From sequence record LC788705.1: a DNA stretch of 64,000 nt; one strand, 5' to 3'. Below the pieces are notes generated by a model, which made no database searches, was not told the DNA's origin, and saw only the letters and a list, made by a program, of their open reading frames with translations. Positions within the stretch are counted from its first letter, which is position 1, and the number at the start of each line of letters is the position of its first letter. Shown here one piece after another: positions 1 through 64,000 of this stretch. Position numbers and translations under genes: made by a program. Origin of the DNA: Escherichia coli phage NG_A1.

Positions 1-684
1 GATAATAGCGGTAATGATATTCCTGATATTAGTAATAATGTCCTTCCTCCTAGAGACTTTAAGTATACCCCTACTCCTGGCGGTTTAGTAGGCTCTATAG
101 GTAAAAATGGTGAGTTATCCTGGCTTCCGAGTCTAACCAATAATGTAGTTTATTACTCTATTGTACATTCAGGCCATGCCGAACCTTACATAGTACAACA
201 GTTAGAGACCAACCCTAACGAACGTATGATCCAAGAAATAATTGGAGAACCAGCAGGTCTGGCTATATTTGAGATAAGGGCAGTAGATATTAATGGTAGA
301 AGAAGTTCCCCGGTGACTCTGTCTATAGAACTTAACTCTGCTAAAAACCTTAGTGTAGTATCCAATTTTAGGGTAATTAATACTGCTTCCGGAGATGTAA
401 CTGAGTTTGTTGGCCCAGATGTGAAACTAGCCTGGGATAGAATACCTGAAGAAGATATAATAGAGAGTATATTTTATACCCTTGAAATACACGATTCACA
501 AAATAGGATGTTAAGAAGTGTACGTATTGAAAATCAGTACACTTATGACTATTTATTAACGTATAATAAGGCAGACTTCGCTCTCCAGAACAGCGGTGCT
601 CTAGGTATAAATAGAAAATTATATTTTCGTATTAGGGCTGAAGGGGATGATGGAGAACAGTCTGTGGAGTGGGCATCCATTTAA
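1..684 (+). CDS. Tail baseplate/hub-like protein, C-terminal fragment with fibronectin-III-like domain (5' end outside window)
   Basis: Frame 1 open from base 1 to TAA 682-684; beta-sandwich FN3-like signature (LAWDRIPEED...YFRIRAEGDDGEQSVEW); TAATG coupling to next tail gene. Confidence 0.5.
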   Translation, partial: DNSGNDIPDISNNVLPPRDFKYTPTPGGLVGSIGKNGELSWLPSLTNNVVYYSIVHSGHAEPYIVQQLETNPNERMIQEIIGEPAGLAIFEIRAVDINGRRSSPVTLSIELNSAKNLSVVSNFRVINTASGDVTEFVGPDVKLAWDRIPEEDIIESIFYTLEIHDSQNRMLRSVRIENQYTYDYLLTYNKADFALQNSGALGINRKLYFRIRAEGDDGEQSVEWASI

Positions 685-2741
685 TGATTTCAAATAATGC
701 ACCAGCCAAAATGGTCTTAAATAGTATAATGACTGGATATACTTTGGCTTATGTCCAGCACTCCATCTATACTGATTATGATGTTATTGGTAGATCTTTT
801 TGGTTAAAAATAGGAGAAAGTATAGATAGACGTGATTACACCGGTATAGATACTTTCTTCGTAATGATTAATAATCTAACCCCCTCTACCTCCTATGAGA
901 TTCAGGGGGCTTTCTATGACTCAATTATTGACTCAGAGCTTTTAAATGCAAAAATTGGTATCAACCTCTCTAATGAAACTAACTTTAGAACAAAGGAAAA
1001 GCCAATAATTGTTGCAGCAAGATCTGAATCAGAACCCGTCGACGTAGGTGTTGGTGCTCCAATAGTTGTTGTAGATACTACTGGTGAAGCTAGTTACTGC
1101 ACTATTGAATTAAAAAGTACTGCATCAGAAGATAGTGAATGGGTTAAGTATTATATAGGTGCGCTGGGACCTACTATCAAATTTGGTGGTGTTCCTGTTG
1201 GTGACTATAAGATCAGAATATCTGGTCAAGTTACGATGCCAGATGGTGTTACAGTTGACTCATCTGGTTATTATGAATATCCTAGCGTTTTCACTGTAGC
1301 TTATAATTTCGTACCCCCTACTGCACCTACTAACATTGCCTTTAAAGCTGCACGAATTGCAGATGGTAAGGAACGATATGATGTTAGAATAGAATGGGAC
1401 TGGGAACGTGGTGCTGGTGCTAATGTCCGTGAATTTCTGGTTACTTATATAAACTCTGAAGAATATGCCAAGACTGGCTGGGCTAAAGCTCAAAAGATAA
1501 ACGTTGGAGCTGCTAGAGCTGCAACGATTATATCATTCCCATGGAAAGTTGAGCATACTTTTAAGGTATCATCAATTGCCTGGGGACCAAATAAGCAAGA
1601 TATAACAGAATCAGCTCCTGCAACATTTATATTGAATGAAGATACTCCTCTAGACAACAGTTTTGTCAATGAGACGGGTATTGATGTTAATTATGCCTTT
1701 ATTAAGGGCAGCATGAAAGATGGAGAAATCTGGAGACAGACATTCTTAATCGACGCAGCTACTGGTGCTATTAACATTGGTCTGCTAGATGAAGAAGGAA
1801 AAGCACCTATTTCTTTTGACCCTATAAACCGTGTTGTTAACGTTGATGGTAAAGTAATTACTAGAGATATTAATGCTGCGAACTTTATCATGACTAACTT
1901 ATCAGGTAAGGATAATCCAGCAATTTACACTCAAGGTAAATCTTGGGGGGATAATAATTCAGGTATTTGGATGGGTATGGATAATACCTCTGCCAAAGCT
2001 AAACTAGACATTGGTAATGCTACACAATGGATACGTTATGATGGTACTACTTTGCGTATCTCTAGTGGTGTAGTAATTGGAACACCAAATGGTGACGTAG
2101 ATATTGAAACTGGTTTACAAGGTAAACAGACAGTATTTGTTTATAAGTTAGCAACATCTCTACCTGCTAAACCACTAGAACAAGATTATCCGCCTCCTGG
2201 TTGGTCAAAAACTCCACCTAACCGTACAGATATGACACAGAATATCTATGCCACTACAGGTACGCTTGATCCCGTTACTAACAAACTTCTTGAAGGTACT
2301 AGCTGGTCTGATGTAGTTCAGTGGAGTGGTACTGAGGGTACTATAGGACATGATGGACAACGTGGTCCTGGAATGTACTCCTTAGGTATTCCTGGTCTTG
2401 GGGGCTGGGATGATGGGCAGGCTAATGCCTTCTTCCAGAATAACTTTGGTAGTCCTCCTGTTAGATATGATGTATTAACCGAATTTAATAGTAATGCTCC
2501 ACAATCAGCATTTACAAGGCAATGGAATGGGTCTGGTTGGGTTAGCCCTGCAATGGTTCTCCACGGAAACATGATTGTTAATGGGACGGTGACGGCAGAT
2601 AAAATTGTAGCAGGAAATGCTTTCTTATCTCAGATCGGTGTTAACATCATTTATGATAGAAATGCTGCGTTATCCGGGAATCCTGAGGCATACTACAAGA
2701 TGAAGATAGACCTAAATAGTGGGTATATCCATATAAGGTAA
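684..2741 (+). CDS. Tail tip/central fibre protein with FN3-like domain (T5 pb4-like)
   Basis: About 685 aa from ATG 684 overlapping upstream stop (TAATG); FN3-like segment (RYDVRIEWDWERGAGANVREFLVTY); Gly/Thr/Asn-rich beta-rich C-terminus; sits in tail gene block. Confidence 0.5.
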   Translation: MISNNAPAKMVLNSIMTGYTLAYVQHSIYTDYDVIGRSFWLKIGESIDRRDYTGIDTFFVMINNLTPSTSYEIQGAFYDSIIDSELLNAKIGINLSNETNFRTKEKPIIVAARSESEPVDVGVGAPIVVVDTTGEASYCTIELKSTASEDSEWVKYYIGALGPTIKFGGVPVGDYKIRISGQVTMPDGVTVDSSGYYEYPSVFTVAYNFVPPTAPTNIAFKAARIADGKERYDVRIEWDWERGAGANVREFLVTYINSEEYAKTGWAKAQKINVGAARAATIISFPWKVEHTFKVSSIAWGPNKQDITESAPATFILNEDTPLDNSFVNETGIDVNYAFIKGSMKDGEIWRQTFLIDAATGAINIGLLDEEGKAPISFDPINRVVNVDGKVITRDINAANFIMTNLSGKDNPAIYTQGKSWGDNNSGIWMGMDNTSAKAKLDIGNATQWIRYDGTTLRISSGVVIGTPNGDVDIETGLQGKQTVFVYKLATSLPAKPLEQDYPPPGWSKTPPNRTDMTQNIYATTGTLDPVTNKLLEGTSWSDVVQWSGTEGTIGHDGQRGPGMYSLGIPGLGGWDDGQANAFFQNNFGSPPVRYDVLTEFNSNAPQSAFTRQWNGSGWVSPAMVLHGNMIVNGTVTADKIVAGNAFLSQIGVNIIYDRNAALSGNPEAYYKMKIDLNSGYIHIR

Positions 2742-2747
2742 TAAATA

Positions 2748-3083
2748 ATGAGTACTGAAAATAGAGTTATAGACTTAGTGATAGATGAGAAAGTACCTTA
2801 TGGTCTAATGATGCAATTCTTAGATGTTGATGATAGTACTTATCCACCTACAAATACCCCTGTTAACTTAACGGGGTATTCTCTAAGGGGTACTATAAAG
2901 GCCGGGCTTGATGAGAATGCGGAAACTTTGGCATCTTTTACTACTAAAATTATTGATGCTGCTCAAGGTGCCATAGCTATAAGTTTACCTGTAGAGGCGG
3001 TAGATAATATTGGTGAAAAAGCTACCAAAGAGAGAGAGATAAGTATAACCCTCGCCAACGTTTTGCAGGATACTATGATATAA
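2748..3083 (+). CDS. Small tail-associated protein (possible collar/Ig-like protein)
   Basis: 111-aa ORF tightly packed between tail-tip and fibre genes; no catalytic motif. Confidence 0.4.
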
Positions 3084-3171
3084 TTATGACACGAGATGTC
3101 ATAGGATCAGCTATTAGCTCTTTTCGTATAATGGAGGGTAAAGTATTTATCAGTGATGGGGTAACTAGATA

Positions 3172-5226
3172 ATGGCAATAACTACTAAGATTATTGTACA
3201 ACAAATATTAAATATTGATGATACTAAAGCTACTGCTAGTAAATTTCCTAGATACACAGTAACTCTTGGAAATTCTATTAGCTCTATTACTGCTAATGAG
3301 TTAGTATCCTCTATAGAGGCCGCTGCTAAATCTGCTGCGGCTGCAAAAGATTCTGAAATAGCTGCTAAAACCTCAGAACTTAATGCTAAGAATTCGGAGC
3401 AGGAAGCTGCTATTTCTGCCGGGGCTTCAGAAGCTTCTGCTACTCAGTCTGCTACATCTGCTACTCAATCTGCTGCATCAGCTGATAAATCTGCAGAATC
3501 AGCCGCAGCAGCTAAAGTATCCGAGACTAATGCGAAGGCTAGTGAAACTAATGCTGCAGGATCTGCAACTTCTGCCAACCAATCTGTAACTACTATTCAA
3601 GGGCTTAAATCAGATGTTGAACAATTAAAATCTGATACCCAGGCCATTAAAAATAGTGCTGTAACAGAGACAGCAGCTTTAAAAGCAGATGTTGAGCAAT
3701 TAAAAACAGATACACAAGGTATTAAGGATAGCACGGTATCTGAGACAACAACTTTAAAAAACCAAGCTGCAACTTCTGCAACTAGTGCTGCTAATTCTGC
3801 TACTGAAGCAGGAAAACAAGCTACTAGTGCTGCCAATAGTGCTAATACTGCTAAAACTGAAGCCGACCGTTCAAAAACTGAGGCTGATAGATCAGAAGCT
3901 GCTGCTAATTCTACCCCCGACATTCAACCTCTTCCAGATGTATGGATACCGTTTAATGATTCTCTAGATATGATCACCGGCTTTGCACCAGGCTATAAAA
4001 AAATAACAGTTGGTGATGAGGAAATAACACTGCCTAGCGACAAGATTGTTAGCTTTACTCGTGCATCAACTGCGACCTATATCAATAAGTCCGGTATATT
4101 GACCATTGCTGAAGTTGACGAACCGCGATTTGAACGTGAAGGTTTGCTGATTGAAGGACAAAGAACTAACCTGCTAATCAATTCAACTGATCCGACTAAA
4201 TGGAACAAGTCATCAAATATGATCTTAGATAGATCAGGTGTAGATGATTTCGGATTCCAGTACGCAAAATTTACATTAAAACCAGAAATGGTAGGGCAAA
4301 CTTCAGCGATTAACATAGTAACCGTTTCCGGCAGCAGAGGTTTTGATGTAACAGGAAATGAAAAGTATGTAACCATATCATGCAGGGCGCAAAGTGGGAC
4401 TCCAAATTTAAGATGCCGATTACGATTTGAAAACTACGATGGATCTGCTTATACATTTTTGGGTGATGCTTACGTAAATCTGACAGATTTATCAATTGAA
4501 AAAACTGGCGGCGCTGCAAATCGTATTACTGCAAGGGCTGTTAAAGATGAAGCAAGCAAATGGATTTTCTTTGAGGCAACAATTAAAGCACTTGATACAG
4601 AAAATATGATCGGTGCAATGGTGCATTATGCACCAGCAAAAGGGGGAGGTACTGGTGTAGATGATTATATTTATATTGCGACCCCTCAAGTTGAAGGTGG
4701 GGCATGTGCTTCATCCTTTATTATTACAGAAGCAACTCCAGTGACAAGGGCTAGTGATATGGTTACAATGCCAATCAAAAACAACCTTTACAATTTGCCG
4801 TTTACAGTACTTGTGGAAGCTAATAAAAACTGGAGTATAACGCCAAATGCTGCGCCTCGTGTTTTCGATACTAGAGGTCATCAATCTGGTGCGGCAATTA
4901 TTCTTGCTTTCGGATCTGCCGAAGGCGATAATGATGGATTCCCTTATTGCGATATAGGTAAATCAAACAGAAGGGTTTACGAGAATGCAAAACTAAAAAA
5001 GATGATTATGGGAATGAGAGTAAAGAGTGATTACAATAATTGCTGTGTAAGTAATGCCAGAATATCAAGCGAAACAAAAACGGAATGGAGATACATACAA
5101 TCAACGGCTACTATAAGGATTGGAGGACAAACAAATACTGGAGAACGACATTTATTTGGCCATATCCGAAACTTTAGAATCTGGCATAAGGAACTAACTG
5201 ATAGACAAATGAAGGAGTATGTATGA
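3172..5226 (+). CDS. L-shaped tail fibre protein (LtfA-like) with Ala/Ser/Thr-rich repetitive shaft
   Basis: 684 aa; N-terminal low-complexity region with tandem ~20-aa repeats (SDVEQLKSDTQAIKNSAVTETAALKADVEQLKTDTQGIK); beta-rich C-terminal domain; context. Confidence 0.6.
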   Translation: MAITTKIIVQQILNIDDTKATASKFPRYTVTLGNSISSITANELVSSIEAAAKSAAAAKDSEIAAKTSELNAKNSEQEAAISAGASEASATQSATSATQSAASADKSAESAAAAKVSETNAKASETNAAGSATSANQSVTTIQGLKSDVEQLKSDTQAIKNSAVTETAALKADVEQLKTDTQGIKDSTVSETTTLKNQAATSATSAANSATEAGKQATSAANSANTAKTEADRSKTEADRSEAAANSTPDIQPLPDVWIPFNDSLDMITGFAPGYKKITVGDEEITLPSDKIVSFTRASTATYINKSGILTIAEVDEPRFEREGLLIEGQRTNLLINSTDPTKWNKSSNMILDRSGVDDFGFQYAKFTLKPEMVGQTSAINIVTVSGSRGFDVTGNEKYVTISCRAQSGTPNLRCRLRFENYDGSAYTFLGDAYVNLTDLSIEKTGGAANRITARAVKDEASKWIFFEATIKALDTENMIGAMVHYAPAKGGGTGVDDYIYIATPQVEGGACASSFIITEATPVTRASDMVTMPIKNNLYNLPFTVLVEANKNWSITPNAAPRVFDTRGHQSGAAIILAFGSAEGDNDGFPYCDIGKSNRRVYENAKLKKMIMGMRVKSDYNNCCVSNARISSETKTEWRYIQSTATIRIGGQTNTGERHLFGHIRNFRIWHKELTDRQMKEYV

Positions 5227-5501
5227 GAGATATAATCCTAAAGTTCACAGATAAATCAACATATAAAGATTTTCTCATTCAAATAGGGTGGGATACTAAT
5301 GAAACTTTGCAAAACCAAATAATGCTTGATGAAATTGGCTATACTTATACTGAAATCTCTCCGCTAGGCGATGAGGAGCCTAGATGCATCCGTAATGAAG
5401 GGTATTATGTTAATGTAAGGATTCTTGATGAATCCTTTACTTACGAATACTTCGAGCCTTTTATAGTTCAGCTAGAACAGCCTCTTAGAGTATGGGCATA
5501 A
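5223..5501 (+). CDS. Hypothetical protein between tail fibre genes
   Basis: 92-aa ORF, start overlaps upstream stop; no recognisable motif. Confidence 0.4.
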   Translation: MRDIILKFTDKSTYKDFLIQIGWDTNETLQNQIMLDEIGYTYTEISPLGDEEPRCIRNEGYYVNVRILDESFTYEYFEPFIVQLEQPLRVWA

Positions 5502-5510
5502 GGTTTTATA

Positions 5511-6122
5511 ATGGTAACTAAAACAGTAATTCCTACGGATATTACAAAACTTAAAAATGAGTCACTTAACAAGAATAATAACTTAAGTGACTTAGCAGAC
5601 CGTGCAGCAGCATGGCTAAATGTGCGTCCTATTGGGTCCACCCCTCTTGCGGGGGACCCTGTTGGGGACTACGATGCTGCAACCAAACGTTGGGTAGAGA
5701 ATAAGATTAACACTGGTACAGTCGGCCCCACTATGAATGGTGTTATGAACTACGGCGTTGGTGATTTCCACCTTCGAGATAGTCGTGCATATATTCAACC
5801 ATACGAAGTCGTTTCTGACGGACAGCTTCTTAATAGGGCTGACTGGCCTGAACTTTGGGCGTATGCACAAATGGTTGGGGCTATAGATGATTCAGTTTGG
5901 TTAGGAGATAAATTCCAGCGCGGTAAGTACTCATCAGGTAATGGAACAACAACCTTTCGTGTTCCAGATAAGAATGGGGTGCAGGAGGGATCAATACGCG
6001 CTCTTTATGGCCGTGGAGATGGTGGGAATAGTGGTGCAAATGGGCAACTGTTCGAATCCGCTGCGCCTAATATTACAGGTTTTTCACCACATATGCCTCT
6101 CAAACCTATGCCCAGGCATTAG
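5511..6122 (+). CDS. Tail fibre protein, N-terminal part with phage tail-collar domain (frame continues in -1 frame)
   Basis: Collar-domain signature (SDGQLLNRADWPELWAY...TTFRVPDKNGVQEGSIRALYGRGDGG); stops at TAG 6120-6122 while the -1 frame is open from 6071 to 7240. Confidence 0.55.
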   Translation: MVTKTVIPTDITKLKNESLNKNNNLSDLADRAAAWLNVRPIGSTPLAGDPVGDYDAATKRWVENKINTGTVGPTMNGVMNYGVGDFHLRDSRAYIQPYEVVSDGQLLNRADWPELWAYAQMVGAIDDSVWLGDKFQRGKYSSGNGTTTFRVPDKNGVQEGSIRALYGRGDGGNSGANGQLFESAAPNITGFSPHMPLKPMPRH

Positions 6123-6334
6123 GACATACAGGTGGTTGCTTTAGTGCAAACAATAATGCGTTTCCTGACGGAAGAGGTGACGGAATCGCTCCAGGGTCTA
6201 CAGCTCTTGCTGGACGTTATAATACCTGCGACTTCAATGCCTCAATATCAAGTCCGATTTACGGGGCATCAACAGATGAGATTCTTACACGAAACTTTGT
6301 CGGCGTCTGGGTAATCCGTGCTTCTGGTGGGTTC

Positions 6335-7240
6335 GTGGCAGCAAATACATCATGGAGTGTTATTAACGCTGATAAAACAACCCCCGATTCAGGTGTTGTT
6401 GTTTCTGGTGGTAGTGTTAAATCTGAATATAAATCTCCCAGTGCAAGTGTAACAGCGGAACTAAAATCAAGTAAAGTAATTAATGGTGCATGGGGTGTTA
6501 GCTTAACTATAACAGATGATAGAGGGATCCCTGTAAGCATTAAGTATGACAGTAATGGTCAGTTTTCAACATCTCATAGGCCATCTGGAGTCGGTACTGG
6601 GAGTTCCTATACTCATTGCGCTTATCGCGCGCCAGACTGGTGGAATAACACAGCATATAGTGCCTTCGTACCAATTCTTGGAGGTGGTAGCGGTAATTCA
6701 CTAAAGAACTATAGATCTTTTGCTTGTTTTGGACAAATATCTTATCCTGATTCTAGTAATAGTTATCCTAGAGCTGCAATTGCTCAAGTAAGGGATTGGG
6801 CACTACCAGATGGTGAACAAGGTAACGGCAAGAGTATTACCGTGTTTACGTTTATTGATAATTCATTTGACCTTCAATATGGGTACAACGATGGTTCGCT
6901 AAACTATATTTTTTCAAAATCTCCAATTTGTGATGAAAGATTAAAGAAAAATATTGAATCCATTGATACTAATATTGCAATAAGTAATATTAAGCAGATG
7001 TCATATAAATCATACATCTATAAAAATGACGAGAATGAACAGGTGCGCCGTGGTTTTATAGCTCAGGATTTACAGAAAATAGATCCCCAATATGTACGGG
7101 AATATGGAGATCCTGGAAGAGAGAAAACGTTGGCCATTGATGAAAACGTTATGTTGCTTGATTCAGTTGCTGCGGTTAAGTGGCTTATTAATAAAGTTGA
7201 GGAGTTGCAAGAAGAAATAAATGTATTGAAAGCTAAGTAA
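6335..7240 (+). CDS. Tail fibre C-terminal part with intramolecular chaperone / autoproteolytic (S74-like) domain; reading frame open from 6071
   Basis: C-terminus DERLKKNIESI...GFIAQDLQKIDPQYV matches the intramolecular chaperone domain of phage fibres; coding-like conserved sequence upstream of first ATG. Confidence 0.55.
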   Translation: MAANTSWSVINADKTTPDSGVVVSGGSVKSEYKSPSASVTAELKSSKVINGAWGVSLTITDDRGIPVSIKYDSNGQFSTSHRPSGVGTGSSYTHCAYRAPDWWNNTAYSAFVPILGGGSGNSLKNYRSFACFGQISYPDSSNSYPRAAIAQVRDWALPDGEQGNGKSITVFTFIDNSFDLQYGYNDGSLNYIFSKSPICDERLKKNIESIDTNIAISNIKQMSYKSYIYKNDENEQVRRGFIAQDLQKIDPQYVREYGDPGREKTLAIDENVMLLDSVAAVKWLINKVEELQEEINVLKAK

Positions 7241-7243
7241 AAG

Positions 7244-7277
7244 AAAACCCCAGAGGGATATCCCTCTGGGGTTTATT
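7244..7277. terminator. Bidirectional rho-independent terminator between convergent tail and dUTPase genes
   Basis: 10-bp perfect stem CCCCAGAGGG/CCCTCTGGGG with ATAT loop, flanked by A-run upstream and T-run downstream. Confidence 0.8.
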
Positions 7278-7301
7278 ATTATTATTTATTTGATACGTAG
7301 A

Positions 7302-7748
7302 TTATTTACTTCCTGAGCTTCCAAAGCCGCCTTCTCCACGATTAGTCTCCCCTAGTTCGTCAACGATTTCAAAATTATGGGTTGAATAGTGGGGTAGTAC
7401 CACTAGCTGACAAAGTCTTTCAAAATTTTCCAAAGTTTGAATTTCAGAACCATAGTTGAACAGGTTCATCTTAATAGTTCCACGATAGTCTGAGTCGATC
7501 ACTCCTGCAGTATTTGCAATCATCAGATGGCGTTTACCTAAAGAGCTGCGTGGAACTACCAAACCGAACCAACCTCGCGGAATTTCCACCGCGACACCGG
7601 TGTCAATCATTAAGGATTTGCCTGGTGCAATAGCGCGTAAGTCTGCGGCAGGGTTAGTACCAAAGAATGCTCGCAGATCCATACCTGCGGCATCTTCGGA
7701 ACCAATCTTAGGCATACAATCTGGATGAGTTAATTTAATTTTAATCAT
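7302..7748 (-). CDS. dut: dUTPase
   Basis: 148 aa; trimeric dUTPase motifs (AGMDLRA, VIDSDYRGTIKMNLFNYG, RGEGGFGSSG). Confidence 0.9.
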   Translation of the reverse strand: MIKIKLTHPDCMPKIGSEDAAGMDLRAFFGTNPAADLRAIAPGKSLMIDTGVAVEIPRGWFGLVVPRSSLGKRHLMIANTAGVIDSDYRGTIKMNLFNYGSEIQTLENFERLCQLVVLPHYSTHNFEIVDELGETNRGEGGFGSSGSK

Positions 7749-8620
7749 TGTTCTGCAATCTCCAAAATATCTTTTGTAAACTTATCTAATACATCTTGAC
7801 CTACAGCAGCAATAGCATCCACACAGTAGGTAGGTAAATCAACCAGAATTAGGTTTCGATAAAGCAATTCTTCCGAAGCATTTAAATTCTGTATATATTT
7901 CTGTTTTCCAGGCAGTGGAAGCTGCTCAATAATATCCAGAACGTTACCAAATTCACGAATAATGTTATACCCGCGTTTTGCCCCAATACCTTCAACACCA
8001 CGGATATTATCCCCTAAATCACCCATAATTGCTTTTAGAGAGATAAACTGCTCTACATCATCAACATTATGATGCTCATACATATCACGAAGATGGTATT
8101 CACGACGTGTTGTGAAAGAGAAACGAGAAACTTTATCTGTTAATAAAGTATCCCAGTCACCGTCTGTAGAGATTAACCAAACATGATCATATAGATGCCC
8201 GATCAGCTTAACAATATAAGCCGCCATATCATCTGCTTCTACACCACGAATAGTGAAAGTTGGGAATGTAGTTTCACACAATTCGAAAGCATCTTTCAAA
8301 TACTCGAAGAACTGCTCATCTAGTGCTTTCTCCTCTTCCGTACGCTGCGAGTATTTCTCATCTCGATTCCCCTTATACTCAGGGAGATGCTCTAAGCGGA
8401 ATGCAGACTTCCCTTTATCCCCTAAAACTATTGTAGTTCTAGCAGAATAAGATTTTGCTAGAGACTGAATAGTGGAAACATAACTTGAGGCAAATGGTTT
8501 TTTACTGTTGTTATGTTTGAAGCGAAAGCCTAAGTTAGTTCCATCGACAATCATTAGATTACGACGGGAAGCCATTTCAGCTTCCTCTTCTTCAATAAAT
8601 TTTCCCCAGGATTTACTCAT
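7745..8620 (-). CDS. Flap endonuclease / 5'-3' exonuclease (T5 D15-type)
   Basis: 291 aa; FEN/5'-nuclease family fold (LMIVDGTNLGFR..., acidic metal-binding residues, H3TH-like GDLGDNIRGVEGIG). Confidence 0.85.
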   Translation of the reverse strand: MSKSWGKFIEEEEAEMASRRNLMIVDGTNLGFRFKHNNSKKPFASSYVSTIQSLAKSYSARTTIVLGDKGKSAFRLEHLPEYKGNRDEKYSQRTEEEKALDEQFFEYLKDAFELCETTFPTFTIRGVEADDMAAYIVKLIGHLYDHVWLISTDGDWDTLLTDKVSRFSFTTRREYHLRDMYEHHNVDDVEQFISLKAIMGDLGDNIRGVEGIGAKRGYNIIREFGNVLDIIEQLPLPGKQKYIQNLNASEELLYRNLILVDLPTYCVDAIAAVGQDVLDKFTKDILEIAEQ

Positions 8621-9102
8621 TATTTAATTAAGTCCTCAACAGATGCATGATGTAGCCACGGCTCAAATAAACCAATTACGATTTCCATGTCTTTCTTATT
8701 TAACACCATATGGGTACGACTCATTAAGTTGTCAACCATCTGGTCTGAGCTATCCAAAGCTATTAACCACTGTCCTCTGTCTTTCTTGAATATTAATGCA
8801 GGTTTGGAGTTCATCTGCTCACCTTCACGTGAGCACTGCTGCCACCACTTCTCTAGAGTGGATTCACCAACATTAAATAAATTACTTGATAATGCGTCAT
8901 CTTTATACCACTTAACTTCGAAGCAGTATTTACTAATGTGTCCACTTTGTGGTGGAAGGTAGATGTCACCCTTCAATCCGTGGCTCTGGCCAAAAGCACC
9001 AGAACCAGGAACACGTTCCCACTCAAGACCCGTACGTTCACGTAAAATATCTCTTACCTGATATTCACCACGTTTACCTTTCTCTCTACTATCTACAGCC
9101 AT
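8620..9102 (-). CDS. Putative PD-(D/E)xK-type nuclease / resolvase-like protein (T5 D14 position)
   Basis: 160 aa; KGKRGE...GSGA...GDIYL...EVK pattern reminiscent of Hjc-like nucleases; position between FEN and SbcC-like gene. Confidence 0.45.
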   Translation of the reverse strand: MAVDSREKGKRGEYQVRDILRERTGLEWERVPGSGAFGQSHGLKGDIYLPPQSGHISKYCFEVKWYKDDALSSNLFNVGESTLEKWWQQCSREGEQMNSKPALIFKKDRGQWLIALDSSDQMVDNLMSRTHMVLNKKDMEIVIGLFEPWLHHASVEDLIK

Positions 9103-9105
9103 GTT

Positions 9106-10943
9106 TTATTCTAAGTAGGAAAATCCTTCTGCATCTTTTTTGACAGTAATCTTATGAGCTAATGGATGCGTATGCCCATGAGAAACAATGATAGAATTTA
9201 GACTTTCTTCCTCATTTAATAGCTCAACGAGAGTATCAAGTCCTTTCGTATCAATAAAGCTAATTACTTCATCAAGGAATAGAAGATTAATATTAACTTT
9301 ACTAATAGATGTTAACAGCATCCGAATAGCTAACAGGGTTGCTAGATTAATTCGACTTTGCTGACCAGTAGAGCAGTTTTCCATACTGGTACGGTTTCCA
9401 TCATTGAAGATTACTACTTGTAATTTAGTTTCATCTAGTTCAAATCCAAGTGCGAATTTACCGCCAGTCATAATAGAAAGATATTTATTAATTAGCTCTT
9501 CAAATACTTTCACACTATGCTCTAGTTTATATCCAACCAGATTTTTCAATGCAGCAATTAGAATATCGAGATCAGCAACAGCTTCTGATACTCCATCCAG
9601 TTTGGAAGTAATCTCAGACATTTCTGCCTCAGCTTTCTCAATCTGTTCTAGTTTCGCCTTATATTTTGCATTGGCTAACTCAATATTTGCATTATGTTCT
9701 TTAGCAATTGCAACCTTAGAACGTCCATCAGCTATTTCCTGTTCTAATTGTCGGATTTGCACCTGTAGGATTTGCACATTGAGTTCTTCAAAAGAAGCAT
9801 CACTCATTGAATTTTTGAACTCGTCTCTAGCTACCACTGCCTTATCCAAAGCATCCTTTGCTCTAGTATACGCAACGTACTCAAGTTGTTCCTTCTTCAA
9901 CTGTTCTAGCTTAGCTTCAAGAGATTGCTTCTCTTTGAACAGAGGATCATATTCTACTCTAGCCATATCCATTGCTTTTTGAGCAGTAGTTGTATCCAGG
10001 TGAGTACCACAAGTAGGGCATTCAGTATTTGAAGCCTCTTGCTTGAACTTCTGATAACGTTTCTTAACTTCGCTCGCACGTGAGGTCACAATCGTTAGGT
10101 CACGCGTAACACTCGAGATCTCTTCATTTTGGTCGGTGGGCGCGGGCAAATTTTTGAAAGGTTCGAAAGATTGTTCGGCAACTTGTACAGCTTTGTCCAA
10201 ATTACGCAACTTAGTAATATTAGCCTCTTGAGACTTGGCTAATGCCGCCTTAATTTTCGATTCAGTAAGTTCTTGTGCTAATGGCTCTTCATCAAACTCC
10301 GGTACTTCTACAGGTTCCTGCAAAGTTCCTAGATTATTTTTCCCATTAAGGATTTTCGTAATTACAGCCATCTGGCCCTGCAAATTATTTAAGGTATTTG
10401 CTATTTCTTTACGGTCGGCCTTAATAGTTTCCGACATTTCTTTGTATTGCTCTTGATTGAACAAGTTAACAAGAAACGCTTTACGTGTTGCATCCGTTGC
10501 TTTTAGAAAGTCTAGGTTGGAACCCACTGATTGATAAATCAGTTTGGTGAATGTTTGAAAGTCACCACCCATAATCTCTTCAATCATCTTGTATGTTTGG
10601 GTTGCAGTATGCCCGCTAATATCTTCCCCATTCTTAATCAACGTTACTTTAGCAGTTGACTTGACAACTTTATGCAGCTCATACTCATCATCATCTTTTG
10701 AAAAGTAAGCGTGCATATCGTATTCTTTCTTGGGGGCATTCCAAGAGAATAATGCATCTTTCTTAATACCACGTGAGTTCTTGTTATAAAACAATTCCTC
10801 GATAACCGTAGCGATGGTGGATTTCCCTAGCCCATTGCCACCAATTAGTTGAGTAACGGGATTCTTATCGAAATGAATTACGATGTCCTTACCGTAAGAC
10901 ATAACGTTACTAAATTTTAGTGTCTTAATTGTAATCTTTGACA
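9106..10943 (-). CDS. SbcC/Rad50-like recombination ATPase (T5 D13-type)
   Basis: Walker A GGNGLGKST, long coiled coil with CPTCG zinc hook, Walker B/D-loop LLFLDEVISFID; start taken at ATG 10943 (MSKITIK) rather than the longer 11025 extension. Confidence 0.8.
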
Positions 10944-11902
10944 TATTTCGCAGCTCTAGCCAAGATTCTATCAATGTCGCCTTGAGATAGCTTCTCGACT
11001 TCACGGAAGTAAAGTTCAAGTTCACCTAACATATCAAGATCAACAAGATTTAACTTAGCGTCTTTAGTAACTCGATGGTTAATCTTCTTATCTAATAAAT
11101 CAGAGTCTTTGATAGACTTTAATTGAACAACGTCACCAGTAACTTCGTAGACTACACGATCATAATCACTAGGTTCCATCTCTTCACCAGCTCCGATTGT
11201 TTTACGAATCAGTTGTGGTAAATCACCTAGTTCAATCCATTCTACTTTTAATGTGTCGGTATCAATGATAAAGCAACCATTTGTACCTTTTGTGCGTTCT
11301 CTATGGAACGATGTAGTTAATGGAGATCCTGGGTAGAGAAGTCTAGTAGATCCGATAGTCTGGCTATTAGTATAAGAATGTAAATCGCCAGCAATTACAG
11401 TATCATAACAGTTGTACTTAGTTAGATCAATTTCTGGTTTTACATGTGGAGGGATTTCACCACGAACATGCGTGAAACATAGTTTTGATTCAGCAGGTTT
11501 CCACTTGGGTTTATGAATCTCATCATATGGGACAATATCAAATTCAGGGGAACGATATGGTTTGGTAATTACTTCCCATTTCCCACTAGTTACTTTATTA
11601 ATAACCCCCGCATAATGATATAGACATGAAATGGTTTTAGTTAACATTTCATGATTTCCAGTAAAGATTTTACCTGGATGGTCAAGTCTTGACATGAACT
11701 GTTCAAGCAGTTCTATTTCTTCTGACGACGGGTCGGCAACATCAAGTATATCACCACCAGCAATATGAAGATCACAGTTATGATTATGGAATATATCATT
11801 TAACCGTTCTCCTAGCATCAGGAAGCGACGCTTCTGCCATTCCTTTGGAACTTTATCTTGTCCTAGTTTGATATGATGATCAGCACTAAATAATATTCTC
11901 AT
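10925..11902 (-). CDS. SbcD/Mre11-like nuclease (T5 D12-type)
   Basis: Calcineurin-like phosphoesterase motifs (ILFSADHH, GGDILD, GNHE); paired with SbcC-like gene. Confidence 0.8.
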   Translation of the reverse strand: MRILFSADHHIKLGQDKVPKEWQKRRFLMLGERLNDIFHNHNCDLHIAGGDILDVADPSSEEIELLEQFMSRLDHPGKIFTGNHEMLTKTISCLYHYAGVINKVTSGKWEVITKPYRSPEFDIVPYDEIHKPKWKPAESKLCFTHVRGEIPPHVKPEIDLTKYNCYDTVIAGDLHSYTNSQTIGSTRLLYPGSPLTTSFHRERTKGTNGCFIIDTDTLKVEWIELGDLPQLIRKTIGAGEEMEPSDYDRVVYEVTGDVVQLKSIKDSDLLDKKINHRVTKDAKLNLVDLDMLGELELYFREVEKLSQGDIDRILARAAKYVKDYN

Positions 11903-11904
11903 AT

Positions 11905-11931
11905 GTTAAAAAGAAAGGGGCCGAAGCCCCT
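11905..11931 (-). terminator. Rho-independent terminator/attenuator immediately upstream of SbcD-like start
   Basis: Minus-strand hairpin GGGGC-TTCG-GCCCC followed by TTCTTTTT, then the ATG of the next gene. Confidence 0.6.
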
Positions 11932-11938
11932 CTATTTA

Positions 11939-12712
11939 TTAGTCGTCCAGATCACTTGCAGCTTCTTGGTCAATACCTTTCTGGGAGCCAGCATTGCTGT
12001 TACCAGATTTGGCATCATCATCTTTATTCTCACGACCTTCCATGAAGGCTTGAATTGCTTCTTTCTGCTCTTCATAGGTAGGAACCGGATAGGTTTGTTC
12101 CAGAGAAGGGACTTTCTCAAACTTAATGATGTCGCCATCTTCATCACACATAGCTTCACCAATCAGATCTACATCTGCAGCATATTGCTTAGATTCTGCA
12201 CTGTTAGGATCTTGCAGCTTAATCTGGAACTGCATAGCAGCAATCTGCTGTACATCATACTCAGTATCGAAACCTTTGCCTTTTTTCTCGATAGAAATAT
12301 CAATATCAAACGGAGTTGCCAGATTCAGCTGCTTCATGATAGACTGGATGCCTTTCAGAATAGTAGCTTTGACTTCCATTACTTTCAGTTTGTTATCAGA
12401 ACGGTCGATAACAAAAGCGATATAGTTTTTCTTCGGTTTCAGCGGAACGCGATTGCCATCTTTATCCAGCTCTTTCTCAAAGAAGCCCATCTCATGAACC
12501 GGATCAGCTTTACCACGAACAAAGCTCTCTTTGTCGCGGTTAAAACGGAGACATTCGAAAGGAGCTACGCTACCTTCTTTATTAGTCAGCCAATAGACAT
12601 AACGTGGAAGAACACCAGAAACGATACGAACACGAGTGATACCGTTGTTGAACTTCAGGAATTCGATTTTATCGTTAGAACCGCCAGTAGTTTCGCCCCA
12701 AGACTTAGCCAT
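11939..12712 (-). CDS. Hypothetical replication-associated protein with acidic C-terminal tail (T5 D11 position)
   Basis: 257 aa; acidic C-terminus (EAASDLDD) as seen in SSB-type partner-binding tails; function not assignable. Confidence 0.45.
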   Translation of the reverse strand: MAKSWGETTGGSNDKIEFLKFNNGITRVRIVSGVLPRYVYWLTNKEGSVAPFECLRFNRDKESFVRGKADPVHEMGFFEKELDKDGNRVPLKPKKNYIAFVIDRSDNKLKVMEVKATILKGIQSIMKQLNLATPFDIDISIEKKGKGFDTEYDVQQIAAMQFQIKLQDPNSAESKQYAADVDLIGEAMCDEDGDIIKFEKVPSLEQTYPVPTYEEQKEAIQAFMEGRENKDDDAKSGNSNAGSQKGIDQEAASDLDD

Positions 12713-12989
12713 ATTTTATTTCCTCTTTAAAGATTAATTTCGATTTGTTAATTGCGATTAGTGGGTTAGTGTCGATTACTAAACGTGGTATCCATACTGG
12801 AACATATTGTATGTCCAAACTAGGATCGTTTGTAAACTTGTATTCGGCATAATTTCGTAGACTTAAAATTCCTAGATATTCTGCCAGTTGTCTATTAGAC
12901 AATTTATTTGGATTATCAATTATTGTTGATTCATTCAAAATGAATGAGGAACCGACCAATAATTGGTGAGCATCAGGCTCTGTAAGCAT
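12705..12989 (-). CDS. Hypothetical protein
   Basis: 94-aa ORF downstream of two tandem promoters. Confidence 0.4.
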   Translation of the reverse strand: MLTEPDAHQLLVGSSFILNESTIIDNPNKLSNRQLAEYLGILSLRNYAEYKFTNDPSLDIQYVPVWIPRLVIDTNPLIAINKSKLIFKEEIKYG

Positions 12990-13088
12990 TCTTTTGAATA
13001 GCTTAATAATTAGGTCGGAATTTCCTCTAGCTAGTAAGTATAGCTTTTCATAATCGAAGAATTTAATTTTTGTTTTCTCCTCGAATTT

Positions 13089-13118
13089 ATGTATATATTA
13101 TACTAGATTTCGAGAGAA
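13089..13118 (-). promoter_or_regulatory. Sigma70-type early promoter, copy 1 of tandem pair
   Basis: Minus-strand TTGCTA-N18-TATAAT with A/T-rich upstream element; the 17-nt block TTATGTATATATTATAC recurs about 100 nt away. Confidence 0.6.
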
Positions 13119-13188
13119 TTTAGCAACTAAAATTTTTATTTTTCTGCTTCGGACTTTCTTATCAATCCGAAACTTTCTCTCTCAAATT

Positions 13189-13235
13189 TATGTATATATT
13201 ATACATCATTTATGAGCTGTTGCCAAATGCAATTT
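13189..13235 (-). promoter_or_regulatory. Sigma70-type early promoter, copy 2 of tandem pair
   Basis: Minus-strand TTGGCA-N17-TATAAT; -35 lies in the 3' end of the helicase gene. Confidence 0.55.
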
Positions 13236-14562
13236 TAGCTAATTGAACTGCTTTCTCCGGAGTCATAGTAATAGTTTTCCACCCGTTGTTACGATACACT
13301 GCCATACGTCCAGAAGCCTGTCTTAGTCCAGTGCCACCTTTCATAATTAGATCTACAACAATAGGGTCGAGTTTGCCCTCGACAATACGTTGAACACGGC
13401 CTGCAAGCTGTTCAATGAGAGATTCATTATTAATGAGGCTTCCCATTATTAAACAAGACAGCTCATTAAGGGAAATGCCTTCAGAGAAGATACTTTGAGC
13501 TGCTGCAAGTACACAAGGCCCACCTTTTGCTATATCTTCCTGAATTTTTAATCGATCATCAAGTGGGGTTGCGCCAATAATCTCATAGATTATGACTCCT
13601 CGCTGAGATAATGCTTCTAGTACTGTTTGGATTAACTCTGTTCTATCACTTACAATGAGTACTTTATGTCCCATATTCACATATAAATGTGCTAGGTTTA
13701 TAATAGTCTCTCGATATTCGGGATGGTTATACACATCATTAGCACGTAATGCCCACGGTACGTTTTGGTTTCCTGATAGCTCAACAGGCACGGAGTACCT
13801 ATGGATTGTAGGTGCAACAGTATTATTAACCGGTGGGCTAAATATCTTATATCCAAAGAAATCTTTGAACATAACTTGTAAACCATCTTTTCGTTTTAGC
13901 GTACCGGATAGTCCAATTTTATAGCGAGCACATGATATTTCTAGGAAGTTAGTGAAAGTTGTAGCCACACAATGGTGAACTTCATCAACTATAACAGTAC
14001 CGAATACTTTAGAAAGATTATTCGCATGTTTATTCACTGTTTGAATATTACTGACCACAATTGGTGGATCAATATTGTATTTTCCAGAACCTATGATACC
14101 TGGTTCAAACCCAAACCATTTACGAACTTCTGCCGCCCACATTTCACGAATAGATGTGTTGGTACAAATTACCAAAGTTTTCTGGCCAAATTTATACGCA
14201 AGTGCCAGGGCTAGGATAGTTTTGCCAAATCCAGGCTTACCATTAATAATACAGGTATCATCGCACTCTTCATATATTGGGAGCTGGTCTTCTTCACGCA
14301 GCTTGAACTTAGGTCTTGGTATATCTACTGGAGCTAATGTGCGTTTATCGACTAATTCGTATTTTACTCCTTTAGCATCTAGTAAATCCAGACGCGTGAT
14401 AGGAATCCACTTAATCTCTTTGGCAACAACACCACTATTCTTATACATAATAGGGTATTTACTAGTCATTGTCTCAATGTGATAAGTGGTTTGTTTACTA
14501 CAATAATCCCAAAGTTCATCATCGGGCTTGAAATAGGCTTTATTAGATATAACAACCTTCAT
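13210..14562 (-). CDS. SF2 DNA helicase (T5 D10-type)
   Basis: Walker A GKPGFGKT, DEVH box (VIVDEVHH), helicase C-terminal motifs. Confidence 0.8.
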   Translation of the reverse strand: MKVVISNKAYFKPDDELWDYCSKQTTYHIETMTSKYPIMYKNSGVVAKEIKWIPITRLDLLDAKGVKYELVDKRTLAPVDIPRPKFKLREEDQLPIYEECDDTCIINGKPGFGKTILALALAYKFGQKTLVICTNTSIREMWAAEVRKWFGFEPGIIGSGKYNIDPPIVVSNIQTVNKHANNLSKVFGTVIVDEVHHCVATTFTNFLEISCARYKIGLSGTLKRKDGLQVMFKDFFGYKIFSPPVNNTVAPTIHRYSVPVELSGNQNVPWALRANDVYNHPEYRETIINLAHLYVNMGHKVLIVSDRTELIQTVLEALSQRGVIIYEIIGATPLDDRLKIQEDIAKGGPCVLAAAQSIFSEGISLNELSCLIMGSLINNESLIEQLAGRVQRIVEGKLDPIVVDLIMKGGTGLRQASGRMAVYRNNGWKTITMTPEKAVQLAKIAFGNSS

Positions 14563-15056
14563 AATTTTATTCTAAGTCTAGGAATTTCAGGCTCCTCTTG
14601 ATGGACTTGGTAAATAACAGGGCTATTATTTACCAGAATATAGCTTATATAAGCTGGAACATAGGATAATACAAATGGATATGGAACTTTAGCTACATAG
14701 CATTGGTATTTTCCGTTGTAAATTCTAGCTGAATGCAAAACTTTAGAGGTGACAACATCATAAAACGTAGTTTTCTTCCAGTTAATAAGATTTCCATCAG
14801 AATCTATAAATTGGCTACGCTTTGACCCAACTAATTGAGACAACATGGATATTCTGCCCCTAATAGGATAGAGCTTATATGGTAATTCTTTCCGTTTCTC
14901 AAATAGAATAAGCCTACGTTGAGAAAAAGTGCCAGGCAACTTCCTGTTATCTAGTACATATTTATTATATCTTGTTGTAATTACGGAATAATCACCTTCT
15001 TGCTCAATTGATACAAAAGCCCGTAAAGCATATACGGGCAATTTGAAATCAAGCAC
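14559..15056 (-). CDS. Hypothetical protein between polymerase and helicase
   Basis: 165-aa ORF with GTG start; no recognisable motif. Confidence 0.4.
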   Translation of the reverse strand: MLDFKLPVYALRAFVSIEQEGDYSVITTRYNKYVLDNRKLPGTFSQRRLILFEKRKELPYKLYPIRGRISMLSQLVGSKRSQFIDSDGNLINWKKTTFYDVVTSKVLHSARIYNGKYQCYVAKVPYPFVLSYVPAYISYILVNNSPVIYQVHQEEPEIPRLRIKL

Positions 15057-17616
15057 CGAGAATCCTTCTCACGTTATCCAAATCTTTACATACAGCAATA
15101 AACTTATCATCCTTGTATTTGCTATGATCTGGATGCTCTTTATCCATTGCAGCTAGTTTCTTATACTCGAATTCTGCATCAAGTAATACACCCTTGACAT
15201 AACGAGTATATTCATCATCATCAATACAAGCGATTGATGGGTGCTGTTTCTTCATCTTACCACAAGAGTAGTCGCGAGAACCTCCAGCTTCAGAATCTGA
15301 ATCAATACCAATCGGACAGCCAGGAATACTAATACCGCGGTCTTTCTGAATATTACGAATCAGGATTTCATTGTATTGGTCGATCAAATCCTCACGAACA
15401 ATAGCAACTACGGAGTCGTGAACCAGCATAACAATCTTCATCTCTTGTTCTAGGCCAAGAGAAATGATCTCATTATCTGCATCTACAGCACCTAAAAGGA
15501 GACTATCAGAAGAAGCAGACTGAATGATTGCGTTAAATCCAGAACGGATTTCTTCACCTTGAACACCACGGTCTTCGGAGTGGATATTATGCAGACGACG
15601 TTTACGACCAAAGTGACTATAGATAAATCCATGATTCTTGATCTGATCATGGCACTTATCAATCCAACGCTTAAGCTGCGGGAACTGACCGAAGTAAGTT
15701 TCTATATACTCTTTAGCATCTGCAACCGTACACTCTACAAACGGTTCGCCTGTCTTAGCAGCCTGTTCCAGAAGAGCTTCGTTAACAGAATGAGCTACTT
15801 TAGCTGGGCCAGAACCATACAGAATACCAAAGGTGATTGCTTTAGCTGCTTGACGCAGAGCTGGGAATAACTTTTTAACATCACGAGGCTCGCATTGGAG
15901 CTTAAATACCATGTGTGCGATGTTAGAGTGGAAGTCGGGGTATTTATCTGGTTCATTTCTCATGTTGATAAATACTTGTTGCATATTTCTATCACCAGAT
16001 AGAACAGCAGCATAATAAACTTCCGCAGTTGTTAAGTCCCATGCAATTACACGATACCCGGGAGGAGCTACTACACAACCCTTGATAATAGATTCATCAC
16101 GAGGTAACTGTTGCAGGTTCAGTTTACCAGAAGAACTCAGACGACCAGAAGTAGTCATATGTTCATGGAAACCAGTACGAATGCAACCATCTGCATCAAT
16201 ACTCAGAAGAATCTTCTCAACATAAGTAGAGATCAGCTTAGTCAGCTTACGAATCTCTAGTAGAGTCTTAGCAATTGGATGCTGCGTAGACAATTCGTTC
16301 AGAGCTTCTGCATCTGTAGAGTCTGCTCCAGTATCCGTCAATTTACCTGTTGGAGTTAAGCCAACATAATCAAATAGAAGAACACGGAGTTGTTTAACAG
16401 AGTTTGGGTTAAACGCTTCGTTCTGATCTTTCTCTAGCTGAACGACTTCTGGATAAGTATACAGTTTTTCACGAGCTTTATTCAGATTATGGGTTAACTG
16501 GTACTGAGCTTCTTTTAAACGATCAATAGAAATAGGTACACCACGATCCTCAACACGCTGGAGAAATACACAACCAGGCATTAGGACATCATAATACAGA
16601 CTACAAAGTTTTTCATTCTTCTCAATTTTTGGTAAGAAGAAGTTGTGCAAACGTATGGTAGCATCGGTATCTTTCGCAGCGTAAGGCCACATAATATCAA
16701 ACGGAATTAAATCATAGGTGAAATCTTCTTTCTTGATTTTATGTGCTTTGCAGTAATCCTCTTTGAACTTATCTAGTTCGAAGTCATAGTCACCCATATC
16801 GGTATACTTCATTGCTAGAGATTTCAAGCCATGAGTACCACGACGTTCATCTAGAACATAATGCTGCAACATAGTATCATGGAGCCTGCGTTCTTTATGC
16901 GCTTTATCAAAAGTAAGTCCCAGATGGTACTTATAAAAGTGCATATCAAACTTCAGGTTGTGAAAAACAATAGTGTGGTTTTCACTATCCAGAATTTTCT
17001 GGAGATAATATACTGCAACCTCTGTGAGACAATCAGAATCGATATATACACCCTGATACTCTTGGTGAGACATAGAAACACCAAGCAGATAACCATCTCG
17101 ACAGTATAGTGCTGAGGTTTCGGAGTCGAATGCGACAGGTCCGATAACCATATTATACACCATCTTGATATATTCTTCCGCCTCGTCAGGGTCAGTAATA
17201 GGACGGTAATCACCAGCTTTTGCAACCTTCTCACGACCATTGATAATATCGTGGATATTTTCTACTGTTGCATCGAAAACTGGTTTCATTTCAGGTTTAA
17301 AGTGTAACTGGGCTGGGCTGATACTCGCAATCCAGTTAGCATATCCATTATACTCTACACGTTTACCAGTATAGTCACCAATGCCTTTCTTACCTGCGAA
17401 ATACAGGAAAGGTTCAGCACCTACTAGTATAACAAAATCGTAATCATTCGGATCAAATGGGTTTTCTGGTGTTCCAATAGTAATGTGCTTTTTAAGCAAA
17501 CGACCAGATAACTTCTCATTACACATATGGAATACATCAACTTCCTCGCCGTATAGCTGGAAATGTTTATCGTAACGAGTGTTGTTTAGGGCTTTATCAA
17601 CTACTGCGATTTTCAA
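15049..17616 (-). CDS. DNA polymerase, family A with 3'-5' exonuclease domain
   Basis: 855 aa; exo motifs (FDSETS), Pol A motif B (RQAAKAITFGILYGSG) and motif C (VMLVHDSVV); TTG start preceded by GAGGAG. Confidence 0.95.
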   Translation of the reverse strand: MKIAVVDKALNNTRYDKHFQLYGEEVDVFHMCNEKLSGRLLKKHITIGTPENPFDPNDYDFVILVGAEPFLYFAGKKGIGDYTGKRVEYNGYANWIASISPAQLHFKPEMKPVFDATVENIHDIINGREKVAKAGDYRPITDPDEAEEYIKMVYNMVIGPVAFDSETSALYCRDGYLLGVSMSHQEYQGVYIDSDCLTEVAVYYLQKILDSENHTIVFHNLKFDMHFYKYHLGLTFDKAHKERRLHDTMLQHYVLDERRGTHGLKSLAMKYTDMGDYDFELDKFKEDYCKAHKIKKEDFTYDLIPFDIMWPYAAKDTDATIRLHNFFLPKIEKNEKLCSLYYDVLMPGCVFLQRVEDRGVPISIDRLKEAQYQLTHNLNKAREKLYTYPEVVQLEKDQNEAFNPNSVKQLRVLLFDYVGLTPTGKLTDTGADSTDAEALNELSTQHPIAKTLLEIRKLTKLISTYVEKILLSIDADGCIRTGFHEHMTTSGRLSSSGKLNLQQLPRDESIIKGCVVAPPGYRVIAWDLTTAEVYYAAVLSGDRNMQQVFINMRNEPDKYPDFHSNIAHMVFKLQCEPRDVKKLFPALRQAAKAITFGILYGSGPAKVAHSVNEALLEQAAKTGEPFVECTVADAKEYIETYFGQFPQLKRWIDKCHDQIKNHGFIYSHFGRKRRLHNIHSEDRGVQGEEIRSGFNAIIQSASSDSLLLGAVDADNEIISLGLEQEMKIVMLVHDSVVAIVREDLIDQYNEILIRNIQKDRGISIPGCPIGIDSDSEAGGSRDYSCGKMKKQHPSIACIDDDEYTRYVKGVLLDAEFEYKKLAAMDKEHPDHSKYKDDKFIAVCKDLDNVRRILGA

Positions 17617-17677
17617 ATTTAATCTCCTCTTGGTAAGTAAGTATAACTTCAGTGTTTCTTCTCTAACTTACCAATAT

Positions 17678-17706
17678 ATTATACCAAATCTTTAAGCGAT
17701 TCAGCA
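17678..17706 (-). promoter_or_regulatory. Promoter for DNA polymerase embedded in 3' end of primase gene
   Basis: Minus-strand TTGCTG-N17-TATAAT; followed by a 9-bp stem hairpin (17629-17673) in the polymerase leader. Confidence 0.55.
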
Positions 17707-18569
17707 ACTAAAATTTCAATACGTTTTGCTAACATATCAATTTCTTCTTTATTTAAGTCACCGGGGTCTTTACCTTCGGGTAGAAGAAAGTTAGCAACTA
17801 CAGGTGTTAAACGCGTTTTTGTACGAATTAACTTGGCCAATGCTTGTGCAGCCTTATTACCAGAAGCATCATTATCTAGTAAGATAACAACAACTTTTAC
17901 ACCAGCAATAATATAAGGGCTGAACTTATCTGCAATATTATCCGAGGTAAACTGATGTGTACCAAAGCAACAAGAAGCATAGTCTATACCATTATCCTCT
18001 AGGTTCAGCATATCAAAGATACCTTCAACTAGAATAAGAACTGGAGTATTATATCGTACAGGGAAAATCGGTGGTGAAACTTGTTTTGGTTTTACTAAGT
18101 ATTTAGGAGGGGCAGAACTGTTTATAGAACGACCCAAAAATAGGATATTGCGTCCAACAGCATCTGTGATTGGGAATACAATTCTGCCTTCCCAGTCTGC
18201 TTGGTGTTGGAAAGCAAAATATTTCTTCAAGGTCTTAGAACTTATACCTCGGAAATCACCTTCGAAAAGGTAAGCAGATTCAGGAATTGCAAGATTTGTA
18301 GATCCATTCCTAATCTCTGAAATCTTTTTACGTACCTGCGATAGTCTTGGAGACTGTCGGTACTGAGTCTCATTAAAATAATGGTAAATGCTCGGTATAC
18401 CTTTACCGAAGCCACAACTCAAGCAGTGCATAATACCTGTTTCAGGATCAATACGCAAACTTGGATGTTTATCGTCATGATCTGGATTTAAGCAACAGAT
18501 TAAAATATCTCCACCAGTATCTTTATACTCAATTCCCTTAAGATCAAGTAATTCTGTTATTCGACTCAT
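17679..18569 (-). CDS. DNA primase (zinc-finger + TOPRIM)
   Basis: CxxH...CxxC zinc-binding region (CCLNPDHDDKH...CLSCG), TOPRIM motif (LILVEGIFDMLN, DNDASG). Confidence 0.85.
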   Translation of the reverse strand: MSRITELLDLKGIEYKDTGGDILICCLNPDHDDKHPSLRIDPETGIMHCLSCGFGKGIPSIYHYFNETQYRQSPRLSQVRKKISEIRNGSTNLAIPESAYLFEGDFRGISSKTLKKYFAFQHQADWEGRIVFPITDAVGRNILFLGRSINSSAPPKYLVKPKQVSPPIFPVRYNTPVLILVEGIFDMLNLEDNGIDYASCCFGTHQFTSDNIADKFSPYIIAGVKVVVILLDNDASGNKAAQALAKLIRTKTRLTPVVANFLLPEGKDPGDLNKEEIDMLAKRIEILVAESLKDLV

Positions 18570-19087
18570 GAATTTAACTCCTCCAGTGAAGGATACTTAG
18601 TTGGATCAAAAATCTCTTGAACAGCATTTTCTCCATGTAATTGTAGACGTAGTTCATTGGCTTTAGTGACTGCAAGCTTTAGATCTGCATAATTAAAGAG
18701 CCCACCGTGAACTTTTTCTCCCATAGAATTTACTACTCTTACATGCCATTTGTGATCCCGCTTAAACCAGAAAACTCCCAAGTACCCAGATTTACTTCTA
18801 GCTGTTTTATTTCTGCTATTTTCTTGCCGGGTGGATGGCCTAATATTAATCCATCTATTATCCCAAGTAATTCGATTAATATGGTCTACTTCCCCTGGCA
18901 TATATCCTTCCATATATAGGAAGGCTAGTTGGTGTGCAAAGTATAATTTTCTATCTACCTTTATCCGTATGTATCCACTATCTAGAGTACCCGCAATACT
19001 ACCAGCTTTCTGATTGCCTCTAGATACTTTTCTAGTAAACTCCCCAGTCTCTGGGGAGTAGTCAAATAGTTCTGTTATTCTACTCAT
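18566..19087 (-). CDS. HNH homing endonuclease with AP2-like DNA-binding domain
   Basis: HNH motif (EVDHINRITWDNRWINIR...ENSRN) and YLGVFW AP2-like segment; paralog of 42577-43125. Confidence 0.8.
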   Translation of the reverse strand: MSRITELFDYSPETGEFTRKVSRGNQKAGSIAGTLDSGYIRIKVDRKLYFAHQLAFLYMEGYMPGEVDHINRITWDNRWINIRPSTRQENSRNKTARSKSGYLGVFWFKRDHKWHVRVVNSMGEKVHGGLFNYADLKLAVTKANELRLQLHGENAVQEIFDPTKYPSLEELNS

Positions 19088-20556
19088 ATATCGCTGGCCT
19101 GTTCACCTGTTGAATTTTCAGCTTTGTCTTTCTTAGCACGTTTAGATTGAGCCGGCTTATCCTTCTCAATAGGGATAACGAACTCAGCTTCCATTTGAGA
19201 TATATCTTCCATTGCTAGATTGGTAGTGTTATCCATCCGCAGGGTTTCCCAGTTCATTTTAGGCATAAACTTCACGCTATCAGAAGAACGAGTCTTAACG
19301 AAGTCAAACATAATAGCACCTTGACCATTATCAGCTTTTGCAGCATTAAGATTAGCAGCCATGTCTGCGGAATCAAGAATCCCCTTTGACATACGTGTTC
19401 TACCATCTTGATCGATCTGGTAAGGAGCTACGCCAGCCACGTTATGTTTCTGGCAGATGGATTTGAAAGACGAGCTAACAACCATCTGTTCTTTCCAGTC
19501 ATACATATCAATGGTTTTAGAATCTGGAAGTCGGGTTTGGTTAATATAGTCCAGTAAAGCTACTGTAACTTTATCACCATATCTAGCAACTAATTTATTT
19601 AATTCTACGTCAACTGTTGTAATGGACAGTTCAGGGTCATAAACGATAATCATAGGAGTATGTAGTTCATACCCTTCTATTAGCTTACTCTCCATATCGT
19701 AGAAATCACTCATCTTAGCCATTGTATACTGTTTAACGAAGTTATCGAAAAGCTCTTCACCACCGTTGAACATTCTAGCTCTAGTTCTGGCTAATCTCAA
19801 TAGAGCTGCACCTTCTAGAGTATTATTACGCATTGCTAGTGCTGATACCCCGGCTAACATGGCTAGATTACGTCTAAATACTTCATGTTCTTTCATCTCA
19901 ATTGAGAAGTATGGAGCAATATCTCCATTCAAATATTGCTGAACCTGTATGTTTGAACAGATAATGGATTTACCAGTACCACGCCAACCACCAAGCAGTA
20001 ACGTTTCTGTGCGAGCTAAACCAATTTGAGCGTCGAACTCATTACAAATACCAAGAGCGATTAAGTTCAGTTTGGTATCTTCTTCTCTCTGGAAAATACG
20101 CATGTTATCTGCGTTGAATACTTTTCCAGTATTCGTTACTTTCTCTTCTAATTTTAAGTGAAGGGAGGCAACTCGGTTGAGAATTTCTCCCTGATCCAGC
20201 ATTGTTAAATCTTGAAGCACGTCTGTTTCTAGAAGCTTCAGGAATAAATCCTGTGTATATTCAGCCTCTAGGACTTCAAGTGCCTGTTCCATGCTCACTT
20301 CTGGAATTTGAGTGTTAGCTAAGACGACTAGAGCTTGAGAAAGGCGGGCGTTCCTATTAGCTTCAAGCATAAGTGCGTCAATGGACGGCATTGTGTTATA
20401 TTTTTTATAATAATTCTGGACGGCTTGGTAAATTGAGGAGAAAGCGTCATTAAAATGATCTTTATGCAGTTTTGAGAATGTTTCCAATGCTATTTGCTTC
20501 TGTTCGGAAGCTAGAAGCATCTTCAACACTACAGCTTGCACGTTAAACAAGGTCAT
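19084..20556 (-). CDS. Replicative helicase-like ATPase (DnaB/RecA-fold)
   Basis: Walker A GGWRGTGKS, Walker B IIVYDPE; start placed at ATG 20556 with AAGGAG RBS because the longer ORF start lies inside a terminator hairpin. Confidence 0.7.
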   Translation of the reverse strand: MTLFNVQAVVLKMLLASEQKQIALETFSKLHKDHFNDAFSSIYQAVQNYYKKYNTMPSIDALMLEANRNARLSQALVVLANTQIPEVSMEQALEVLEAEYTQDLFLKLLETDVLQDLTMLDQGEILNRVASLHLKLEEKVTNTGKVFNADNMRIFQREEDTKLNLIALGICNEFDAQIGLARTETLLLGGWRGTGKSIICSNIQVQQYLNGDIAPYFSIEMKEHEVFRRNLAMLAGVSALAMRNNTLEGAALLRLARTRARMFNGGEELFDNFVKQYTMAKMSDFYDMESKLIEGYELHTPMIIVYDPELSITTVDVELNKLVARYGDKVTVALLDYINQTRLPDSKTIDMYDWKEQMVVSSSFKSICQKHNVAGVAPYQIDQDGRTRMSKGILDSADMAANLNAAKADNGQGAIMFDFVKTRSSDSVKFMPKMNWETLRMDNTTNLAMEDISQMEAEFVIPIEKDKPAQSKRAKKDKAENSTGEQASDI

Positions 20557-20590
20557 TCTCCTTTGCACGCTTTCGTGCCTTCTAAATGCA

Positions 20591-20628
20591 AAAAGGGGAA
20601 GGAGCATAGCCCCCTCCCCTTAGGTTTA
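20591..20628 (-). terminator. Rho-independent terminator after D5-like gene
   Basis: Minus-strand G/C-rich hairpin (AAGGGGA...TCCCCTT) followed by a T-run. Confidence 0.65.
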
Positions 20629-20638
20629 ATTTACCAGA

Positions 20639-21406
20639 TTATTCAGCAGCCGCAGCTTTTGCATCCAGTTTAGCACGCTTAGCGGCACCATCATAGTCCT
20701 TAGCAACCAGACCACGACGAGACAGCATAGATTTAACACCGCGCTCAGACTTACCAGTTTTCTCAGCGATCTCAGCAACAGTCATGTTAACCAGATCCAG
20801 ACCTTCTAACAGATCTTCACGAGTTTTAGCACTTGAGGTTTCCTGTACCGGCATAGCAGCGATACGACCTTCACGAAGCAGGCTCAGAGCTTTACCGCGG
20901 ATCTGCTTAATATTACGACCGAAGTGAGCAGCGATAGCTTCAATAGTAGCACCAGCAACAACCTGATTAACAAAATCAGTTTCTTCATCTGGAGTGAAGG
21001 AACGAACAGCAGCAGCTTTTTCGGTTGGCTTAACAGAAGCGGTCATTTCCAGACTCAGAATCTTACCCTGTACCTGCTTAGCACCGAACTGACCACCAGC
21101 CACAGCAGCAGCGATTTCAGCATAGGTATACTGACCAGCATGAGCGTTCAGGAAATCAACCAGTTCAGCTTCCTGCTCAGGAGTCCACGGGGATTTCTGT
21201 ACTTCGTTAGCTTTCTGTACTTCAAAACCTTCTTTACGCAGTTTAGAGCCAACAGAGCGAGCGGTAACATCTTTGCCAGTTTCAGCGGCCAGTTCAGCAG
21301 CGATAGCAGCTACTTGTTCTTGAGAGATTACAGCAACACCCAGAGCAGTGGCTTTTGCTTTCAGAGACTCGGTTACACCTTCTACGTTCCAGTTCAGTTT
21401 AGACAT
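20639..21406 (-). CDS. DNA-binding protein with three HTH-like repeat modules (T5 D5-like)
   Basis: 255 aa, Ala-rich; three ~45-aa repeats each ending in a helix-turn-helix-like stretch (e.g. MTVAEIAEKTGKSERGVKSMLSRRGL). Confidence 0.5.
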   Translation of the reverse strand: MSKLNWNVEGVTESLKAKATALGVAVISQEQVAAIAAELAAETGKDVTARSVGSKLRKEGFEVQKANEVQKSPWTPEQEAELVDFLNAHAGQYTYAEIAAAVAGGQFGAKQVQGKILSLEMTASVKPTEKAAAVRSFTPDEETDFVNQVVAGATIEAIAAHFGRNIKQIRGKALSLLREGRIAAMPVQETSSAKTREDLLEGLDLVNMTVAEIAEKTGKSERGVKSMLSRRGLVAKDYDGAAKRAKLDAKAAAAE

Positions 21407-22172
21407 TATTATTTTTCTCCAATAGTTCTTTAATCGACAGGATTTCTATCCCATTCGTTTCGGCTTTCTTATAAGATGAGGAAGAACGTTTTGATTCATC
21501 CTCACAGATTAGGTATTTGACGTCTTTGGTAACGGATTTCTTAACCGTGTATCCTAGACCTTCTAAGTAGTTTGTTGCATCCGTTCGATTTGCAAAATCT
21601 TGCAAAGATCCGGTAATACATACCGCGATTCCATTTGGCTGGGCAACTAAATCATCAGTAACGACGGTTTTAGCTTTAGCACCAGTTGAGAATTTCCACG
21701 GTAATTCGATAACATCCTTGCCTTGTGGGGAATTTAGCCAGGCTTTATAATTTTCTCCAGCCTTGCCGTCAGCCTTCACATCATGGAAGCTAGTGCAATT
21801 TTGGGATAATTTCTTTGCTGCAACCTCTCCAATTAGAGGGATTCCTAAAGAACCGAGAACTGAACCAAAGTCAATGTCTCCGCGAACTTTAGTATTTAAT
21901 TCGCTAATTAACTTAGCGGCAACCTTGCTACCCACGGCTCTAACCAAATCTTCTTCGGTTAGGTAAAAGAGTTCTGAAATCTTCGTCAGCTCCAGCTTCT
22001 CAATAGTTTTCGGGCCAAAGCCCTTTAACTTCATTTTTGAACAGAAGTTCTCAATTAACTTACTTGATTGCGCTGGACAGTTGGACTTATTCCGACAGAA
22101 TAATTGTCCGTTGACAAGATCTAGCTTAGAACCACAAGAGGGACATTGTGTTGGAATTTCGATTTTCATCAA
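21399..22172 (-). CDS. ligB: NAD-dependent DNA ligase, C-terminal subunit (Zn finger, HhH, BRCT)
   Basis: CPSCGSKL...C...C zinc finger, HhH segments, BRCT-like C-terminus (IAVCITGSL...YLICE). Confidence 0.8.
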   Translation of the reverse strand: MMKIEIPTQCPSCGSKLDLVNGQLFCRNKSNCPAQSSKLIENFCSKMKLKGFGPKTIEKLELTKISELFYLTEEDLVRAVGSKVAAKLISELNTKVRGDIDFGSVLGSLGIPLIGEVAAKKLSQNCTSFHDVKADGKAGENYKAWLNSPQGKDVIELPWKFSTGAKAKTVVTDDLVAQPNGIAVCITGSLQDFANRTDATNYLEGLGYTVKKSVTKDVKYLICEDESKRSSSSYKKAETNGIEILSIKELLEKNNNV

Positions 22173-22199
22173 ATTTCTTCCTTATCAATTTATATAAAT

Positions 22200-22228
22200 A
22201 TTATAGCAAGTATTTAAGCATTTAGCAA
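22200..22228 (-). promoter_or_regulatory. Early promoter inside the ligA-ligB spacer
   Basis: Minus-strand TTGCTA-N17-TATAAT with A/T-rich UP element; a second TTGACA-N17-TATACT lies about 100 nt upstream. Confidence 0.65.
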
Positions 22229-22371
22229 CTACAATTTTAACTAACTTTGCTTACCCTCGCCATAACTTTCTATCCCTCAACTGAATGATAATAGTATATA
22301 CCTAAGCGGCGAAAATGTCAATAACCACTTTATAATTCCGATATGGTAGATGGGTAGCAAAGGGTTATGTA

Positions 22372-23343
22372 TTAATCGTATACTCGCTCTACTATGCACG
22401 GGATTACACCACCAGCACGAATCACTCGAATTTGGCAACCGATCTCTAGATCAAGAGAGTTAATATAATCAACGTTATTAAGAGTCGCTTTAACAATTGT
22501 AGCATCATCAATAATTACCGGTTCGAAATAACCAACTGGAGTTACTTTACCAGAAGCCCCTACCTGCCATTCAACTTTAGTAAGAGTTGTAATCTCACCT
22601 TCTTCATCCTCTTTAATAGCGAATGCTCCACGAGGGAATTTATTAGTCCAGCCTTCTCGGAAGAACTTGTTGTTGTCGTTAATACGAACAACTTTACCGT
22701 CCGTCGGAATCCATTTAAAGAAGGAACGCACATTAACAACTGTTAAGAAGTTCTCATTCTCTAGCCAAAGCATATCTTTTAAATACGCTTCTGTAATACC
22801 TACAGATTCAGCAGAACACTGGATACCATATGCAACGAAGATTAAACCACCTTCCCCGATACGTTGTACAAAATCATCACTATCTTTGAGGTTAATAGCA
22901 CCAGAGGCAAAGTTACGTTTATTTTCTACTTCTTTTGTAATTAGAACTTCACCAGTGATTTGAGTAGGTACTTTTTGGGAAATCTTTTTAGGGATGTTCA
23001 GCAATCTTACGTTGCTTGTGACATCATTCCCTAGAATACCATTACCACGAGTTAGTGCTTGAACAAATTCGCCATTAATATATAACAGAGAAATCGCACA
23101 ACCATCTAACTTATCAGTTTCTACTTGACCTAACGGGTTAAATGGGGGTTTATCTCCACGATTATAATAAACTTTCTGTAAAGAATACATACGATACAGA
23201 TGTGGAATATCACCCTTAGGTCCGATCTCTTCTTCTAACGGGAAGCGTTTTACCAGGCAATCATACTCCTCATCTGAGATTAAAGACATACCTTGATAAT
23301 ATGCTTCTTGGCAACGTTTAATAAAGTCTTTTACATTGGTCAT
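22372..23343 (-). CDS. ligA: NAD-dependent DNA ligase, N-terminal subunit (adenylation + OB domain)
   Basis: KxDG adenylation motif (ETDKLDGCAISLLY), NAD-ligase motifs, OB-fold C-terminus. Confidence 0.85.
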   Translation of the reverse strand: MTNVKDFIKRCQEAYYQGMSLISDEEYDCLVKRFPLEEEIGPKGDIPHLYRMYSLQKVYYNRGDKPPFNPLGQVETDKLDGCAISLLYINGEFVQALTRGNGILGNDVTSNVRLLNIPKKISQKVPTQITGEVLITKEVENKRNFASGAINLKDSDDFVQRIGEGGLIFVAYGIQCSAESVGITEAYLKDMLWLENENFLTVVNVRSFFKWIPTDGKVVRINDNNKFFREGWTNKFPRGAFAIKEDEEGEITTLTKVEWQVGASGKVTPVGYFEPVIIDDATIVKATLNNVDYINSLDLEIGCQIRVIRAGGVIPCIVERVYD

Positions 23344-23616
23344 TTATTCTGCCTCATAGTATGTGGGTTGTCTAGTGGATCCGTGCCATGTATAATTTTT
23401 GCAAAGATGCAAATATGTAGTTTTTACTAGCCTATCTGACAACGGAGAGTATATTTCAGCTACTAATACTTCTTTTTCGTAATGAAGTGAAATCAGCTTA
23501 TACCCACTTCTAGTTTTAGTATACTTTTCTCCATTAATCTTCTCCTCCCACATAAGTATAAGAGGCTGTCCGATGTACGGGAAAGGTTTAAGTGTACTTA
23601 TACTTATCTTTTTCAC
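23344..23616 (-). CDS. Hypothetical protein
   Basis: 90-aa ORF immediately downstream of ligA start region; own promoter at 23647-23675. Confidence 0.45.
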   Translation of the reverse strand: MKKISISTLKPFPYIGQPLILMWEEKINGEKYTKTRSGYKLISLHYEKEVLVAEIYSPLSDRLVKTTYLHLCKNYTWHGSTRQPTYYEAE

Positions 23617-23646
23617 TTTGCAACCCTCTCATTAATTTATATAAAT

Positions 23647-23675
23647 ATTATATAACAAAACTGAGTTGAAAGCAA
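23647..23675 (-). promoter_or_regulatory. Early promoter
   Basis: Minus-strand TTGCTT-N17-TATAAT followed by the conserved AAATTAATGAGAGG leader. Confidence 0.65.
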
Positions 23676-23702
23676 GTACATTTATAAAGAAAAAGCCAAG
23701 AA

Positions 23703-24011
23703 CTAGGCATTCTTGGCTTTGAGTTCTTCAGCTCGTTTCTGTACTTCATGTAAAACCTCAGATTCGCTAAGAATCTGTGTAAACGCATAGAAAAGCTGTG
23801 ATGTTGTTTCTAGGGTGTAAGGAAAAGAGAAGCCAGATTTCGTTGGAAACCATTCATCATTAATATCAAGAAGCCAGTAACGAATACCCATGTATAGATT
23901 CCCACGAAATTCAGATACTGTTAATCTTACTTGTTCCCCCTCCTTCTCCCAAAGTATGATGGACTGGTCATCAACGTGTCCTTCATAGTTTTGATTTACC
24001 TGTTCGCTCAT
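23703..24011 (-). CDS. Hypothetical protein
   Basis: 102-aa ORF. Confidence 0.45.
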   Translation of the reverse strand: MSEQVNQNYEGHVDDQSIILWEKEGEQVRLTVSEFRGNLYMGIRYWLLDINDEWFPTKSGFSFPYTLETTSQLFYAFTQILSESEVLHEVQKRAEELKAKNA

Positions 24012-24026
24012 TTACATATCCCAAAT

Positions 24027-24051
24027 ACACAAAAAGCCCCATATAGGGGCT
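24027..24051 (-). terminator. Rho-independent terminator
   Basis: Minus-strand AGCCCC-TATAT-GGGGCT hairpin followed by TTTTTGTG. Confidence 0.65.
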
Positions 24052-24061
24052 AATTGGTTTC

Positions 24062-24358
24062 TTATCGGCCTACTGGAGAAGCACGATCTAACTCTGATTG
24101 GAGGCTAGTCACACGACGGACTTTCTCGACAGGAATAAAACGGAAGCTATCATTAGTACGAGAGAAGACAAGGATCTCATCATCTTTCGCTTTACGAATA
24201 CGTTCACGTTTAATACGCTCAGCCAGATATTTATCTTGGGCTGGATCAAATTCCATCGTACCCTGAAGGTACGTGGTTCCTTTCTGACGAAGTTTCTCGT
24301 AATGAAGATAAAACTCACCAAATTTTTCACATTGTGCGATAATTTCAGCTTTGGTCAT
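24062..24358 (-). CDS. Hypothetical protein
   Basis: 98-aa ORF with ATG start. Confidence 0.45.
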   Translation of the reverse strand: MTKAEIIAQCEKFGEFYLHYEKLRQKGTTYLQGTMEFDPAQDKYLAERIKRERIRKAKDDEILVFSRTNDSFRFIPVEKVRRVTSLQSELDRASPVGR

Positions 24359-24394
24359 AACTGTGTTCCTTTTGTTGGTGGATTTATCTAAAAA

Positions 24395-24805
24395 TTACTT
24401 AGTGATAGCTCGGATTGCTTCTGCCAGATGAGCAGCCGCTTTACCGGTCAGTTTGTCGATAATTGCATCATCCAGAAAATCTGGTGCTAGGCCAGCATCA
24501 GAGAATGCTGAACGAAGATCGGCATGAGCTTGGGCTTTGGAAGTGCGAGAACCACCAGAAGCTTTTTCTCCAGTAGATGCACTAGATTTAGAAGCAGAGC
24601 CAGCAGCTTTCTTGATATATACACCTGCTTTGGTCAACTTCATACGAAAACCGTTCGGAGTTACACCATTTTCCTGAGCAATTTCGCTAACAATTTCCAT
24701 GCTAACACCCGGACGTTCATCCTCTGGGAATTGCTCCATACGAGCAACGTATTCGGAAGACATTTTTTCGAACAGTTCATCAGTCCACTGAGTTGGAGTA
24801 GTCAT
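24395..24805 (-). CDS. DNA-binding protein, single-module paralog of the D5-like repeat protein
   Basis: 136 aa; HTH-like module and Ala/Ser-rich linker resembling the repeats of 20639-21406. Confidence 0.45.
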   Translation of the reverse strand: MTTPTQWTDELFEKMSSEYVARMEQFPEDERPGVSMEIVSEIAQENGVTPNGFRMKLTKAGVYIKKAAGSASKSSASTGEKASGGSRTSKAQAHADLRSAFSDAGLAPDFLDDAIIDKLTGKAAAHLAEAIRAITK

Positions 24806-24862
24806 ATTTTATATTTCCTTAATTAAGAATTAAACAGAATAGTTCTTTCAAACTATGAGAAT

Positions 24863-24891
24863 ATTATATCAAGAATTATAGGATTAAGCAA
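24863..24891 (-). promoter_or_regulatory. Early promoter
   Basis: Minus-strand TTGCTT-N17-TATAAT with A/T-rich upstream element. Confidence 0.65.
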
Positions 24892-24908
24892 CTGAAATTT
24901 TTCTGTAG

Positions 24909-25184
24909 TTACTCCACCAGGCCAACAGCAAGCATATCATCAATGCTGGCAATCTCCCAATCGTCAGCAATAGCTTCGCATACTGTTAACGTAACAACCT
25001 CACTATAGGGATAATTACCAGCTACCCAGGTATGTTGGGTAACTACATCTGAGTCAGCGTCTAAAGTTAGTAACACTAAGCCATTATTGTCATTATCCCA
25101 GCTTCTACGATATAGAGTTTTTACTTCCCCATCTTTAAGCAAATCTGTTAGCTTACTCACGGCGTTTTCCTTTTTCTTTATCAA
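24909..25184 (-). CDS. Hypothetical protein
   Basis: 91-aa ORF. Confidence 0.4.
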   Translation of the reverse strand: MIKKKENAVSKLTDLLKDGEVKTLYRRSWDNDNNGLVLLTLDADSDVVTQHTWVAGNYPYSEVVTLTVCEAIADDWEIASIDDMLAVGLVE

Positions 25185-25857
25185 GTTTCAGGGCAGCCTT
25201 AGCAGCTTCGTTAATCAACGTAATAATTTCTTCACGAGTCCACTTATATCCTAGAGATTTTACGTCTACCCCTAACTTTTCCAGATGTTTAACAGAAGCC
25301 AGCTCGTAATTCATATAATGAACGTTCTGTTGTTTGCCTTCTGATAGAAGCCATACACGGTAACAACCAACAGGGTTATCCATTGCTTTTTTGATTTCAC
25401 CGATACACTGGTATCCAGGAACCCAAACAAGCTCACCAACTGCAAATTCTTCTGCTACAGCATCATCAGGAATAATTGGAGGATTCAATGGATCTACAAT
25501 ATCATTCAAACGAAGCAGAGCACCATATCGTTCCAGAACAGATTTAACCATTGCTACAGAGCGGTAATTACGATCGGCAATCTCTTCGAAAGAATCACCA
25601 GATAAATACTGCTCAATAACGTTAGCTAACTCAATGCCTTCAATGAGTGTGCCACGTTTCTTTTTCTTCATTTCGGCAACTTGAATCTGGCGGTCTTGCC
25701 ATTCTTCAATCATCCTTTCCATAGTTGTGTTGGATGATACGCCAAGCATTTCACATGCTGCTTTCTTAGTACCACCGTTCTCTAGATGCTCTATAACTTT
25801 TTTAAAGACTTCATCAGGGATTTCATGGATATGTTTCTTTCTGCGAGAACCAGCCAT
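25153..25857 (-). CDS. Putative HTH DNA-binding/regulatory protein
   Basis: 234 aa; N-terminal HTH (GGTKKAACEMLGVSSNTTMERM) as in small-terminase/transposase-type HTH domains. Confidence 0.5.
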   Translation of the reverse strand: MAGSRRKKHIHEIPDEVFKKVIEHLENGGTKKAACEMLGVSSNTTMERMIEEWQDRQIQVAEMKKKKRGTLIEGIELANVIEQYLSGDSFEEIADRNYRSVAMVKSVLERYGALLRLNDIVDPLNPPIIPDDAVAEEFAVGELVWVPGYQCIGEIKKAMDNPVGCYRVWLLSEGKQQNVHYMNYELASVKHLEKLGVDVKSLGYKWTREEIITLINEAAKAALKLDKEKGKRRE

Positions 25858-25888
25858 ATTTAAACTCCTCTCTCAAATTTATGAATCT

Positions 25889-25917
25889 ATTATACAGAAA
25901 AATTTTCCTGAAAGCAA
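25889..25917 (-). promoter_or_regulatory. Early promoter
   Basis: Minus-strand TTGCTT-N17-TATAAT plus conserved AAATTTGAGAGAGG leader. Confidence 0.65.
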
Positions 25918-25925
25918 ATAAATTT

Positions 25926-26384
25926 TTAATTTGGATAGAGTTCGGACTTAAAATTAGCCCTAACTTTTTTAGCCTCTTCTATAGTATTGCACTGCTGGTA
26001 CTTACGAATAGACCCTTTCTGCATTAGCACACAGTATTTATCGCCCCTCATGTAGATATTAGGCTCGCCCAACTTATTGTCTTTACGTACATTAATATTG
26101 TGCATTTGCTTAGATCTATTGGAGTCTTCTAAATTCTCTATAAAGTTGCAATCTTTAATCCTGTTTTTGTGGTCTATCTCTTCTGGTATATACCCCTTAT
26201 GATATAAGAATACCAGCTGATGCTCTCCCCAGTGCCTACGCTTAAACCCTATTCTTATATACCCTTTATGTTTACCCCCGGCAAACTTACCTACTAGACT
26301 CTTCTGTCTTGTTTTCTTCCATTTAAGATGGCCTGTTTCAGGATCATACTCAAAAGCCTCCCTAACCTCTTCCTGTGTTATCAT
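25926..26384 (-). CDS. HNH homing endonuclease
   Basis: HNH motif (EEIDHKNRIKDCNFIENL...SNRSKQ). Confidence 0.75.
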   Translation of the reverse strand: MITQEEVREAFEYDPETGHLKWKKTRQKSLVGKFAGGKHKGYIRIGFKRRHWGEHQLVFLYHKGYIPEEIDHKNRIKDCNFIENLEDSNRSKQMHNINVRKDNKLGEPNIYMRGDKYCVLMQKGSIRKYQQCNTIEEAKKVRANFKSELYPN

Positions 26385-26622
26385 TTTCTTTAATCAATTC
26401 TCCCAATTCTCTATAGATTTGATCTAACTCAAAAGATATACGTAATGATATACTTTGCTTTCTCTGCTTTAGCAACCATGCGCCTATACCATTTATGGAT
26501 GCTAGTCTAGCAGGAACCACCCTACATAGCTTTTCCGAAGTATCATAAACAGGAACTTTACGTTCTTTTACTGGAAACTTCCTTGTTTCCCATTTTTTAT
26601 TCTTCACTGTCATTTCTAGCAC
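26362..26622 (-). CDS. Hypothetical protein
   Basis: 86-aa ORF overlapping neighbours. Confidence 0.35.
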   Translation of the reverse strand: MLEMTVKNKKWETRKFPVKERKVPVYDTSEKLCRVVPARLASINGIGAWLLKQRKQSISLRISFELDQIYRELGELIKENDNTGRG

Positions 26623-29386
26623 CTAGCTCTGACATTGCTTCATCGTGCATATGTTTTTCCTCGTCAGTCATGAACTTATAAGGAATCGGCATACATTCGA
26701 TTTTACAATAGGTTCTGTACCAGTCTACTATATTTTCAGTGTTCATATCCTTACCAATACCCATCATACCAAGATACATTCTTGCATATTTTGGATTAGC
26801 ACTCTGACCTGTTTTAAGGAAGAAGTCCTTCTTCTTACCTTTCAGAGCTTCTATGAATGGTTTAATGGTCACATTTGAACACTTCTTAATATCTTCCCAG
26901 AACATCTCGTGCATCTTATGAAAGAATGCAGCTCGATCATTTGGTTTATCTTTGATATATTGTTCAACATGCTCAACTGTTACATCTTTAATAGACTCAA
27001 GATGATAATAGCGAACAAGAAGTAGTTTAGCTTCATACGCATCTGCATGACGTGGGGCACAGTAATCCGGAGTTGAATGTAGGATAGCTTTGATTCGCTC
27101 TTCTGTATATTCTTTGCCTGCACCTTCGATAGTTCCCCAGCTTTCACTGAAAATATCAATAGTTGCACCCTGATCAAGCAAGTAATAACGTAAGGTACTA
27201 GTATAGTTCCTAGATTCCAGCTCCCTACGACGTGCGTATAATTGCTGTGCTAACTCCAGCCAACCCTCATCAATATTATATTGTTCAGAACCTGCGGAGA
27301 ATCCACTCGTAGATTTATCAATAAAGTAATAAATGTTCTGAGCACCACGGTCGCGCCTGATTGCTTGGAAACGCATGTTTGGCGCTTGGTTGCTGGTTCT
27401 AGTAATAACGAATACGTTATCAAAATAGTTGAAGTCAACGCCACTTGTTACGGATGGACTACATAATAAGCAATCAATTTGTTGGTCAATTAGCTCATTA
27501 GTTGTGTAATCCAGAATACGTCGAATATCTACATCGGATGTAGAATTTGAGTGGATTTCCTTAACTAACGCACCCGTATTACGACGCAATGCCATGCCCT
27601 TCTCATTCAGTTCATCCGGTCCACAGTCAGATACTAGGATAGATTTCTCACCCATCTCTAGAGAAGTCTGAAGTGCAACCCAAATACTGGATTCATCAGG
27701 GAACTCATAAGCATGAGCTTTTGACAGCATTTTACGGTGATGATTATAAAATGCAACTGGTTTATCAAACTCAATCAAAGAACCATATGCTTCAATTGTT
27801 TCTGCACTAATATCCCCATCAGATAATATAATGATTTTTGCAGTTGCAAGAATATCCCGAAGAACCTGAATACATTCACGACGTTGTTTAACAACCGGGG
27901 CGAATAATAGGTCGTTCATTACTGCATCACATTCATCGATAAAGATTGCATCAATTTGACCAATAAAACTCTTGAACTTATGCAAAGAGTGAATAGTTGT
28001 GGACATACGGTCAATAGCACCACGCTTAAAATTAAGCATATCTACAGACTTATCGTATTGTCCTGCACTAAATTTCTTAGCATTTGAAGATACCAGTGCT
28101 CTAGTATTGGTAATTGCTAAAAAATTACCTTTAATAACTCCTGAATCTAACCAACGCACAACCGCCGTGGTTTTACCTGTGCCTAAACTCGCTTTTACAA
28201 AAGTCATATAACCTTCTGGTGGCACAGTATTTAGTTTCAAGAAATTATCAGTTTCTAGAGAATTAGTTTCTAGCTTTTTAAGTGGAATACCTTTTAAAAT
28301 ATCGGGTATATCGCGTTTAGAATTATTAACAAACGCTTTCAGAGCCTGCTTACGACCGTTATTAAAATAATCTTGAATATTACGACTGTTATCTTTAGTT
28401 GCGATATATTCTGATAAGGCTGGACGGATTTCTTTTTCTAGCCATGCAAAATCAACACCATCCTCTAATGCTCTATGGTATAGTTTGGGGATAATACGCA
28501 AGTACACCCCATCCTCAGCTTCTTCTAGTTCGCTGATAGTTTCCTCTACTTTATCAGAGGCAGCTTTTTTACCTTTAATTTGATCGAGTAAAGAGTAAAA
28601 CTCCTCCTTAAACTCACCTCTAGTTGTTTCATAGTCAACCAGATTATTTGGTAAATTTACTTTAGAACCTTTAACAAATACCAGACGTGAAGCACCCTCC
28701 GCTTTAAACGGATCTACTATACCATCGGTAAATAACGGATCTGCAAAATAATGGAGCTGTACGGAAGAGTAATAAGCTAAGTCGGCAATATCAAAGCCGT
28801 ACTTTTGTCTACTACTTTCATTGATAGATGTAAATAAGAATTTGATTTGACCCTGAGTTACTTTAACATTAGATTCTAGTATTAAGTGCATTCGGATACC
28901 TGGTTTTAGCCCAGCCGAAGACGATGCATGAGCGATAAACCCTGCATCAAGAGGAAACATATCCTCACTAATACTATTTAACATCCTAATAATATGTCGA
29001 GCCATGCCAACAAGATCAAACTTGTTACAACCACCTGTATCTACAATACCATCCACGTCCATTGCAATTATATGACTTGGGTTAGATACATTAAAGTTGC
29101 CCTTCTTACGTCGCACATTATTTTTAGGTGCAAGACATCGACCTCGTACCGCAACGATATGAGGGTCAGACGTTAAACGTCTCATAAGAGGAAGCATTTC
29201 TACTAGGGTTTGAGGATCAACTTCATCAATTACATCAAACTTGAAGGGCATTGAGGCTGGTTTACCTTCAGGATGCTTTGAGGAAAATCTTTTAGCAAAA
29301 AGATAGTCTTCTGCTTTAACTTCTCGCCAATTGCCTGTGGCTAAATCGCGATGAAATCCTGCATGACCTTGTAGGATTGAGAACAT
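26597..29386 (-). CDS. Replication origin-binding-protein-like SF2 helicase
   Basis: About 929 aa; Walker A (GTGKTT), DExD-like Walker B (IFIDECDAV); start placed at ATG 29386 with AGGAG RBS, not the TTG at 29464. Confidence 0.7.
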   Translation of the reverse strand: MFSILQGHAGFHRDLATGNWREVKAEDYLFAKRFSSKHPEGKPASMPFKFDVIDEVDPQTLVEMLPLMRRLTSDPHIVAVRGRCLAPKNNVRRKKGNFNVSNPSHIIAMDVDGIVDTGGCNKFDLVGMARHIIRMLNSISEDMFPLDAGFIAHASSSAGLKPGIRMHLILESNVKVTQGQIKFLFTSINESSRQKYGFDIADLAYYSSVQLHYFADPLFTDGIVDPFKAEGASRLVFVKGSKVNLPNNLVDYETTRGEFKEEFYSLLDQIKGKKAASDKVEETISELEEAEDGVYLRIIPKLYHRALEDGVDFAWLEKEIRPALSEYIATKDNSRNIQDYFNNGRKQALKAFVNNSKRDIPDILKGIPLKKLETNSLETDNFLKLNTVPPEGYMTFVKASLGTGKTTAVVRWLDSGVIKGNFLAITNTRALVSSNAKKFSAGQYDKSVDMLNFKRGAIDRMSTTIHSLHKFKSFIGQIDAIFIDECDAVMNDLLFAPVVKQRRECIQVLRDILATAKIIILSDGDISAETIEAYGSLIEFDKPVAFYNHHRKMLSKAHAYEFPDESSIWVALQTSLEMGEKSILVSDCGPDELNEKGMALRRNTGALVKEIHSNSTSDVDIRRILDYTTNELIDQQIDCLLCSPSVTSGVDFNYFDNVFVITRTSNQAPNMRFQAIRRDRGAQNIYYFIDKSTSGFSAGSEQYNIDEGWLELAQQLYARRRELESRNYTSTLRYYLLDQGATIDIFSESWGTIEGAGKEYTEERIKAILHSTPDYCAPRHADAYEAKLLLVRYYHLESIKDVTVEHVEQYIKDKPNDRAAFFHKMHEMFWEDIKKCSNVTIKPFIEALKGKKKDFFLKTGQSANPKYARMYLGMMGIGKDMNTENIVDWYRTYCKIECMPIPYKFMTDEEKHMHDEAMSELGARNDSEE

Positions 29387-29885
29387 AACAATACTCCTGT
29401 GTTGGAAATAAAATAAGTTTTCTTTAGGACTATTCAGAAAGAATAGAACAACTGTTACTGTCAATTTCTCAACAAATTAATCGCAAATACTGAAGTGGGG
29501 TGGCAACTTCCACTTTCACGCTGCGCTGCTGCTTTGCTATATCGCACAAATCCTTGAGGATGGCCGCTAAGCCAGATTTGCTCACCTAATGCTTCATATA
29601 CTAGCTCATACTAGATGCAATATAACTTACAGAATCACGTCTCGGAGTTTTTCACTCCTCCCATCTCACTTCACAACCACCTCATACTAGGTTGCTTCGA
29701 GGCCTTACCAGGGTTCCTATGGGACGCAGATCGCTAAGTATTCTATTAACTATTTGTTTAAAAACTAACACGTAACAGTTAAAACAACCCTTAATGGGGC
29801 AGCCTAACTGTTCCGTATCGCGGATTGTAAACAAGAAAAATTAGCAAAATCAATTTTTACTAATGTCTCTCAATTCAATATAAAT

Positions 29886-29914
29886 ATTATATCAAGATTT
29901 TGGGCATCCTGCAA
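29886..29914 (-). promoter_or_regulatory. Promoter driving the long non-coding leader upstream of the origin-binding-protein gene
   Basis: Minus-strand TTGCAG-N17-TATAAT; about 480 nt of ORF-free transcript would precede the gene. Confidence 0.55.
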
Positions 29915-30005
29915 GTAAAATTTTCCGGATGGTGCTATCATTGGTCTTGAGTACGGATAAAACCGAGCCAAAATGACTCGGTAATCAGAGTTCAGCTAAT
30001 AAAAA

Positions 30006-30398
30006 TCATTCATCATTTAAGCCTGGAACATAAATCCCAACACGGTTTAATTGTTCTTTAGCTTCTTTGAGAATATCTGGAGTGTACTCCCAAATATCAT
30101 CTTCCACCTGTAAAAGATGGGGCGAACAACCATCATCCGACACACGACATATGGCCAAACCACGTGGGTGGAACAAAGAGAAATTTAGGGCAACAATTAA
30201 ACCCATAGCAGACAACTCATTCCAATCCAACTCCCATTCCCCCGCGTAGCCGGATAGGAAAACACCAACACAGGGATCATCTATTTGCTGCTCCGGAAAA
30301 GTGAAGGAGGCTTGTCTTACCCCCAACCAACGTTGCAGCAGCTTCTCCCCACGTTTCACCAAACTAGGATCAATCTGACGCCAATATACTTGTTCCAT
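30006..30398 (-). CDS. Hypothetical protein, tandem paralog A
   Basis: 130 aa; shares PC(V/I)G...W.EL..MGL..ALN..LF.P...PGL pattern with 30408-30836. Confidence 0.5.
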   Translation of the reverse strand: MEQVYWRQIDPSLVKRGEKLLQRWLGVRQASFTFPEQQIDDPCVGVFLSGYAGEWELDWNELSAMGLIVALNFSLFHPRGLAICRVSDDGCSPHLLQVEDDIWEYTPDILKEAKEQLNRVGIYVPGLNDE

Positions 30399-30407
30399 TC
30401 TGCCTCC

Positions 30408-30836
30408 TTAAGCAGTTAAACCTGGGATCATATACCCGAAACGTCGAAGTTTCTGAATCCCCTCATTTACTTCTTCCGGTGAGTAAGACCAACCATAACG
30501 TTCATTAACCTGAAAACCAGGAGATTCACTAGTTTTATAGTTAACAACAAGGCGATGCTTAGCAGGCATAAACAGCTTATAATTTAACGCAAAAACTAAG
30601 CCCATTTCGTCTAACTCTTTCCAGCCCACAATCTCTTCAAGACCCTCCTCTACCTGCACAATTAAACCAATACAGGGAGCCTCATCAATATCATCTTTAA
30701 AAGCAAAGGAGATTTCGTTATTCTCACACCATATTTTCAAAGAGTTAATAGCCTCATTATACAGGCTAGCTGGGAGAGTACGCCAAAAGTTAGCCAAAAT
30801 TGGGTTAGCTTTTTTAGAGAATACATTATTGAACAT
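30408..30836 (-). CDS. Hypothetical protein, tandem paralog B
   Basis: 142 aa; paralog of 30006-30398. Confidence 0.5.
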   Translation of the reverse strand: MFNNVFSKKANPILANFWRTLPASLYNEAINSLKIWCENNEISFAFKDDIDEAPCIGLIVQVEEGLEEIVGWKELDEMGLVFALNYKLFMPAKHRLVVNYKTSESPGFQVNERYGWSYSPEEVNEGIQKLRRFGYMIPGLTA

Positions 30837-30838
30837 AT

Positions 30839-31345
30839 TTACACCTTAAATTGTTGCAAGGATTTACACATTTCAAGATCTGGGCTAAATTCTAGCATAT
30901 AGCTAACAGCTTTTAAATCTTGAAGATTTATCCCAGTCCTACCATTGACTATAACCGTTGGATACTGGTACATCATAGCACCAGCGTCATCCAGAACACA
31001 CCAATGTTTGAGCTTATGCTTTTCAACGAAGCGAAGAACAGAATTACCCCTAGATAATCCACCCCCAGTAAAATCCGTTGTACCAAGAAAACGATCGATA
31101 AGACCTAATCCGGTCATAATCTGAACGTTCTCCATCTCATTCCTGACAGAGAACCATGAGGATACTCCAACAATCATTATCGGAGAAGGACGAATAAAGT
31201 CCTGAAAAGCCTTGAGAAGCGGTTTGAAAACCCAATCACTTCCAAAGAAAATCTTTTCGTCATCAGGTGCATGATGGTGGGAGATGCTCGAATTGAGCAC
31301 CCCATCAATATCTAGAAAAATAATTGGAGTATTACTTATTTCCAT
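30839..31345 (-). CDS. HAD-superfamily phosphatase-like protein
   Basis: N-terminal DxDGV motif (IIFLDIDGVLN) and later VLDDAG typical of HAD hydrolases. Confidence 0.6.
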   Translation of the reverse strand: MEISNTPIIFLDIDGVLNSSISHHHAPDDEKIFFGSDWVFKPLLKAFQDFIRPSPIMIVGVSSWFSVRNEMENVQIMTGLGLIDRFLGTTDFTGGGLSRGNSVLRFVEKHKLKHWCVLDDAGAMMYQYPTVIVNGRTGINLQDLKAVSYMLEFSPDLEMCKSLQQFKV

Positions 31346-31541
31346 TTTTGTTCCTTTCTAAGAACCTATCATACTCAACCGTATCAACATATATAACACC
31401 ATAGTCATCGGATTTATAGTCCATCTCCCACAGCTCACAGCGATAGCACCAACTACCATCCGCCCATACAAATATATCATCGGGGTGTGTATACACAGAT
31501 TTAACTATGGACATACCTGTTTCCCTTGCTTCTCGACACAT
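31332..31541 (-). CDS. Hypothetical small protein
   Basis: 69-aa ORF overlapping neighbours. Confidence 0.35.
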   Translation of the reverse strand: MCREARETGMSIVKSVYTHPDDIFVWADGSWCYRCELWEMDYKSDDYGVIYVDTVEYDRFLERNKNGNK

Positions 31542-32337
31542 AAGGTCTACCCTCTAAATGAGCTTCTACACGAGCAATAAAATCAGGATCACTAAAAGCA
31601 TCTACCGCACCTTTACTCCAGTAAGGGACACCACGTTCTTCCAGCTGGTACATCTCACTACGAGTCATACCTTGATAGCCCGGTTCCGCCGCGAGGGCAC
31701 TATCATAGTAGTTAACTACCATAAATTTCGCAGCAGTCCTATTAAGAACAGGAAATAATTCCCAGTAGAAGTTAATTACTTGGTTAGAGCAACCAACCAC
31801 AATGATCATATCTTGACTGGTAATACCATCAAAAACATTATACATTTCTGCGTATGCAGGAGCATGCTCTCCAAAGAAGATTACATTAGGTTTAACCCAT
31901 TTATAATCATCTGGATCAATAGAATTGTATCCTACATCAATAATCCGTTTATTGCTACTATTGTAGCTATCAGCTACAACAACCTCTTTTAAATATCCGT
32001 GAATATGCAGAATGTCACTATGTGGAACGCCAGCACGCTCAATAAGGTCATCAACGTTGGTAGTCAAGTTTACTACTTGACCTGGATATTGTTTATACCA
32101 TTCACCAATACGCAAATGCGCAAGATTGGGTTCAACAGTTTTTAGCTCTTCACGACGCTTGTTGTAAAACATATGGGTTTTATGATAAAAATTACCACGA
32201 AAGGCATGAATATTACATACTTCTTCTAGATCATAGTCATCCCACAATGCTTTACCACTAGCAGTATCAGTACGGAAGGCTCGTACACCACTTTCAACAC
32301 TCAAACCCGCACCACTAATAATAATTAATCTACGCAT
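31501..32337 (-). CDS. Sir2-family (sirtuin-like) NAD-dependent enzyme lacking the zinc ribbon
   Basis: Sirtuin motifs GAGxS...G...FR (ISGAGLSVESGVRAFR), TQN(I/V)D-like (LTTNVDDL), catalytic HG (ILHIHG); no CxxC...CxxC zinc module. Confidence 0.65.
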   Translation of the reverse strand: MRRLIIISGAGLSVESGVRAFRTDTASGKALWDDYDLEEVCNIHAFRGNFYHKTHMFYNKRREELKTVEPNLAHLRIGEWYKQYPGQVVNLTTNVDDLIERAGVPHSDILHIHGYLKEVVVADSYNSSNKRIIDVGYNSIDPDDYKWVKPNVIFFGEHAPAYAEMYNVFDGITSQDMIIVVGCSNQVINFYWELFPVLNRTAAKFMVVNYYDSALAAEPGYQGMTRSEMYQLEERGVPYWSKGAVDAFSDPDFIARVEAHLEGRPYVSRSKGNRYVHS

Positions 32338-32551
32338 TTTTCACCTGTTCTCTGAAGTTTTGCCCAATACTGTCTAATAGCTCAGCTAATTCTTTATTGC
32401 CTTTCTCCATTAAGGTATTAGCAATAACTTCTAGCATAGTAGCGCAGGATTCAACACCATCCTTATAGCCAGTTTCCCAGTGCTGCATTAATGCGTTTTC
32501 CAAAGCGGCGTTTAAACCCTTATCTGGTAGCATCGGCTTCGAGAATGCCAT
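32330..32551 (-). CDS. Hypothetical protein
   Basis: 73-aa ORF. Confidence 0.4.
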   Translation of the reverse strand: MAFSKPMLPDKGLNAALENALMQHWETGYKDGVESCATMLEVIANTLMEKGNKELAELLDSIGQNFREQVKNA

Positions 32552-32744
32552 AAAGTTTCTCCTCTAGTTCCATAACACGATTTTCATAAGAGGCACGCAA
32601 CTTTTCAATTGCCAGCGCACGCACTGTAACCTCATTAGAATTAATAGCTAACTGGGCCAGATCTTCTGTTTCCATACGTCCATTGTAAATTAAGCGATAT
32701 TTAAGATGTTTTACATTCTTAGTCATTATTAAACTCCACTGCAA
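32520..32744 (-). CDS. Hypothetical protein
   Basis: 74-aa ORF. Confidence 0.4.
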   Translation of the reverse strand: MQWSLIMTKNVKHLKYRLIYNGRMETEDLAQLAINSNEVTVRALAIEKLRASYENRVMELEEKLYGILEADATR

Positions 32745-33099
32745 CTGTTTCTAGGTCTTCATCAGAAAAATTAGAGTATACATCTTTAAGATATTGTTTA
32801 ATGCCTTCAGTAATATCTTCGTATCCCTCAGGACTACGTTGGTATACTTTTAGTACTCTATTATAAACAAATTCAATATCATACTTTATTTCACCCTCAT
32901 CCTCTTCAAACAAGCAATCTGAGTTATACGGTGATACATCTAGATTTGTTTCTACCCAATCACCAATAATTGATGAATATCCAATACCCTCTAGATGGGA
33001 ATAATCTCCAGTAGATGCAAAAATAGCTTCTCTAAGATCGTCTACGCCAAGATGGAAACCACCACATGTAGACTCAACTATATAGGGCTTTAATTCCAT
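32719..33099 (-). CDS. Hypothetical acidic protein
   Basis: 126-aa ORF downstream of promoter 33128-33156. Confidence 0.45.
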   Translation of the reverse strand: MELKPYIVESTCGGFHLGVDDLREAIFASTGDYSHLEGIGYSSIIGDWVETNLDVSPYNSDCLFEEDEGEIKYDIEFVYNRVLKVYQRSPEGYEDITEGIKQYLKDVYSNFSDEDLETVAVEFNND

Positions 33100-33127
33100 A
33101 TCTTTCTCCTCTCAAATTTATAAATCT

Positions 33128-33156
33128 ATTATATATAAATTTTTGGCTGAAAGCAA
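33128..33156 (-). promoter_or_regulatory. Early promoter
   Basis: Minus-strand TTGCTT-N17-TATAAT; conserved AAATTTGAGAGGAG leader. Confidence 0.65.
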
Positions 33157-33162
33157 ATAAAA

Positions 33163-33195
33163 TAAAAGCCAGGTCGACTAGCAACCCGGCTGATT
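33163..33195 (-). terminator. Terminator downstream of nrdD
   Basis: Minus-strand hairpin (AGCCGG...CCTGGCT) followed by TTTTATTTT. Confidence 0.55.
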
Positions 33196-33198
33196 AGC

Positions 33199-35046
33199 TT
33201 ATTTAGCTCGAATATCCTGATGTTTCACCCTGCCCATCACCTCGTGCTGTTTGCCAGGGTTAAATGGACGAGCACCCGGATTTCCAAGATACCCACAAAC
33301 TCGACGAGTTACTTCAAGAGTTTCGGGGTCATGATTACCACAGATAGGGCACTTAAATCCATCTTCGGATGCTATTGTTTCACCTAAGAATCCACATTTA
33401 CCACAAGAATCCACTGGAGTATTAATACCGAAGTAATGAACTTTACTAGCAGCATAATTAATAACCCATTCCAGTGCATCTGGGAATCGTTTCATATCTG
33501 GTAGTTCTACATAGGAAATGCACCCACCAGAAGCAATCGGAGTAAAATTAGATTCATAATCAAATTTCACATTGGGAGCAACTTTGCGTTCTACATCAAG
33601 GTGGTGCGAGTTAGTGTAGTATCCTTTAGACAGAATATCTTCATGCTCCGGGAAATATTCACGGTCTAGACGACAAAAACGATCACATAGGGATTCTGAT
33701 GGTGTAGCATACAGGCTATAACCTAACTTAGTTTCTTCCTTCTTCTGATCGACTCTATCCCGCATGTACTGCAATACACGCTGAACAAATTTGATGCAGG
33801 TCTCGGACATTGTGTCCACATCTTTGCCAAACATGAACTGTAGCATTTCATGGCAACCAATATACCCTAGAGATACAGAAGCACGGTTATAGAAATGATC
33901 AAATACATATTCATCAGGCTCCAAGCGTAACCCAAAGGCTCCTGACATATAGAGGATGGGTGCAGCTTTAGCTTGGATGTATTTTAAGCGATCAACTCTC
34001 CACTCCAATGCTTTTAACGCTGTATCCACACGTAGCTCAAGCAAATCAAAGAATAGATCAATATTTCCTTCAGCTTCGATAGCAATTCTAGGCAAGTTTA
34101 CAGAAACAACACCTAAGTTATTACGACCGGCAGTTTCACCATCTTCTGTAGCAGCTAGGAATGAACGGCAACCCATAGAAACTTTATAGTCTCCAGTAAC
34201 TTCCACAACCTTATCATAGCTGATATAATCTGGATACATACGTTCAGACGTACATTTCATAGCTAACTTCTTGATGTCATAATTAACATCTCCTGGTTTC
34301 ATATTTACGCCATCACGAAGTACAAATACCAGTTTCGGGAAGATAGCTGTACGTTTATTGATACCTAAACCATCCATGCGTACTTTCAGTATTGCTTTCT
34401 GTACTAGACGTGCTTCCCAAGAAGTTCCTAGACCAAAACCAAAGGTAATAAATGGACTCTGACCGTTAGAGTTGAACATCGTATTGATTTCATACTCTAG
34501 ACCCTGACAGGCATCATAGACTTCCTTTTCAGTCATCTCCGTAGCCATTACGGATGCTTTGGCTTCATCCTTAGTCCAACGTTTTGCAAACGCATGATTT
34601 TTGTCATATGATTTACGAACATAAGGGGCTAATACTTCATCAAGGCGGTCTACAGAAGTACCACCATACTGATGGGAGCTAACCTGAGTGATAATCTGAG
34701 CAGTAATAGCCGCCGCAGTAGTGATAGAGTTTGGAGTGCTAATTTCAGCATTACCAACCTTCATACCATTCTTCAACATATCTTCCAAAGCTACCAGACA
34801 ACAGTTAGTCATGCCTAATGCAGCATAATCAGCATCATGGAAATGAATATCCCCAATCATATGAGCATTTCGAATCTGGATTGGCATTTCTTCTAGAATT
34901 AGATACTTACTCAATTCACCTGCAAGCATATCCCTTTGTGTAGGGAAACGTTCTGAGGGTTTATTAGCATTATTAAACAGCAGCTCTTCATCTGCTGACC
35001 CTTCGATAATCTCTTTGCAGTTTCTAATCAATTCATCTTTGTTCAT
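33199..35046 (-). CDS. nrdD: Anaerobic ribonucleoside-triphosphate reductase (class III)
   Basis: 615 aa; C-terminal glycyl-radical motif RVCGYLG and Zn site (CGKCG...CPICG). Confidence 0.9.
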   Translation of the reverse strand: MNKDELIRNCKEIIEGSADEELLFNNANKPSERFPTQRDMLAGELSKYLILEEMPIQIRNAHMIGDIHFHDADYAALGMTNCCLVALEDMLKNGMKVGNAEISTPNSITTAAAITAQIITQVSSHQYGGTSVDRLDEVLAPYVRKSYDKNHAFAKRWTKDEAKASVMATEMTEKEVYDACQGLEYEINTMFNSNGQSPFITFGFGLGTSWEARLVQKAILKVRMDGLGINKRTAIFPKLVFVLRDGVNMKPGDVNYDIKKLAMKCTSERMYPDYISYDKVVEVTGDYKVSMGCRSFLAATEDGETAGRNNLGVVSVNLPRIAIEAEGNIDLFFDLLELRVDTALKALEWRVDRLKYIQAKAAPILYMSGAFGLRLEPDEYVFDHFYNRASVSLGYIGCHEMLQFMFGKDVDTMSETCIKFVQRVLQYMRDRVDQKKEETKLGYSLYATPSESLCDRFCRLDREYFPEHEDILSKGYYTNSHHLDVERKVAPNVKFDYESNFTPIASGGCISYVELPDMKRFPDALEWVINYAASKVHYFGINTPVDSCGKCGFLGETIASEDGFKCPICGNHDPETLEVTRRVCGYLGNPGARPFNPGKQHEVMGRVKHQDIRAK

Positions 35047-35704
35047 TAATTATTTCCTCAATAAACCTTGCTACTACTTCTGGCTCAATACTAAAAAATT
35101 CTGTAGCACCATCAAAATCTTTATATTGACAATTATATTCCTTAAACTGTAAATGGGTTTCTCTCTCAATATGCATAGCTTTTGATCTATCTGAAAAGCT
35201 ATACTCCTTAAATATTTTTAAATCATGTATGTTAGAGGAAGTTTTAATATCTCTGAGTCTATCTTTAGTTCTGCTAGACACACCTATTTTGGTTCCCACA
35301 TTACTTACTAAAATATATACGTTAGTAGGATAATTATCCTTCTCTAATAAACATATAGGACAACCAGAATTATGATTTCTAACACTATCAAGTGTAGACT
35401 CCCATTTATGATCATTCTCACAGCTGAACATGATTTTACTCTTGGAATTGATGTATTTACCTTCCATCTTTATTCCACGGGCAGCTAAAGATTCATTTAC
35501 TTCTTTAAGATCTAAAGTACGGCTAGCACAATAAGGGCAACCTCTACCACCTTTTACGTTATCTACTCTAGCTTCCCAACTATGCCCATTAGAGCACTTA
35601 AATATAGCCTTGGATTTAGCTGATATATACGTGCTTAGCATAACTATCCCTCTAGGAGCAAGTGCTAAGTTCACATCTTCTGTAGTTATTTTCTTTCTTA
35701 CCAT
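35033..35704 (-). CDS. Putative endonuclease with tandem zinc ribbons and GIY-YIG/T5orf172-like C-terminal domain
   Basis: Two CxxGHxW...CPxC zinc ribbons; C-terminal YILVSN...KIGVSSR...R pattern resembling GIY-YIG-related domain. Confidence 0.45.
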   Translation of the reverse strand: MVRKKITTEDVNLALAPRGIVMLSTYISAKSKAIFKCSNGHSWEARVDNVKGGRGCPYCASRTLDLKEVNESLAARGIKMEGKYINSKSKIMFSCENDHKWESTLDSVRNHNSGCPICLLEKDNYPTNVYILVSNVGTKIGVSSRTKDRLRDIKTSSNIHDLKIFKEYSFSDRSKAMHIERETHLQFKEYNCQYKDFDGATEFFSIEPEVVARFIEEIINEQR

Positions 35705-35720
35705 TAAATTCTCCTTAATT

Positions 35721-35751
35721 CACATATTATACATAATTCCACCCCATACGT
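35721..35751 (-). promoter_or_regulatory. Leftward promoter of divergent control region
   Basis: Minus-strand TTGACG-N17-TATAAT at the edge of the AT-rich 35705-36031 spacer. Confidence 0.5.
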
Positions 35752-35926
35752 CAACTACATTTTTCTAATACTATTTGACTTTTGATTTTTATCAATTTTT
35801 ATTGATGCTATACAGCATAATATCTTTACATATAAATAAATGATTATCTAGTATCATATTTCTACCTTTATAAGCAAGTAAATTTTTTATTTAAAAGCAA
35901 TATCATAGGTTTATTTAAAATTATAC

Positions 35927-35955
35927 TTGCTTTTTGCTGTAAACCTTGTTATAAT
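35927..35955 (+). promoter_or_regulatory. Rightward early promoter (phoH operon)
   Basis: TTGCTT-N17-TATAAT with A/T-rich upstream element. Confidence 0.65.
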
Positions 35956-36031
35956 ATATTTGTAAGTTGATAAACAAGATCTCTTTGTTGATCCTCTGTT
36001 AGAAGCGAAGTACACTATAGGAGTGTTATTT

Positions 36032-36784
36032 ATGGGAAAAGCACGTCAAAAAAGAGAGAACCGTAATGGTTCAAGAAAGCGTGGCAACAAATATGAGAAT
36101 AACGTAATTCAGGCTGATTTTTCTAATGATTACGCTAACCCAGTTGCTAAATCCCTAGTAGGTAAAAACCGCGAGCAAAAATCATATATCAATATGATCA
36201 AGAACAACACAGTGACTGTGGGTATTGGTGAGCCGGGTACTGGTAAAACCTTTATCCCGTCTGTTCTTGCAGCTCAGGAACTCGTAGACATTCACTCAGA
36301 TATTGAGCAAGTGATTCTCGTACGTCCTAATGAACCTCTAGGTAAGTCTCTTGGTATGCTTCCTGGTGATCTAGCAGAAAAGCTAGAGCCTTGGTTGGAG
36401 CCAATAGCTGATGGTATGAAATGGGCCATCGGTGATCATGCCTATAAGGGATATGTCGAACGCCAGAAAATTAAATTTTTGGCTATAGAACATGCTCGTG
36501 GCAGAACTTTCAACAACTCCTATGTAATTGTCGATGAAGCTCAGAATATTTCCGTTGAGGCAATGGTTTGTCTCCTAACTCGTGTAGGACAAGACTGCCG
36601 TTTAATTATCTGCGGAGATATAGCTCAGAAAGACATTAAAGGTGACTCAGGTCTAGCACTTCTTATGGAAGTTTATGAGAAATATGAAAATGCTCCATTC
36701 TCAATGATCGAATTGATTGATAACGTTCGTTCTGCTGAGTCTAAAGCATTCTACGATATTTTTAAAGACATGGGGAAGGTGTAA
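36032..36784 (+). CDS. phoH: PhoH-like ATPase
   Basis: Walker A GEPGTGKTF, Walker B VIVDEAQN; TAGGAG RBS 8 nt upstream of ATG 36032. Confidence 0.85.
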   Translation: MGKARQKRENRNGSRKRGNKYENNVIQADFSNDYANPVAKSLVGKNREQKSYINMIKNNTVTVGIGEPGTGKTFIPSVLAAQELVDIHSDIEQVILVRPNEPLGKSLGMLPGDLAEKLEPWLEPIADGMKWAIGDHAYKGYVERQKIKFLAIEHARGRTFNNSYVIVDEAQNISVEAMVCLLTRVGQDCRLIICGDIAQKDIKGDSGLALLMEVYEKYENAPFSMIELIDNVRSAESKAFYDIFKDMGKV

Positions 36785-36785
36785 T

Positions 36786-37028
36786 ATGGGAAACGTCGTA
36801 CATCTACACCGTAAAACTAAAATACATCGTACTTCACTGAGTGCTGCTAATATGATTACACGTAAGGAAGGGGAAGAAAGTCCTAAGACTACCCTAGCGT
36901 GGAAAATTGTAACCTCAAATCCAAATCGGCCCTTCAATTATAACGAGCTGAGCACCTCCATAGATATTCTATTAAAAGAAGTAGCTAGAGCTAAAGTAAT
37001 TGAACAAGCTAAAAAGCTAGACTGGTAA
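36786..37028 (+). CDS. Hypothetical small protein
   Basis: About 80 aa from ATG directly after the phoH stop; followed by terminator. Confidence 0.45.
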   Translation: MGNVVHLHRKTKIHRTSLSAANMITRKEGEESPKTTLAWKIVTSNPNRPFNYNELSTSIDILLKEVARAKVIEQAKKLDW

Positions 37029-37033
37029 TATAC

Positions 37034-37070
37034 AGGGCCTGGGTATGAAAATACTCGGGCCTTTTCTATC
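37034..37070 (+). terminator. Rho-independent terminator
   Basis: About 11-bp stem (GGGCCTGGGTAT...ATACTCGGGCC) followed by TTTTCT. Confidence 0.7.
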
Positions 37071-37149
37071 AGAAAATTTTATTTGCCTAATGACCAATAA
37101 TAAAGTAGAATATTCCTTAAATCCTGATAACTATAAAAAGGAAAGCCAA

Positions 37150-39480
37150 ATGAGCCATCGCATTGAAAAAGTAATTAAACGTGACGGTACTGTAGAAGAC
37201 TTTGCTCCTGAAAAACTCAATGGTTGGGCGGAGTATGGTTGCAAAACAGTTGATGTAAGTTGGTCAGCCATTACTATGGCTGCCCAAAAAACTCTGCCTA
37301 AAGGGGTTGTAGATTCCGACACTCTGATGGATGCATTAATTAAAGCTGCTGAAAGTCTTATCAAAGATAATCCAGCATACGATGTGCCAGCAAAGGAGTT
37401 ACGTCTTGCGCAAATGCGTAAACGCCTTTATGATTCTTTCGAACCACCTTCTCTACGATTCTTCCATGACCATATGGTTAGCGTAGGTGCATGGGAAGAC
37501 ATGAGTGCATGGATTACCGATGAGCAATTTGAAGCTCTGAATCAGGTTATCGACCATGATCGTGATCGTCTTTTTACTAGTGGTGGGCTGAAGCAGTTCT
37601 TTGATAAGTATTCCCGTCGTAACATAGCCACTGGTGAAATTTATGAAACTCCGCAGTTTGCCTACATGGGTATGGCAATGGCGATGTTATCTCAACCTAA
37701 CTGGACAATTCTAGATGCAATCGACCTCTACAACGCAATGTCACTCCACAAAATCAACGTCCCTACGCCGCCACTGGTTGGTCTGCGCTCTAGTGACCGT
37801 GGATTCGCTAGTTGCTGCCTCGTGGATTCCACTGACACGTTGGATTCAATCGATACCGCCGAGCACATCGTCTTCAAAATGGTCGCAGCCAGAGCGGGAA
37901 TCGGGTATCATCTTGAAAGCCGATCAATTGCTGATCCGGTGCGAAATGGGGCATTCCCGCATTCCGGAAAACTGCCATATTATCGACACATTGACCGCTC
38001 AGTAAAGGCCAATACTCAGCAAACTCGTGGTGGTTCTGCTACAGTGTCTTATCCATACTTCGACCCTGAAATCATTCAATTGATGCAGGTTAAGCAACAA
38101 CGTGCTACAGATGAGAATAAAATCGATAAGATGGATTATTCTCTGAGCTTTAACAATCTTTTGTTAAAACGTTATCTTAAAAACGAAGATATTACGCTAA
38201 TGTCATACTTCTATGCTCCAGAAGTTCATGAAGCGTTTTATAGTGATGACGAGGCTAAATTTGAAGAAAACTACGTGGCAGCGGAGAAACGTGTGGCATC
38301 TCTTACAAAGATCGACCACGAAGGAAAAACAGTTCCAGCAGCTCCTAAAGTCTCTGCAAAAGAAATCCTAGATACTTGGCTACGTATCCGAATGGAAACA
38401 GGACGTATGTATGCGCATCACATCGGGGAATCTAATCGTCACGGTAATTTCCTTGATCCGATCCGTATGACAAACCTTTGTGTTGAGATTACTCAGCCTA
38501 CACGCCCGTTCCACCATATCACGGAACTGTATAAAACAAAAGAACAACTTGATCAAACGAAGCCGGAGGATATTGGTGAAGTATCTCTGTGTAACTTAGG
38601 TGGTGTTGTACTTGGACGCATGGAATCTCTGGCCGAGTGGGAAAAAACTTGCTACATCCTCCTGAAATTCGTTGATACAATTATTGAAATTCAGGATTAT
38701 CCGTTCCCAACTATGGAATATACGGCTAAGAAACGTCGTAATGTTGGTATTGGCCTGATGAACGCAGCGGGTGCAATGGCAGCAGAAGGTCTGGCTTACG
38801 AAGGTATTGAAGCCCGTAACTGGATTCATCGTGAGGCTGAAAAACTGTCTTACTTCCTGCATAAAGCCTCCGTACGCCTAGCTAAAGAACAGGGTGCATG
38901 TGAGTGGTTTGATCGTACTAAACCATCTAAAGGAATTCTGGTAATCGACACGTACAAGAAAACTGTTGATGAACTGGTATCCGTAGGTCTAGAAATGGAT
39001 TGGGAGTCTCTGCGTGCAGATATCCTGAAATACGGTATGCGTAACTCTGTTCTGACTGCTCAGATGCCTGGAGAAAGTTCTTCTGTTCTGTTAGGTGTTA
39101 CTAACTCTATCGAACCACCTCGTAAGATTGTATCTATCAAGGGTAGTGCAGTAAATAAAGTAATTGCAATTGCTCCAGGTGCAACCGATTGGGAAACGTT
39201 AATGAGCTATAAACTGGCTTATGATGTAGATCGTATCGAGTGGATCAAATGGGTAGCAACTATGCAGAAATTCTTCAGTCAGTCTATCAGTACGAATATG
39301 TATTATGACTACACCAAGTTTGAGAATGAAATCATTCCTGGCCCAGTAGTAGTTCGTGATTTCATGACTGCTGTTAAGTATGGGTGGAAAACTTGGTATT
39401 ATGCTAACTTCAATACCGCAAATGGTGGAGGTGCTGGAGAAGAAGCAGCCGGTTGTGCATCCGGTGGTTGTACTATTTAA
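37150..39480 (+). CDS. nrdA: Ribonucleotide reductase class Ia large subunit
   Basis: ATP-cone N-terminus (HRIEKVIKRDGTVEDF), active-site NLCVEI, C-terminal Cys pair; start at ATG 37150 with AAAGGAAAG RBS (the longer ORF start lies in the terminator hairpin). Confidence 0.9.
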   Translation: MSHRIEKVIKRDGTVEDFAPEKLNGWAEYGCKTVDVSWSAITMAAQKTLPKGVVDSDTLMDALIKAAESLIKDNPAYDVPAKELRLAQMRKRLYDSFEPPSLRFFHDHMVSVGAWEDMSAWITDEQFEALNQVIDHDRDRLFTSGGLKQFFDKYSRRNIATGEIYETPQFAYMGMAMAMLSQPNWTILDAIDLYNAMSLHKINVPTPPLVGLRSSDRGFASCCLVDSTDTLDSIDTAEHIVFKMVAARAGIGYHLESRSIADPVRNGAFPHSGKLPYYRHIDRSVKANTQQTRGGSATVSYPYFDPEIIQLMQVKQQRATDENKIDKMDYSLSFNNLLLKRYLKNEDITLMSYFYAPEVHEAFYSDDEAKFEENYVAAEKRVASLTKIDHEGKTVPAAPKVSAKEILDTWLRIRMETGRMYAHHIGESNRHGNFLDPIRMTNLCVEITQPTRPFHHITELYKTKEQLDQTKPEDIGEVSLCNLGGVVLGRMESLAEWEKTCYILLKFVDTIIEIQDYPFPTMEYTAKKRRNVGIGLMNAAGAMAAEGLAYEGIEARNWIHREAEKLSYFLHKASVRLAKEQGACEWFDRTKPSKGILVIDTYKKTVDELVSVGLEMDWESLRADILKYGMRNSVLTAQMPGESSSVLLGVTNSIEPPRKIVSIKGSAVNKVIAIAPGATDWETLMSYKLAYDVDRIEWIKWVATMQKFFSQSISTNMYYDYTKFENEIIPGPVVVRDFMTAVKYGWKTWYYANFNTANGGGAGEEAAGCASGGCTI

Positions 39481-39490
39481 TAAAAACAAG

Positions 39491-39515
39491 GAGATCTTCG
39501 GGTCTCCTTTTTCTT
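39491..39515 (+). terminator. Rho-independent terminator after nrdA
   Basis: GGAGATC-TTCG-GGTCTCC hairpin followed by TTTTTCTTT. Confidence 0.75.
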
Positions 39516-39526
39516 TGAAATTTTAC

Positions 39527-39555
39527 TTGCTAATCGCTACCAGATTTGCTATAAT
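39527..39555 (+). promoter_or_regulatory. Early promoter (nrdB-frd-thyA)
   Basis: TTGCTA-N17-TATAAT. Confidence 0.65.
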
Positions 39556-39586
39556 ATTCCTGAAATAGTGAGAAAGAGGAAAATCA

Positions 39587-40732
39587 ATGACTACTTTACT
39601 AAACCTGAATTGGGATCATACTAACGCTGACCTTTTCCTGGGAGATTCTCTCGGTATCGCAGATTATGTACGTGTAGCACATCCAGAACTAGAACGTCTG
39701 GCACTTCTGCAACGCTCTCAATTTTGGACTGAAACTGAAATCAGTCTGGAAGCAGATAAGAAACAATGGCCTAATCTCCCACGTGAAATTCAGGAAATTA
39801 CACTCCTGAACTTAGCATGGCAGACTCAAACAGATTCCTTTATCAGTCGTGCTCCTGAAGCAGCTATTATGCCGCTTGTAAGTCGTCCAGAATTGGAAGG
39901 TATGCTCAAACAGTGGAGCTATTTTGAAGACTTGCATAGTCGTGCTTATAGCAATATTATTCGTAATGTGCTGACTGATCCAGCAGAATTTATTGATTCT
40001 GTAACCAAAAACCAAGAAGCATTCGCACGCATCGCTGATTCTGTTGAACTATTCGATGAACTGTACCAGTTAGGTCAGTATTTCATCGCAGTACGCGATC
40101 ATCGTGGCGACAATACATATCCAGAAACTGAGTTCCCTGAAGTTAAACGTGAAACTCAGGCTAAACTATTAGACGCTTACTTTGCGATCTATGGTCTGGA
40201 AGCAATGCAGTTTTACGCATCCTTTGCATGTACCTTTGCATTAGCAGAGAACGATATTCTGCAAGGTATTGCTAAAAATCTGCAATTAATCGCTAAAGAT
40301 GAAGCTCTGCACACTCAGATGTCCAAAGCAATCATCCAGATTATGTTTCAGCAATTTGACAAAGATCTGGTAGATGAAGCAGTGGCTAAAGCACCAGCAC
40401 AGCTCCTGAAAACTCTGAAAACTGAAATTGAATGGGGTCATTTCATTTTCAAAGGTCGTAGTCTGATTGGCTTGAATGCAGAACTTCTAGAAGAATATCT
40501 GTACTTTGTGGGGCGCAATGCATTTATGCACATCGGTGTAGAATGGCCAAGTAATCTGCCGGTAATCACCAAAAACCCTATTCCGTGGATCATGAACTGG
40601 TTGGATACCACTTCTTTACAGCCTGCTCCACAAGAAATCCAGATTGGTGCAGCATATCGTGTAGGTCAGGTAACTGAGACCTCTACTGATACTCTGAAAG
40701 ATCTGGGTAATGAATTTGGAGATTTCTTATGA
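39587..40732 (+). CDS. nrdB: Ribonucleotide reductase class Ia small subunit
   Basis: 381 aa; di-iron ligand pattern (E..H pairs) of R2 proteins (EALHTQMSK); follows nrdA. Confidence 0.9.
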   Translation: MTTLLNLNWDHTNADLFLGDSLGIADYVRVAHPELERLALLQRSQFWTETEISLEADKKQWPNLPREIQEITLLNLAWQTQTDSFISRAPEAAIMPLVSRPELEGMLKQWSYFEDLHSRAYSNIIRNVLTDPAEFIDSVTKNQEAFARIADSVELFDELYQLGQYFIAVRDHRGDNTYPETEFPEVKRETQAKLLDAYFAIYGLEAMQFYASFACTFALAENDILQGIAKNLQLIAKDEALHTQMSKAIIQIMFQQFDKDLVDEAVAKAPAQLLKTLKTEIEWGHFIFKGRSLIGLNAELLEEYLYFVGRNAFMHIGVEWPSNLPVITKNPIPWIMNWLDTTSLQPAPQEIQIGAAYRVGQVTETSTDTLKDLGNEFGDFL

Positions 40733-41262
40733 TTACAGCAATGTATGCAGTTGGGCCGAATGGGGAGTTCGGCCTCCGCGGTAAACTTCCATGGGGTTCC
40801 TTCAAAGAAGAACTAGATGCTTTCTATTCTCAACTGGACGTGTTGAATCCAGATAACATCATCATTGGTGCGGGTACTTATTTAGCTCTTCCATATGCCG
40901 TTAGGGAACGTATGATTGGAGCTTCTGACCTATTTATTCGTGCTGATCGTCCATTGCCAGACGATATTACACATGATATTTACACTCCCATATCAATGAT
41001 AGGTGATACATTACCTACCTTTCTAAAAGATCAACAAACAGTAGTTCTAGGCGGAGCTAATCTTCTTCTAGAAATGTACCAACATGGGCATATAGAAAGT
41101 GCTTTTGTATCTACAATCTTTAGCGAACAGAAGCTAGAGGCAGATATACACCTAGATAGTATGATACTGGATTATAACTATGAATCCACCCGATTAGTCT
41201 ATGCAGTTGGCGCAAACAGTGATAACAGCCTGCGATTTGTACAGGAATTGGTTACTTATTAA
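40729..41262 (+). CDS. frd: Dihydrofolate reductase
   Basis: 177 aa; N-terminal DHFR-like pattern (MYAVGPNGEFGLRGKLPW); position between nrdB and thyA; ATGA overlap with nrdB. Confidence 0.6.
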   Translation: MITAMYAVGPNGEFGLRGKLPWGSFKEELDAFYSQLDVLNPDNIIIGAGTYLALPYAVRERMIGASDLFIRADRPLPDDITHDIYTPISMIGDTLPTFLKDQQTVVLGGANLLLEMYQHGHIESAFVSTIFSEQKLEADIHLDSMILDYNYESTRLVYAVGANSDNSLRFVQELVTY

Positions 41263-42101
41263 TGCAACAATACTTAAAAATTTTGACAGATGTAATTTTA
41301 CTAGGTGAACCCCGTAATGACCGTACAGGAACAGGCACAGTTTCAATTTTTGATTCCTATGCTAAGTTCGACCTACGTGAAGGGTTCCCGGCTGTAACTA
41401 CTAAACGCCTGGCCTGGAAATCAGTAGTAGGAGAACTTTTATGGTTCTTGTCTGGTTCCACAAATCTTCATGATCTACGTGTATTCACATTTGGTCGTGA
41501 CGAAGGACAGTGGACTATCTGGACTCCAAATTATGAAGACCAAGCTATAAGTATGGGTTATGATAAGGGTAATCTAGGACCAGTATATGGTAAACAGTGG
41601 CGCAACTTTGGTGGGCGAGATCAGATTCTAGAACTTATTGAAGGACTCAAGAATAATCCTCATGGCCGCAGACATCTAGTTTCTGCATGGAACGTAGCTG
41701 AACTTGATAAAATGGCATTACCACCCTGTCACTACGGCTTCCAGTGCTATGTAAGTAACGATGGATACTTAGATCTTAAATGGACACAACGCTCTGTGGA
41801 TTGTTTCCTCGGTTTACCTTTCAATATTGCTAGTTATGCTTTATTAACACATATATTAGCAAAACTGACAGGATTAAAACCTCGTTATCTTATCTTTAGT
41901 GGCGGTGATACTCATATCTATAATGACCACATGGAACAGGTAGAAGAACAGGTAAAACGCAAGCCACGCCCTCTGCCAACTCTAGTAATGCCAGAGTTTG
42001 TAGATCTCTACGATTTACTGGAGAATAATACTGTAGCTTGGTCATTCCATTTAGAGGGGTACGATCCTCACCCAGCTCTTAAAGCTAAGATGTCTTCTTA
42101 A
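41262..42101 (+). CDS. thyA: Thymidylate synthase
   Basis: Active-site PPCH..FQCYV, DCFLGLPFNIASYALL, GDTHIY motifs. Confidence 0.9.
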   Translation: MQQYLKILTDVILLGEPRNDRTGTGTVSIFDSYAKFDLREGFPAVTTKRLAWKSVVGELLWFLSGSTNLHDLRVFTFGRDEGQWTIWTPNYEDQAISMGYDKGNLGPVYGKQWRNFGGRDQILELIEGLKNNPHGRRHLVSAWNVAELDKMALPPCHYGFQCYVSNDGYLDLKWTQRSVDCFLGLPFNIASYALLTHILAKLTGLKPRYLIFSGGDTHIYNDHMEQVEEQVKRKPRPLPTLVMPEFVDLYDLLENNTVAWSFHLEGYDPHPALKAKMSS

Positions 42102-42103
42102 TT

Positions 42104-42128
42104 TAAATAGCCCTTCGGGGCTATTATA
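42104..42128 (+). terminator. Rho-independent terminator after thyA
   Basis: TAGCCC-TTCG-GGGCTA hairpin followed by T-rich tract. Confidence 0.7.
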
Positions 42129-42165
42129 TTTGAAATTGTACTTGCTTATTAAGTACAATTTCAAA
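42129..42165. repeat. Perfect 15-bp inverted repeat overlapping promoter -35
   Basis: TTTGAAATTGTACTT-GCTTATT-AAGTACAATTTCAAA; the TTGCTT -35 lies in the loop, TATAAT just downstream. Confidence 0.8.
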
Positions 42166-42171
42166 TATAAT
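42142..42171 (+). promoter_or_regulatory. Early promoter embedded in palindrome
   Basis: TTGCTT-N18-TATAAT. Confidence 0.55.
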
Positions 42172-42200
42172 ATACTCAATAAGTACAAAAGGATAATAAA

Positions 42201-42584
42201 ATGAGTAAAGAAATTGAATTAGAACAAGCCCTTCTGAATTACTCCAATTACTTGCAGGGTGATAAAGAAACTATTACTAAGGAACAGGTATTACTAATAC
42301 TAGACTCTATCACTTCTAAATTCAGGACTTTAGAAGACTACTACTCTGTAGGCAATGGAGATGAGAAGATAGAGTTATGTCTAAATCTCCTAGAAGATAT
42401 GGGCTGGAATGTGGAAGATCAAGTAGGATATTTAGGTATATCTACAGAAATTCTAGAAAATACAGAGCATGAAAATATACTTGAAGTAAAGAGCAGAAGT
42501 GCTATTCGGTATAATACTTATGGTACAGGTATTACAGGAATAAAAGCATTACTTAGTATAGATATAGGATGGTTAGATGAATAA
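42201..42584 (+). CDS. Hypothetical protein
   Basis: 127-aa ORF with RBS AAAGGA. Confidence 0.5.
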   Translation: MSKEIELEQALLNYSNYLQGDKETITKEQVLLILDSITSKFRTLEDYYSVGNGDEKIELCLNLLEDMGWNVEDQVGYLGISTEILENTEHENILEVKSRSAIRYNTYGTGITGIKALLSIDIGWLDE

Positions 42585-43125
42585 AAAGTTACCTAGCCAA
42601 GAAAGATTAAAAGAATTATTAATCTATGATCCAGATACCGGTATATTTACTAATAAGGTAAGTCGTGGTAGGGGAGGAAAAGCAGGTTCACCCGCTGGAT
42701 ACCTAAGAAAAGATGGCTATATAACTATTAAGATAGATAAAATAGATTATTTAGCACATAGACTAGCCTTTCTATACATGACAGGATCAATACCAGATTT
42801 AATAGACCACAAAAATAGGATTAGGTCAGATAATAGGTGGATAAACCTAAGAGAAGCTACAAGCCAGTCTAATAATAGAAACTGTACCGCATCGAGTAAA
42901 TCTGGATATCTAGGTGTACACTGGAACAAACAACTACAGAAATGGCAAGTACAGGTGATTGATAATAAGGGTAAAAATATTTATGGGGGTGTTTTTGACT
43001 ACTTAGACCTAGAAAGTGCGGTCATAAAGGCTAATGAACTGAGAAAAACACTTCATGGTAGCGAAGCAGTTATAGAAGATTTCTATACTAACTATTACCC
43101 ACCAGTAGAGGAACTTAATAAGTGA
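42577..43125 (+). CDS. HNH homing endonuclease with AP2-like domain
   Basis: HNH motif (DLIDHKNRIRSDNRWINLR...QSNNRN), YLGVHW segment; paralog of 18566-19087. Confidence 0.8.
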   Translation: MNKKLPSQERLKELLIYDPDTGIFTNKVSRGRGGKAGSPAGYLRKDGYITIKIDKIDYLAHRLAFLYMTGSIPDLIDHKNRIRSDNRWINLREATSQSNNRNCTASSKSGYLGVHWNKQLQKWQVQVIDNKGKNIYGGVFDYLDLESAVIKANELRKTLHGSEAVIEDFYTNYYPPVEELNK

Positions 43126-43598
43126 GCGTTTTCCACATTTACACAGATGGTGCTTGTAAGTCTAACCCAGGTCCAGGTGCTTGGGGATTTATTGTCTATG
43201 ATGATAACGATGATCGTTTAGGTTCTAAATCTGGATATAGTCCTAAAACTACAAATAATGAGATGGAACTCACGGCTATTGTAGAGGCTCTACGTTGGTC
43301 AGTTAAAAAAGATAATAGACCAATTGTTATCTATACTGATTCTGCTTATTGCAAAAATGGTATGGAAAGTTGGATGTTTTCTTGGCAAAGGAAAGGCTGG
43401 AAGAAAGCAGATGGTGAAGTTCCTCTTAATCTAGAACTTTGGCAGGAAGCATTTAAATTAACACAACAGTATATCAACTTTCATAATACTAATCCTACCT
43501 TTATTAAGGTTAAAGGACATTCTGGTATTAGTGGTAATGAAGCTGTAGACGCCTTATGTAACACAGTTATTACTGAAGCTGAAATGGCTGAGATGTGA
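43122..43598 (+). CDS. rnh: Ribonuclease H
   Basis: RNase HI motifs (IYTDGACKSNPGPGAWG, ELTAIVEAL, IYTDSAY, GHSG...NE.VD). Confidence 0.85.
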   Translation: MSVFHIYTDGACKSNPGPGAWGFIVYDDNDDRLGSKSGYSPKTTNNEMELTAIVEALRWSVKKDNRPIVIYTDSAYCKNGMESWMFSWQRKGWKKADGEVPLNLELWQEAFKLTQQYINFHNTNPTFIKVKGHSGISGNEAVDALCNTVITEAEMAEM

Positions 43599-43619
43599 TA
43601 AATAAATTAAAAAATTTTC

Positions 43620-43648
43620 TTGCTTAAAGCCCTCTAATTTAGTATAAT
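43620..43648 (+). promoter_or_regulatory. Early promoter
   Basis: TTGCTT-N17-TATAAT with AAAAAATTTT UP-like element. Confidence 0.65.
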
Positions 43649-43675
43649 ATTCGTATTGAAAGTGAGGAGGGCTTT

Positions 43676-43954
43676 ATGAGAATTTATAACTCAAATTCAT
43701 TAGGATTTAAACCGTTGAGAAAACGTGCACAATCACCTCGTCAAATAAGAAAGGCTAATATTGGTGAGCCAGAAACACGTCTTCCACCTCCTCCGGAACA
43801 GCGTTTAGTTTATCTGGATGAAGAATTAGCTGAACGCGAAAGAAAAGCTCAAGAAGAGATTGAGCGTAAGAAAATGTGTACTGCTCCAGCGTATAATAAA
43901 GGAGCATATCAATATGTTTCCGATGCAGAACAAGCCAAGATGGTTGGTAGATAA
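43676..43954 (+). CDS. Hypothetical protein
   Basis: 92-aa ORF with GAGGAGG RBS. Confidence 0.5.
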   Translation: MRIYNSNSLGFKPLRKRAQSPRQIRKANIGEPETRLPPPPEQRLVYLDEELAERERKAQEEIERKKMCTAPAYNKGAYQYVSDAEQAKMVGR

Positions 43955-43970
43955 TTTTTAAAAAATTCAT

Positions 43971-43999
43971 TTGCTAAACGCTTCAAATTCTCGTATAAT
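43971..43999 (+). promoter_or_regulatory. Early promoter
   Basis: TTGCTA-N17-TATAAT. Confidence 0.65.
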
Positions 44000-44037
44000 A
44001 TACTTCATAAATTGATAAACAAAAAGGAAAATAAATA

Positions 44038-44553
44038 ATGGCTAAGCAGAAAAACGCAAAAACTCAAGCAGCCCCGGCAGTTAAAACTTTCCCTCAGACT
44101 GAGGCTAACCGCAAAGCTCGTCTGGAACGCCACCTGCGCAAGCACCCTACTGATGCTCAAGCTGCACAGGCACTGAATCGTCCGGCTCCGATTCGTCAAA
44201 AGCCGAAGGCTAAGAATGCCACTCGTTCTGTAGCCCGCCTTGTGACCTATGTACAGGGTTATGGTCACAAATCTGTTCCAGTAGCACTGAGTTTCAATGC
44301 TGGAGCAGAATTGTTCCCTCGTAATGGCATGTCCATGAAAGATTACGAGAAAGCAGTTAACCAGAAACGCAAACCAACGGCAGATGTATTGCGTGATACT
44401 CGTGGACAGTTTGGTTCTGTTAAGCCAAATATCTTTGGCGTAGAGTATAGTAAAGATAATGTTCGTGCTCTGTGTTACGGTGTAGGTATTAAGTTCACGG
44501 GTGATTCTGCTCGTAAATCTGCTAAACCAGCTCATAAGCGTAAAGCGAAGTAA
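44038..44553 (+). CDS. Basic (Lys/Arg-rich) protein, possible nucleic-acid binding
   Basis: 171 aa, strongly basic, Ala-rich; AAAGGAAAA RBS. Confidence 0.5.
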   Translation: MAKQKNAKTQAAPAVKTFPQTEANRKARLERHLRKHPTDAQAAQALNRPAPIRQKPKAKNATRSVARLVTYVQGYGHKSVPVALSFNAGAELFPRNGMSMKDYEKAVNQKRKPTADVLRDTRGQFGSVKPNIFGVEYSKDNVRALCYGVGIKFTGDSARKSAKPAHKRKAK

Positions 44554-44559
44554 TAGATA

Positions 44560-44578
44560 AATAGGGGCGAGAGCCCCT
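44560..44578 (+). terminator. GNRA-tetraloop hairpin (terminator or processing/stability element)
   Basis: GGGGC-GAGA-GCCCC; a related GGGGGC-GAAA-GCTCC hairpin sits at 44846-44863. Confidence 0.5.
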
Positions 44579-44617
44579 ACAATCTACTGATTCTCTAACT
44601 AATCAAGGATATTTTTT

Positions 44618-44833
44618 ATGTTCTCTAAGAAACCACGTTCCGTTACTGAAATCGTTGCTTCCTTTACCACTATCACTGATGAGCTTCAAGCTCGTATTGA
44701 GGCTGATCAAAAAATTGCTGCGGATATTCAGAAACAGCAGGAAGAGCTCGCTTTAAAGTTGGCTGAAACCAACAAGAGTGAAAAATCTGCCCAAACTATT
44801 ATGGAAAATATCCTTAAACTGCTGGGCAAGTAA
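44618..44833 (+). CDS. Hypothetical small protein
   Basis: 71-aa ORF. Confidence 0.45.
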   Translation: MFSKKPRSVTEIVASFTTITDELQARIEADQKIAADIQKQQEELALKLAETNKSEKSAQTIMENILKLLGK

Positions 44834-44874
44834 TTTAAATTAGGGGGCGAAAGCTCCTCTTATTTGGAGAAACT

Positions 44875-45111
44875 ATGCGTAATTTTGTAGCAAAGAATGA
44901 TTTTAACCGTGCTAGCACCCATAAGTCAGTTAGGGATTATACACGACTTTCTAGTCATGAGGTAATGGATACCTGTTATGAAGAGCTGGAAGGTAGCTGG
45001 GATGAATGGCCCGACTTCTCTATGGAAGAGAACTGGGATGTCAGTGAGGATATGCTTCCTGGTTTTAAAGACCCCAAGAAGTGGGAGTCTATTAAAGAGC
45101 TGTCTCTTTAA
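44875..45111 (+). CDS. Hypothetical acidic small protein
   Basis: 78-aa ORF. Confidence 0.45.
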   Translation: MRNFVAKNDFNRASTHKSVRDYTRLSSHEVMDTCYEELEGSWDEWPDFSMEENWDVSEDMLPGFKDPKKWESIKELSL

Positions 45112-45139
45112 TAGTTTTCTACACAATAAAGGATAAGTT

Positions 45140-45841
45140 ATGAAAGTAAAACCATTTGGTATGCTAGATATTGAATCTCTGGGAACTCCAGGAGATTGTG
45201 GTACTACTCATATCGCAATGCCTTCTTTCGCTTTTGTGGCTATGCATGGAATTGATAAAGACCCTGATCTAATATTTGTTACTTTGGATGTACAAGATCA
45301 GCTTAATTCTGGTGCCAAAGTTACAGCATCTACTCTAGCATTCTGGATGGATCAAGCTAAAAATAGCCCGTCTGCTATCCACATTATGGAAGCTATGAAG
45401 GAACGTAATCCAAAACTGATTGCCTTCCAAAATGGTAAACATCATTGCACTAATAAATTAGGCTCAAACTATGCTGCCTTCTCTATGGCTCAAAATATTA
45501 TGGAGTTGGCTCTAGGCGAAAATGCTTTGTATTACGGCAATGGCCCAGAGTTTGATATGACTATCTACTCTGCAAACACGTTCCATGCTGGAACCAATGA
45601 AGAGGTAGTTCCGTGGAAATTCTGGAATTTAGGCAATGTTCGATCTCTTCGTAATCTCTGGATGCAAGCTGGTTATAGTTACAAAGATCTAGAGGCTGAA
45701 GGTATTAGCTGGGCAATAGCTAAAATGGAGAAGATGGACACTATTCGTTATGGGATCTATCCGGCTAAGCACGACCCAGCATTTGATGCCTTAGTTGAGA
45801 GCTATTGTGTTGCAGCTATGATCGAAAAAATGAAAATTTGA
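45140..45841 (+). CDS. Hypothetical protein, possible DEDD-type 3'-5' exonuclease
   Basis: 233 aa; N-terminal LDIESLG (Exo I-like D.E) and C-terminal H..FDA pattern; weak assignment. Confidence 0.4.
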   Translation: MKVKPFGMLDIESLGTPGDCGTTHIAMPSFAFVAMHGIDKDPDLIFVTLDVQDQLNSGAKVTASTLAFWMDQAKNSPSAIHIMEAMKERNPKLIAFQNGKHHCTNKLGSNYAAFSMAQNIMELALGENALYYGNGPEFDMTIYSANTFHAGTNEEVVPWKFWNLGNVRSLRNLWMQAGYSYKDLEAEGISWAIAKMEKMDTIRYGIYPAKHDPAFDALVESYCVAAMIEKMKI

Positions 45842-45842
45842 T

Positions 45843-45871
45843 TTGCTTCCGGCTCCAAAATTCTGTATAAT
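45843..45871 (+). promoter_or_regulatory. Early promoter
   Basis: TTGCTT-N17-TATAAT. Confidence 0.65.
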
Positions 45872-45911
45872 ATATTCATAAATTTGAGAAAACAATAAAA
45901 GGAAAACAAAT

Positions 45912-46094
45912 ATGCCAGTATCTAAAAATATTCGTAAAAATGGTAAGAAAGCTACTCGTAATCTGGGTATCCGTCGTATGGCTGAACGTCAATCAGGTAT
46001 CCAGAAAATCTTTGATCTGTTAAATCGTGCTAATCCTAAAATTGATAACAGTAATGATACTGTTCTGCGCACTCTGCTGGCAATTGGTCTGTAA
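45912..46094 (+). CDS. Hypothetical small basic protein
   Basis: 60-aa ORF downstream of promoter with AAAGGAAAA RBS. Confidence 0.45.
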   Translation: MPVSKNIRKNGKKATRNLGIRRMAERQSGIQKIFDLLNRANPKIDNSNDTVLRTLLAIGL

Positions 46095-46147
46095 TAGATC
46101 AAATTTAAACAAATTCAAATCTCAAACTTCATATAAGGAAGCAAATA

Positions 46148-46786
46148 ATGACTACTCGTATTTCTAAAACTCGCGCTCTGGCAACTATCAAATCTCTGGA
46201 AGCTAAAATCCGTAAAGCTACTGAACAACAGCTTCTGATCGCTGTTGGTGAAGGTAAGGATAAAAATAAGGTTGTAGTTGGCGCTGCAATCGAAGTAGAC
46301 GATCTATCTGCTCGTATTAAGGCAGATTTCCAATCTCTCCTAGATATGATGTCCCAGCGTGATCGTATCAAAGCTGCTCTGATTAAGAGCAATGCGGAAA
46401 CAATCGTTGAGATTGGCTCTTGTAAGATGACTGTTGCGGAAGCAATTGAAGCTAAGCGTTCTATGGAGCTTAAAGCTCAGCTGCTGGCTAACATGCGTAA
46501 GCAGTTCCATGCCGCTACGGTTAAGTTTAATACGCAGAAAGCACAGTTTGATGCTAAATATGAGCGTTTGCAGGATAGCATGGCTACTCGCGATAAGAAA
46601 ACTTCCGAAGATGAAGTTAAAATGCAGCTCAACCTGCTGGAACTCAAGAATACTCCATTCTTGATTGATCCGCTGGAACTGGAGAAGCTGATTAAGCAGC
46701 ATGACGAGGAATACCAGGACTTTGCAACAAATGTTGACTTTGTTCTGTCCGAGTCTAACGCCTCTACCTTCATTGAAGTAGAGTAA
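46148..46786 (+). CDS. Hypothetical coiled-coil protein
   Basis: 212-aa ORF with GGAAG RBS. Confidence 0.5.
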   Translation: MTTRISKTRALATIKSLEAKIRKATEQQLLIAVGEGKDKNKVVVGAAIEVDDLSARIKADFQSLLDMMSQRDRIKAALIKSNAETIVEIGSCKMTVAEAIEAKRSMELKAQLLANMRKQFHAATVKFNTQKAQFDAKYERLQDSMATRDKKTSEDEVKMQLNLLELKNTPFLIDPLELEKLIKQHDEEYQDFATNVDFVLSESNASTFIEVE

Positions 46787-47169
46787 TAATTTAAAAGCTA
46801 GTAAATCGGTAGACGAAAGCCCAAGCATCTTACCTCGCAGCAGCGGTTGAAATACGAGGTTAAATAAGACCGCTGACCATACTATAAAGTATAATCTATT
46901 GGAGATTATGTTTATTACACCAGCCTTTTAAGCTGACACGTAAGAACAAAGCGTCGTTGATATTACCGACACAACTTCAAAGATCAACATTTAAGTATGA
47001 AAGCTGAAAAGTTTAAAGAACTCAAACTTCTAAACTTCTAAAGCTAAAAGATGCAAAGTATTCGTTGATGATTCAAACCCTAGATCAAAGGTACATGGCT
47101 CGTAAGATATGGCCTGTGGCGCCTCTAGGCTGTTTATCGGTTTACTAGTTTCACAATTTAAAAATGTAT

Positions 47170-47198
47170 TTGCTAATTTATTAAGTTTTCTGTATAAT
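47170..47198 (+). promoter_or_regulatory. Early promoter
   Basis: TTGCTA-N17-TATAAT. Confidence 0.65.
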
Positions 47199-47228
47199 AT
47201 ATTTTTAAATTGATGAAACGAGGCTATT

Positions 47229-47546
47229 ATGACTTTTCATATTTTGATTGATGATGTGCGTAATCTTCATGGAATGGACATTATCATTCGAACCCCAGAA
47301 GCCGCTGTCGAGTTTCTGAATAAAACTGATACCACAGGCCACTTTGTTTATATGGATAATGACTTGGCTGTAGATGGTATGGAAGGTTATCAAATTCTTC
47401 GTTTACTCTTAGAATTTGGGCAGAGACCAAAGAAAGTGGTACTAGTAACCTCGAATCCCGTAGCTAAGCAAACTATGCGTAATGATTTGCTTGACTTAGG
47501 GTATAAAGAAAATCCCAATCGTGTCGAATATGATTGGCAGGAGTAA
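47229..47546 (+). CDS. Hypothetical protein
   Basis: 105-aa ORF. Confidence 0.5.
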   Translation: MTFHILIDDVRNLHGMDIIIRTPEAAVEFLNKTDTTGHFVYMDNDLAVDGMEGYQILRLLLEFGQRPKKVVLVTSNPVAKQTMRNDLLDLGYKENPNRVEYDWQE

Positions 47547-47551
47547 AAAGA

Positions 47552-48001
47552 ATGAAGACAGCTTTGCTTTTAGTAGCTGCCCTTACCTTCAGCTTTAGTA
47601 GTCAGGCATCGCACGATGCAAAAGAAATAGATTGCATTGCTAAAAATATCTATTTCGAAAGTCGTGGTGAGGGCATAAAGGGAATGACGGCGATTGCACA
47701 TGTTACTAAAAACCGTGTAAACTCCGGTAAATTCCCAGATTCCTACTGTAAAGTAGTATATCAGTCTAACCAGTTCTCTTGGGTATCTAAGAGACCAAAA
47801 GTTGATAAAACTGATGAGGCTTGGCAAACCGCCAAGAATTTAGCTAGAGTGATATACTACGTTGATTTACCACAAGATCCTACACATGGAGCTTTATACT
47901 TCCATAGTGGTAAAGATAAACCATACTGGACAAAGAAGTTTAAGAAAACAACTAAGATTAAGGGACATACATTTTATAAGCCTGTTGTCACTAAAACTTA
48001 A
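47552..48001 (+). CDS. Secreted cell-wall hydrolase, SleB/CwlJ-like
   Basis: Signal peptide (MKTALLLVAALTFSFSSQA), Hydrolase_2-like core (NIYFESRGEG...TKNRV...FHS); AGGAG RBS. Confidence 0.65.
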   Translation: MKTALLLVAALTFSFSSQASHDAKEIDCIAKNIYFESRGEGIKGMTAIAHVTKNRVNSGKFPDSYCKVVYQSNQFSWVSKRPKVDKTDEAWQTAKNLARVIYYVDLPQDPTHGALYFHSGKDKPYWTKKFKKTTKIKGHTFYKPVVTKT

Positions 48002-48009
48002 AAATTTAT

Positions 48010-48038
48010 TTGCTTAAATACTTAAACTTCTGTATAAT
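48010..48038 (+). promoter_or_regulatory. Early promoter
   Basis: TTGCTT-N17-TATAAT. Confidence 0.65.
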
Positions 48039-48069
48039 ACTTTCATAAATTAATGAGGGGAAGCGAAAT

Positions 48070-48240
48070 ATGAAATCAGTTGTAATTATTGGTGTTAATA
48101 CTCGCGGTATTCGTACTACGAAAACTGTTAAAACTTCCAACGTTGCTGAGATCACTACGAACCCTAAAAAGTTTGATTTCGCCAAAGTCTCAGCAGTTAT
48201 GACAGAACAATCTTTTAACCAAGCGTTAGGAATGAAATAA
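48070..48240 (+). CDS. Hypothetical small protein (56 aa)
   Basis: Below ORF-track cut-off; GAGGGG RBS; stop overlaps next ATG (TAATG). Confidence 0.4.
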   Translation: MKSVVIIGVNTRGIRTTKTVKTSNVAEITTNPKKFDFAKVSAVMTEQSFNQALGMK

Positions 48241-48683
48241 TGGAAGAGGATATTTTAGATGTTTTGCGTAGAGCTTTGCAGGATTCTAAGTTTAATGGTT
48301 CTGATAAAGAAGTCGCTAAAAGCTATCAGACCATAATCGGGGATCTTCAGCGTATTAATAAAGATTTCATCACTTCTGAACAATTTGTGTCTTATCTCAA
48401 AGCTCAACTAAAAAGCATTAACCAGATGAAAGCTAAACTTCATGGTCAAGATCTTGATAGTTATAGCTTGCAGTCCGCTCAGTATGAATACATTCTAAAT
48501 AAGTGGTTGCAGGAGTATCTGCCCTCTCAGTTATCTGATACTGAGATTCGTAAATACTTTGCAGAATTAGTTAAGCTAAACCCTGGAATTACAAAAGGTA
48601 TGCTGATGAAAGCGATCAAGGAAGAATTTCCTGGGCGTTATGATGGTGGTACTGCTGCTCAGATTGCTGGCGAATTTAATTAA
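48240..48683 (+). CDS. Hypothetical protein
   Basis: 147-aa ORF. Confidence 0.5.
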   Translation: MEEDILDVLRRALQDSKFNGSDKEVAKSYQTIIGDLQRINKDFITSEQFVSYLKAQLKSINQMKAKLHGQDLDSYSLQSAQYEYILNKWLQEYLPSQLSDTEIRKYFAELVKLNPGITKGMLMKAIKEEFPGRYDGGTAAQIAGEFN

Positions 48684-48691
48684 AAATTTAT

Positions 48692-48720
48692 TTGCTAAAT
48701 GCTTATAAATTCTGTATAAT
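48692..48720 (+). promoter_or_regulatory. Early promoter heading the tRNA/structured-RNA island
   Basis: TTGCTA-N17-TATAAT; no ORF for about 1 kb downstream. Confidence 0.65.
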
Positions 48721-49732
48721 ATATTCATAAATTAGAGAACAGCGAGCCGATTACGCTGAACTTGTCTTAATGTAAGATGCGTCGAGCACTAAGATTCGTT
48801 GAATAGAGTCGGTGGGTTAGTTGTAAAACTAGTACACAGGGGGCGGCAATCCCGGTTAGTGGCTAGAACGTGTAAAATGAGGCGTCTGAAACCTCTCCCC
48901 TAAACTCTTCTCTAATTTATAAATAGTGGGGTGTGGAAATCACTTATGTAGTAACACTGCCGTCCTAGTATAATTGGTATTATCAAGCCGTAACTGGTGG
49001 AAGATGTAGGTTCGAATCCTACGGTCGGTAAGAACTGGATAACTGATGCTTTTAATGTAAAAGCTTCCGAGGTTAGTTGCGCACTGCCTAAACCACGCGG
49101 TAGTTGGTTCCAGACTAACCAACCAGTCTGCTGAATAGTTTTATTACGATTTAACTATGTCCAGGCTAAAGAAGAACTTTAGAAGGTATTCTAGGATAGT
49201 GAAGTTCTTTCTCCATATCGGAGTAGTTTTTCAAGCTATCCACAAAGTGGGAAATGCTGACATGAGAGATGTCACTAATGGTGCACAATAGCACAGGTAA
49301 TTCGCGATAACTCCTGTTGAGTAGCAGCAAAAGGTGGGAAGTCATGACCCCAAGCCTAACCGAGTCCTCAATATACCGCAGGACATAACTACTAAGTCAC
49401 CCTGACTTAAACTGGAAAATAATAGACGTTACTGTATTTTGTCTTGAAATACTTAATGAGTGAGACTTATGACTCTCCCGGTATCGTCTGTATTTTTAAG
49501 AGTTTTTACGAGAGTTCTTAAAAATACTTAAACGGGGTGTAGTCTAAGGGAGAGGCAGGAGTCTTCTAAATTCCTTTATGCAGGTTCGAATCCCTTGTCA
49601 CGCACCAAATTTGATGGTCAGAGTAAATTAAACCTACTATCTCGGTTGAGCTGTTTTAATGGGTTCGAATCCCAGCGAGGCGTAACTGCCTGGTGTGATA
49701 GAGGCATCATTCCACTAACATTGGAAAAACTA

Positions 49733-49963
49733 ATGAAACGAAAATTAAAAAAGTCTTATATAATTAAGATAAATAAGCTACGAAGTAGGGCAAAAGGATG
49801 GCCACTTCGAATATTAATTGCGGATAACCATACTAGATACCATGCGGAACAACGTCATTACAAACAGTGGGAGTCATACTGCCGCTCAAAAGCAGGTCGT
49901 TTAGATGGATCTTATGAGTTTCTATTTGGTAAAAAGCCTACTAGAGTAGCTTTAGGTAATTAA
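49733..49963 (+). CDS. Hypothetical small basic protein inside tRNA island
   Basis: 76 aa from internal ATG of the 49595 ORF; weak RBS; the upstream part of that ORF overlaps tRNA-like motifs. Confidence 0.3.
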   Translation: MKRKLKKSYIIKINKLRSRAKGWPLRILIADNHTRYHAEQRHYKQWESYCRSKAGRLDGSYEFLFGKKPTRVALGN

Positions 49964-49968
49964 TACTT

Positions 49969-50059
49969 GGAAGAGCAAATCGAATTGGCGACGAAAACCG
50001 CTTGGAAAGTGGCTGACTGGTAAAACGGCTTGAGAGTTCAAATCTCTCCTCTTCCGCCA
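49969..50059 (+). tRNA. tRNA-Ser(GGA)-like, type II, CCA encoded
   Basis: 7-bp acceptor GGAAGAG/CTCTTCC, T-arm GAGAG-TTCAAAT-CTCTC, discriminator G + CCA, anticodon loop TTGGAAA; D-arm atypical (4-nt linker). Confidence 0.5.
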
Positions 50060-50071
50060 AACAATTTATAT

Positions 50072-50166
50072 GGTAGGTCAATCCAACGGCTGGCGCTGGA
50101 CTCCGACTTGAAATCGGTTGATCGTAGTGATACGGTGTAAGGGTTCGATCCCCTTACCTACCTCCA
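50072..50166 (+). tRNA. tRNA-Ser(TGA), type II, CCA encoded
   Basis: Acceptor GGTAGGT/ACCTACC, anticodon stem-loop CCGA-CTTGAAA-TCGG, variable arm CGTA-GTGA-TACG, T-arm AAGGG-TTCGATC-CCCTT. Confidence 0.6.
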
Positions 50167-50171
50167 AATCT

Positions 50172-50302
50172 TGGAATATGCCGGAATTGGTAGACGGGAC
50201 TGCCGAATAGGTTTACTAGGAACATCCACTCCTAGAAATATACCTTAAAAGCGGTTGAGTTAAATGGTCTAACTCATGAAGGTTCAAGCCCTTCTATTCC
50301 TT
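50172..50302 (+). ncRNA. Oversized tRNA-like element (131 nt) with Leu-type D-arm and canonical T-arm
   Basis: 5' TGGAATA-TG-CCG-GAATTGGTAGA-CGG; 3' GAAGG-TTCAAGC-CCTTC + TATTCCT pairing the 5' end; internal arms do not fit a cloverleaf. Confidence 0.4.
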
Positions 50303-50531
50303 GATACATCAATGGCTCAAAGTGTAACGGTGCTATTTGATGCTCTTGGAAAGACTTTCCCGACATGCGTTCGGGGGTAAGCTTCTGAGGCTAGAATAGA
50401 AGAGTTTCTGAGAGCCGCCACAATTGAAAATTCGTACTCGTCTTGAGCTGCATGCAATAGGAGATAACTTGATTAGTATTCTAGAACATGCTAATTGAGG
50501 ATGGTTTCGCTAACCCTGCGAGTTTTCAATT

Positions 50532-50605
50532 GTGGCTATATCATAATTGGTTAATGATCCTGATTGTGAATCAGGCCTATGTGGATTCGAATTCCACTAG
50601 CCACC
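50532..50605 (+). tRNA. tRNA-His(GTG)
   Basis: Acceptor GTGGCTA/TAGCCAC, D-arm TCAT-AATTGGTTA-ATGA, anticodon arm CCTGA-TTGTGAA-TCAGG, T-arm GTGGA-TTCGAAT-TCCAC. Confidence 0.85.
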
Positions 50606-50634
50606 CCCAAATTAACTTAAATAGGAAATAAAAT

Positions 50635-50829
50635 ATGGCTGATTTCTGCAAACAATGCTCCATTGATATGTGGGGCAGAGATACTGGTGATCTTTCTGGG
50701 CTGATTACAGAAGCCGAAGTCAAAGAAGGTTATGGTGCAGTTGTGGTTTGTGAAGGATGCGGAGTCATTCGAGTAGATCATGAGGGTAAGCGCCTTGAAG
50801 AACCTGAGCCAGTTACCCTATTTCCCTAA
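50635..50829 (+). CDS. Small zinc-ribbon protein
   Basis: 64 aa with CxxC...CxxC (CKQC...CEGC); AGGAAATAAAAT RBS. Confidence 0.45.
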   Translation: MADFCKQCSIDMWGRDTGDLSGLITEAEVKEGYGAVVVCEGCGVIRVDHEGKRLEEPEPVTLFP

Positions 50830-50842
50830 AGTAAAGAATTAT

Positions 50843-50918
50843 TGGGATGTAGATCAATTGGCAGATCGTCGGCCTCTGACTCCGAAGGTTCCACGTTCGA
50901 TCCGTGGCATCCCAGCCA
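50843..50918 (+). tRNA. tRNA-Gln(CTG), CCA encoded
   Basis: U1-A72 acceptor TGGGATG/CATCCCA, D-arm GATC-AATTGGCA-GATC, anticodon loop CTCTGAC, T-arm CCACG-TTCGATC-CGTGG. Confidence 0.75.
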
Positions 50919-50924
50919 AATACT

Positions 50925-51000
50925 TGGAGAGTAGTGTAACGGTTAGCACAACGGCCTTTGACTCCGTTAATGGTAGGTTCGATTCCTCCTTCTCCAGCCA
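50925..51000 (+). tRNA. tRNA-Gln(TTG), CCA encoded
   Basis: Acceptor TGGAGAG/TTCTCCA, anticodon loop CTTTGAC; near-duplicate architecture of the preceding tRNA-Gln. Confidence 0.7.
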
Positions 51001-51007
51001 AATTAAT

Positions 51008-51082
51008 GCGTGATTAGTTCAGTGGCTAGAATAACTGGCTTCCAACCAGTAGACACGAGTTCGACTCTCGTATCCCGCACCA
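51008..51082 (+). tRNA. tRNA-Gly(TCC), CCA encoded
   Basis: Anticodon arm ACTGG-CTTCCAA-CCAGT, T-arm ACGAG-TTCGACT-CTCGT, acceptor with one mismatch. Confidence 0.8.
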
Positions 51083-51096
51083 AATAAGGAAACACT

Positions 51097-51348
51097 ATGC
51101 ACGTTTTTGAGTTTCGTAATAAAAGTACTGATAAGCGAGTTATCATTATTGGAGAAACATATCGAGCATATGAACAAACTGATGGCTCTGTTATCTTGAA
51201 TGATGAGAAAGGAGGTTTTAGCTTTTATCCAGAAGAACCTTATGAAGAGTTTCGAAAACAATTTAACCTAGACTGGAGAAAGCATTTAAACACTGTTGCT
51301 TCATCTGTAGTATTGCCAACTACCAGTACTGTACTCTCTAATGGCTGA
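51097..51348 (+). CDS. Hypothetical small protein
   Basis: 83-aa ORF with AAGGAAAC RBS directly after the tRNA-Gly gene. Confidence 0.45.
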   Translation: MHVFEFRNKSTDKRVIIIGETYRAYEQTDGSVILNDEKGGFSFYPEEPYEEFRKQFNLDWRKHLNTVASSVVLPTTSTVLSNG

Positions 51349-51505
51349 CAACCTAAAAGTAAAGATTGATAAACAAAAGAAACGTGTAGAAGTAGAGATT
51401 GGTGAAGAACGTGTTGCCTTTACTTTTGAATTTCTACAGCAAATGGCAATGGCAGTTATGACTGATAAGTCTCCTGTTATTGAAAAAGAAATCCCGTTGA
51501 AATAA
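51341..51505 (+). CDS. Hypothetical small protein (54 aa)
   Basis: Translationally coupled ATG overlapping upstream stop; below ORF-track cut-off. Confidence 0.35.
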   Translation: MADNLKVKIDKQKKRVEVEIGEERVAFTFEFLQQMAMAVMTDKSPVIEKEIPLK

Positions 51506-51515
51506 CGGGATCATC

Positions 51516-51590
51516 GCTCCTAAAGCATTGCTGGCGATGCAGTTGCCTTGTAAGCATCTGAACCGGGTTCGATTCCTGGTGGGAGCACCA
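51516..51590 (+). tRNA. tRNA-Thr(TGT), CCA encoded
   Basis: Acceptor GCTCCTA/TGGGAGC, D-arm GCAT-TGCTGGCG-ATGC, anticodon loop CTTGTAA, T-arm CCGGG-TTCGATT-CCTGG. Confidence 0.65.
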
Positions 51591-51605
51591 AATTTAAAAA
51601 TTCAT

Positions 51606-51634
51606 TTGCCTTCTCTCTTATTTATTGTTATAAT
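51606..51634 (+). promoter_or_regulatory. Early promoter
   Basis: TTGCCT-N17-TATAAT. Confidence 0.6.
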
Positions 51635-51664
51635 ATTTATATAAATTAATGAGAGGGAAACCAA

Positions 51665-51955
51665 ATGAAACGTTATCTTTCTATTGTATTCCAAACTGGT
51701 GGTCAAAGATATACCTATGAATTTCCATCTTCTTGGAAAATCAAAGAAGGTGATCAAGTAGTAGTGTTAACACCGCGTGAAGGGTATAAAGTAGTAATGG
51801 TTAAACAAGTATTCCCAAAAGATCATGAACCAGCTAAAGGCATTCGCTATAAGATGATTCATGGTGTGGTCCGTCAAGTACCACGAACTGAGGTAGAAGT
51901 AGATAAGACTGGAGAAACTAAATTCCATTATACTTCTTACTTAGATAGTGTGTGA
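51665..51955 (+). CDS. Hypothetical protein
   Basis: 96-aa ORF with GAGAGGGAAA RBS. Confidence 0.5.
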   Translation: MKRYLSIVFQTGGQRYTYEFPSSWKIKEGDQVVVLTPREGYKVVMVKQVFPKDHEPAKGIRYKMIHGVVRQVPRTEVEVDKTGETKFHYTSYLDSV

Positions 51956-51970
51956 TGTAAATATTCTAAT

Positions 51971-52047
51971 ACTTCGGTAGCTTAGCGATCTAAAGCACCC
52001 GGCTGATAACCGAGAGATCGGGGGTTTAAATCCCTCCCGGAGTACCA
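51971..52047 (+). tRNA. tRNA-Ile(GAT), CCA encoded
   Basis: Acceptor ACTTCGG/CCGGAGT, anticodon loop CTGATAA, atypical T-loop TTTAAAT. Confidence 0.55.
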
Positions 52048-52143
52048 AATTTAGGAATTAAGACTATGCGTCCAGGAAAGTTTAAAAAAGCTAATTGGTC
52101 TAAAGAGTATAAAGAATACTTACTTAGTCTAGTAAAACATAAC

Positions 52144-52219
52144 AGTTAGTTGGCAGAGTGGTTATGCACCTCCTTCATACGGAGCGACTACAGTGGTTCA
52201 AATCCACTACTAACTACCA
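52144..52219 (+). tRNA. tRNA-Met(CAT), CCA encoded (initiator/elongator/Ile2 not resolved)
   Basis: Acceptor AGTTAGT/ACTAACT, D-arm GCA-GAGTGGTTA-TGC, anticodon loop TTCATAC, T-arm AGTGG-TTCAAAT-CCACT. Confidence 0.75.
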
Positions 52220-52256
52220 TTAAAAGAGCTAGAGATAGCTAAATTTAGGAGCAGCT

Positions 52257-52451
52257 ATGTTAACAATTAAAATAATGTCAGCCAAGAATGGTGAACATAT
52301 CCATACAGGCAAAAGTGTAAGCTTTAATCCTAGAAATAAAAGATTGGCTATAGTTGGAGTAGACCAAGCCATCTTTTTAAAAGAAGATGAAGTAGCATAT
52401 GTCATGAACCAAACTGGTAAGACAGTTTCCGTATACTATGGAAAAGTATAA
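52257..52451 (+). CDS. Hypothetical small protein
   Basis: 64-aa ORF with TAGGAG RBS. Confidence 0.45.
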   Translation: MLTIKIMSAKNGEHIHTGKSVSFNPRNKRLAIVGVDQAIFLKEDEVAYVMNQTGKTVSVYYGKV

Positions 52452-52493
52452 AGAATAAATAGCTGAGCCAAATTCTAACATCGGGGAGATCTA

Positions 52494-52862
52494 ATGAAAG
52501 CATATCAAAGTCTTAAATCTGGCGTAATTAACCTTGTTCATGAAAATCAGATTATTCAGCTATACTCCGACAACGGTGAACTTAAACAGAAAGTTCTAGT
52601 TGAAGATCTAGAAGGTATCACACCACAATTCGATCCCGAAGCCTTCCGTGAAGTCAAAGTGGAAGTCGCCCCTCAAATCGAAGGTGGTCAGCACCTAAAT
52701 GTCAATGTGTTAAGCCGTGATCAGCTTTTGGATGTGCAGAAACATCCTGAAAAATATCCTCAGTTGACCATCCGTGTCTCTGGCTACGCTGTTCGATTTA
52801 ACGCACTGACTCGTGAACAACAGAACGACGTTATTAGTCGTACATTTACTCAGGCGATGTAA
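52494..52862 (+). CDS. Hypothetical protein
   Basis: 122-aa ORF with GGGGAG RBS. Confidence 0.5.
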
Positions 52863-52943
52863 TGGGGTTTGGATACGATTTCTCCCAGCTACGCAAGGTA
52901 GTCGAGCAAACTCCGTTTATCTCCCAAGTTTTAGGAGAAATGG

Positions 52944-53258
52944 GTGGATCGAGCATTAAGACGCCATCACCGGCAACGTGTGAAGAACAACCGCAAGAAG
53001 TATTGGACAGTCTTTCCACATGAAGAAAGCCCTAAGCGGTTAGGTATTATCACTACTACTCCTTGCATCTGTTCTTGCTGGATGTGTGGGAACCCTCGCA
53101 AATATTATAAGAATAGTAAAGCAGGTATGAAAACCTCGGAGATTAGGAAAATGGAAGCAATGATTACGGATATTTCAAATGATGAATTTGATGGCTTTGT
53201 AGGATTCGGAGAAGGAATTAGCTCAGGCTGTTTCGAAGATGTACGCCCCGATTTGTAA
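52944..53258 (+). CDS. Basic Cys-rich small protein
   Basis: GTG start 6 nt after AGGAG; Arg/Lys-rich N-terminus and CICSCWMC cluster. Confidence 0.4.
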   Translation: MDRALRRHHRQRVKNNRKKYWTVFPHEESPKRLGIITTTPCICSCWMCGNPRKYYKNSKAGMKTSEIRKMEAMITDISNDEFDGFVGFGEGISSGCFEDVRPDL

Positions 53259-53267
53259 TTAATAACA

Positions 53268-53304
53268 AACCCCAGCTATTGAATAGGTAGTCTGGGGTTT
53301 TTCT
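53268..53304 (+). terminator. Rho-independent terminator
   Basis: AAACCCCAG...CTGGGGTTT stem followed by T-run. Confidence 0.7.
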
Positions 53305-53379
53305 GTATACAGGTAGATAATTTATGTATAATAAAATTCATCCACATTAGGTTAATTTAAAAAACTTAATGGAGGTAAT

Positions 53380-53727
53380 ATGAGCCGTACTTATCGTAAA
53401 CAATCTGGTGATCAGTGGTGGAAGTCTAAAGAACAATTCTCTCAAGAATATTCTTTCATCAAAGAAAATGGATACTGGATTCGTGTTATTTATGCCAAAT
53501 CTTGGGACGACATCAAAAAAGAAATGAAGGAAGCAACCATTCGTAATGAGAAAAAGGATGGTTATAACTGGAATTCTATTAGCAAGAATGTTAAGTGGCA
53601 TTCTAATAAAATGGTTCGTCAAGGAAATCGTCAAGAACTCCACCGCGTGATGAAAGATCCAGAAAATTACGACTATAATCGCGATCATGACATGCGTAAG
53701 CGTGGATTATGGTGGTGCTATGACTAA
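53380..53727 (+). CDS. Hypothetical protein
   Basis: 115-aa ORF with GGAGG RBS. Confidence 0.5.
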   Translation: MSRTYRKQSGDQWWKSKEQFSQEYSFIKENGYWIRVIYAKSWDDIKKEMKEATIRNEKKDGYNWNSISKNVKWHSNKMVRQGNRQELHRVMKDPENYDYNRDHDMRKRGLWWCYD

Positions 53728-53744
53728 TTTCTGAAATAATTCAT

Positions 53745-53773
53745 TTGCTAAACCTCTCTTTTCTTGTTATAAT
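53745..53773 (+). promoter_or_regulatory. Early promoter
   Basis: TTGCTA-N17-TATAAT. Confidence 0.65.
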
Positions 53774-53803
53774 ATTTATATAAATTGATGAGAGAGGTTT
53801 GAA

Positions 53804-54085
53804 ATGAAAACTCGTCTAGACTGTGCTATTCACGTTGTCGAGCATAGTGTTGTTGGAACCTGTATGTCTTACCATGAAGCAGGTCGTTTAATTAAAGAAC
53901 GTGTGGCAGATGTGTGTGGATTGAAGATTACTGCTGAGGAATCTGATGATCTTTTAGGTCAAGCACTGGAGAAAACCGAAATGTTCCTCTGCGATTCTTG
54001 TTCTTGGTGGTGTGAAGCTCACGAACGTTCTTTCAATGATTATGATGTATGTCGTGATTGTAGTGGGGAGGATGAAGATGAATAA
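53804..54085 (+). CDS. Small Cys-rich zinc-ribbon protein with acidic C-terminus
   Basis: CDSCSWWC...CRDC cluster and C-terminal GEDEDE. Confidence 0.5.
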   Translation: MKTRLDCAIHVVEHSVVGTCMSYHEAGRLIKERVADVCGLKITAEESDDLLGQALEKTEMFLCDSCSWWCEAHERSFNDYDVCRDCSGEDEDE

Positions 54086-54377
54086 GTTTATTATTGCACT
54101 GATGATCTCCGCAGTTAGTTTCGGTTCTCTGGCATCTACCAAAGTTTCTATGAAAAATGGTAATGTTAAAGTCCAACAGAACGGCATTATTACCGAGTAT
54201 GGTAAAGTTCGTGATGTTAAGGAACGTAATGGTAAAGTAGAAATATATACTAATAAAAACTTCACTACTCCAGCCGTTACTATTAGCAAACGTGGTGAGA
54301 TAACTACTCAACGTACTAATAGCTCTAGTTCTTTTACTTGTCGTTATGATTGCGACTTTGAAGGTGAAGATGAATAA
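54072..54377 (+). CDS. Secreted small protein (signal peptide)
   Basis: N-terminal hydrophobic signal (MKMNKFIIALMISAVSFGSLA); ends in CDFEGEDE. Confidence 0.5.
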   Translation: MKMNKFIIALMISAVSFGSLASTKVSMKNGNVKVQQNGIITEYGKVRDVKERNGKVEIYTNKNFTTPAVTISKRGEITTQRTNSSSSFTCRYDCDFEGEDE

Positions 54378-54789
54378 TTTAGATCCTAGAATTAATTTTG
54401 CTATTACAGAAATCCAAGATCAAATTGATGAGGACTTCACTGTTTGGTCAAGGTCTGGCAATGGAGAGTATTGCCAGCTTTATAGCATGAAAATGGGTAT
54501 CTCAATTGAGCTTAATATCAACTCTGAAGGTAGAGTAGAAGCCCAGCCCATGTTCAGTGTTCCAGGCTTCTCTGGATTTGTTGCAGGTATAAAATTGTGT
54601 CTACCAAATAACCATCTTCATCGAGTTATTTGTCAGCTAGTGACTATTAAGCATTTCTTGCCAGAAGGTAATATTAATGACTACTACCACGAAGTTGTAG
54701 CAGCTCATATGATGAAAGAACGCAAACGTCGGAGAGAAGAACGTGAAAAGACTAAACATCAACAGCACAGTGCAGATTCCAGCAACTAA
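54370..54789 (+). CDS. Hypothetical protein
   Basis: About 139 aa from ATG 54370 embedded in the repeated GAAGATGAATAA junction. Confidence 0.45.
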   Translation: MNNLDPRINFAITEIQDQIDEDFTVWSRSGNGEYCQLYSMKMGISIELNINSEGRVEAQPMFSVPGFSGFVAGIKLCLPNNHLHRVICQLVTIKHFLPEGNINDYYHEVVAAHMMKERKRRREEREKTKHQQHSADSSN

Positions 54790-55039
54790 GGATGTTTTAA
54801 TATTCCTACGTAGTGAGAATACCCAGTTTTGGCATGACTATATTCAGGAAAATAAAAATAATCCAGACATAGTTGCTTTTGCCAAGAAACGTATTGGTGA
54901 ATATAAAGATCCAGAGATTAAAGATGGGATGATTACCATGCAGTTATGGATAGCTATGAAAACCTTTGGACCCACTATGAGTCTAGGATTTACTCCGCTG
55001 TTTACTAATATTCTAATTAATGAAAAGGATCTGAAATGA
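54743..55039 (+). CDS. Hypothetical protein (start uncertain)
   Basis: 98-aa ORF with GTG start overlapping the previous gene. Confidence 0.35.
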   Translation: MKRLNINSTVQIPATKDVLIFLRSENTQFWHDYIQENKNNPDIVAFAKKRIGEYKDPEIKDGMITMQLWIAMKTFGPTMSLGFTPLFTNILINEKDLK

Positions 55040-55287
55040 TTATCTCTCCATTTGCTCTTTGGTTCATCATTGGATCTGTAGTTGCTATTTACAGCTTGGT
55101 TGATGATCTGTATATTTCTAAGAATAAAGATGTAATATTATACGTTATACATAAAACTCGACCGTTAGATCTGCCACCTCTTGATGATAAAACATTACTC
55201 AGATGTGCTAGATCTGTGATATTTATTGTGGATATTCTTCTAGGCCCAACATCTGTGTTTTTCTTTATAGAAAAACTCGTAATATGA
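55036..55287 (+). CDS. Small membrane protein
   Basis: 83 aa with N-terminal TM helix. Confidence 0.45.
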   Translation: MIISPFALWFIIGSVVAIYSLVDDLYISKNKDVILYVIHKTRPLDLPPLDDKTLLRCARSVIFIVDILLGPTSVFFFIEKLVI

Positions 55288-55429
55288 AAAAATTTAAAGC
55301 TGAAATGCAGAATACTTAAAGAACTCGCGTAGGACCGAGTTGCGTCACCTGCAACTGTTACGGATAAGGGAGTCGTGCCCCTTAGTGCGGTAAGTGGTGA
55401 GGTGGCTGCTAGCCCTAACTGGAGATAAT

Positions 55430-55774
55430 ATGACTATATTACTAATTCTTGTTACAACTTGGTTTTTAATCGGTGCTGGATATGCGATAGCTATTATTAG
55501 ACATTTGGACGAACATTCTGCTGAATGGTTTGTTAAGTATCTACGTATTGATGATCAAGAACAGAAGTTTAAAGATGAAAAGCAGAAAAAAGCAGTAAAT
55601 AATATGACAGCCAAAGAATGCTTGTTCTACATGCGTATTGTAGGGTTCTTTGGACTATTAGTTGCTGGCCCAATTGGTTCTACCATTGCTCCATATAAAG
55701 AAACAGTTGCTGACATCAAATTGTGGAGAAATGCAGGGGTACTACGCAAAGCTAGAGAAACTAATATTACATAA
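55430..55774 (+). CDS. Small membrane protein (two predicted TM helices)
   Basis: ATG 55430 after GGAG; TM segments ILLILVTTWFLIGAGYAIAII and VGFFGLLVAGPIGSTIA. Confidence 0.45.
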   Translation: MTILLILVTTWFLIGAGYAIAIIRHLDEHSAEWFVKYLRIDDQEQKFKDEKQKKAVNNMTAKECLFYMRIVGFFGLLVAGPIGSTIAPYKETVADIKLWRNAGVLRKARETNIT

Positions 55775-55821
55775 GATTGACACTAAGTCAGCTTACTAGC
55801 AAAAGCAAATAATGACAAAGC

Positions 55822-55856
55822 CCAGCCTGCACTTTTGCGACTGGGCTATTTTTATA
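55822..55856 (+). terminator. Rho-independent terminator
   Basis: GCCCAG...CTGGGC stem followed by TATTTTT. Confidence 0.7.
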
Positions 55857-55868
55857 ATAAAATTTTAG

Positions 55869-55897
55869 TTGCTTAGATGCCCAAACTTTTGTATAAT
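55869..55897 (+). promoter_or_regulatory. Early promoter
   Basis: TTGCTT-N17-TATAAT. Confidence 0.65.
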
Positions 55898-55928
55898 ATG
55901 TTTATAGATTGAGGCAAGAGGATTAAAT

Positions 55929-56627
55929 ATGAGGATTATTTCTAAGTTCGCCGATGTGTATGATTTGCAGAACAGTTTGTTCGACCCAGATCGTGTGTGG
56001 GAACGTAAAACCGAGGAGTTGCTGGTTAAAGTAACCGATGATGCAGAAAAGAACATTGTGCATACTCGCCAGGTATTTCGTGATGGTTCGCTATCTTTCC
56101 GTGGTGATTTCGAATACTTTGTAAACCCACTATTTGTTGCGGGTGAAGTTTACTGGTTACACGAGCTGTACTGCTGGCATCCAACATTTAGCTTCAAAAC
56201 GTTCGACCTCGACACTATGTTCGATAAAATGGAAGAGATGGGATTGCATGCTCGCTCTTACTTAATGGATAAGAGTCGTGGAGATGTTCGTGAAACAATG
56301 CGTGATCTGCTCGCTGAAGCAAAACCTAAAGCAGAACGTATCTTATCCGAACTGCGTGTACCGATTGCATATGTGAAAGGTATTAAAAAGAACGATAACG
56401 ATGATGTTCGTAACTTCGTAATTCAGACTAACATTCGTTTCCATCAGTCCGGTATTCCGTGGCAGGAAATTGAAAGTAACTTATACCGTTTACACCAAGT
56501 TCTCGAACAGTATATCTTCGGTGTACTAGGAACTGGTGAGCCTGATATGATTAAAGTATCAGATAAAGACAGGTTAGCAGCGCATGGATTTGATACAAAA
56601 ACTTCTTTCAGGAATATGGCACGGTAA
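55929..56627 (+). CDS. Hypothetical protein
   Basis: 232-aa ORF with GAGGA RBS. Confidence 0.5.
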   Translation: MRIISKFADVYDLQNSLFDPDRVWERKTEELLVKVTDDAEKNIVHTRQVFRDGSLSFRGDFEYFVNPLFVAGEVYWLHELYCWHPTFSFKTFDLDTMFDKMEEMGLHARSYLMDKSRGDVRETMRDLLAEAKPKAERILSELRVPIAYVKGIKKNDNDDVRNFVIQTNIRFHQSGIPWQEIESNLYRLHQVLEQYIFGVLGTGEPDMIKVSDKDRLAAHGFDTKTSFRNMAR

Positions 56628-57033
56628 GTGGTATATCCTGGGAGCAGGTCTAGCGATAGGCATCGGGTTCGGTGCTTATCACTTAGTAGATAAAGTGGAG
56701 ACTTTAGCAGGAGATCTTGCGGTAGCTACTAAAAAGATTTCTTCTCTAGAGACTTCCCTCAATAAGGTGAAAGGTGAAAGCGAACTTCGTGAGACTAGAA
56801 TGAATCAGTATTTCACAATGAATAATATTTCGCAAGCAGATCTAGACAAAAAGATTAAGCAGTTAGACAAAGCTCTTAGTCGCCAAGATATTATAGCTGC
56901 AAAGCCTGGATTGGTAACATTAATTGCTAAAAAGCAGAGTAAAGAGTTCGAGGAAAGATTAGCATGTTTAACTGGAAACTTGGAATACTGCTCGCAGCCG
57001 CAATCACAATCACAGGCTGTGCAGAAGAAATAA
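56584..57033 (+). CDS. Putative i-spanin (inner-membrane anchored coiled-coil protein)
   Basis: N-terminal TM helix (WYILGAGLAIGIGFGAY) followed by coiled-coil periplasmic domain; gene overlaps a lipoprotein gene. Confidence 0.5.
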   Translation: MDLIQKLLSGIWHGKWYILGAGLAIGIGFGAYHLVDKVETLAGDLAVATKKISSLETSLNKVKGESELRETRMNQYFTMNNISQADLDKKIKQLDKALSRQDIIAAKPGLVTLIAKKQSKEFEERLACLTGNLEYCSQPQSQSQAVQKK

Positions 57034-57317
57034 AACCAGAGCCATCTCATGAGTTAAAGCAAGCTCATGTAGACTGGCCTAAAGGACTTCAACCTTGTAG
57101 CTTTGACTTTAAGTTTGAAAAGAAAGTAGCTACAAATGGAGAAGATGGCGTAGTAGTTGTTGTACCATATAAAGATTGGAATATGTTGGCAAAATGCCGT
57201 GAGGCAGAATATTCATATATTTCACGACTGACAAGTATGGTTTGCTTCTATCGCCAAGATTTACAAGAAAAACGTTGCTTAGTTTACTATCCACCCATTA
57301 CAAATAGGAAAGATTAA
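56964..57317 (+). CDS. Putative o-spanin (outer-membrane lipoprotein)
   Basis: Signal peptide with lipobox (LLAAAITITGC), several periplasmic Cys; starts inside the 3' end of the i-spanin-like gene in another frame. Confidence 0.5.
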   Translation: MFNWKLGILLAAAITITGCAEEIKPEPSHELKQAHVDWPKGLQPCSFDFKFEKKVATNGEDGVVVVVPYKDWNMLAKCREAEYSYISRLTSMVCFYRQDLQEKRCLVYYPPITNRKD

Positions 57318-58069
57318 TGTCAGTATTAGTCGGTTTACATGGTGAAGCTGGTTCGGGAAAAGATACCGTTGCAAAATTAATTATCGATTGGTGTAATGAC
57401 ACGTATCCAACGTGTTTACCCCGTCGTTATAGTTTTGCTAAGCCCGTTTATGAACTTGCATCCGTAATCCTCGGTGTAACTCCGGAGTTTCTAGGAGAGC
57501 GCAGGGGAAAAGAGGTTGACCAATGGTTTACGGTCACACAATCTCAATTGGAGCGAGCCAGAGATGTGTGGTTTAAGTATGGTATCGATAAGTTTGAAGA
57601 CTTCTCGTACGTTTGGCCTATTTTTGAGGAAAAATATCTTAATCCTCAACAACTTATCTCAGAGAGTAAAAAAGACGGACTTTATAGTTTATTTATTTCT
57701 CCGAGAAAAATGTTACAGCTCGTAGGGACAGAGCTAGGAAGGCAGCTGGTGCATGAACGCATTTGGCTCATAATTCTGGAGCAATCCATCGCTAAAGACG
57801 ACCCAGATGTCGCCGTAATAACAGATGTTAGATTCCCCAATGAAGGAGAGTTACTCAGAGAAACAAACCATTTAGATATGGATTCTTTGATAGTAAATGT
57901 AGTACCCGCTGAGCAGAAGTTCACTATTAAATCAGATCATCCATCTGAAAGTGGTATTCCTGCAAAATATATTACTCACGAATTAGTTAATAAATTCGAT
58001 GGTATCAATAACCTTAAACTAGAAGTTTATAACTTCTGTGACTTAGAGCTAGAACCACTAGTTGGATAA
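57317..58069 (+). CDS. Deoxynucleoside monophosphate kinase-like P-loop kinase
   Basis: P-loop GLHGEAGSGKDT; 250 aa. Confidence 0.65.
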   Translation: MSVLVGLHGEAGSGKDTVAKLIIDWCNDTYPTCLPRRYSFAKPVYELASVILGVTPEFLGERRGKEVDQWFTVTQSQLERARDVWFKYGIDKFEDFSYVWPIFEEKYLNPQQLISESKKDGLYSLFISPRKMLQLVGTELGRQLVHERIWLIILEQSIAKDDPDVAVITDVRFPNEGELLRETNHLDMDSLIVNVVPAEQKFTIKSDHPSESGIPAKYITHELVNKFDGINNLKLEVYNFCDLELEPLVG

Positions 58070-58081
58070 TCAAGGATCACT

Positions 58082-58681
58082 ATGACTAATAAAAAAGAAG
58101 AAAAGACTAACCTGTTTCACTCCATTCGCCAATCTAATGAGTATACCTTTTTCTTTGATGAAGAATTAGGCCCGCCGGATGAATACCGTGATTTATCAAT
58201 GGTACTTATGCAAGCAAATGAGGACGACGAAATTAATCTGATGATTAATGGCCCTGGTGGTTATGTTGATACTGCTGCACAGTTATCTAACTTAATTGCT
58301 AATTGCCGTGGAACAGTTATAGGACATCTGGTTGGTCCTAGTGCTTCTGCTTACTGCACAATTTTCCTATCCTGTCATGGGTGGGTAGTACATCCACATG
58401 CTACGCTAATGGGACACACGTTCTCTGGCGGATTCTGTGAGAAGGGTCAAGAAATCAAGAAAGCCTATGAATCTTACAACAAGTTCGTAGAAGATATGAT
58501 GCTAGATGTCTACTATCCGTTTTTCTCAATAGACGAAATCGATGAGATGGTAAAAGACAACAAAAATATCTATCTAGATAGCAAAGAAATCCATAAGCGT
58601 ATTGAAATCTTGGCAAAATATCGATCTGAGCAGTATAATAAAGCCCAGTTACCTCAATCAGAGGAGCATAAAGAAGAGTAA
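58082..58681 (+). CDS. ClpP-like serine protease
   Basis: ClpP-type motif LMINGPGGYVDTAAQL with downstream Ser and His candidates. Confidence 0.55.
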   Translation: MTNKKEEKTNLFHSIRQSNEYTFFFDEELGPPDEYRDLSMVLMQANEDDEINLMINGPGGYVDTAAQLSNLIANCRGTVIGHLVGPSASAYCTIFLSCHGWVVHPHATLMGHTFSGGFCEKGQEIKKAYESYNKFVEDMMLDVYYPFFSIDEIDEMVKDNKNIYLDSKEIHKRIEILAKYRSEQYNKAQLPQSEEHKEE

Positions 58682-58684
58682 GTA

Positions 58685-58712
58685 GTTTTAAGCCAGGGTT
58701 TAACGACCCTGG
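58685..58712 (+). terminator. Rho-independent terminator
   Basis: GCCAGGG...CCCTGGC stem followed by TTTTCTTTT. Confidence 0.75.
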
Positions 58713-58784
58713 CTTTTCTTTTATCTAAAATTCTTCTTGACAACGACAAAATTTTGTGCTCCAAAGAAAATCTTTAAAAACACA

Positions 58785-58813
58785 TTGTAATTTTCCTCCA
58801 AAATTAGTATAAT
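58785..58813 (+). promoter_or_regulatory. Promoter of lysis cassette
   Basis: TTGTAA-N17-TATAAT; weaker -35 than the early promoters. Confidence 0.5.
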
Positions 58814-58837
58814 GGTACTGGTTAGAGGAGGTTACAA

Positions 58838-59494
58838 TTGGAAAAGTTCTTACAATTATTAACGGTACTGCTCCAAGAAGCGAAAGATCCAGCATCGCTT
58901 CTTAAACGTCTGCTAACTATCTTAGTTGCTGTCATTATTTTCTTATTTGTTAGTAATACTAGCGAGGTGATGTCATTCTTAAAGACTTTCTCCACGTCTG
59001 CGGTTCTACAGGATGTTCAAACTCAAAGGATAGATAACTTTCCTAATGTAGCTAGAGAAAAGAGCATGGTACTCTTTTCTCAAACGGGTGCGGATGCTGT
59101 TTTTGTAGTCAAGTATAAACCCGATGCCATTAATGATTATTCTAACATTATTGCATGGGAAAGCAATGCGCAATTAGATAGGGCTGACTTGGCCGATAAA
59201 GCAGTAAATAAAACGTCTGAGCTATACAGACGTCACTTAGAGGGCTTTAACTACGCATCGGATTTAAGTGTAAGAGTAAATAAATATACGGGGTTAAATA
59301 TACCTGCGTTTAAGAACGTTACTTTTAATTACATATACACTTGTCCATATTTCAATCTAAACAATATCTATGCTGGATATATTGGTATTGCTTGGAAAGA
59401 TAATCCTGTAGATGCAGCCGATTCTGAGAAATTTAAGGAATATTTAACAAAGCTCTGTTCCCCACAACAGAGATCTTTAGGTAGATCAATATGA
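58838..59494 (+). CDS. Putative holin (single N-terminal TM)
   Basis: 218 aa, TTG start 6 nt after GAGGAGG; TM helix LTILVAVIIFLFV; immediately upstream of and overlapping the endolysin gene. Confidence 0.55.
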   Translation: MEKFLQLLTVLLQEAKDPASLLKRLLTILVAVIIFLFVSNTSEVMSFLKTFSTSAVLQDVQTQRIDNFPNVAREKSMVLFSQTGADAVFVVKYKPDAINDYSNIIAWESNAQLDRADLADKAVNKTSELYRRHLEGFNYASDLSVRVNKYTGLNIPAFKNVTFNYIYTCPYFNLNNIYAGYIGIAWKDNPVDAADSEKFKEYLTKLCSPQQRSLGRSI

Positions 59495-59904
59495 GTTTTA
59501 AATTTGGTAAAAATAGCGAAAAACAATTAGCTACCGTTAAGCCAGAGCTACAAAAAGTAGCTCGTAGAGCTTTAGAATTATCTCCATATGATTTCACGAT
59601 CGTACAGGGTATTCGTACAGTAGCACAAAGTGCCCAGAATATTGCTAATGGTACTTCATTTTTAAAAGATCCTAGTAAAAGCAAGCATATTACTGGGGAT
59701 GCCCTTGATTTTGCTCCATACATTAATGGCAAAATTGATTGGAATGATTTAGAAGCATTTTGGGCAGTTAAAAAGGCTTTTGAACAAGCGGGTAAAGAAC
59801 TAGGCATTAAACTTCGTTTTGGTGCTGATTGGAATGCTTCGGGAGATTATCACGACGAAATAAAACGTGGTACCTATGATGGCGGTCATGTCGAACTAGT
59901 TTAA
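59491..59904 (+). CDS. Endolysin, L-alanyl-D-glutamate peptidase type
   Basis: 137 aa; VanY/peptidase M15-like metal-binding pattern (H...D...H: KHITGDALDF...GGHVEL). Confidence 0.8.
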   Translation: MSFKFGKNSEKQLATVKPELQKVARRALELSPYDFTIVQGIRTVAQSAQNIANGTSFLKDPSKSKHITGDALDFAPYINGKIDWNDLEAFWAVKKAFEQAGKELGIKLRFGADWNASGDYHDEIKRGTYDGGHVELV

Positions 59905-59981
59905 TTAATAACTGAGGCGGGAATATTCCCGCCTTTTTAGGCAAAGGGGGCTTTAATAATTTTTGAAGATAGGAGAAAGCC

Positions 59982-60398
59982 ATGTTTGCAGAACTATTCA
60001 CTATGATGCTGCTAGGTATCTGGAAAATAAGTCTAGTAGTATTCGTTTTAATGATAGTCTTTACTATCATTGCATTAACTACCCGAAATAGCTTATTAAT
60101 AAAGGTTATTCACGGACTAGAGTATATAATTATGGGTTCATTCGGCGTTTGTAAATGCAATTGCCATAGAGATACGAAATATTGTTGGTTATGGATGGAA
60201 CTAGAGAATCCTATATCCATAGCTTTGGCTGTTTCATTCGGTATGATTCTTATGGCCCTTACTCTAGCATTAATACCTTTGATGTTAGCTGGGGGAGTTA
60301 CAGCGTATTTCACCCTTTTCTCCCCGATACTTATGTACTCAATTTACCCAATAACTATGTATCTAGTTAGGAAAAAATTTATACATACAGTAGATTAA
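59982..60398 (+). CDS. Polytopic membrane protein (possible lysis regulator)
   Basis: 138 aa with about four hydrophobic helices; AGGAGAAAGCC RBS. Confidence 0.45.
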   Translation: MFAELFTMMLLGIWKISLVVFVLMIVFTIIALTTRNSLLIKVIHGLEYIIMGSFGVCKCNCHRDTKYCWLWMELENPISIALAVSFGMILMALTLALIPLMLAGGVTAYFTLFSPILMYSIYPITMYLVRKKFIHTVD

Positions 60399-60411
60399 GA
60401 TAAAAAAGTAG

Positions 60412-60440
60412 TTGACTTTTAGCCCTAGTTATTATATAAT
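60412..60440 (+). promoter_or_regulatory. Early promoter
   Basis: TTGACT-N17-TATAAT. Confidence 0.65.
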
Positions 60441-60473
60441 ATATACATAAATTAGTTAAGAGAGGTATATATT

Positions 60474-60905
60474 ATGTCTGATCGTTTCTATACTCAAATG
60501 GCGGAACATTTTCGTATACCACATTACGAGCTAAACATTGCACTCCGTGATCATGACTCTCCTGAGTACAAAAAGCTCGAAAAGAAAGCGGAAAAATCTA
60601 TTGATACAAAGGTAGGTGCATCTATGTCTAAGGGCAAAAAGTTAACTCGTCTTGATCTTAATAAAATTTTAACTGAACTTTTGGGTACTGATATTGAAGG
60701 TGCTAAATTACCGCTTCTTGTACTAGAGACTATGATTAAAAAGGTCAAAAATAAAGAATATAAGAAGGTAGAAGTCCCGGAAGGCAGATTAAAAGCTCCT
60801 TATCAGGAAGCATTAACCGAGTGTTTGGGTGTAAATCTTGATCTAAGCACCGCAACCGTAAAAACTATGAAAAACTTCTTAGAGGCCATTAATAACTATG
60901 AGTAA
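60474..60905 (+). CDS. Hypothetical protein
   Basis: 143-aa ORF with GAGAGG RBS. Confidence 0.5.
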   Translation: MSDRFYTQMAEHFRIPHYELNIALRDHDSPEYKKLEKKAEKSIDTKVGASMSKGKKLTRLDLNKILTELLGTDIEGAKLPLLVLETMIKKVKNKEYKKVEVPEGRLKAPYQEALTECLGVNLDLSTATVKTMKNFLEAINNYE

Positions 60906-61188
60906 ATTAGTATATCTATTGAAAGGTTCCACTTGCAATCCTTGCAAAATGTTTGAGCCAGTATTTGATAAAGTAGTCAATGACTATAATTTGGAAATCC
61001 ATAAAGAGACTGATAATACAGAATTAATGCAGAAATTTGGTGTGCGCCAAGTTCCTGTAGTAGTTCTGGCAGATCGCTTACCTAATGGTCGAGTAGAAGC
61101 TAATCATATTCTGATTGGACGTCAGCTTCGTAAAGAAACTATGCACGAAGCTATTAAAAATTTCCTGGATGATAATCCAGAGGACTAA
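60898..61188 (+). CDS. Thioredoxin/glutaredoxin-like protein
   Basis: CxxC redox motif (STCNPCKMFEPVF) in a 96-aa thioredoxin-fold-sized protein. Confidence 0.55.
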   Translation: MSKLVYLLKGSTCNPCKMFEPVFDKVVNDYNLEIHKETDNTELMQKFGVRQVPVVVLADRLPNGRVEANHILIGRQLRKETMHEAIKNFLDDNPED

Positions 61189-61192
61189 TAAA

Positions 61193-61226
61193 CAAAGCCT
61201 GATCTTAGCGGATCAGGCTTTTATTT
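61193..61226 (+). terminator. Rho-independent terminator
   Basis: GCCTGATC...GATCAGGC stem followed by TTTTATTTT. Confidence 0.75.
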
Positions 61227-61229
61227 TAC

Positions 61230-61258
61230 TTGCTTTTTGCTAAAAATTTTGGTATAAT
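61230..61258 (+). promoter_or_regulatory. Early promoter
   Basis: TTGCTT-N17-TATAAT. Confidence 0.65.
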
Positions 61259-61285
61259 ATTTATATAAATTGATCGGAGGATTAA

Positions 61286-61531
61286 ATGTTAGCGGAACAG
61301 GCAAAACGTTTAGCCAGAATAAATAGAGCTGCACTTCTTAAAAGCAGAAAGAAACAATATAAGTATGTTAAAAAGAGAATAGTTTCTTCTGTGGGGATTG
61401 GAGGTTCTTTTGTACAGTTTAATCGTGATGAAATTGGTTATGAAGCTATAAAAGCCCTCTATAAAGAGGGTTATACCCTCCAACTATCTAATGATTATGG
61501 CACAACTATTTTAACTGTTATTTGGGAATAA
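61286..61531 (+). CDS. Hypothetical protein
   Basis: 81-aa ORF with GGAGG RBS. Confidence 0.5.
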   Translation: MLAEQAKRLARINRAALLKSRKKQYKYVKKRIVSSVGIGGSFVQFNRDEIGYEAIKALYKEGYTLQLSNDYGTTILTVIWE

Positions 61532-61533
61532 TT

Positions 61534-62397
61534 ATGAAAAAAGAATTTAATGTACATAAAACTCTAGTAGTGCCGGATGATGCCAACTTGTTTTTCGTTG
61601 GTGATATTCATGGGTGCAACGATTTGCTAGAAGATGCGTTAAAATTAGCTGGGTATAATAGCAAAAAAGATTGCGTAGTATGTGTTGGTGACTTAATTGA
61701 CCGAGGCACACAAAACTTACAAGTTTTAGCCAAATTCCTGTATAATCCACGCTTTATCAGTGTCCGTGGCAATCATGACCAATTTATGATTGTGGGAGAT
61801 TGGGCTAACTGGATGTATAATGGTGGTATGTGGGCCATGAATGAACTAGATGCTGACACCATTAAAAATATTGCCGAAGATATGGCTGAAAAAATGCCAG
61901 TATTCCTAACTGTTAGACATCGTGGTAAGAAGTTTGGTGTTGTTCATGGTGGTATACCTTTTACATACAAAGAATGTGGTAATGAAGTAGAAACCCCAGT
62001 ATGGGATAATCTTATTGCACAAGTAGAAGCAACTAAGGAAGACCCACATGACCATCCGGGATACCATGTTGAACCATATTTATGGGATCGAGATGTAATC
62101 CAAGAAATAGGCTTCTACTTGTCCAAAAATGGTGAGGAACACCCATATTTCCAGCGTTATGCAGGATTTAAAGAAAAATACATGGTAGAAGTGCCTGAAG
62201 TTAAAGGGGTAGATTTCGTGTTTCACGGGCATACTGGGGTCCCTTACCCACTTCTTTATAAAAACCGTGTTTATCTTGATACTGGCGGTGTTTTCAACGG
62301 GCAGTTGACGGTTGCGCAGGTTAATGATGAAACGGGCAAAATCACCACATTTACTACACTCCGGGAAGATAGCTGTGGTGTACAGAGGATTCTTTAA
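61534..62397 (+). CDS. Ser/Thr protein phosphatase (calcineurin-like metallophosphoesterase)
   Basis: GDIHG, GDLIDRG, GNHD motifs. Confidence 0.75.
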   Translation: MKKEFNVHKTLVVPDDANLFFVGDIHGCNDLLEDALKLAGYNSKKDCVVCVGDLIDRGTQNLQVLAKFLYNPRFISVRGNHDQFMIVGDWANWMYNGGMWAMNELDADTIKNIAEDMAEKMPVFLTVRHRGKKFGVVHGGIPFTYKECGNEVETPVWDNLIAQVEATKEDPHDHPGYHVEPYLWDRDVIQEIGFYLSKNGEEHPYFQRYAGFKEKYMVEVPEVKGVDFVFHGHTGVPYPLLYKNRVYLDTGGVFNGQLTVAQVNDETGKITTFTTLREDSCGVQRIL

Positions 62398-62684
62398 TGA
62401 ATGATAGAATGAAAGAAGTACGAGAAGAATTACGAGCAATGCGTATTGATGCCCTTCGTTGGAGGGCATTAGTTAATGCTTTCGTCAAAGGAGATACTGG
62501 GGTAATATATTCTGGGATAGCAGTCAATTTTTGTTTTAATTCTCCTGCTGAAATAGAGATAGAAACAAGGCTTACTACCTACCTTAATGAGGTAGACCTT
62601 AAGGAAGGAGAGACTCCAGAGGAGTTTAAAACTAGAGTATTAACTACCTGGGTTGATAATTTAATACAAAAAAGGAGTAAGTGA
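62397..62684 (+). CDS. Hypothetical protein
   Basis: 95-aa ORF, TAATG-coupled. Confidence 0.45.
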   Translation: MNDRMKEVREELRAMRIDALRWRALVNAFVKGDTGVIYSGIAVNFCFNSPAEIEIETRLTTYLNEVDLKEGETPEEFKTRVLTTWVDNLIQKRSK

Positions 62685-63274
62685 TGAAGGTTAAATTCTG
62701 GTCAGACTTGCACTTAGACCACCCTGGAGCACTACGTTTCCGTCCGTGGTTTAAGAACATGAAAGAGCACGATGAGTATATTCTAGATACTTTGTCCAAG
62801 CATATTGGTAAACGAACAAAACTTATTTTGCTAGGAGATATTGCAGTAGGTCGTGAAGGTCTGGCCAAGTTAAAGTCGGTTATCCACAATGTCCCTAATC
62901 AACTCATTATGGGTAATCATGATGCGGAGCGTCAAGGACTGAGTATTAGGGACTTAGCGGAAGTTTATGACGATATTCAAGCTCTAGGCAAACAGACTGG
63001 AGGTGGCAAAAAGTTTTGGCTATCTCACTGCCCTTTGCATCCCAATGAACTTCGTGGCAAACTAAATATTCACGGACATGTACATACTACTTCTTTACGT
63101 GACCCACGTTATATTAATGTCTCATTTGAAATGAGTAGAACTCCAATTCCACTAGAGGATATTGTGTCTGGTAAGTTTACTAGTTACGATAGAGTGGTTA
63201 ATTGTACTACCGGCGAGGTATTACAAATAGGAGAAGACGTAGCTGCTGTATTGCGTGGCGATATAAATGTCTAA
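62684..63274 (+). CDS. Metallophosphoesterase (second calcineurin-like enzyme)
   Basis: LGDIAVG, GNHD, GHVH motifs; AAGGAG RBS. Confidence 0.7.
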   Translation: MKVKFWSDLHLDHPGALRFRPWFKNMKEHDEYILDTLSKHIGKRTKLILLGDIAVGREGLAKLKSVIHNVPNQLIMGNHDAERQGLSIRDLAEVYDDIQALGKQTGGGKKFWLSHCPLHPNELRGKLNIHGHVHTTSLRDPRYINVSFEMSRTPIPLEDIVSGKFTSYDRVVNCTTGEVLQIGEDVAAVLRGDINV

Positions 63275-63381
63275 GTATATAGCTGAGGTTATTATTAAAC
63301 GAATCATACAGGCGATAGCAATACTTATAATCATTTGTATTGCTGTTGGCACAGGATTAGGCATTTTAATTAAAAGTTTTA

Positions 63382-63410
63382 TTTGCTAAAATGCTTAAGT
63401 TTCTGTATAA
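63382..63410 (+). promoter_or_regulatory. Early promoter
   Basis: TTGCTA-N17-TATAAT. Confidence 0.65.
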
Positions 63411-63441
63411 TTACTGTATAAATTGATGAGAAGGAATCAAA

Positions 63442-63873
63442 ATGAACAAAGTTGATAAAGCTCTAGTTTTTGCAGCAGCAGATAAGTTTGAACAAGTTAA
63501 AGCTACTTTCAGAACCCTGTTTCAGTCCTACGTTCAGGATAAGTCTAATCCTATTTCTGAACGCTTGATGGTTTGGGAGTGTCATGCTTGTAATGCCCTG
63601 CTAATTGCTGATTACCGTAGTGATATAGATAAAGATCTTTGTGAAATCCTTATCCCCGAGGAAGCAGAACGTTATCAGTTAATCTCTTTTCAAGATTTAG
63701 CAGAACACATCATCCCAGATGATCTTTGGGACAAGTATTATGGTGATCCTGAAGACGAAGGAATGGCTCCAGAAGCATGTATTGAGTTAATCTGTAAAGA
63801 TCATCCTGAAATTGCAGAAAAATTTGAAAAAGTTTTTGCTTCTGAGTTCTCAGGTTTCGTTAACGATTGGTAA
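63442..63873 (+). CDS. Hypothetical acidic protein
   Basis: 143-aa ORF with GAAGGAAT RBS. Confidence 0.5.
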   Translation: MNKVDKALVFAAADKFEQVKATFRTLFQSYVQDKSNPISERLMVWECHACNALLIADYRSDIDKDLCEILIPEEAERYQLISFQDLAEHIIPDDLWDKYYGDPEDEGMAPEACIELICKDHPEIAEKFEKVFASEFSGFVNDW

Positions 63874-63890
63874 GTAATTAAAAAATTCAG

Positions 63891-63919
63891 TTGCTTTAAG
63901 CCTTAAAATTCTGTATAAT
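63891..63919 (+). promoter_or_regulatory. Early promoter
   Basis: TTGCTT-N17-TATAAT. Confidence 0.65.
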
Positions 63920-63951
63920 AAGTTCATAAATTAATGAGAGAGGAAATTCTA

Positions 63952-64000
63952 ATGGAAAACATGACTAAAAATGAAATGGCTAACGTTCTGGCAATTCTCC
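63952..64000 (+). CDS. Hypothetical protein, 5' fragment (continues beyond window)
   Basis: ATG after GAGAGG RBS; open to the window end. Confidence 0.4.
   Translation, partial: MENMTKNEMANVLAIL

What the first reader, a model, noticed from the sequence alone, without database searches (positions are those of the whole stretch)
42142..63919. At least 14 copies of one stereotyped promoter-leader module
The same about 60-bp module recurs before most early transcription units: an AAAAATTT upstream element, a TTGCTx -35 hexamer, a 17-bp spacer, TATAAT and a CATAAATT(A/G)ATGAGAGG-type leader ending at the start codon. Strong, near-identical promoters are consistent with known T5 early promoters, but the leader is as conserved as the promoter, which suggests a shared post-transcriptional signal. 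In some copies the -35/-10 spacer is complementary to the RBS (e.g. AACCTCTC at 53750 and GAGAGGTT at 53794).
Basis: partly seen in the sequence, partly recalled or inferred. Interest (0 to 1): 0.35.

Follow-up and report, generated by a model that had tools for sequence, protein, structure and literature searches.

The report
Known T5 early promoters; three hairpin-embedded
The repeated 60-70 bp module is the already described and annotated early promoter of T5-like phages; its conserved "leader" is mostly the transcribed part of the promoter, and the one possibly new feature is that three copies lie inside an RNA hairpin that would hide the ribosome-binding site on read-through transcripts.

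Summary
The window is a T5-like phage (Tequintavirus, about 97% identical to sequenced relatives). In detail: 14 promoter modules lie in 42142-63919 and 25 lie in the whole window. TATAAT-N6-ATAAATT occurs 17 times against 0.67 expected by chance.

All 14 in-range copies map onto promoter features of the T5 reference genome, including P-H207, P-D/E33, P16-17, P11 and P-F30. Those features are drawn as -55..+20, so they already include the "leader".

The conserved ATAAATT is +1..+7 of the transcript. It sits a fixed 6 nt after TATAAT in 19 of 24 copies, while the distance to the start codon ranges from 21 to 61 nt. It persists, together with the purine run at +9..+17, in copies with long leaders or in front of RNA genes. 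The Shine-Dalgarno sequence alone therefore does not explain it. The best-supported reading is a transcription-initiation element: published work on PN25, which is present in this window, shows that +3..+20 sets promoter escape. A shared post-transcriptional signal is neither needed nor excluded.

The spacer-RBS complementarity is real but limited to three copies (43620, 51606, 53745). Each forms a -22 to -25 kcal/mol hairpin that pairs the -35/spacer with SD+AUG. These hairpins are conserved in relatives and recur in Vibrio and Klebsiella T5-like phages. They resemble the T4 gene e type of RBS sequestration.

The parts
42132..42200 (+). Promoter module. -35 TTGCTT at 42142, 18-bp spacer, TATAAT, inferred +1 at 42178. 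Lacks the ATAAATT start sequence.
   Evidence: Maps to the T5 promoter feature 46937-47011. Homology to T5 breaks at 42174, just after the -10 hexamer.
43610..43675 (+). Promoter module. -35 at 43620, inferred +1 at 43655, ATG at 43676. Divergent start sequence (ATTGAAAG), SD GAGGAGGG.
   Evidence: Maps to the T5 promoter feature 46337-46411.
43612..43685 (+). Hairpin enclosing the 43620 promoter. The 5' arm is 43612-43635 (upstream A/T stretch, -35 and spacer). The 3' arm is 43666-43685 (SD, AUG and first codons). 19 pairs.
   Evidence: MFE -22.2 kcal/mol, z = -4.0 to -4.3. Own arm pairing -18.8 kcal/mol, with 0 of 40 cross-pairings as good. Kept in 27 related loci.
43961..44037 (+). Promoter module orthologous to T5 P-H207. 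-35 at 43971. CATAAATT lies one base further from the -10 than in most copies. 32-nt leader with its own SD (AAGGAAAA).
45833..45911 (+). Promoter module. -35 at 45843, inferred +1 at 45878, ATAAATTTGAGAAAAC, 34-nt leader.
   Evidence: Maps to the T5 promoter feature 44393-44467.
47160..47228 (+). Promoter module. -35 at 47170, inferred +1 at 47205, TTAAATTGATGAAACGAGG.
   Evidence: Maps to the T5 promoter feature 43067-43141.
48000..48069 (+). Promoter module orthologous to T5 P-D/E33. -35 at 48010, inferred +1 at 48045, ATAAATTAATGAGGGG.
48682..48746 (+). Promoter module orthologous to T5 P16-17. -35 at 48692, inferred +1 at 48727. No ORF follows. It drives the stable-RNA (RNAX) and tRNA region yet keeps ATAAATTAGAGAAC.
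51596..51664 (+). Promoter module orthologous to T5 P11. -35 TTGCCT at 51606, inferred +1 at 51641, ATG at 51665.
51601..51669 (+). Hairpin enclosing the 51606 promoter. The 5' arm is 51601-51619 (TTCATTTGCCTTCTCTCTT). The 3' arm is 51651-51669 (GAGAGGGAAACCAAATGAA), which covers SD and AUG.
   Evidence: MFE -25.2 kcal/mol, z = -5.4 to -7.7. 0 of 40 cross-pairings as good. Kept in 28 of 29 related loci. The sense strand is more stable than the antisense in 21 of 21 variants.
53735..53803 (+). Promoter module. -35 at 53745, inferred +1 at 53780, ATG at 53804.
   Evidence: Maps to the T5 promoter feature 26722-26796.
53740..53810 (+). Hairpin enclosing the 53745 promoter. TTCATTT-GC-TAAACCTCTCTT pairs with GATGAGAGAGGTTTG-AAATGAA.
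   Evidence: MFE -24 kcal/mol, z = -4.2 to -6.9. Two pairs show compensatory changes in relatives, C-G to G-C and U-A to C-G. One relative, L014, has a perfect 24-bp-arm palindrome (-38 kcal/mol).
55859..55928 (+). Promoter module. -35 at 55869, preceded by a terminator-like hairpin. ATAGATTGAGGCAAGAGG.
   Evidence: Maps to the T5 promoter feature 24443-24517, which overlaps an annotated terminator.
60402..60473 (+). Promoter module with a TTGACT -35 at 60412. ATAAATTAGTTAAGAGAGG.
   Evidence: Maps to the T5 promoter feature 19368-19442.
61220..61285 (+). Promoter module. -35 at 61230, directly after the terminator at 61194-61221. ATAAATTGATCGGAGG.
   Evidence: Maps to the T5 promoter feature 18550-18624.
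63373..63441 (+). Promoter module orthologous to T5 P-F30. -35 at 63383. ATAAATTGATGAGAAGG.
63881..63951 (+). Promoter module. -35 at 63891. ATAAATTAATGAGAGAGG, ATG at 63953.
   Evidence: Maps to the T5 promoter feature 16245-16319.
25858..25927 (-). Same module outside the stated range. Its sequence is that of the classical T5 promoter PN25 (TTGCTTTCAGGAAAATTTTTCTGTATAATAGATTCATAAATTTGAGAGAGGAG).
   Evidence: Its -12..+2 is TATAATAGATTCAT, the N25 sequence quoted in PMC7472727. That quote fixes +1 as the A seven bases after the hexamer.
13051..13236 (-). Two tandem modules outside the range. The -35 hexamers are TTGGCA at 13226 and TTGCTA at 13126. Both have TATAATATATACATAAATT.
17652..17717 (-). 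Module outside the range. 18-bp spacer, GTAAGTTAGAGAAG, 55-nt leader.
22170..22238 (-). Module outside the range (ATAAATTGATAAGGAAG).
23617..23685 (-). Module outside the range (ATAAATTAATGAGAGGG). Weaker -35/SD pairing: -14.2 kcal/mol, z = -2.2.
24837..24901 (-). Module outside the range (ATAGTTTGAAAGAAC, 51-nt leader).
29860..29924 (-). Module outside the range (TTGCAG as -35). No ORF within 400 nt.
33100..33166 (-). Module outside the range (ATAAATTTGAGAGGAG).
35917..35981 (+). Module outside the range (GTAAGTTGATAAAC, 61-nt leader).
39517..39586 (+). Module outside the range. Promoter and upstream element are present but the ATAAATT match is poor.

Best explanation
The module is the early-class sigma-70 promoter of T5-like phages (Demerecviridae), fused to a short leader.

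**Anatomy**
- A/T upstream (UP-type) element at -45..-37.
- -35 hexamer TTGCT(T/A).
- 17-bp spacer.
- Perfect -10 hexamer TATAAT.
- A/T-rich discriminator (A-6, T-5, T-3, Y-1).
- Transcription start at the A seven bases after the hexamer.
- Initial transcribed sequence A(+1)TAAATT, followed by a pyrimidine-free stretch at +9..+17.

**What the conserved 'leader' is**
It is mainly the downstream half of the promoter. It is read by RNA polymerase during open-complex formation, initial transcription and promoter escape. This is shown for one member, PN25, in the literature and is inferred for the rest. It probably also marks the early class for phage-directed shut-off through the discriminator, as proposed in the literature.

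In the roughly two thirds of copies where the start codon lies at +22..+28, the purine stretch doubles as the ribosome-binding site (GAGAGG or GAGGAG). This explains why promoter-proximal genes use this unusual Shine-Dalgarno variant.

**The three hairpin copies (43620, 51606, 53745)**
In these copies the -35/spacer DNA has additionally been selected to be complementary to the SD and AUG. A transcript that starts at an upstream promoter and reads through would fold into a -22 to -25 kcal/mol hairpin that hides the ribosome-binding site. A transcript that starts at the module's own +1 lacks the 5' arm and is open. This last step is inferred from structure prediction, conservation and the T4 precedent. 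It has not been shown.
For: **Identity**
- The window is 95-97.5% identical to Tequintavirus genomes.
- All 14 copies map onto 'promoter' features of T5 NC_005859.1, five of them named. Most of these features are 75 bp long and span -55..+20.
- Copy 25917(-) carries the N25 sequence. The N25 -12..+2 quoted in PMC7472727 fixes +1.

**Enrichment and position-specific conservation**
-.
- The poorly conserved spacer and +8 argue for position-wise selection rather than recent duplication.

**Anchoring on the start site**
- ATAAATT sits 6 nt after TATAAT in 19 of 24 copies, while leader length ranges from 21 to 61 nt. Two copies have no ORF.
- Long-leader and no-ORF copies keep both ATAAATT and the purine run.
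- T5 P13b and P16-17 carry the motif in front of stable RNAs.

**Purifying selection among orthologues**
- Diversity at +1..+7 is 0-0.02 and in the leader 0.025-0.043, against 0.14-0.25 at third codon positions.

**Family-wide spread**
- The same module occurs in Klebsiella (Sugarlandvirus) and Vibrio T5-like phages.

**Literature**
- Replacing N25 +3..+20 lowers full-length RNA about 10-fold and raises abortive synthesis. [quoted passage not shown]
- The first 10 bp of the transcribed sequence modulate escape over about 3 orders of magnitude (PMC5961368).
- All early T5 promoters share an ATATT discriminator, and gpT5.026 weakens polymerase binding to -5/+2 (PMC7472727).

**Promoter-linked SD variant**
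- 7 of the 14 GAGAGG occurrences in the window fall in +6..+23 of the modules, which make up 0.34% of the sequence. GGAGG and AGGAG are mostly elsewhere.

**Hairpins**
- Searches give z = -4 to -7.7 and 0 of 40 cross-pairings as good.
- They are conserved in 26-29 relatives each, with G-U-tolerant changes and two compensatory pairs.
- The sense RNA is more stable than the antisense in 54 of 57 variants.
- Spacer diversity is 0.2-0.7 of third-position diversity, against 1.35 at the non-hairpin control P-H207.
- The same design occurs in front of different genes in Vibrio phage Achelous and Klebsiella phage IME260, z = -5.7 and -5.8.
- No predicted terminator lies between the upstream promoters and these modules.
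- T4 precedent: PMC3014915.
Against: - No transcript data for this phage were available. The start sites, the early timing and the read-through are inferred from T5.
- The effect of the start sequence on escape is demonstrated only for PN25. The consensus contains T-G at +7/+8 or +8/+9, close to the pause-prone positions reported in PMC5961368 (maximum at +5/+6). The motif could therefore tune rather than maximise escape.
- A 5'-terminal RNA function of AUAAAUU cannot be separated from a DNA-level function by sequence alone.
- Covariation in the hairpins is sparse: 2 of 23 pairs. The relatives are closely related.
- Some variants carry mismatches in the stems.
- The Sugarlandvirus orthologue of the 53745 locus has the promoter but no hairpin.
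- 21 of 24 copies have no such hairpin, although many also lack an upstream terminator.
Confidence: 0.8

Rival explanations
1. The conserved leader is an RNA-level signal shared by early mRNAs. Candidates are an A/U-rich 5' translational enhancer with a special SD, a stability determinant, or the target of a phage-directed nuclease or repressor that shuts off early proteins.
For: - The leader (+8 to the base before ATG) is as constrained among orthologues as the -10 hexamer.
- GAGAGG is strongly tied to promoter-proximal genes.
- Leaders are almost free of C (N25 has no C until +30).
- T4 has a precedent for SD-directed inactivation of early mRNAs: RegB cuts GGAG (PMC3014915).
Against: - The motif is anchored to the -10 hexamer, not to the start codon.
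- It is kept before stable-RNA and tRNA units and before leaders of 32-61 nt that carry a separate SD.
- A purely transcriptional effect of +3..+20 has been shown in vitro for N25.
- No T5 factor acting on such an RNA signal turned up in the library searches.
Confidence: 0.2
2. The repetition reflects mobile or recombining regulatory cassettes, like the T4-type PeSLs. The modules would be kept alike by recombination or gene conversion and would serve as junctions for shuffling small early genes.
For: - The modules flank many small ORFs of unknown function.
- In Epseptimavirus phages STG2 and SmurfNell, the 53745-type module is conserved in front of a protein only 34-42% identical to the window's.
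- One breakpoint between the window and T5 lies exactly at the 42142 promoter.
- PeSL precedent: PMC2839356.
Against: - Conservation is position-specific. The spacer and +8 are free to vary, which does not fit homogenised repeats.
- Most window-versus-T5 breakpoints coincide with HNH homing-endonuclease genes or the tRNA block, not with modules.
- The hairpins lack a U-tract, so they are not PeSL-type terminators.
Confidence: 0.15
3. The three promoter-spanning hairpins are not translational masks. They would instead be processing or stability elements of read-through RNA (for example RNase III sites that separate tRNA/mRNA precursors), or DNA cruciforms that tune the promoter with supercoiling.
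For: - The stems total about 17-23 pairs with small internal loops, a size typical of RNase III substrates.
- 51606 lies directly after tRNA-Thr.
- Relative L014 has a perfect palindrome that could extrude as a cruciform.
- N25 output is very sensitive to supercoiling.
Against: - The 3' arm always covers SD plus AUG, which a processing site need not do.
- G-U pairs make the sense RNA more stable than the antisense in 54 of 57 variants, which argues against a DNA-level structure.
- Processing and masking are not mutually exclusive.
Confidence: 0.2
4. The pattern is a chance by-product of A/T-rich sequence.
For: The window is 61% A+T. A generic sigma-70 consensus scan finds no excess of promoter-like sites (63 found against 60.9 expected).
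Against: The specific patterns exceed every shuffle: 23 against 3.5 and 17 against 0.67. Positions not used for selection are conserved. The orthologous sites are annotated promoters in T5.
Confidence: 0.01

Closest known systems
Bacteriophage T5 early promoters (PN25, PH207, PD/E33 and others; Bujard laboratory; annotated in NC_005859.1)
   Same: - Same sequence family and orthologous positions.
- UP element, TTGCT -35, 17-bp spacer, TATAAT, ATATT-type discriminator, and the downstream region up to +20 counted as part of the promoter.
- PN25 itself is present in the window.
   Different: - Nothing essential differs. This phage is a relative of T5 (about 90-97% identity).
- It has a shorter tRNA region and a few inserted or missing HNH genes.
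N25 initial transcribed sequence / 'downstream sequence region' (Kammerer et al. 1986; Hsu laboratory, PMC12464699)
   Same: The conserved +1..+20 block of the modules is the same element. Its replacement in N25 cuts productive transcription about 10-fold.
   Different: It has been tested for one promoter only. That the shared ATAAATT-purine consensus is the active feature across the class is an inference.
T4 genes e, soc, 49 and I-TevI: RBS sequestered in a hairpin on long transcripts, with a proximal promoter inside the hairpin (PMC3014915)
   Same: - SD and AUG are paired with a 5' arm that lies upstream of the proximal promoter's start site.
- Transcripts from that promoter lack the arm.
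   Different: - In T4 the internal promoter is a late (or middle) promoter, so the device delays expression.
- Here the internal promoter belongs to the same early sigma-70 class as the upstream ones. The effect would be to uncouple translation from read-through rather than to switch timing.
- The 5' arm is the -35/spacer of the promoter itself.
- Not tested experimentally.
PeSL cassettes of T4-type phages (promoter-early stem-loop; PMC2839356, PMC4122927)
   Same: Repeated strong sigma-70 promoters, associated with stem-loops, among small non-essential genes.
   Different: - PeSL stem-loops are terminators placed beside the promoter.
- Here the stem encloses the promoter, has no U-tract, and covers the RBS.
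- Breakpoints are mostly not at the modules.

Membership tests
T5 early-class sigma-70 promoters | -35 TTGCTx, 17 +/- 1 bp spacer, -10 TATAAT | tested here: met
   25 copies in the window. 22 of the 25 have a 17-bp spacer and all have a perfect TATAAT.
T5 early-class sigma-70 promoters | A/T-rich upstream (UP) element around -43 | tested here: met
   Information content is 0.6-1.3 bit per position at -45..-37, consensus AAAAtTTtA. An UP element is marked for N25 in PMC12464699.
T5 early-class sigma-70 promoters | ATATT-type discriminator specific to the early class (PMC7472727) | tested here: met
   A at -6 in 23 of 24 copies, T at -5 in 19 of 24, T at -3 in 19 of 24, C or T at -1 in 23 of 24.
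T5 early-class sigma-70 promoters | Orthology to mapped or annotated T5 promoters | tested here: met
   All 14 in-range copies fall inside promoter features of NC_005859.1, including P-H207, P-D/E33, P16-17, P11 and P-F30.
T5 early-class sigma-70 promoters | Early temporal activity and use of the predicted start site in infected cells | not testable with these tools
   No transcript data are available. +1 is taken from the published N25 numbering.
Escape-controlling initial transcribed sequence (N25 type) | Conserved sequence at +1..+20, positioned relative to the start site and independent of coding context | tested here: met
Escape-controlling initial transcribed sequence (N25 type) | Changing it alters the abortive/productive ratio | not testable with these tools
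   Published for N25 only (PMC12464699).
T4 gene e-type RBS sequestration with an internal promoter | SD and/or AUG base-paired in a stable helix | tested here: met
   Predicted for 43620, 51606 and 53745: -22 to -25 kcal/mol, z = -4 to -7.7, with 12-17 pairs between the upstream region and the SD/AUG window.
T4 gene e-type RBS sequestration with an internal promoter | The 5' arm lies upstream of the proximal promoter's start site, so its own transcripts lack it | tested here: met
   The 5' arms end at -20 or further upstream.
T4 gene e-type RBS sequestration with an internal promoter | Longer transcripts from upstream promoters cross the site | tested here: inconclusive
   Upstream promoters are present and no + strand terminator is predicted directly upstream, but there are no RNA data.
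T4 gene e-type RBS sequestration with an internal promoter | The internal promoter belongs to a later temporal class than the upstream ones | tested here: not met
   The internal promoters have the same early-class sequence as their upstream neighbours.
T4 gene e-type RBS sequestration with an internal promoter | Structure supported by covariation | tested here: inconclusive
   - 2 of 23 pairs are compensatory, several changes are G-U compatible, and a few break pairs.
- Three non-homologous arm pairs each match only their own partner.
- The design recurs in two other genera.
PeSL cassettes | The stem-loop acts as a terminator (G+C stem followed by a U run) | tested here: not met
   No U-tract follows the 3' arms, the loops are about 30 nt, and the terminator scan does not call them.
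PeSL cassettes | Cassettes lie at insertion, deletion or replacement boundaries | tested here: not met
   One of about 12 window-versus-T5 breakpoints lies at a module (42174). The others are at HNH genes or the tRNA block. Only one genome pair was compared.

The most novel reading that the evidence does not exclude
In T5-like phages a subset of early promoters is built into an RNA hairpin whose 5' arm is the promoter's own -35/spacer and whose 3' arm is the SD plus AUG. The downstream small gene would then be translated only from transcripts started at that promoter, and it would be silent, or be cleaved, on read-through RNA. The design recurs in front of unrelated genes in Tequintavirus, Epseptimavirus, Sugarlandvirus (Klebsiella) and Vibrio T5-like phages. 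I found no description of it for this family in the searchable library.
Probability: 0.5. Interest if true: 0.45.

Novelty: already known. Interest (0 to 1): 0.25.

Why it matters
**The main finding** re-discovers a textbook element from sequence alone. The T5 early promoters are among the strongest E. coli promoters, they underlie the widely used T5/lac expression vectors, and they are the standard model for abortive initiation.

**What this analysis adds**
- It is quantitative and family-wide. The transcribed +1..+17 part (ATAAATT followed by a purine run) is conserved as a class feature across 25 copies.
- It is conserved across Demerecviridae infecting Escherichia, Salmonella, Klebsiella and Vibrio.
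- This holds independently of whether a gene follows. It supports the view that the initial transcribed sequence belongs to the promoter definition.
- It also gives a natural set of variants for escape studies.

**The hairpin-embedded promoters**, if functional, would extend the T4 'promoter inside an RBS-masking hairpin' logic to another phage family and to same-class promoters. That would be a compact way to insulate the translation of individual small genes in a densely transcribed, terminator-poor early region.

Tried and rejected
- **Gentz & Bujard 1985.** It could not be read (PMC214212 is not held). The statement that this paper already noted class-specific homology around +7 therefore rests on my memory only.
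- **Literature searches for a T5 hairpin or RBS-masking description.** They found nothing. That is weak evidence of absence, because the library lacks most subscription papers, including the T5 genome paper.
- **Spacer-RBS complementarity as a general property of the module.** Rejected. The mean own-pairing is only slightly better than cross-pairing (-7.5 against -6.6 kcal/mol, permutation p about 0.03), and the difference is driven by three copies.
- **Hairpins as intrinsic terminators.** Rejected, because there is no U-tract and the scan does not call them.
- **A 5'-proximal AUG in (A/G)ATGAGAG as a mini-ORF start.** Considered and dropped. It has no SD, its frame and length are not conserved, and many copies read TTGAGAG instead.
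- **PeSL-like shuffling.** One window-versus-T5 comparison gave little support.
- **Rfam.** It finds only tRNAs in the window.
- **PHROGs.** The three hairpin-controlled proteins (phrog_4593, phrog_4760, phrog_2855) have no known function, so gene identity gave no clue to why they would need masking.

Full report
**What the window is.** An 8-kb piece of the region is 95-97.5% identical to many Tequintavirus (T5-like) genomes such as phage NBSal005, phiLLS and T5_ev219. One small protein is 100% identical to that of Salmonella phage vB_SalS-SIA3lw. The region holds eight tRNA genes. Rfam finds only tRNAs.

**Check of the observation.**
- TTGCT-N18-TATAAT with up to one mismatch occurs 23 times in the window against 3.5 expected. 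No shuffle reaches that number.
- TATAAT-N6-ATAAATT occurs 17 times against 0.67 expected.
- A scan with relaxed spacing, plus inspection, gives 14 modules on the + strand inside 42142-63919 and 11 more elsewhere. Nine of those 11 are on the - strand of the left half.
- The stated start and end are exactly the first -35 base of the first copy and the last -10 base of the last copy.
- Of the 14, 12 have at least 6 of 7 matches to ATAAATT at the fixed position. About five have the full (A/G)ATGAGAGG wording. Copies 42142 and 43620 have other start sequences.

**Per-position conservation.** I aligned 24 copies on the -10 hexamer and scored them against the window's base composition. The following positions played no part in choosing the copies, yet they are conserved:
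- -45..-37 (AAAAtTTtA, up to 1.3 bit);
- -6, -5, -3 and -1 (A, T, T, Y);
- +1..+7 (ATAAATT, 0.7-1.1 bit each);
- +9..+17, where pyrimidines are almost absent.

Most spacer positions and +8 carry little information. The pattern is therefore position-wise constraint, not recently copied repeats.

**Identity with known promoters.**
- The T5 reference record NC_005859.1 annotates 'promoter' features, and every one of the 14 copies falls into one when the window is aligned to T5.
- Five are named: P-H207 (43971), P-D/E33 (48010), P16-17 (48692), P11 (51606) and P-F30 (63383).
- Most features are 75 bp long. Relative to the start site they span -55 to +20, so the annotators already treated the first 20 transcribed bases as part of the promoter.
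- The copy at 25917 on the - strand reads TTGCTTTCAGGAAAATTTTTCTGTATAATAGATTCATAAATTTGAGAGAGGAG. Its TATAATAGATTCAT is the sequence given for -12..+2 of T5 N25 in PMC7472727. That fixes +1 as the A seven bases after the hexamer, so 'CATAAATT' is -1 to +7.

**Is the conserved leader explained by the Shine-Dalgarno sequence?** No.
- ATAAATT lies six bases after TATAAT in 19 of 24 copies, and one or two bases further in the rest. The distance from +1 to the start codon is 21-27 nt in 16 copies and 32-61 nt in six. Two copies (48692, 29914) are followed by no ORF.
- The eight long-leader or non-coding copies keep ATAAATT (mean 6.0 of 7, against 6.4 for the short-leader copies and a background of 3.46). 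They also keep the purine run at +9..+17 (7.5 of 9, against 7.9 and a background of 4.54).
- In T5, P16-17 drives the stable RNA 'RNAX' and P13b drives RNA2H and tRNAs, and both carry the motif.
- Among orthologues from 27-29 related genomes, nucleotide diversity is 0-0.02 at +1..+7 and 0.025-0.043 in the rest of the leader. Third codon positions of the gene that follows show 0.14-0.25.
- The element is also present in Sugarlandvirus (Klebsiella) and in Vibrio T5-like phages.

**What it most likely does.** A block that is anchored on the start site, present before RNA genes and under strong purifying selection fits a transcription-initiation element. The literature shows this directly for one member.
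- Replacing +3..+20 of N25 ('antiDSR', Kammerer et al. 1986 as cited) lowers full-length RNA about 10-fold and expands abortive products. The native sequence speeds escape. N25 has no C until +30 (PMC12464699).
- In general, the first 10 transcribed base pairs change escape over about three orders of magnitude (PMC5961368).
- The A/T-rich discriminator 'ATATT' has been pointed out as the mark that separates early from late T5 promoters. It is a possible handle for the phage protein gpT5.026, which weakens polymerase binding to -5/+2 (PMC7472727).
- The purine run doubles as the ribosome-binding site where the start codon is close. 7 of the 14 GAGAGG strings in the whole window lie within +6..+23 of the modules, which make up 0.34% of the sequence. 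The common GGAGG and AGGAG strings are mostly elsewhere.

I therefore read 'GAGAGG' as a Shine-Dalgarno variant shaped by having to sit inside the initial transcribed region. A further RNA-level role (translation enhancement, stability, a target for shut-off) cannot be excluded from sequence. I found no evidence for one.

**The spacer-RBS complementarity.** I computed duplex energies between each copy's -40..-13 segment and its own SD/AUG segment. I compared them with all cross-combinations, which keeps the family's composition.
- Three copies stand out. 43620 gives -18.8, 51606 gives -18.8 and 53745 gives -19.9 kcal/mol, each better than all 40 cross-pairings. The remaining copies are at background.
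- Folding the read-through RNA gives hairpins of -22.2, -25.2 and -24.5 kcal/mol, with z-scores of -4.0 to -7.7. Three ordinary copies give z between -0.8 and +1.9.
- In each, the 5' arm is the A/T stretch, the -35 hexamer and the first half of the spacer. The loop holds the -10 hexamer, the start site and ATAAATT. The 3' arm covers the SD and the AUG.
- Weaker versions exist at 23675, 33156 and 13126.

**Evidence that the hairpins are selected.**
- All three are kept in 26-29 related loci. Most changes are G-U compatible and a few break pairs.
- At the 53745 locus there are three arm haplotypes: AAACCTCTCT/AGAGAGGTTT, AAAACCCTCTC/GAGAGGGCTTT and AAAGAGCCTCT/AGAGGGCTTT. RNAalifold counts two pairs with changes on both sides, C-G to G-C and U-A to C-G.
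- One relative (L014) has replaced the rest of its spacer by the exact complement of its leader. This gives a perfect 24-bp-arm palindrome that still has TTGCTA-17-TATAAT.
- The sense RNA folds better than the antisense in 54 of 57 distinct variants, as expected if G-U pairs matter. These variants are related, so this is not 57 independent tests.
- Spacer diversity is 0.22-0.73 of third-position diversity at the three loci, against 1.35 at the neighbouring non-hairpin promoter P-H207. That is a single control.
- The same design, with other arm sequences and other downstream genes, occurs in Vibrio phage Achelous (z = -5.7) and Klebsiella phage IME260 (z = -5.8).
- Against this, the Sugarlandvirus orthologue of the 53745 locus has the promoter but no hairpin.

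**How the hairpins would work.** The 5' arm lies upstream of the module's own start, so only RNA started further upstream can form the hairpin. Upstream promoters exist, and no + strand terminator is predicted directly before these three modules. Such RNA would have its SD and AUG paired, while RNA from the internal promoter would be open. This is the logic established for T4 genes e, soc, 49 and I-TevI (PMC3014915).

The difference is that in T4 the internal promoter is of a later class. Here it is of the same early class, so the effect would be insulation from read-through rather than delay. Processing by RNase III is a live alternative or addition. The three proteins (92-96 aa; phrog_4593, phrog_4760, phrog_2855) have no known function.

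**Other rivals.** A PeSL-like role as recombination cassettes (PMC2839356) gets little support.
- Conservation is position-specific.
- Of about 12 breakpoints between this window and T5, only one (42174) is at a module. The others coincide with HNH homing-endonuclease genes or the tRNA block.
- A conserved module in front of a very divergent gene in STG2 and SmurfNell is the one observation in its favour.

**Verdict.**
- The identification as T5 early promoters is right.
- The conserved leader is real and is not just an SD. However, it is the known downstream part of these promoters, and a transcriptional role is the better-supported reading.
- The module is already known and annotated.
- The promoter-spanning, RBS-masking hairpins at three copies are the only part that may be new for this phage family. 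They would be a new member of a known kind of device.
- Limits: there are no transcript data; the key 1985-86 papers and the T5 genome paper could not be read here; and the covariation rests on few independent changes.

Noticed in passing
window 13051-13236 (- strand): Two modules lie in tandem about 100 bp apart, both with TATAATATATACATAAATT. The upstream one (-35 TTGGCA at 13226) would make a short transcript, ATAAATTTGAGAGAGAAAGTTTCGGATT...TCCGAAGC, with a small hairpin and no obvious ORF before the second promoter. The second has GAGGAG at +10..+15, but the nearest ATG is at +41. This could be a small RNA or an unusual start codon.
   Followed up: partly
locus L014 (IMGVR_UViG_3300045988_054024), about positions 535-605, orthologue of window 53735-53810: The spacer of this promoter has been replaced by the exact complement of its own leader (AAACCTCTCTCATCAATT / AATTGATGAGAGAGGTTT). 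This gives a perfect 24-bp-arm palindrome (-38 kcal/mol) that still keeps TTGCTA-17-TATAAT. It looks like a template-switch 'palindrome-perfecting' mutation.
   Followed up: partly
window 42175-43127: This stretch is an insertion relative to T5 that begins right after the -10 hexamer of the 42142 promoter. It holds a 127-aa ORF and a gene that related phage records annotate as an HNH endonuclease. The latter resembles the T5 hegE region at 68% identity. RNase H follows at 43128.
   Followed up: partly
window 49601-50166, 50811-51075, 54370-54732, 56618-56631: Compared with T5, the window lacks about 10 kb of the tRNA/stable-RNA block (8 tRNAs against 24-25 in T5). It also lacks the HNH genes hegD, hegE and hegF. 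Most breakpoints sit at homing-endonuclease genes.
   Followed up: partly
window 48959-49030 (+): Rfam scores a tRNA-like element (35.5 bits) inside the region homologous to the T5 stable RNA 'RNAX'. ARAGORN does not call it. Conversely, ARAGORN calls tRNA-Arg at 49532-49607, which Rfam's gathering threshold misses.
   Followed up: no
window 58785-58813 and about 53300-53345 (+): Two further promoter-like sites lack the ATAAATT start sequence. One is TTGTAA-17-TATAAT, in the window stretch aligned to T5 upstream of the holin/endolysin genes. The other is ATGTATAAT after the terminator-like hairpin at 53270-53300. By position in the window-versus-T5 alignment they would correspond to the T5 promoter feature 20998-21071 and to P10a. 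They may belong to another promoter class.
   Followed up: no
loci L167 (Vibrio phage Achelous contig), 4008-6123: Four nearly identical modules lie within 2 kb in front of small ORFs: TTGCTTAACTAA(C/T)(T/C)AAA..TATAATATAT(G/A)(T/C)ATAAATTGAAACGGAGA. This is a denser, more uniform array than in the window and a better candidate for cassette-mediated gene shuffling.
   Followed up: no
window, all module leaders: The leaders are almost free of C: 0-2 C between +1 and the start codon in the short-leader copies. This matches the published remark that N25 RNA has no C until +30. The consensus also places T-G at +7/+8 or +8/+9, close to the positions (+5/+6) reported to be pause-prone during initial transcription.
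   Followed up: partly

What the first reader, a model, noticed from the sequence alone, without database searches (positions are those of the whole stretch)
46832..46875. Pseudoknot-capable RNA element in a 370-nt non-coding gap
Within the ORF-free gap 46790-47160, ACCTCG (46832-37) pairs with CGAGGT (46855-60) and CAGCGGT (46841-47) pairs with ACCGCTG (46869-75). The order a-b-a'-b' is H-type pseudoknot topology. The gap has no ORF above about 17 codons.
Basis: seen in the sequence. Interest (0 to 1): 0.4.

Follow-up and report, generated by a model that had tools for sequence, protein, structure and literature searches.

The report
Conserved pseudoknotted phage RNA with partner protein
The small pseudoknot is real and is the core of a roughly 357-base folded RNA that sits right after one particular unknown-function gene in phage T5, in hundreds of unrelated large phages and in some bacteria; I found this gene-plus-RNA pair in no RNA or protein family catalogue.

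Summary
In the window alone they are unremarkable: 13% of shuffled gaps give a similar interleaved pair. Comparative data change that.

The window is a T5-like phage, and the gap follows the T5.085 homologue. Every homologue of that roughly 210-aa protein I examined is followed on the same strand by a 260-440 nt RNA. These came from Demerecviridae, Vequintavirinae, Bacillus, Lactococcus, Clostridium, Pseudomonas and Erwinia phages, viral contigs, and Bacillota chromosomes.

The RNA has one architecture:
- a terminal helix P1
- two further long-range pairings
- an A-rich tract of AAAG repeats
- a 3' domain ending in GCUG

Both pseudoknot helices keep complementarity while their sequences change completely. 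In the position-constrained test, 33 of 37 lineages beat shuffles (combined p about 1e-36). A covariance model built without T5-type sequences finds window 47070-47142 (E 5e-6) and 77 of 80 bacterial loci.

There is no Rfam match for the RNA and no Pfam family for the protein, and I found no paper. The structure is shown. The function, probably a ribonucleoprotein with the upstream protein, is inferred.

The parts
46148..46786 (+). Gene for the 212-aa T5.085-family protein, the constant upstream partner of the RNA
   Evidence: ORF. T5.085 in NC_005859. phrog_1491, no Pfam family. AF2 pLDDT 92, helical. 3443 50%-identity clusters in public data.
46795..47151 (+). The whole structured RNA (about 357 nt)
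   Evidence: P1 boundaries. MFE -97 kcal/mol with z -4.7 to -5.0; minus strand z -2.2. Homologous elements in about 60 of 66 viral and 77 of 80 bacterial loci.
46795..46814 (+). P1 5' strand (pairs with 47132-47151), followed by the junction GAAAG at 46815-46819
   Evidence: P1 covaries in every lineage. G.U 68 against A.C 19 shows the + strand is the RNA.
46815..46831 (+). J strand between P1 and the pseudoknot. Its start (GCC 46819-21) makes a weak T1 pairing. Its end (AUCUUA 46827-32) makes the T2 pairing with UAAGAU 47103-08.
   Evidence: T1 Fisher p 4e-17 and T2 Fisher p 1e-12 across 38 lineages. In the window itself T1 is only 3 bp (p 0.85) and T2 is 6 bp (p 0.08).
46832..46837 (+). Pseudoknot helix a, 5' strand (ACCUCG)
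46841..46848 (+). Pseudoknot helix b, 5' strand (CAGCGGUU)
46855..46860 (+). Pseudoknot helix a, 3' strand (CGAGGU), lying in the loop of hairpin b
46861..46867 (+). Loop 3 (UAAAUAA), A-rich across the whole family
   Evidence: L3 is 57% A, with 2 G in 152 nt over 35 lineages
46868..46875 (+). Pseudoknot helix b, 3' strand (GACCGCUG), followed by the ACCAUAC motif
46891..46909 (+). Hairpin AUAAUCU-AUUGG-AGAUUAU (the AAUC...GAU hairpin also seen in the T5-type and Vibrio-phage relatives I read by eye)
   Evidence: Sequences. Seen by eye in the relatives, not scored.
46921..46935 (+). Hairpin CAGC-CUUUUAA-GCUG in the variable centre
   Evidence: C46924-G46932 becomes A-U in T5 and several relatives (a compensatory change)
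46978..47058 (+). A/U-rich tract carrying the repeated (U/C)AAAG motifs
   Evidence: 9 AAAG in the window's centre against 1.6 expected; 179 against 57 over 35 lineages
47079..47083 (+). Pz 5' strand (CCUAG, preceded by AAAC/AAAUC); pairs with 47125-47129
47089..47124 (+). Inner 3' domain: helix AGGU 47089-92 / GCCU 47121-24, and hairpin GGCU 47097-100 / GGCC 47111-14. The hairpin loop 47101-10 holds UAAGAU, the T2 partner.
47125..47131 (+). Pz 3' strand CUAGG plus the two junction bases CU (the family-wide GCU|G motif)
47132..47151 (+). P1 3' strand
47155..47224 (+). Boundary feature, not part of the RNA: a T5 early promoter (TTGCTA 47170-75, 17 nt, TATAAT 47193-98) for the downstream cREC_REC gene

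Best explanation
Shown:
- The two helices form a genuine, evolutionarily maintained H-type pseudoknot.
- It is the 5' core module of a roughly 357-nt structured non-coding RNA (46795-47151, + strand).
- The RNA starts 9 nt after the stop codon of the T5.085-family gene. With that gene it forms a self-contained two-part cassette found in many unrelated large phages and in Bacillota chromosomes.
- The RNA is closed by helix P1.
- The strand between P1 and the pseudoknot pairs with the 3' domain at two places, T1 and T2.

Inferred:
- T2, helix a and helix b can stack into one long rod that locks the 5' and 3' domains together.
- The A-rich loop 3 lies in the groove of the G+C-rich helix a, as in triplex-type pseudoknots.
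- The RNA is co-transcribed with the protein gene. It acts as a stable RNA whose rigid knotted core displays the AAAG-repeat tract.
- Its most likely partner is its own upstream protein, giving a dedicated ribonucleoprotein.

The cellular target and purpose are unknown. My confidence is about 0.9 for the structure and the cassette, and about 0.4 for the ribonucleoprotein step.
For: Covariation of both helices:
-. 33 of 37 clusters have p < 0.05, Fisher combined 7e-37. 98% of cells are paired against 46% when partners are shuffled. 178 cells show a change on both sides against 52.

Same architecture in deep relatives:
- DU_PP_V, My1, Vibrio JSF12 and Brizo, 4MG, phiPsa300, BC01, RAY, 7-11, phiCD211 and Lactococcus phage 949, and IMG/VR contigs.

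Other helices:
- RNAalifold on 9 T5-type sequences gives P1, helix a and Pz, with 22 of 34 pairs compensated.
- Long-range pairings T1 and T2.

Strand and stability:
- G.U 68 against A.C 19 in P1.
- z -4.7 to -5.0 on the + strand only, an outlier in the window.

Purifying selection:
- The pseudoknot is 44/44 identical and the 3' part (AAAG tract plus 3' core) 96-97% identical to Epseptimavirus. Codon third positions of the flanking genes are 71-77% identical.

Independent homology test:
- A covariance model trained only on non-T5-type lineages hits window 47070-47142 at E 4.9e-6.
- It also hits 77 of 80 bacterial loci, always on the + strand, with the 3' domain starting about 180-420 nt after the protein gene and nowhere else.

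Cassette:
- No other neighbouring gene is conserved outside Demerecviridae.

Co-transcription:
- P1 starts a median of about 12 nt after the stop codon.
- Intrinsic terminators follow P1 in 8 of 38 lineages against 1 of 38 control stretches.
- No + strand promoter was found between 46000 and 47170.
Against: - There are no expression data for T5, so a discrete stable RNA is not shown.
- Binding to the protein rests only on gene adjacency.
- The protein family is near-neutral (median pI 6.0) and not obviously an RNA binder, although R9, K15, K20, R71, K75 and K103 are conserved. Its fold matches only a protein of unknown function, 3kdq / DUF6847.
- Within T5-like phages the pseudoknot is almost invariant, so there is no covariation there. 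One relative (L029) carries U46874C, which breaks a pair. Another (L030) carries C46841U, which keeps a G.U pair.
- The positional constraints of the pseudoknot search were chosen after I had seen the data. The alignment is fitted to the structure.
- T1 is only 3 bp in the window.
- In Lactococcus phage 949 and L150 the pseudoknot is not convincing.
Confidence: 0.7

Rival explanations
1. The element is a cis-acting 3'-UTR domain of the T5.085 mRNA. It would protect against exonucleases, or be a site for autoregulation by the protein, rather than a trans-acting RNA or ribonucleoprotein.
For: It starts 3-36 nt after the stop codon in most lineages and is followed by terminators in some. It is linked to the upstream gene, not the downstream one.
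Against: A multi-pseudoknotted fold of 260-440 nt with a conserved AAAG-repeat tract is far more than a 3' stabiliser needs. In L119 and L217 a tRNA gene sits inside the element, so processing would separate it from the mRNA. It is more conserved than the coding sequence it would serve.
Confidence: 0.2
2. The RNA acts on its own as a decoy or sponge. The repeated AAAG motifs would titrate a host RNA-binding protein or nuclease, and the upstream protein has a separate or helper role.
For: AAAG is enriched threefold in the centre (179 against 57) and is present in nearly all lineages. This parallels multi-site sponge RNAs such as CsrB and CrcZ (my own knowledge). The protein is not basic.
Against: The hosts span Gram-negative and Gram-positive bacteria, so the target would have to be universal. 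The near-obligate linkage to one protein family is not explained. A conserved chromosomal copy in Lysinibacillus fits poorly with a purely anti-host decoy.
Confidence: 0.15
3. The RNA is a catalytic or self-processing RNA (a ribozyme), and the pseudoknots build an active site.
For: The core is compact, has three pseudoknot-type pairings and carries near-invariant junction nucleotides (GA... after P1, GCU|G before the P1 3' strand).
Against: No Rfam ribozyme family matches. No candidate cleavage site or substrate was identified. I ran no test.
Confidence: 0.08
4. The complementarity is chance. The gap is only a spacer plus a promoter.
For: 13% of shuffled gaps contain an equivalent interleaved pair. 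The local 66-nt fold has z -1.4.
Against: Family-wide covariation, extreme conservation, the covariance-model hits and the outlier z-score.
Confidence: 0.01
5. The element is a DNA-level signal: a replication origin, a nick site, a cruciform, or a homing-endonuclease target.
For: There is a long inverted repeat, 46788-46814 / 47132-47158. HNH endonuclease genes are inserted in or next to this gap in some T5-like phages.
Against: The helices tolerate G.U but not A.C (68 against 19). The fold is strand-specific. The pseudoknots and loop-strand pairings have no DNA-duplex meaning. Orientation relative to the upstream gene is fixed in all loci.
Confidence: 0.02
6. The pseudoknot is a recoding signal (frameshift or readthrough) or overlaps a small protein-coding gene.
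For: H-type pseudoknots are classic frameshift stimulators (my own knowledge). Some records annotate 34-35 aa ORFs in the gap.
Against: The pseudoknot lies 46 nt after a double stop (TAATAA 46784-89), and the 17 nt before it (46815-31) hold no slippery heptamer. No ORF is conserved across the family; the longest closed ORFs range from 12 to 73 aa.
Confidence: 0.01

Closest known systems
Classical H-type pseudoknots with an A-rich loop 3 in the minor groove of stem 1 (for example luteovirus frameshift pseudoknots, or the telomerase RNA and SAM-II triplex pseudoknots)
   Same: The a-b-a'-b' topology, a short L1 (0-3 nt), little or no L2 in most family members, a G+C-rich stem 1, and an L3 that is 57% A.
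   Different: It is not in a coding or leader context. It is embedded in a large RNA, where its 5' flank makes two further long-range pairings. The triplex is inferred, not shown.
OLE RNA with its adjacent oapA gene (a large structured RNA with a dedicated neighbouring protein gene, in Bacillota)
   Same: A large, highly structured non-coding RNA genetically coupled to a gene of otherwise unknown function. It also occurs in Bacillota chromosomes.
   Different: No sequence or structure match to the Rfam OLE model. The RNA here is shorter (260-440 nt), is mostly phage-borne, and follows the gene. The protein here is soluble and helical, not a membrane protein.
ROOL and GOLLD RNAs (large ornate RNAs of phages and prophages, often near tRNA genes)
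   Same: Phage-borne, frequently in or beside tRNA gene clusters, with multiple pseudoknots and unknown function.
   Different: No Rfam match. About half the size. Strictly coupled to one protein gene, whereas ROOL and GOLLD form protein-free cages (PMC12286853 abstract, seen).
tmRNA-SmpB
   Same: An RNA of about 360 nt whose 5' and 3' ends pair. It has pseudoknots, a dedicated small protein partner and a link to tRNA biology.
   Different: ARAGORN finds no tmRNA in the window and Rfam finds none. I see no tRNA-like acceptor and T-arm domain or CCA end in the sequence. No tag reading frame is conserved across the family.
Ro60-Y RNA / YrlA modules
   Same: A terminal stem made from both ends. 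Some members (Erwinia phage RAY) carry a permuted tRNA-like insert reminiscent of YrlA.
   Different: No Ro60 or TROVE protein is present. There is no Rfam Y RNA match. The RNA is much larger and has a different core.
Type III toxin-antitoxin (ToxIN) RNA-protein cassettes
   Same: A two-component protein plus pseudoknotted-RNA cassette, mobile between phages and bacteria, with A-rich motifs.
   Different: The RNA follows rather than precedes the gene. It is not an array of 34-36 nt tandem repeats. The protein model is mainly helical, unlike the beta-rich Kid/CcdB-like ToxN endoribonucleases as I recall them; that comparison was not tested.

Membership tests
H-type RNA pseudoknot (structural motif) | Two helices in the order a-b-a'-b', with loops long enough to span the grooves | tested here: met
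   Helix a is 6 bp and helix b is 8 bp. L1 is 3 nt, L2 is 6 nt and L3 is 7 nt.
H-type RNA pseudoknot (structural motif) | Both helices are maintained by compensatory change in relatives | tested here: met
   All 10 core columns vary on both sides. No shuffle out of 500 reached the observed value.
H-type RNA pseudoknot (structural motif) | Forms in the transcript (chemical probing) | not testable with these tools
   Needs SHAPE or DMS with mutate-and-rescue.
-1 frameshift / readthrough stimulatory pseudoknot | A slippery heptamer 5-9 nt upstream inside an ORF, with an extended downstream frame | tested here: not met
   The pseudoknot lies 46 nt after the double stop TAATAA. The 17 nt before it hold no slippery heptamer. 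There is no conserved ORF.
tRNA / tmRNA | Cloverleaf or tRNA-like domain; tag reading frame | tested here: not met
   ARAGORN finds nothing in 46790-47160. There is no Rfam tRNA or tmRNA hit there.
Any Rfam 15 family (including ROOL, GOLLD, OLE, raiA, Y RNA, RNase P, riboswitches, ribozymes) | Score at or above the family's gathering threshold | tested here: not met
   No hit in the window. None at E <= 10 in 46700-47300 apart from four chance-level hits. None on the element in 20 diverse family loci.
Type III toxin-antitoxin RNA (ToxI-like) | A tandem array of about 34-36 nt repeats upstream of the toxin gene | tested here: not met
   The only tandem repeat is AAACTTCT x 2.4. The RNA lies downstream of the gene.
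Intrinsic terminator of the upstream gene | A G+C-rich hairpin followed by a U tract | tested here: not met
   No terminator-like site in 46000-48000. Helix b is followed by ACCAUAC.
T5 annotated stable RNA 'rnaX' | Same locus as the annotated misc_RNA | tested here: not met
   rnaX lies at NC_005859 40848-41566. This element maps to about 43140-43496.
The new family defined here (T5.085-associated RNA) | Lies on the same strand directly after a T5.085-family gene, with P1 plus the ...|GA.. and ..GCU|G junctions | tested here: met
   (the window scores 41, among the best)..
The new family defined here (T5.085-associated RNA) | The 3' domain is recognised by a covariance model trained without close relatives | tested here: met
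   47070-47142 (+), 24.8 bits, E 4.9e-6, the best hit in 64 kb. E-values from this short calibration are rough.
Pfam DUF6847 / PDB 3kdq (for the partner protein) | Pfam gathering score; fold match | tested here: inconclusive

The most novel reading that the evidence does not exclude
The pseudoknot is the keystone of a previously undescribed class of RNA-protein machine. The class consists of a 260-440 nt multi-pseudoknotted RNA plus a dedicated 210-aa protein. It is carried by the model phage T5, by many unrelated large phages of Gram-negative and Gram-positive hosts, and as a fixed chromosomal locus in Lysinibacillus. Its rigid scaffold would present the AAAG-repeat tract as the working part (binding platform, decoy or template). 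That would make it comparable in standing to tmRNA-SmpB, Ro-Y RNA or OLE-OapA.
Probability: 0.35. Interest if true: 0.9.

Novelty: categorically new. Interest (0 to 1): 0.82.

Why it matters
T5 is one of the classic model phages, yet this RNA is unannotated in all of the dozen or so T5-like and distant phage records whose annotation I displayed. Its partner gene is labelled 'tail fiber protein' in many of them, a label for which I found no support.

If the reading is right, a protein family of at least 1,600-3,400 clusters at 50% identity, with no Pfam model, and an RNA family with no Rfam model together form a mobile two-gene cassette. The cassette spans phage families and bacterial phyla and often lies beside tRNA genes.

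Because T5 and E. coli are easy to manipulate, the function can be tested directly with deletions, compensatory pseudoknot mutants, pull-downs and cryo-EM. It would add a new entry to the short list of large, complex-folded bacterial and phage RNAs, this one with an obvious protein partner. It would also correct the 'tail fiber protein' annotation carried by many of the 743 matching phage records.

Tried and rejected
Alternative identities tested and rejected:
- tRNA or tmRNA (ARAGORN) and all Rfam families, at gathering score and at E <= 10: nothing on the element.
- Terminator scan: none.
- Small ORFs and recoding: rejected.
- Tandem-repeat or ToxI-like array: rejected.
- The AT-rich hairpin at 47154-47212 that inflates the whole-gap fold is a property of T5 early promoters, which recur elsewhere in the genome, and not of the RNA.

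Dead ends in gathering relatives:
- T5-like phages alone (29 distinct gap sequences) give almost no variation in the pseudoknot, so they cannot test it.
- A conserved DNA pattern scan of viral contigs returned only close relatives.
- Conserved neighbouring genes (exoribonuclease T5.087, cREC T5.084, endolysin) are limited to Demerecviridae, so they are not part of the module.

Methods that failed:
- RNA.duplexfold for locating P1 gave spurious pairings. I replaced it with an anchored banded extension.
- A MAFFT alignment of the 5' domains of distant lineages was too poor (38% identity) to build a second covariance model for an unfitted test of helix a.

Protein function:

Literature:
- Eight full-text searches found nothing on this RNA or on T5.085.
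- AcrIIIA1, a phage protein-RNA complex, is a 10-kDa protein that binds host t(m)RNA fragments and is unrelated (PMC11662646).
- A September 2026 preprint on mining non-coding elements with a genome language model could not be opened, so I cannot exclude that it reports this family.

Full report
**1. Observation**

Helix b gains a G.U pair, giving 46841-48 / 46868-75. The loops are 3, 6 and 7 nt.

The gap holds only a 27-aa TTG ORF, a 34-aa ATG ORF that runs into the promoter, and a 20-aa antisense ORF.

Judged alone, the motif is not special:
- 13% of dinucleotide shuffles of the gap contain a 6+7 interleaved pair within 60 nt.
- The 66-nt local fold has z = -1.4.

**2. Where we are**

The window is a Tequintavirus. 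The gap is 98.4% identical to T5 NC_005859 43063-43504, on the minus strand there.

It lies between the T5.085 homologue (46148-46786) and the T5.084 homologue (47229-47546). T5.084 is a Pfam cREC_REC protein.

The last 75 nt of the gap are a T5 early promoter, TTGCTA-17-TATAAT at 47170-98. It is annotated in both T5 records, and related copies occur at other T5 promoters.

No tRNA, tmRNA or Rfam family matches the gap.

**3. The gap is one large fold**

The + strand of 46790-47160 folds to -97.8 kcal/mol with z = -4.96, and the centroid nearly equals the MFE. The minus strand gives z = -2.2 with a diffuse ensemble.

The z-score of 46795-47151 is -4.7. That is below all 97 same-size windows sampled across the window, whose median is -1.0 and minimum -3.9.

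A 20-bp terminal helix P1 (46795-46814 / 47132-47151) closes the fold. It carries several G.U pairs, which would be C.A mismatches on the other strand. The MFE contains helix b and leaves both strands of helix a free, so the pseudoknot is compatible with the global fold.

**4. Conservation in close relatives**

I compared 29 distinct T5-like gap sequences. The stretches 46795-46912 and 46991-47151 are almost invariant, and the centre 46913-46990 varies.

Against Epseptimavirus phages:
- the pseudoknot is 44/44 identical;
- the 3' part is 96-97% identical;
- third codon positions of the flanking genes are only 71-77% identical.

The few changes in the pseudoknot are uninformative. C46841U keeps a G.U pair, U46874C breaks one pair, and two changes fall in loops. 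In the centre, a hairpin (46921-24 / 46932-35) shows a C-G to A-U compensatory change.

**5. Distant relatives**

Homologues of T5.085 occur in 743 phage records. After the T5-like group, protein identity drops to 42% or less.

In every distant phage I opened, the gene is followed by an unannotated 340-640 nt gap. The phages were:
- Pectobacterium DU_PP_V and My1
- Vibrio JSF12 and Brizo
- Escherichia 4MG (Vequintavirinae)
- Pseudomonas phiPsa300
- Bacillus BC01
- Erwinia RAY
- Salmonella 7-11
- Clostridium phiCD211
- Lactococcus 949

Those gaps hold the same architecture. An alignment-based scan of IMG/VR found 383 further loci, of which 80 were kept.

An anchored search found the following in 59 of 66 diverse loci, and by eye in most of the rest:
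- P1, followed by G-A-(A/G);
- ...GCU|G in front of the 3' strand of P1;
- an RNA length of 264-443 nt;
- P1 starting a median of about 12 nt after the stop codon.

**6. The pseudoknot across the family**

At 17-21 nt after the junction, about 45 of 48 distinct sequences have the following layout:
- helix a of 3-7 bp, then L1 of 0-4 nt;
- helix b of 5-10 bp, then L2 of 0-6 nt (mostly 0);
- a', then L3 of 2-8 nt, then b', then (A/C)CNA.

The helix sequences are unrelated between lineages. Examples:
- window: ACCUCG / CGAGGU and CAGCGGUU / GACCGCUG
- JSF12: UACUCCC / GGGAGUA and GGGCGAUG / CGUCGCCC
- RAY: CUUCC / GGAAG and UUGGCCGG / CCGGCCAG
- L118: ACCCU / AGGGU and GGAGAGC / GCUCUCC

Statistical support:
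- A position-constrained search beats 95% of dinucleotide shuffles in 33 of 37 sequence clusters. The Fisher combined p is 7e-37. Even the unconstrained search gives p <= 0.03 in 17 of 48 distinct sequences.
- On anchored helix cores from 34 lineages, 98.2% of cells pair against 46.4% after partner shuffling. Cells with a change on both sides number 178 against 52. The covariation score is 1.32 against 0.24, and no shuffle out of 500 reached it.
- Each column shows 4-6 pair types. L3 is 57% A, with 2 G in 152 nt.

Caveats: I chose the positional constraints after inspecting the data. The alignment is fitted to the structure. The clusters are not fully independent.

**7. The rest of the structure**

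RNAalifold on nine T5-type sequences recovers P1 (15 pairs), helix a, a 5-bp helix Pz (47079-83 / 47125-29) and two inner helices. 22 of its 34 pairs show compensatory change.

The strand between P1 and helix a pairs with the 3' domain at two fixed places:
- T1: the first 7 nt or so pair with the segment just 5' of the Pz 3' strand. Fisher p is 4e-17. In the window this is weak, only GCC / GGC.
- T2: the last 7 nt or so pair with the loop of the inner hairpin. Fisher p is 1e-12. In the window this is AUCUUA 46827-32 with UAAGAU 47103-08.

T2 abuts helix a, so T2, helix a and helix b could stack into one rod. That is an inference.

Other family-wide properties:
- The centre is A/U-rich, with AAAG threefold enriched: 179 against 57 over 35 lineages, and 9 against 1.6 in the window.
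- G.U outnumbers A.C by 68 to 19 in P1, which fixes the + strand as the RNA.
- No ORF is conserved.

**8. Independent homology test**

I built a covariance model of the 3' domain from 28 lineages, excluding the T5, 4MG, DU_PP_V and My1 clades.

- In the window its best hit in 64 kb is 47070-47142 (+), at 24.8 bits and E 4.9e-6.
- On 80 bacterial-genome loci, none of them used in training, it hits 77. Every hit is on the + strand, starts about 180-420 nt after the protein gene's end, and there are no hits elsewhere.

E-values from this short calibration are rough.

**9. The cassette**

Outside Demerecviridae no neighbouring gene is shared, so the unit is the protein gene plus the RNA.

The protein family:
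- It has 3443 clusters at 50% identity with E <= 1e-3, and 1658 at E <= 1e-30. The 150 best listed are nearly all 202-217 aa.
- It has no Pfam family.
- The AF2 model has pLDDT 92 and is a helical bundle with a small sheet.
- Its only structural relative is 3kdq / DUF6847, of unknown function.
- Its pI is about 6, with conserved R9, K15, K20, R71, K75 and K103.

In bacteria there are 189 loci, mostly in Bacillota. In Lysinibacillus the cassette sits in the same chromosomal context in 14-17 species: DUF1963, an MFS transporter, the cassette, and then an RNA methyltransferase.

Intrinsic terminators follow P1 in 8 of 38 lineages, against 1 of 38 control stretches. In other lineages tRNA genes follow. 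In L119 and L217 a tRNA gene sits inside the RNA.

**10. Interpretation**

Shown:
- a conserved, strand-specific, multi-pseudoknotted RNA;
- obligate linkage to one protein family.

Inferred:
- co-transcription with the gene;
- a stable RNA, or a ribonucleoprotein with the upstream protein;
- the AAAG tract as the exposed functional segment.

Unknown: the target and the purpose.

The rival explanations are a cis-acting 3' UTR, a decoy for a host factor, a ribozyme, a DNA-level signal, a recoding signal and chance. They are weighed in the dedicated section. The last three are contradicted by the data.

**11. Novelty**

There is no Rfam 15 match in the window or on the element in 20 diverse loci. 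The protein has no Pfam family. Eight full-text searches found nothing relevant. One recent preprint could not be read.

I therefore rate it as a new RNA class with a new partner protein. My literature coverage is incomplete.

Noticed in passing
window 46340-46828 (minus strand): A 162-aa antisense ORF overlaps the T5.085 gene. In some records (AY692264 T5p083, PP429239_131) a longer antisense ORF at this locus is annotated as the CDS in place of T5.085. That is probably a strand mis-call, because the + strand protein has thousands of homologues.
   Followed up: partly
window 46148-46786 and many phage records: The T5.085 family is widely labelled 'tail fiber protein' (phrog_1491). I saw nothing to support that label. 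The protein is a 210-aa helical bundle encoded in the early/tRNA region and also occurs in bacterial chromosomes.
   Followed up: partly
window 48959-49030 (+): Rfam calls a tRNA here (35.5 bits) that ARAGORN does not report. The equivalent feature is 'tRNA-OTHER' in PP429239. It may be a degenerate or unusual tRNA.
   Followed up: no
window 47154-47170 / 47196-47212: A 17-nt, 94% inverted repeat brackets the T5 early promoter and gives a strong AT hairpin in any fold of the gap. Related promoter copies occur at other T5 early promoters.
   Followed up: partly
Phages bastian (NC_048870), falkor (MT074467), JLBYU43 (L033), L011, L020: HNH or homing endonuclease genes are inserted within this gap (bastian, falkor). 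In JLBYU43 one starts exactly where T5.084 would, just after the promoter, and L011 and L020 diverge from the window at that same point. The locus looks like a hotspot for homing endonucleases.
   Followed up: no
L037 (Klebsiella phage vB_Kpn_3, Sugarlandvirus) about 1560-3010; NC_005859 40848-41566: A stretch of about 1.4 kb, unannotated and G+C-richer, follows a T5-type promoter and precedes tRNA-Arg. T5 annotates a 719-nt 'rnaX, stable RNA with unknown functions' just downstream of this region, before the tRNA genes. This may be another large unexplored RNA of these phages.
   Followed up: no
L119 1929-2005; L217 3698-3771; L071 (Erwinia phage RAY) about 2250-2330: Complete tRNA genes are nested inside the RNA in two members. 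RAY carries what looks like a circularly permuted tRNA-like insert (T arm and acceptor 3' half before acceptor 5' half and D arm) in the same variable region.
   Followed up: partly
L191 (Parabacteroides MAG) 3831-3906 and 4193-4264; 9-70 and 575-632: There are two hits of the RNA 3'-domain model, with starts 362 nt apart, after one protein gene (a possible tandem duplication of the RNA). Two type-P5 twister ribozymes lie upstream.
   Followed up: no
L155 (Paenibacillus xylaniclasticus) 4019-4147: A skipping-rope RNA (Rfam RF02924) lies just downstream of the cassette, with tRNA-Ile(UAU) nearby. This species carries two copies of the cassette (L155, L162).
   Followed up: no
L165 and 14-17 other Lysinibacillus loci: The cassette occupies the same chromosomal position (DUF1963, MFS transporter, cassette, RNA methyltransferase) in many Lysinibacillus species. 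That suggests a vertically inherited cellular copy rather than a prophage.
   Followed up: partly
window 19424-19469 (minus strand): This is the second, weak hit of the 3'-domain covariance model (17.1 bits, E 0.0035, only 46 nt). It is probably chance.
   Followed up: no
window 45140-45841 and 47229-47546: The cassette in T5 is flanked by an Rv2179c-like 3'-5' exoribonuclease and a cyclic-phosphate-processing receiver (cREC_REC) protein, both RNA-processing or RNA-repair themed. The linkage is confined to Demerecviridae.
   Followed up: partly
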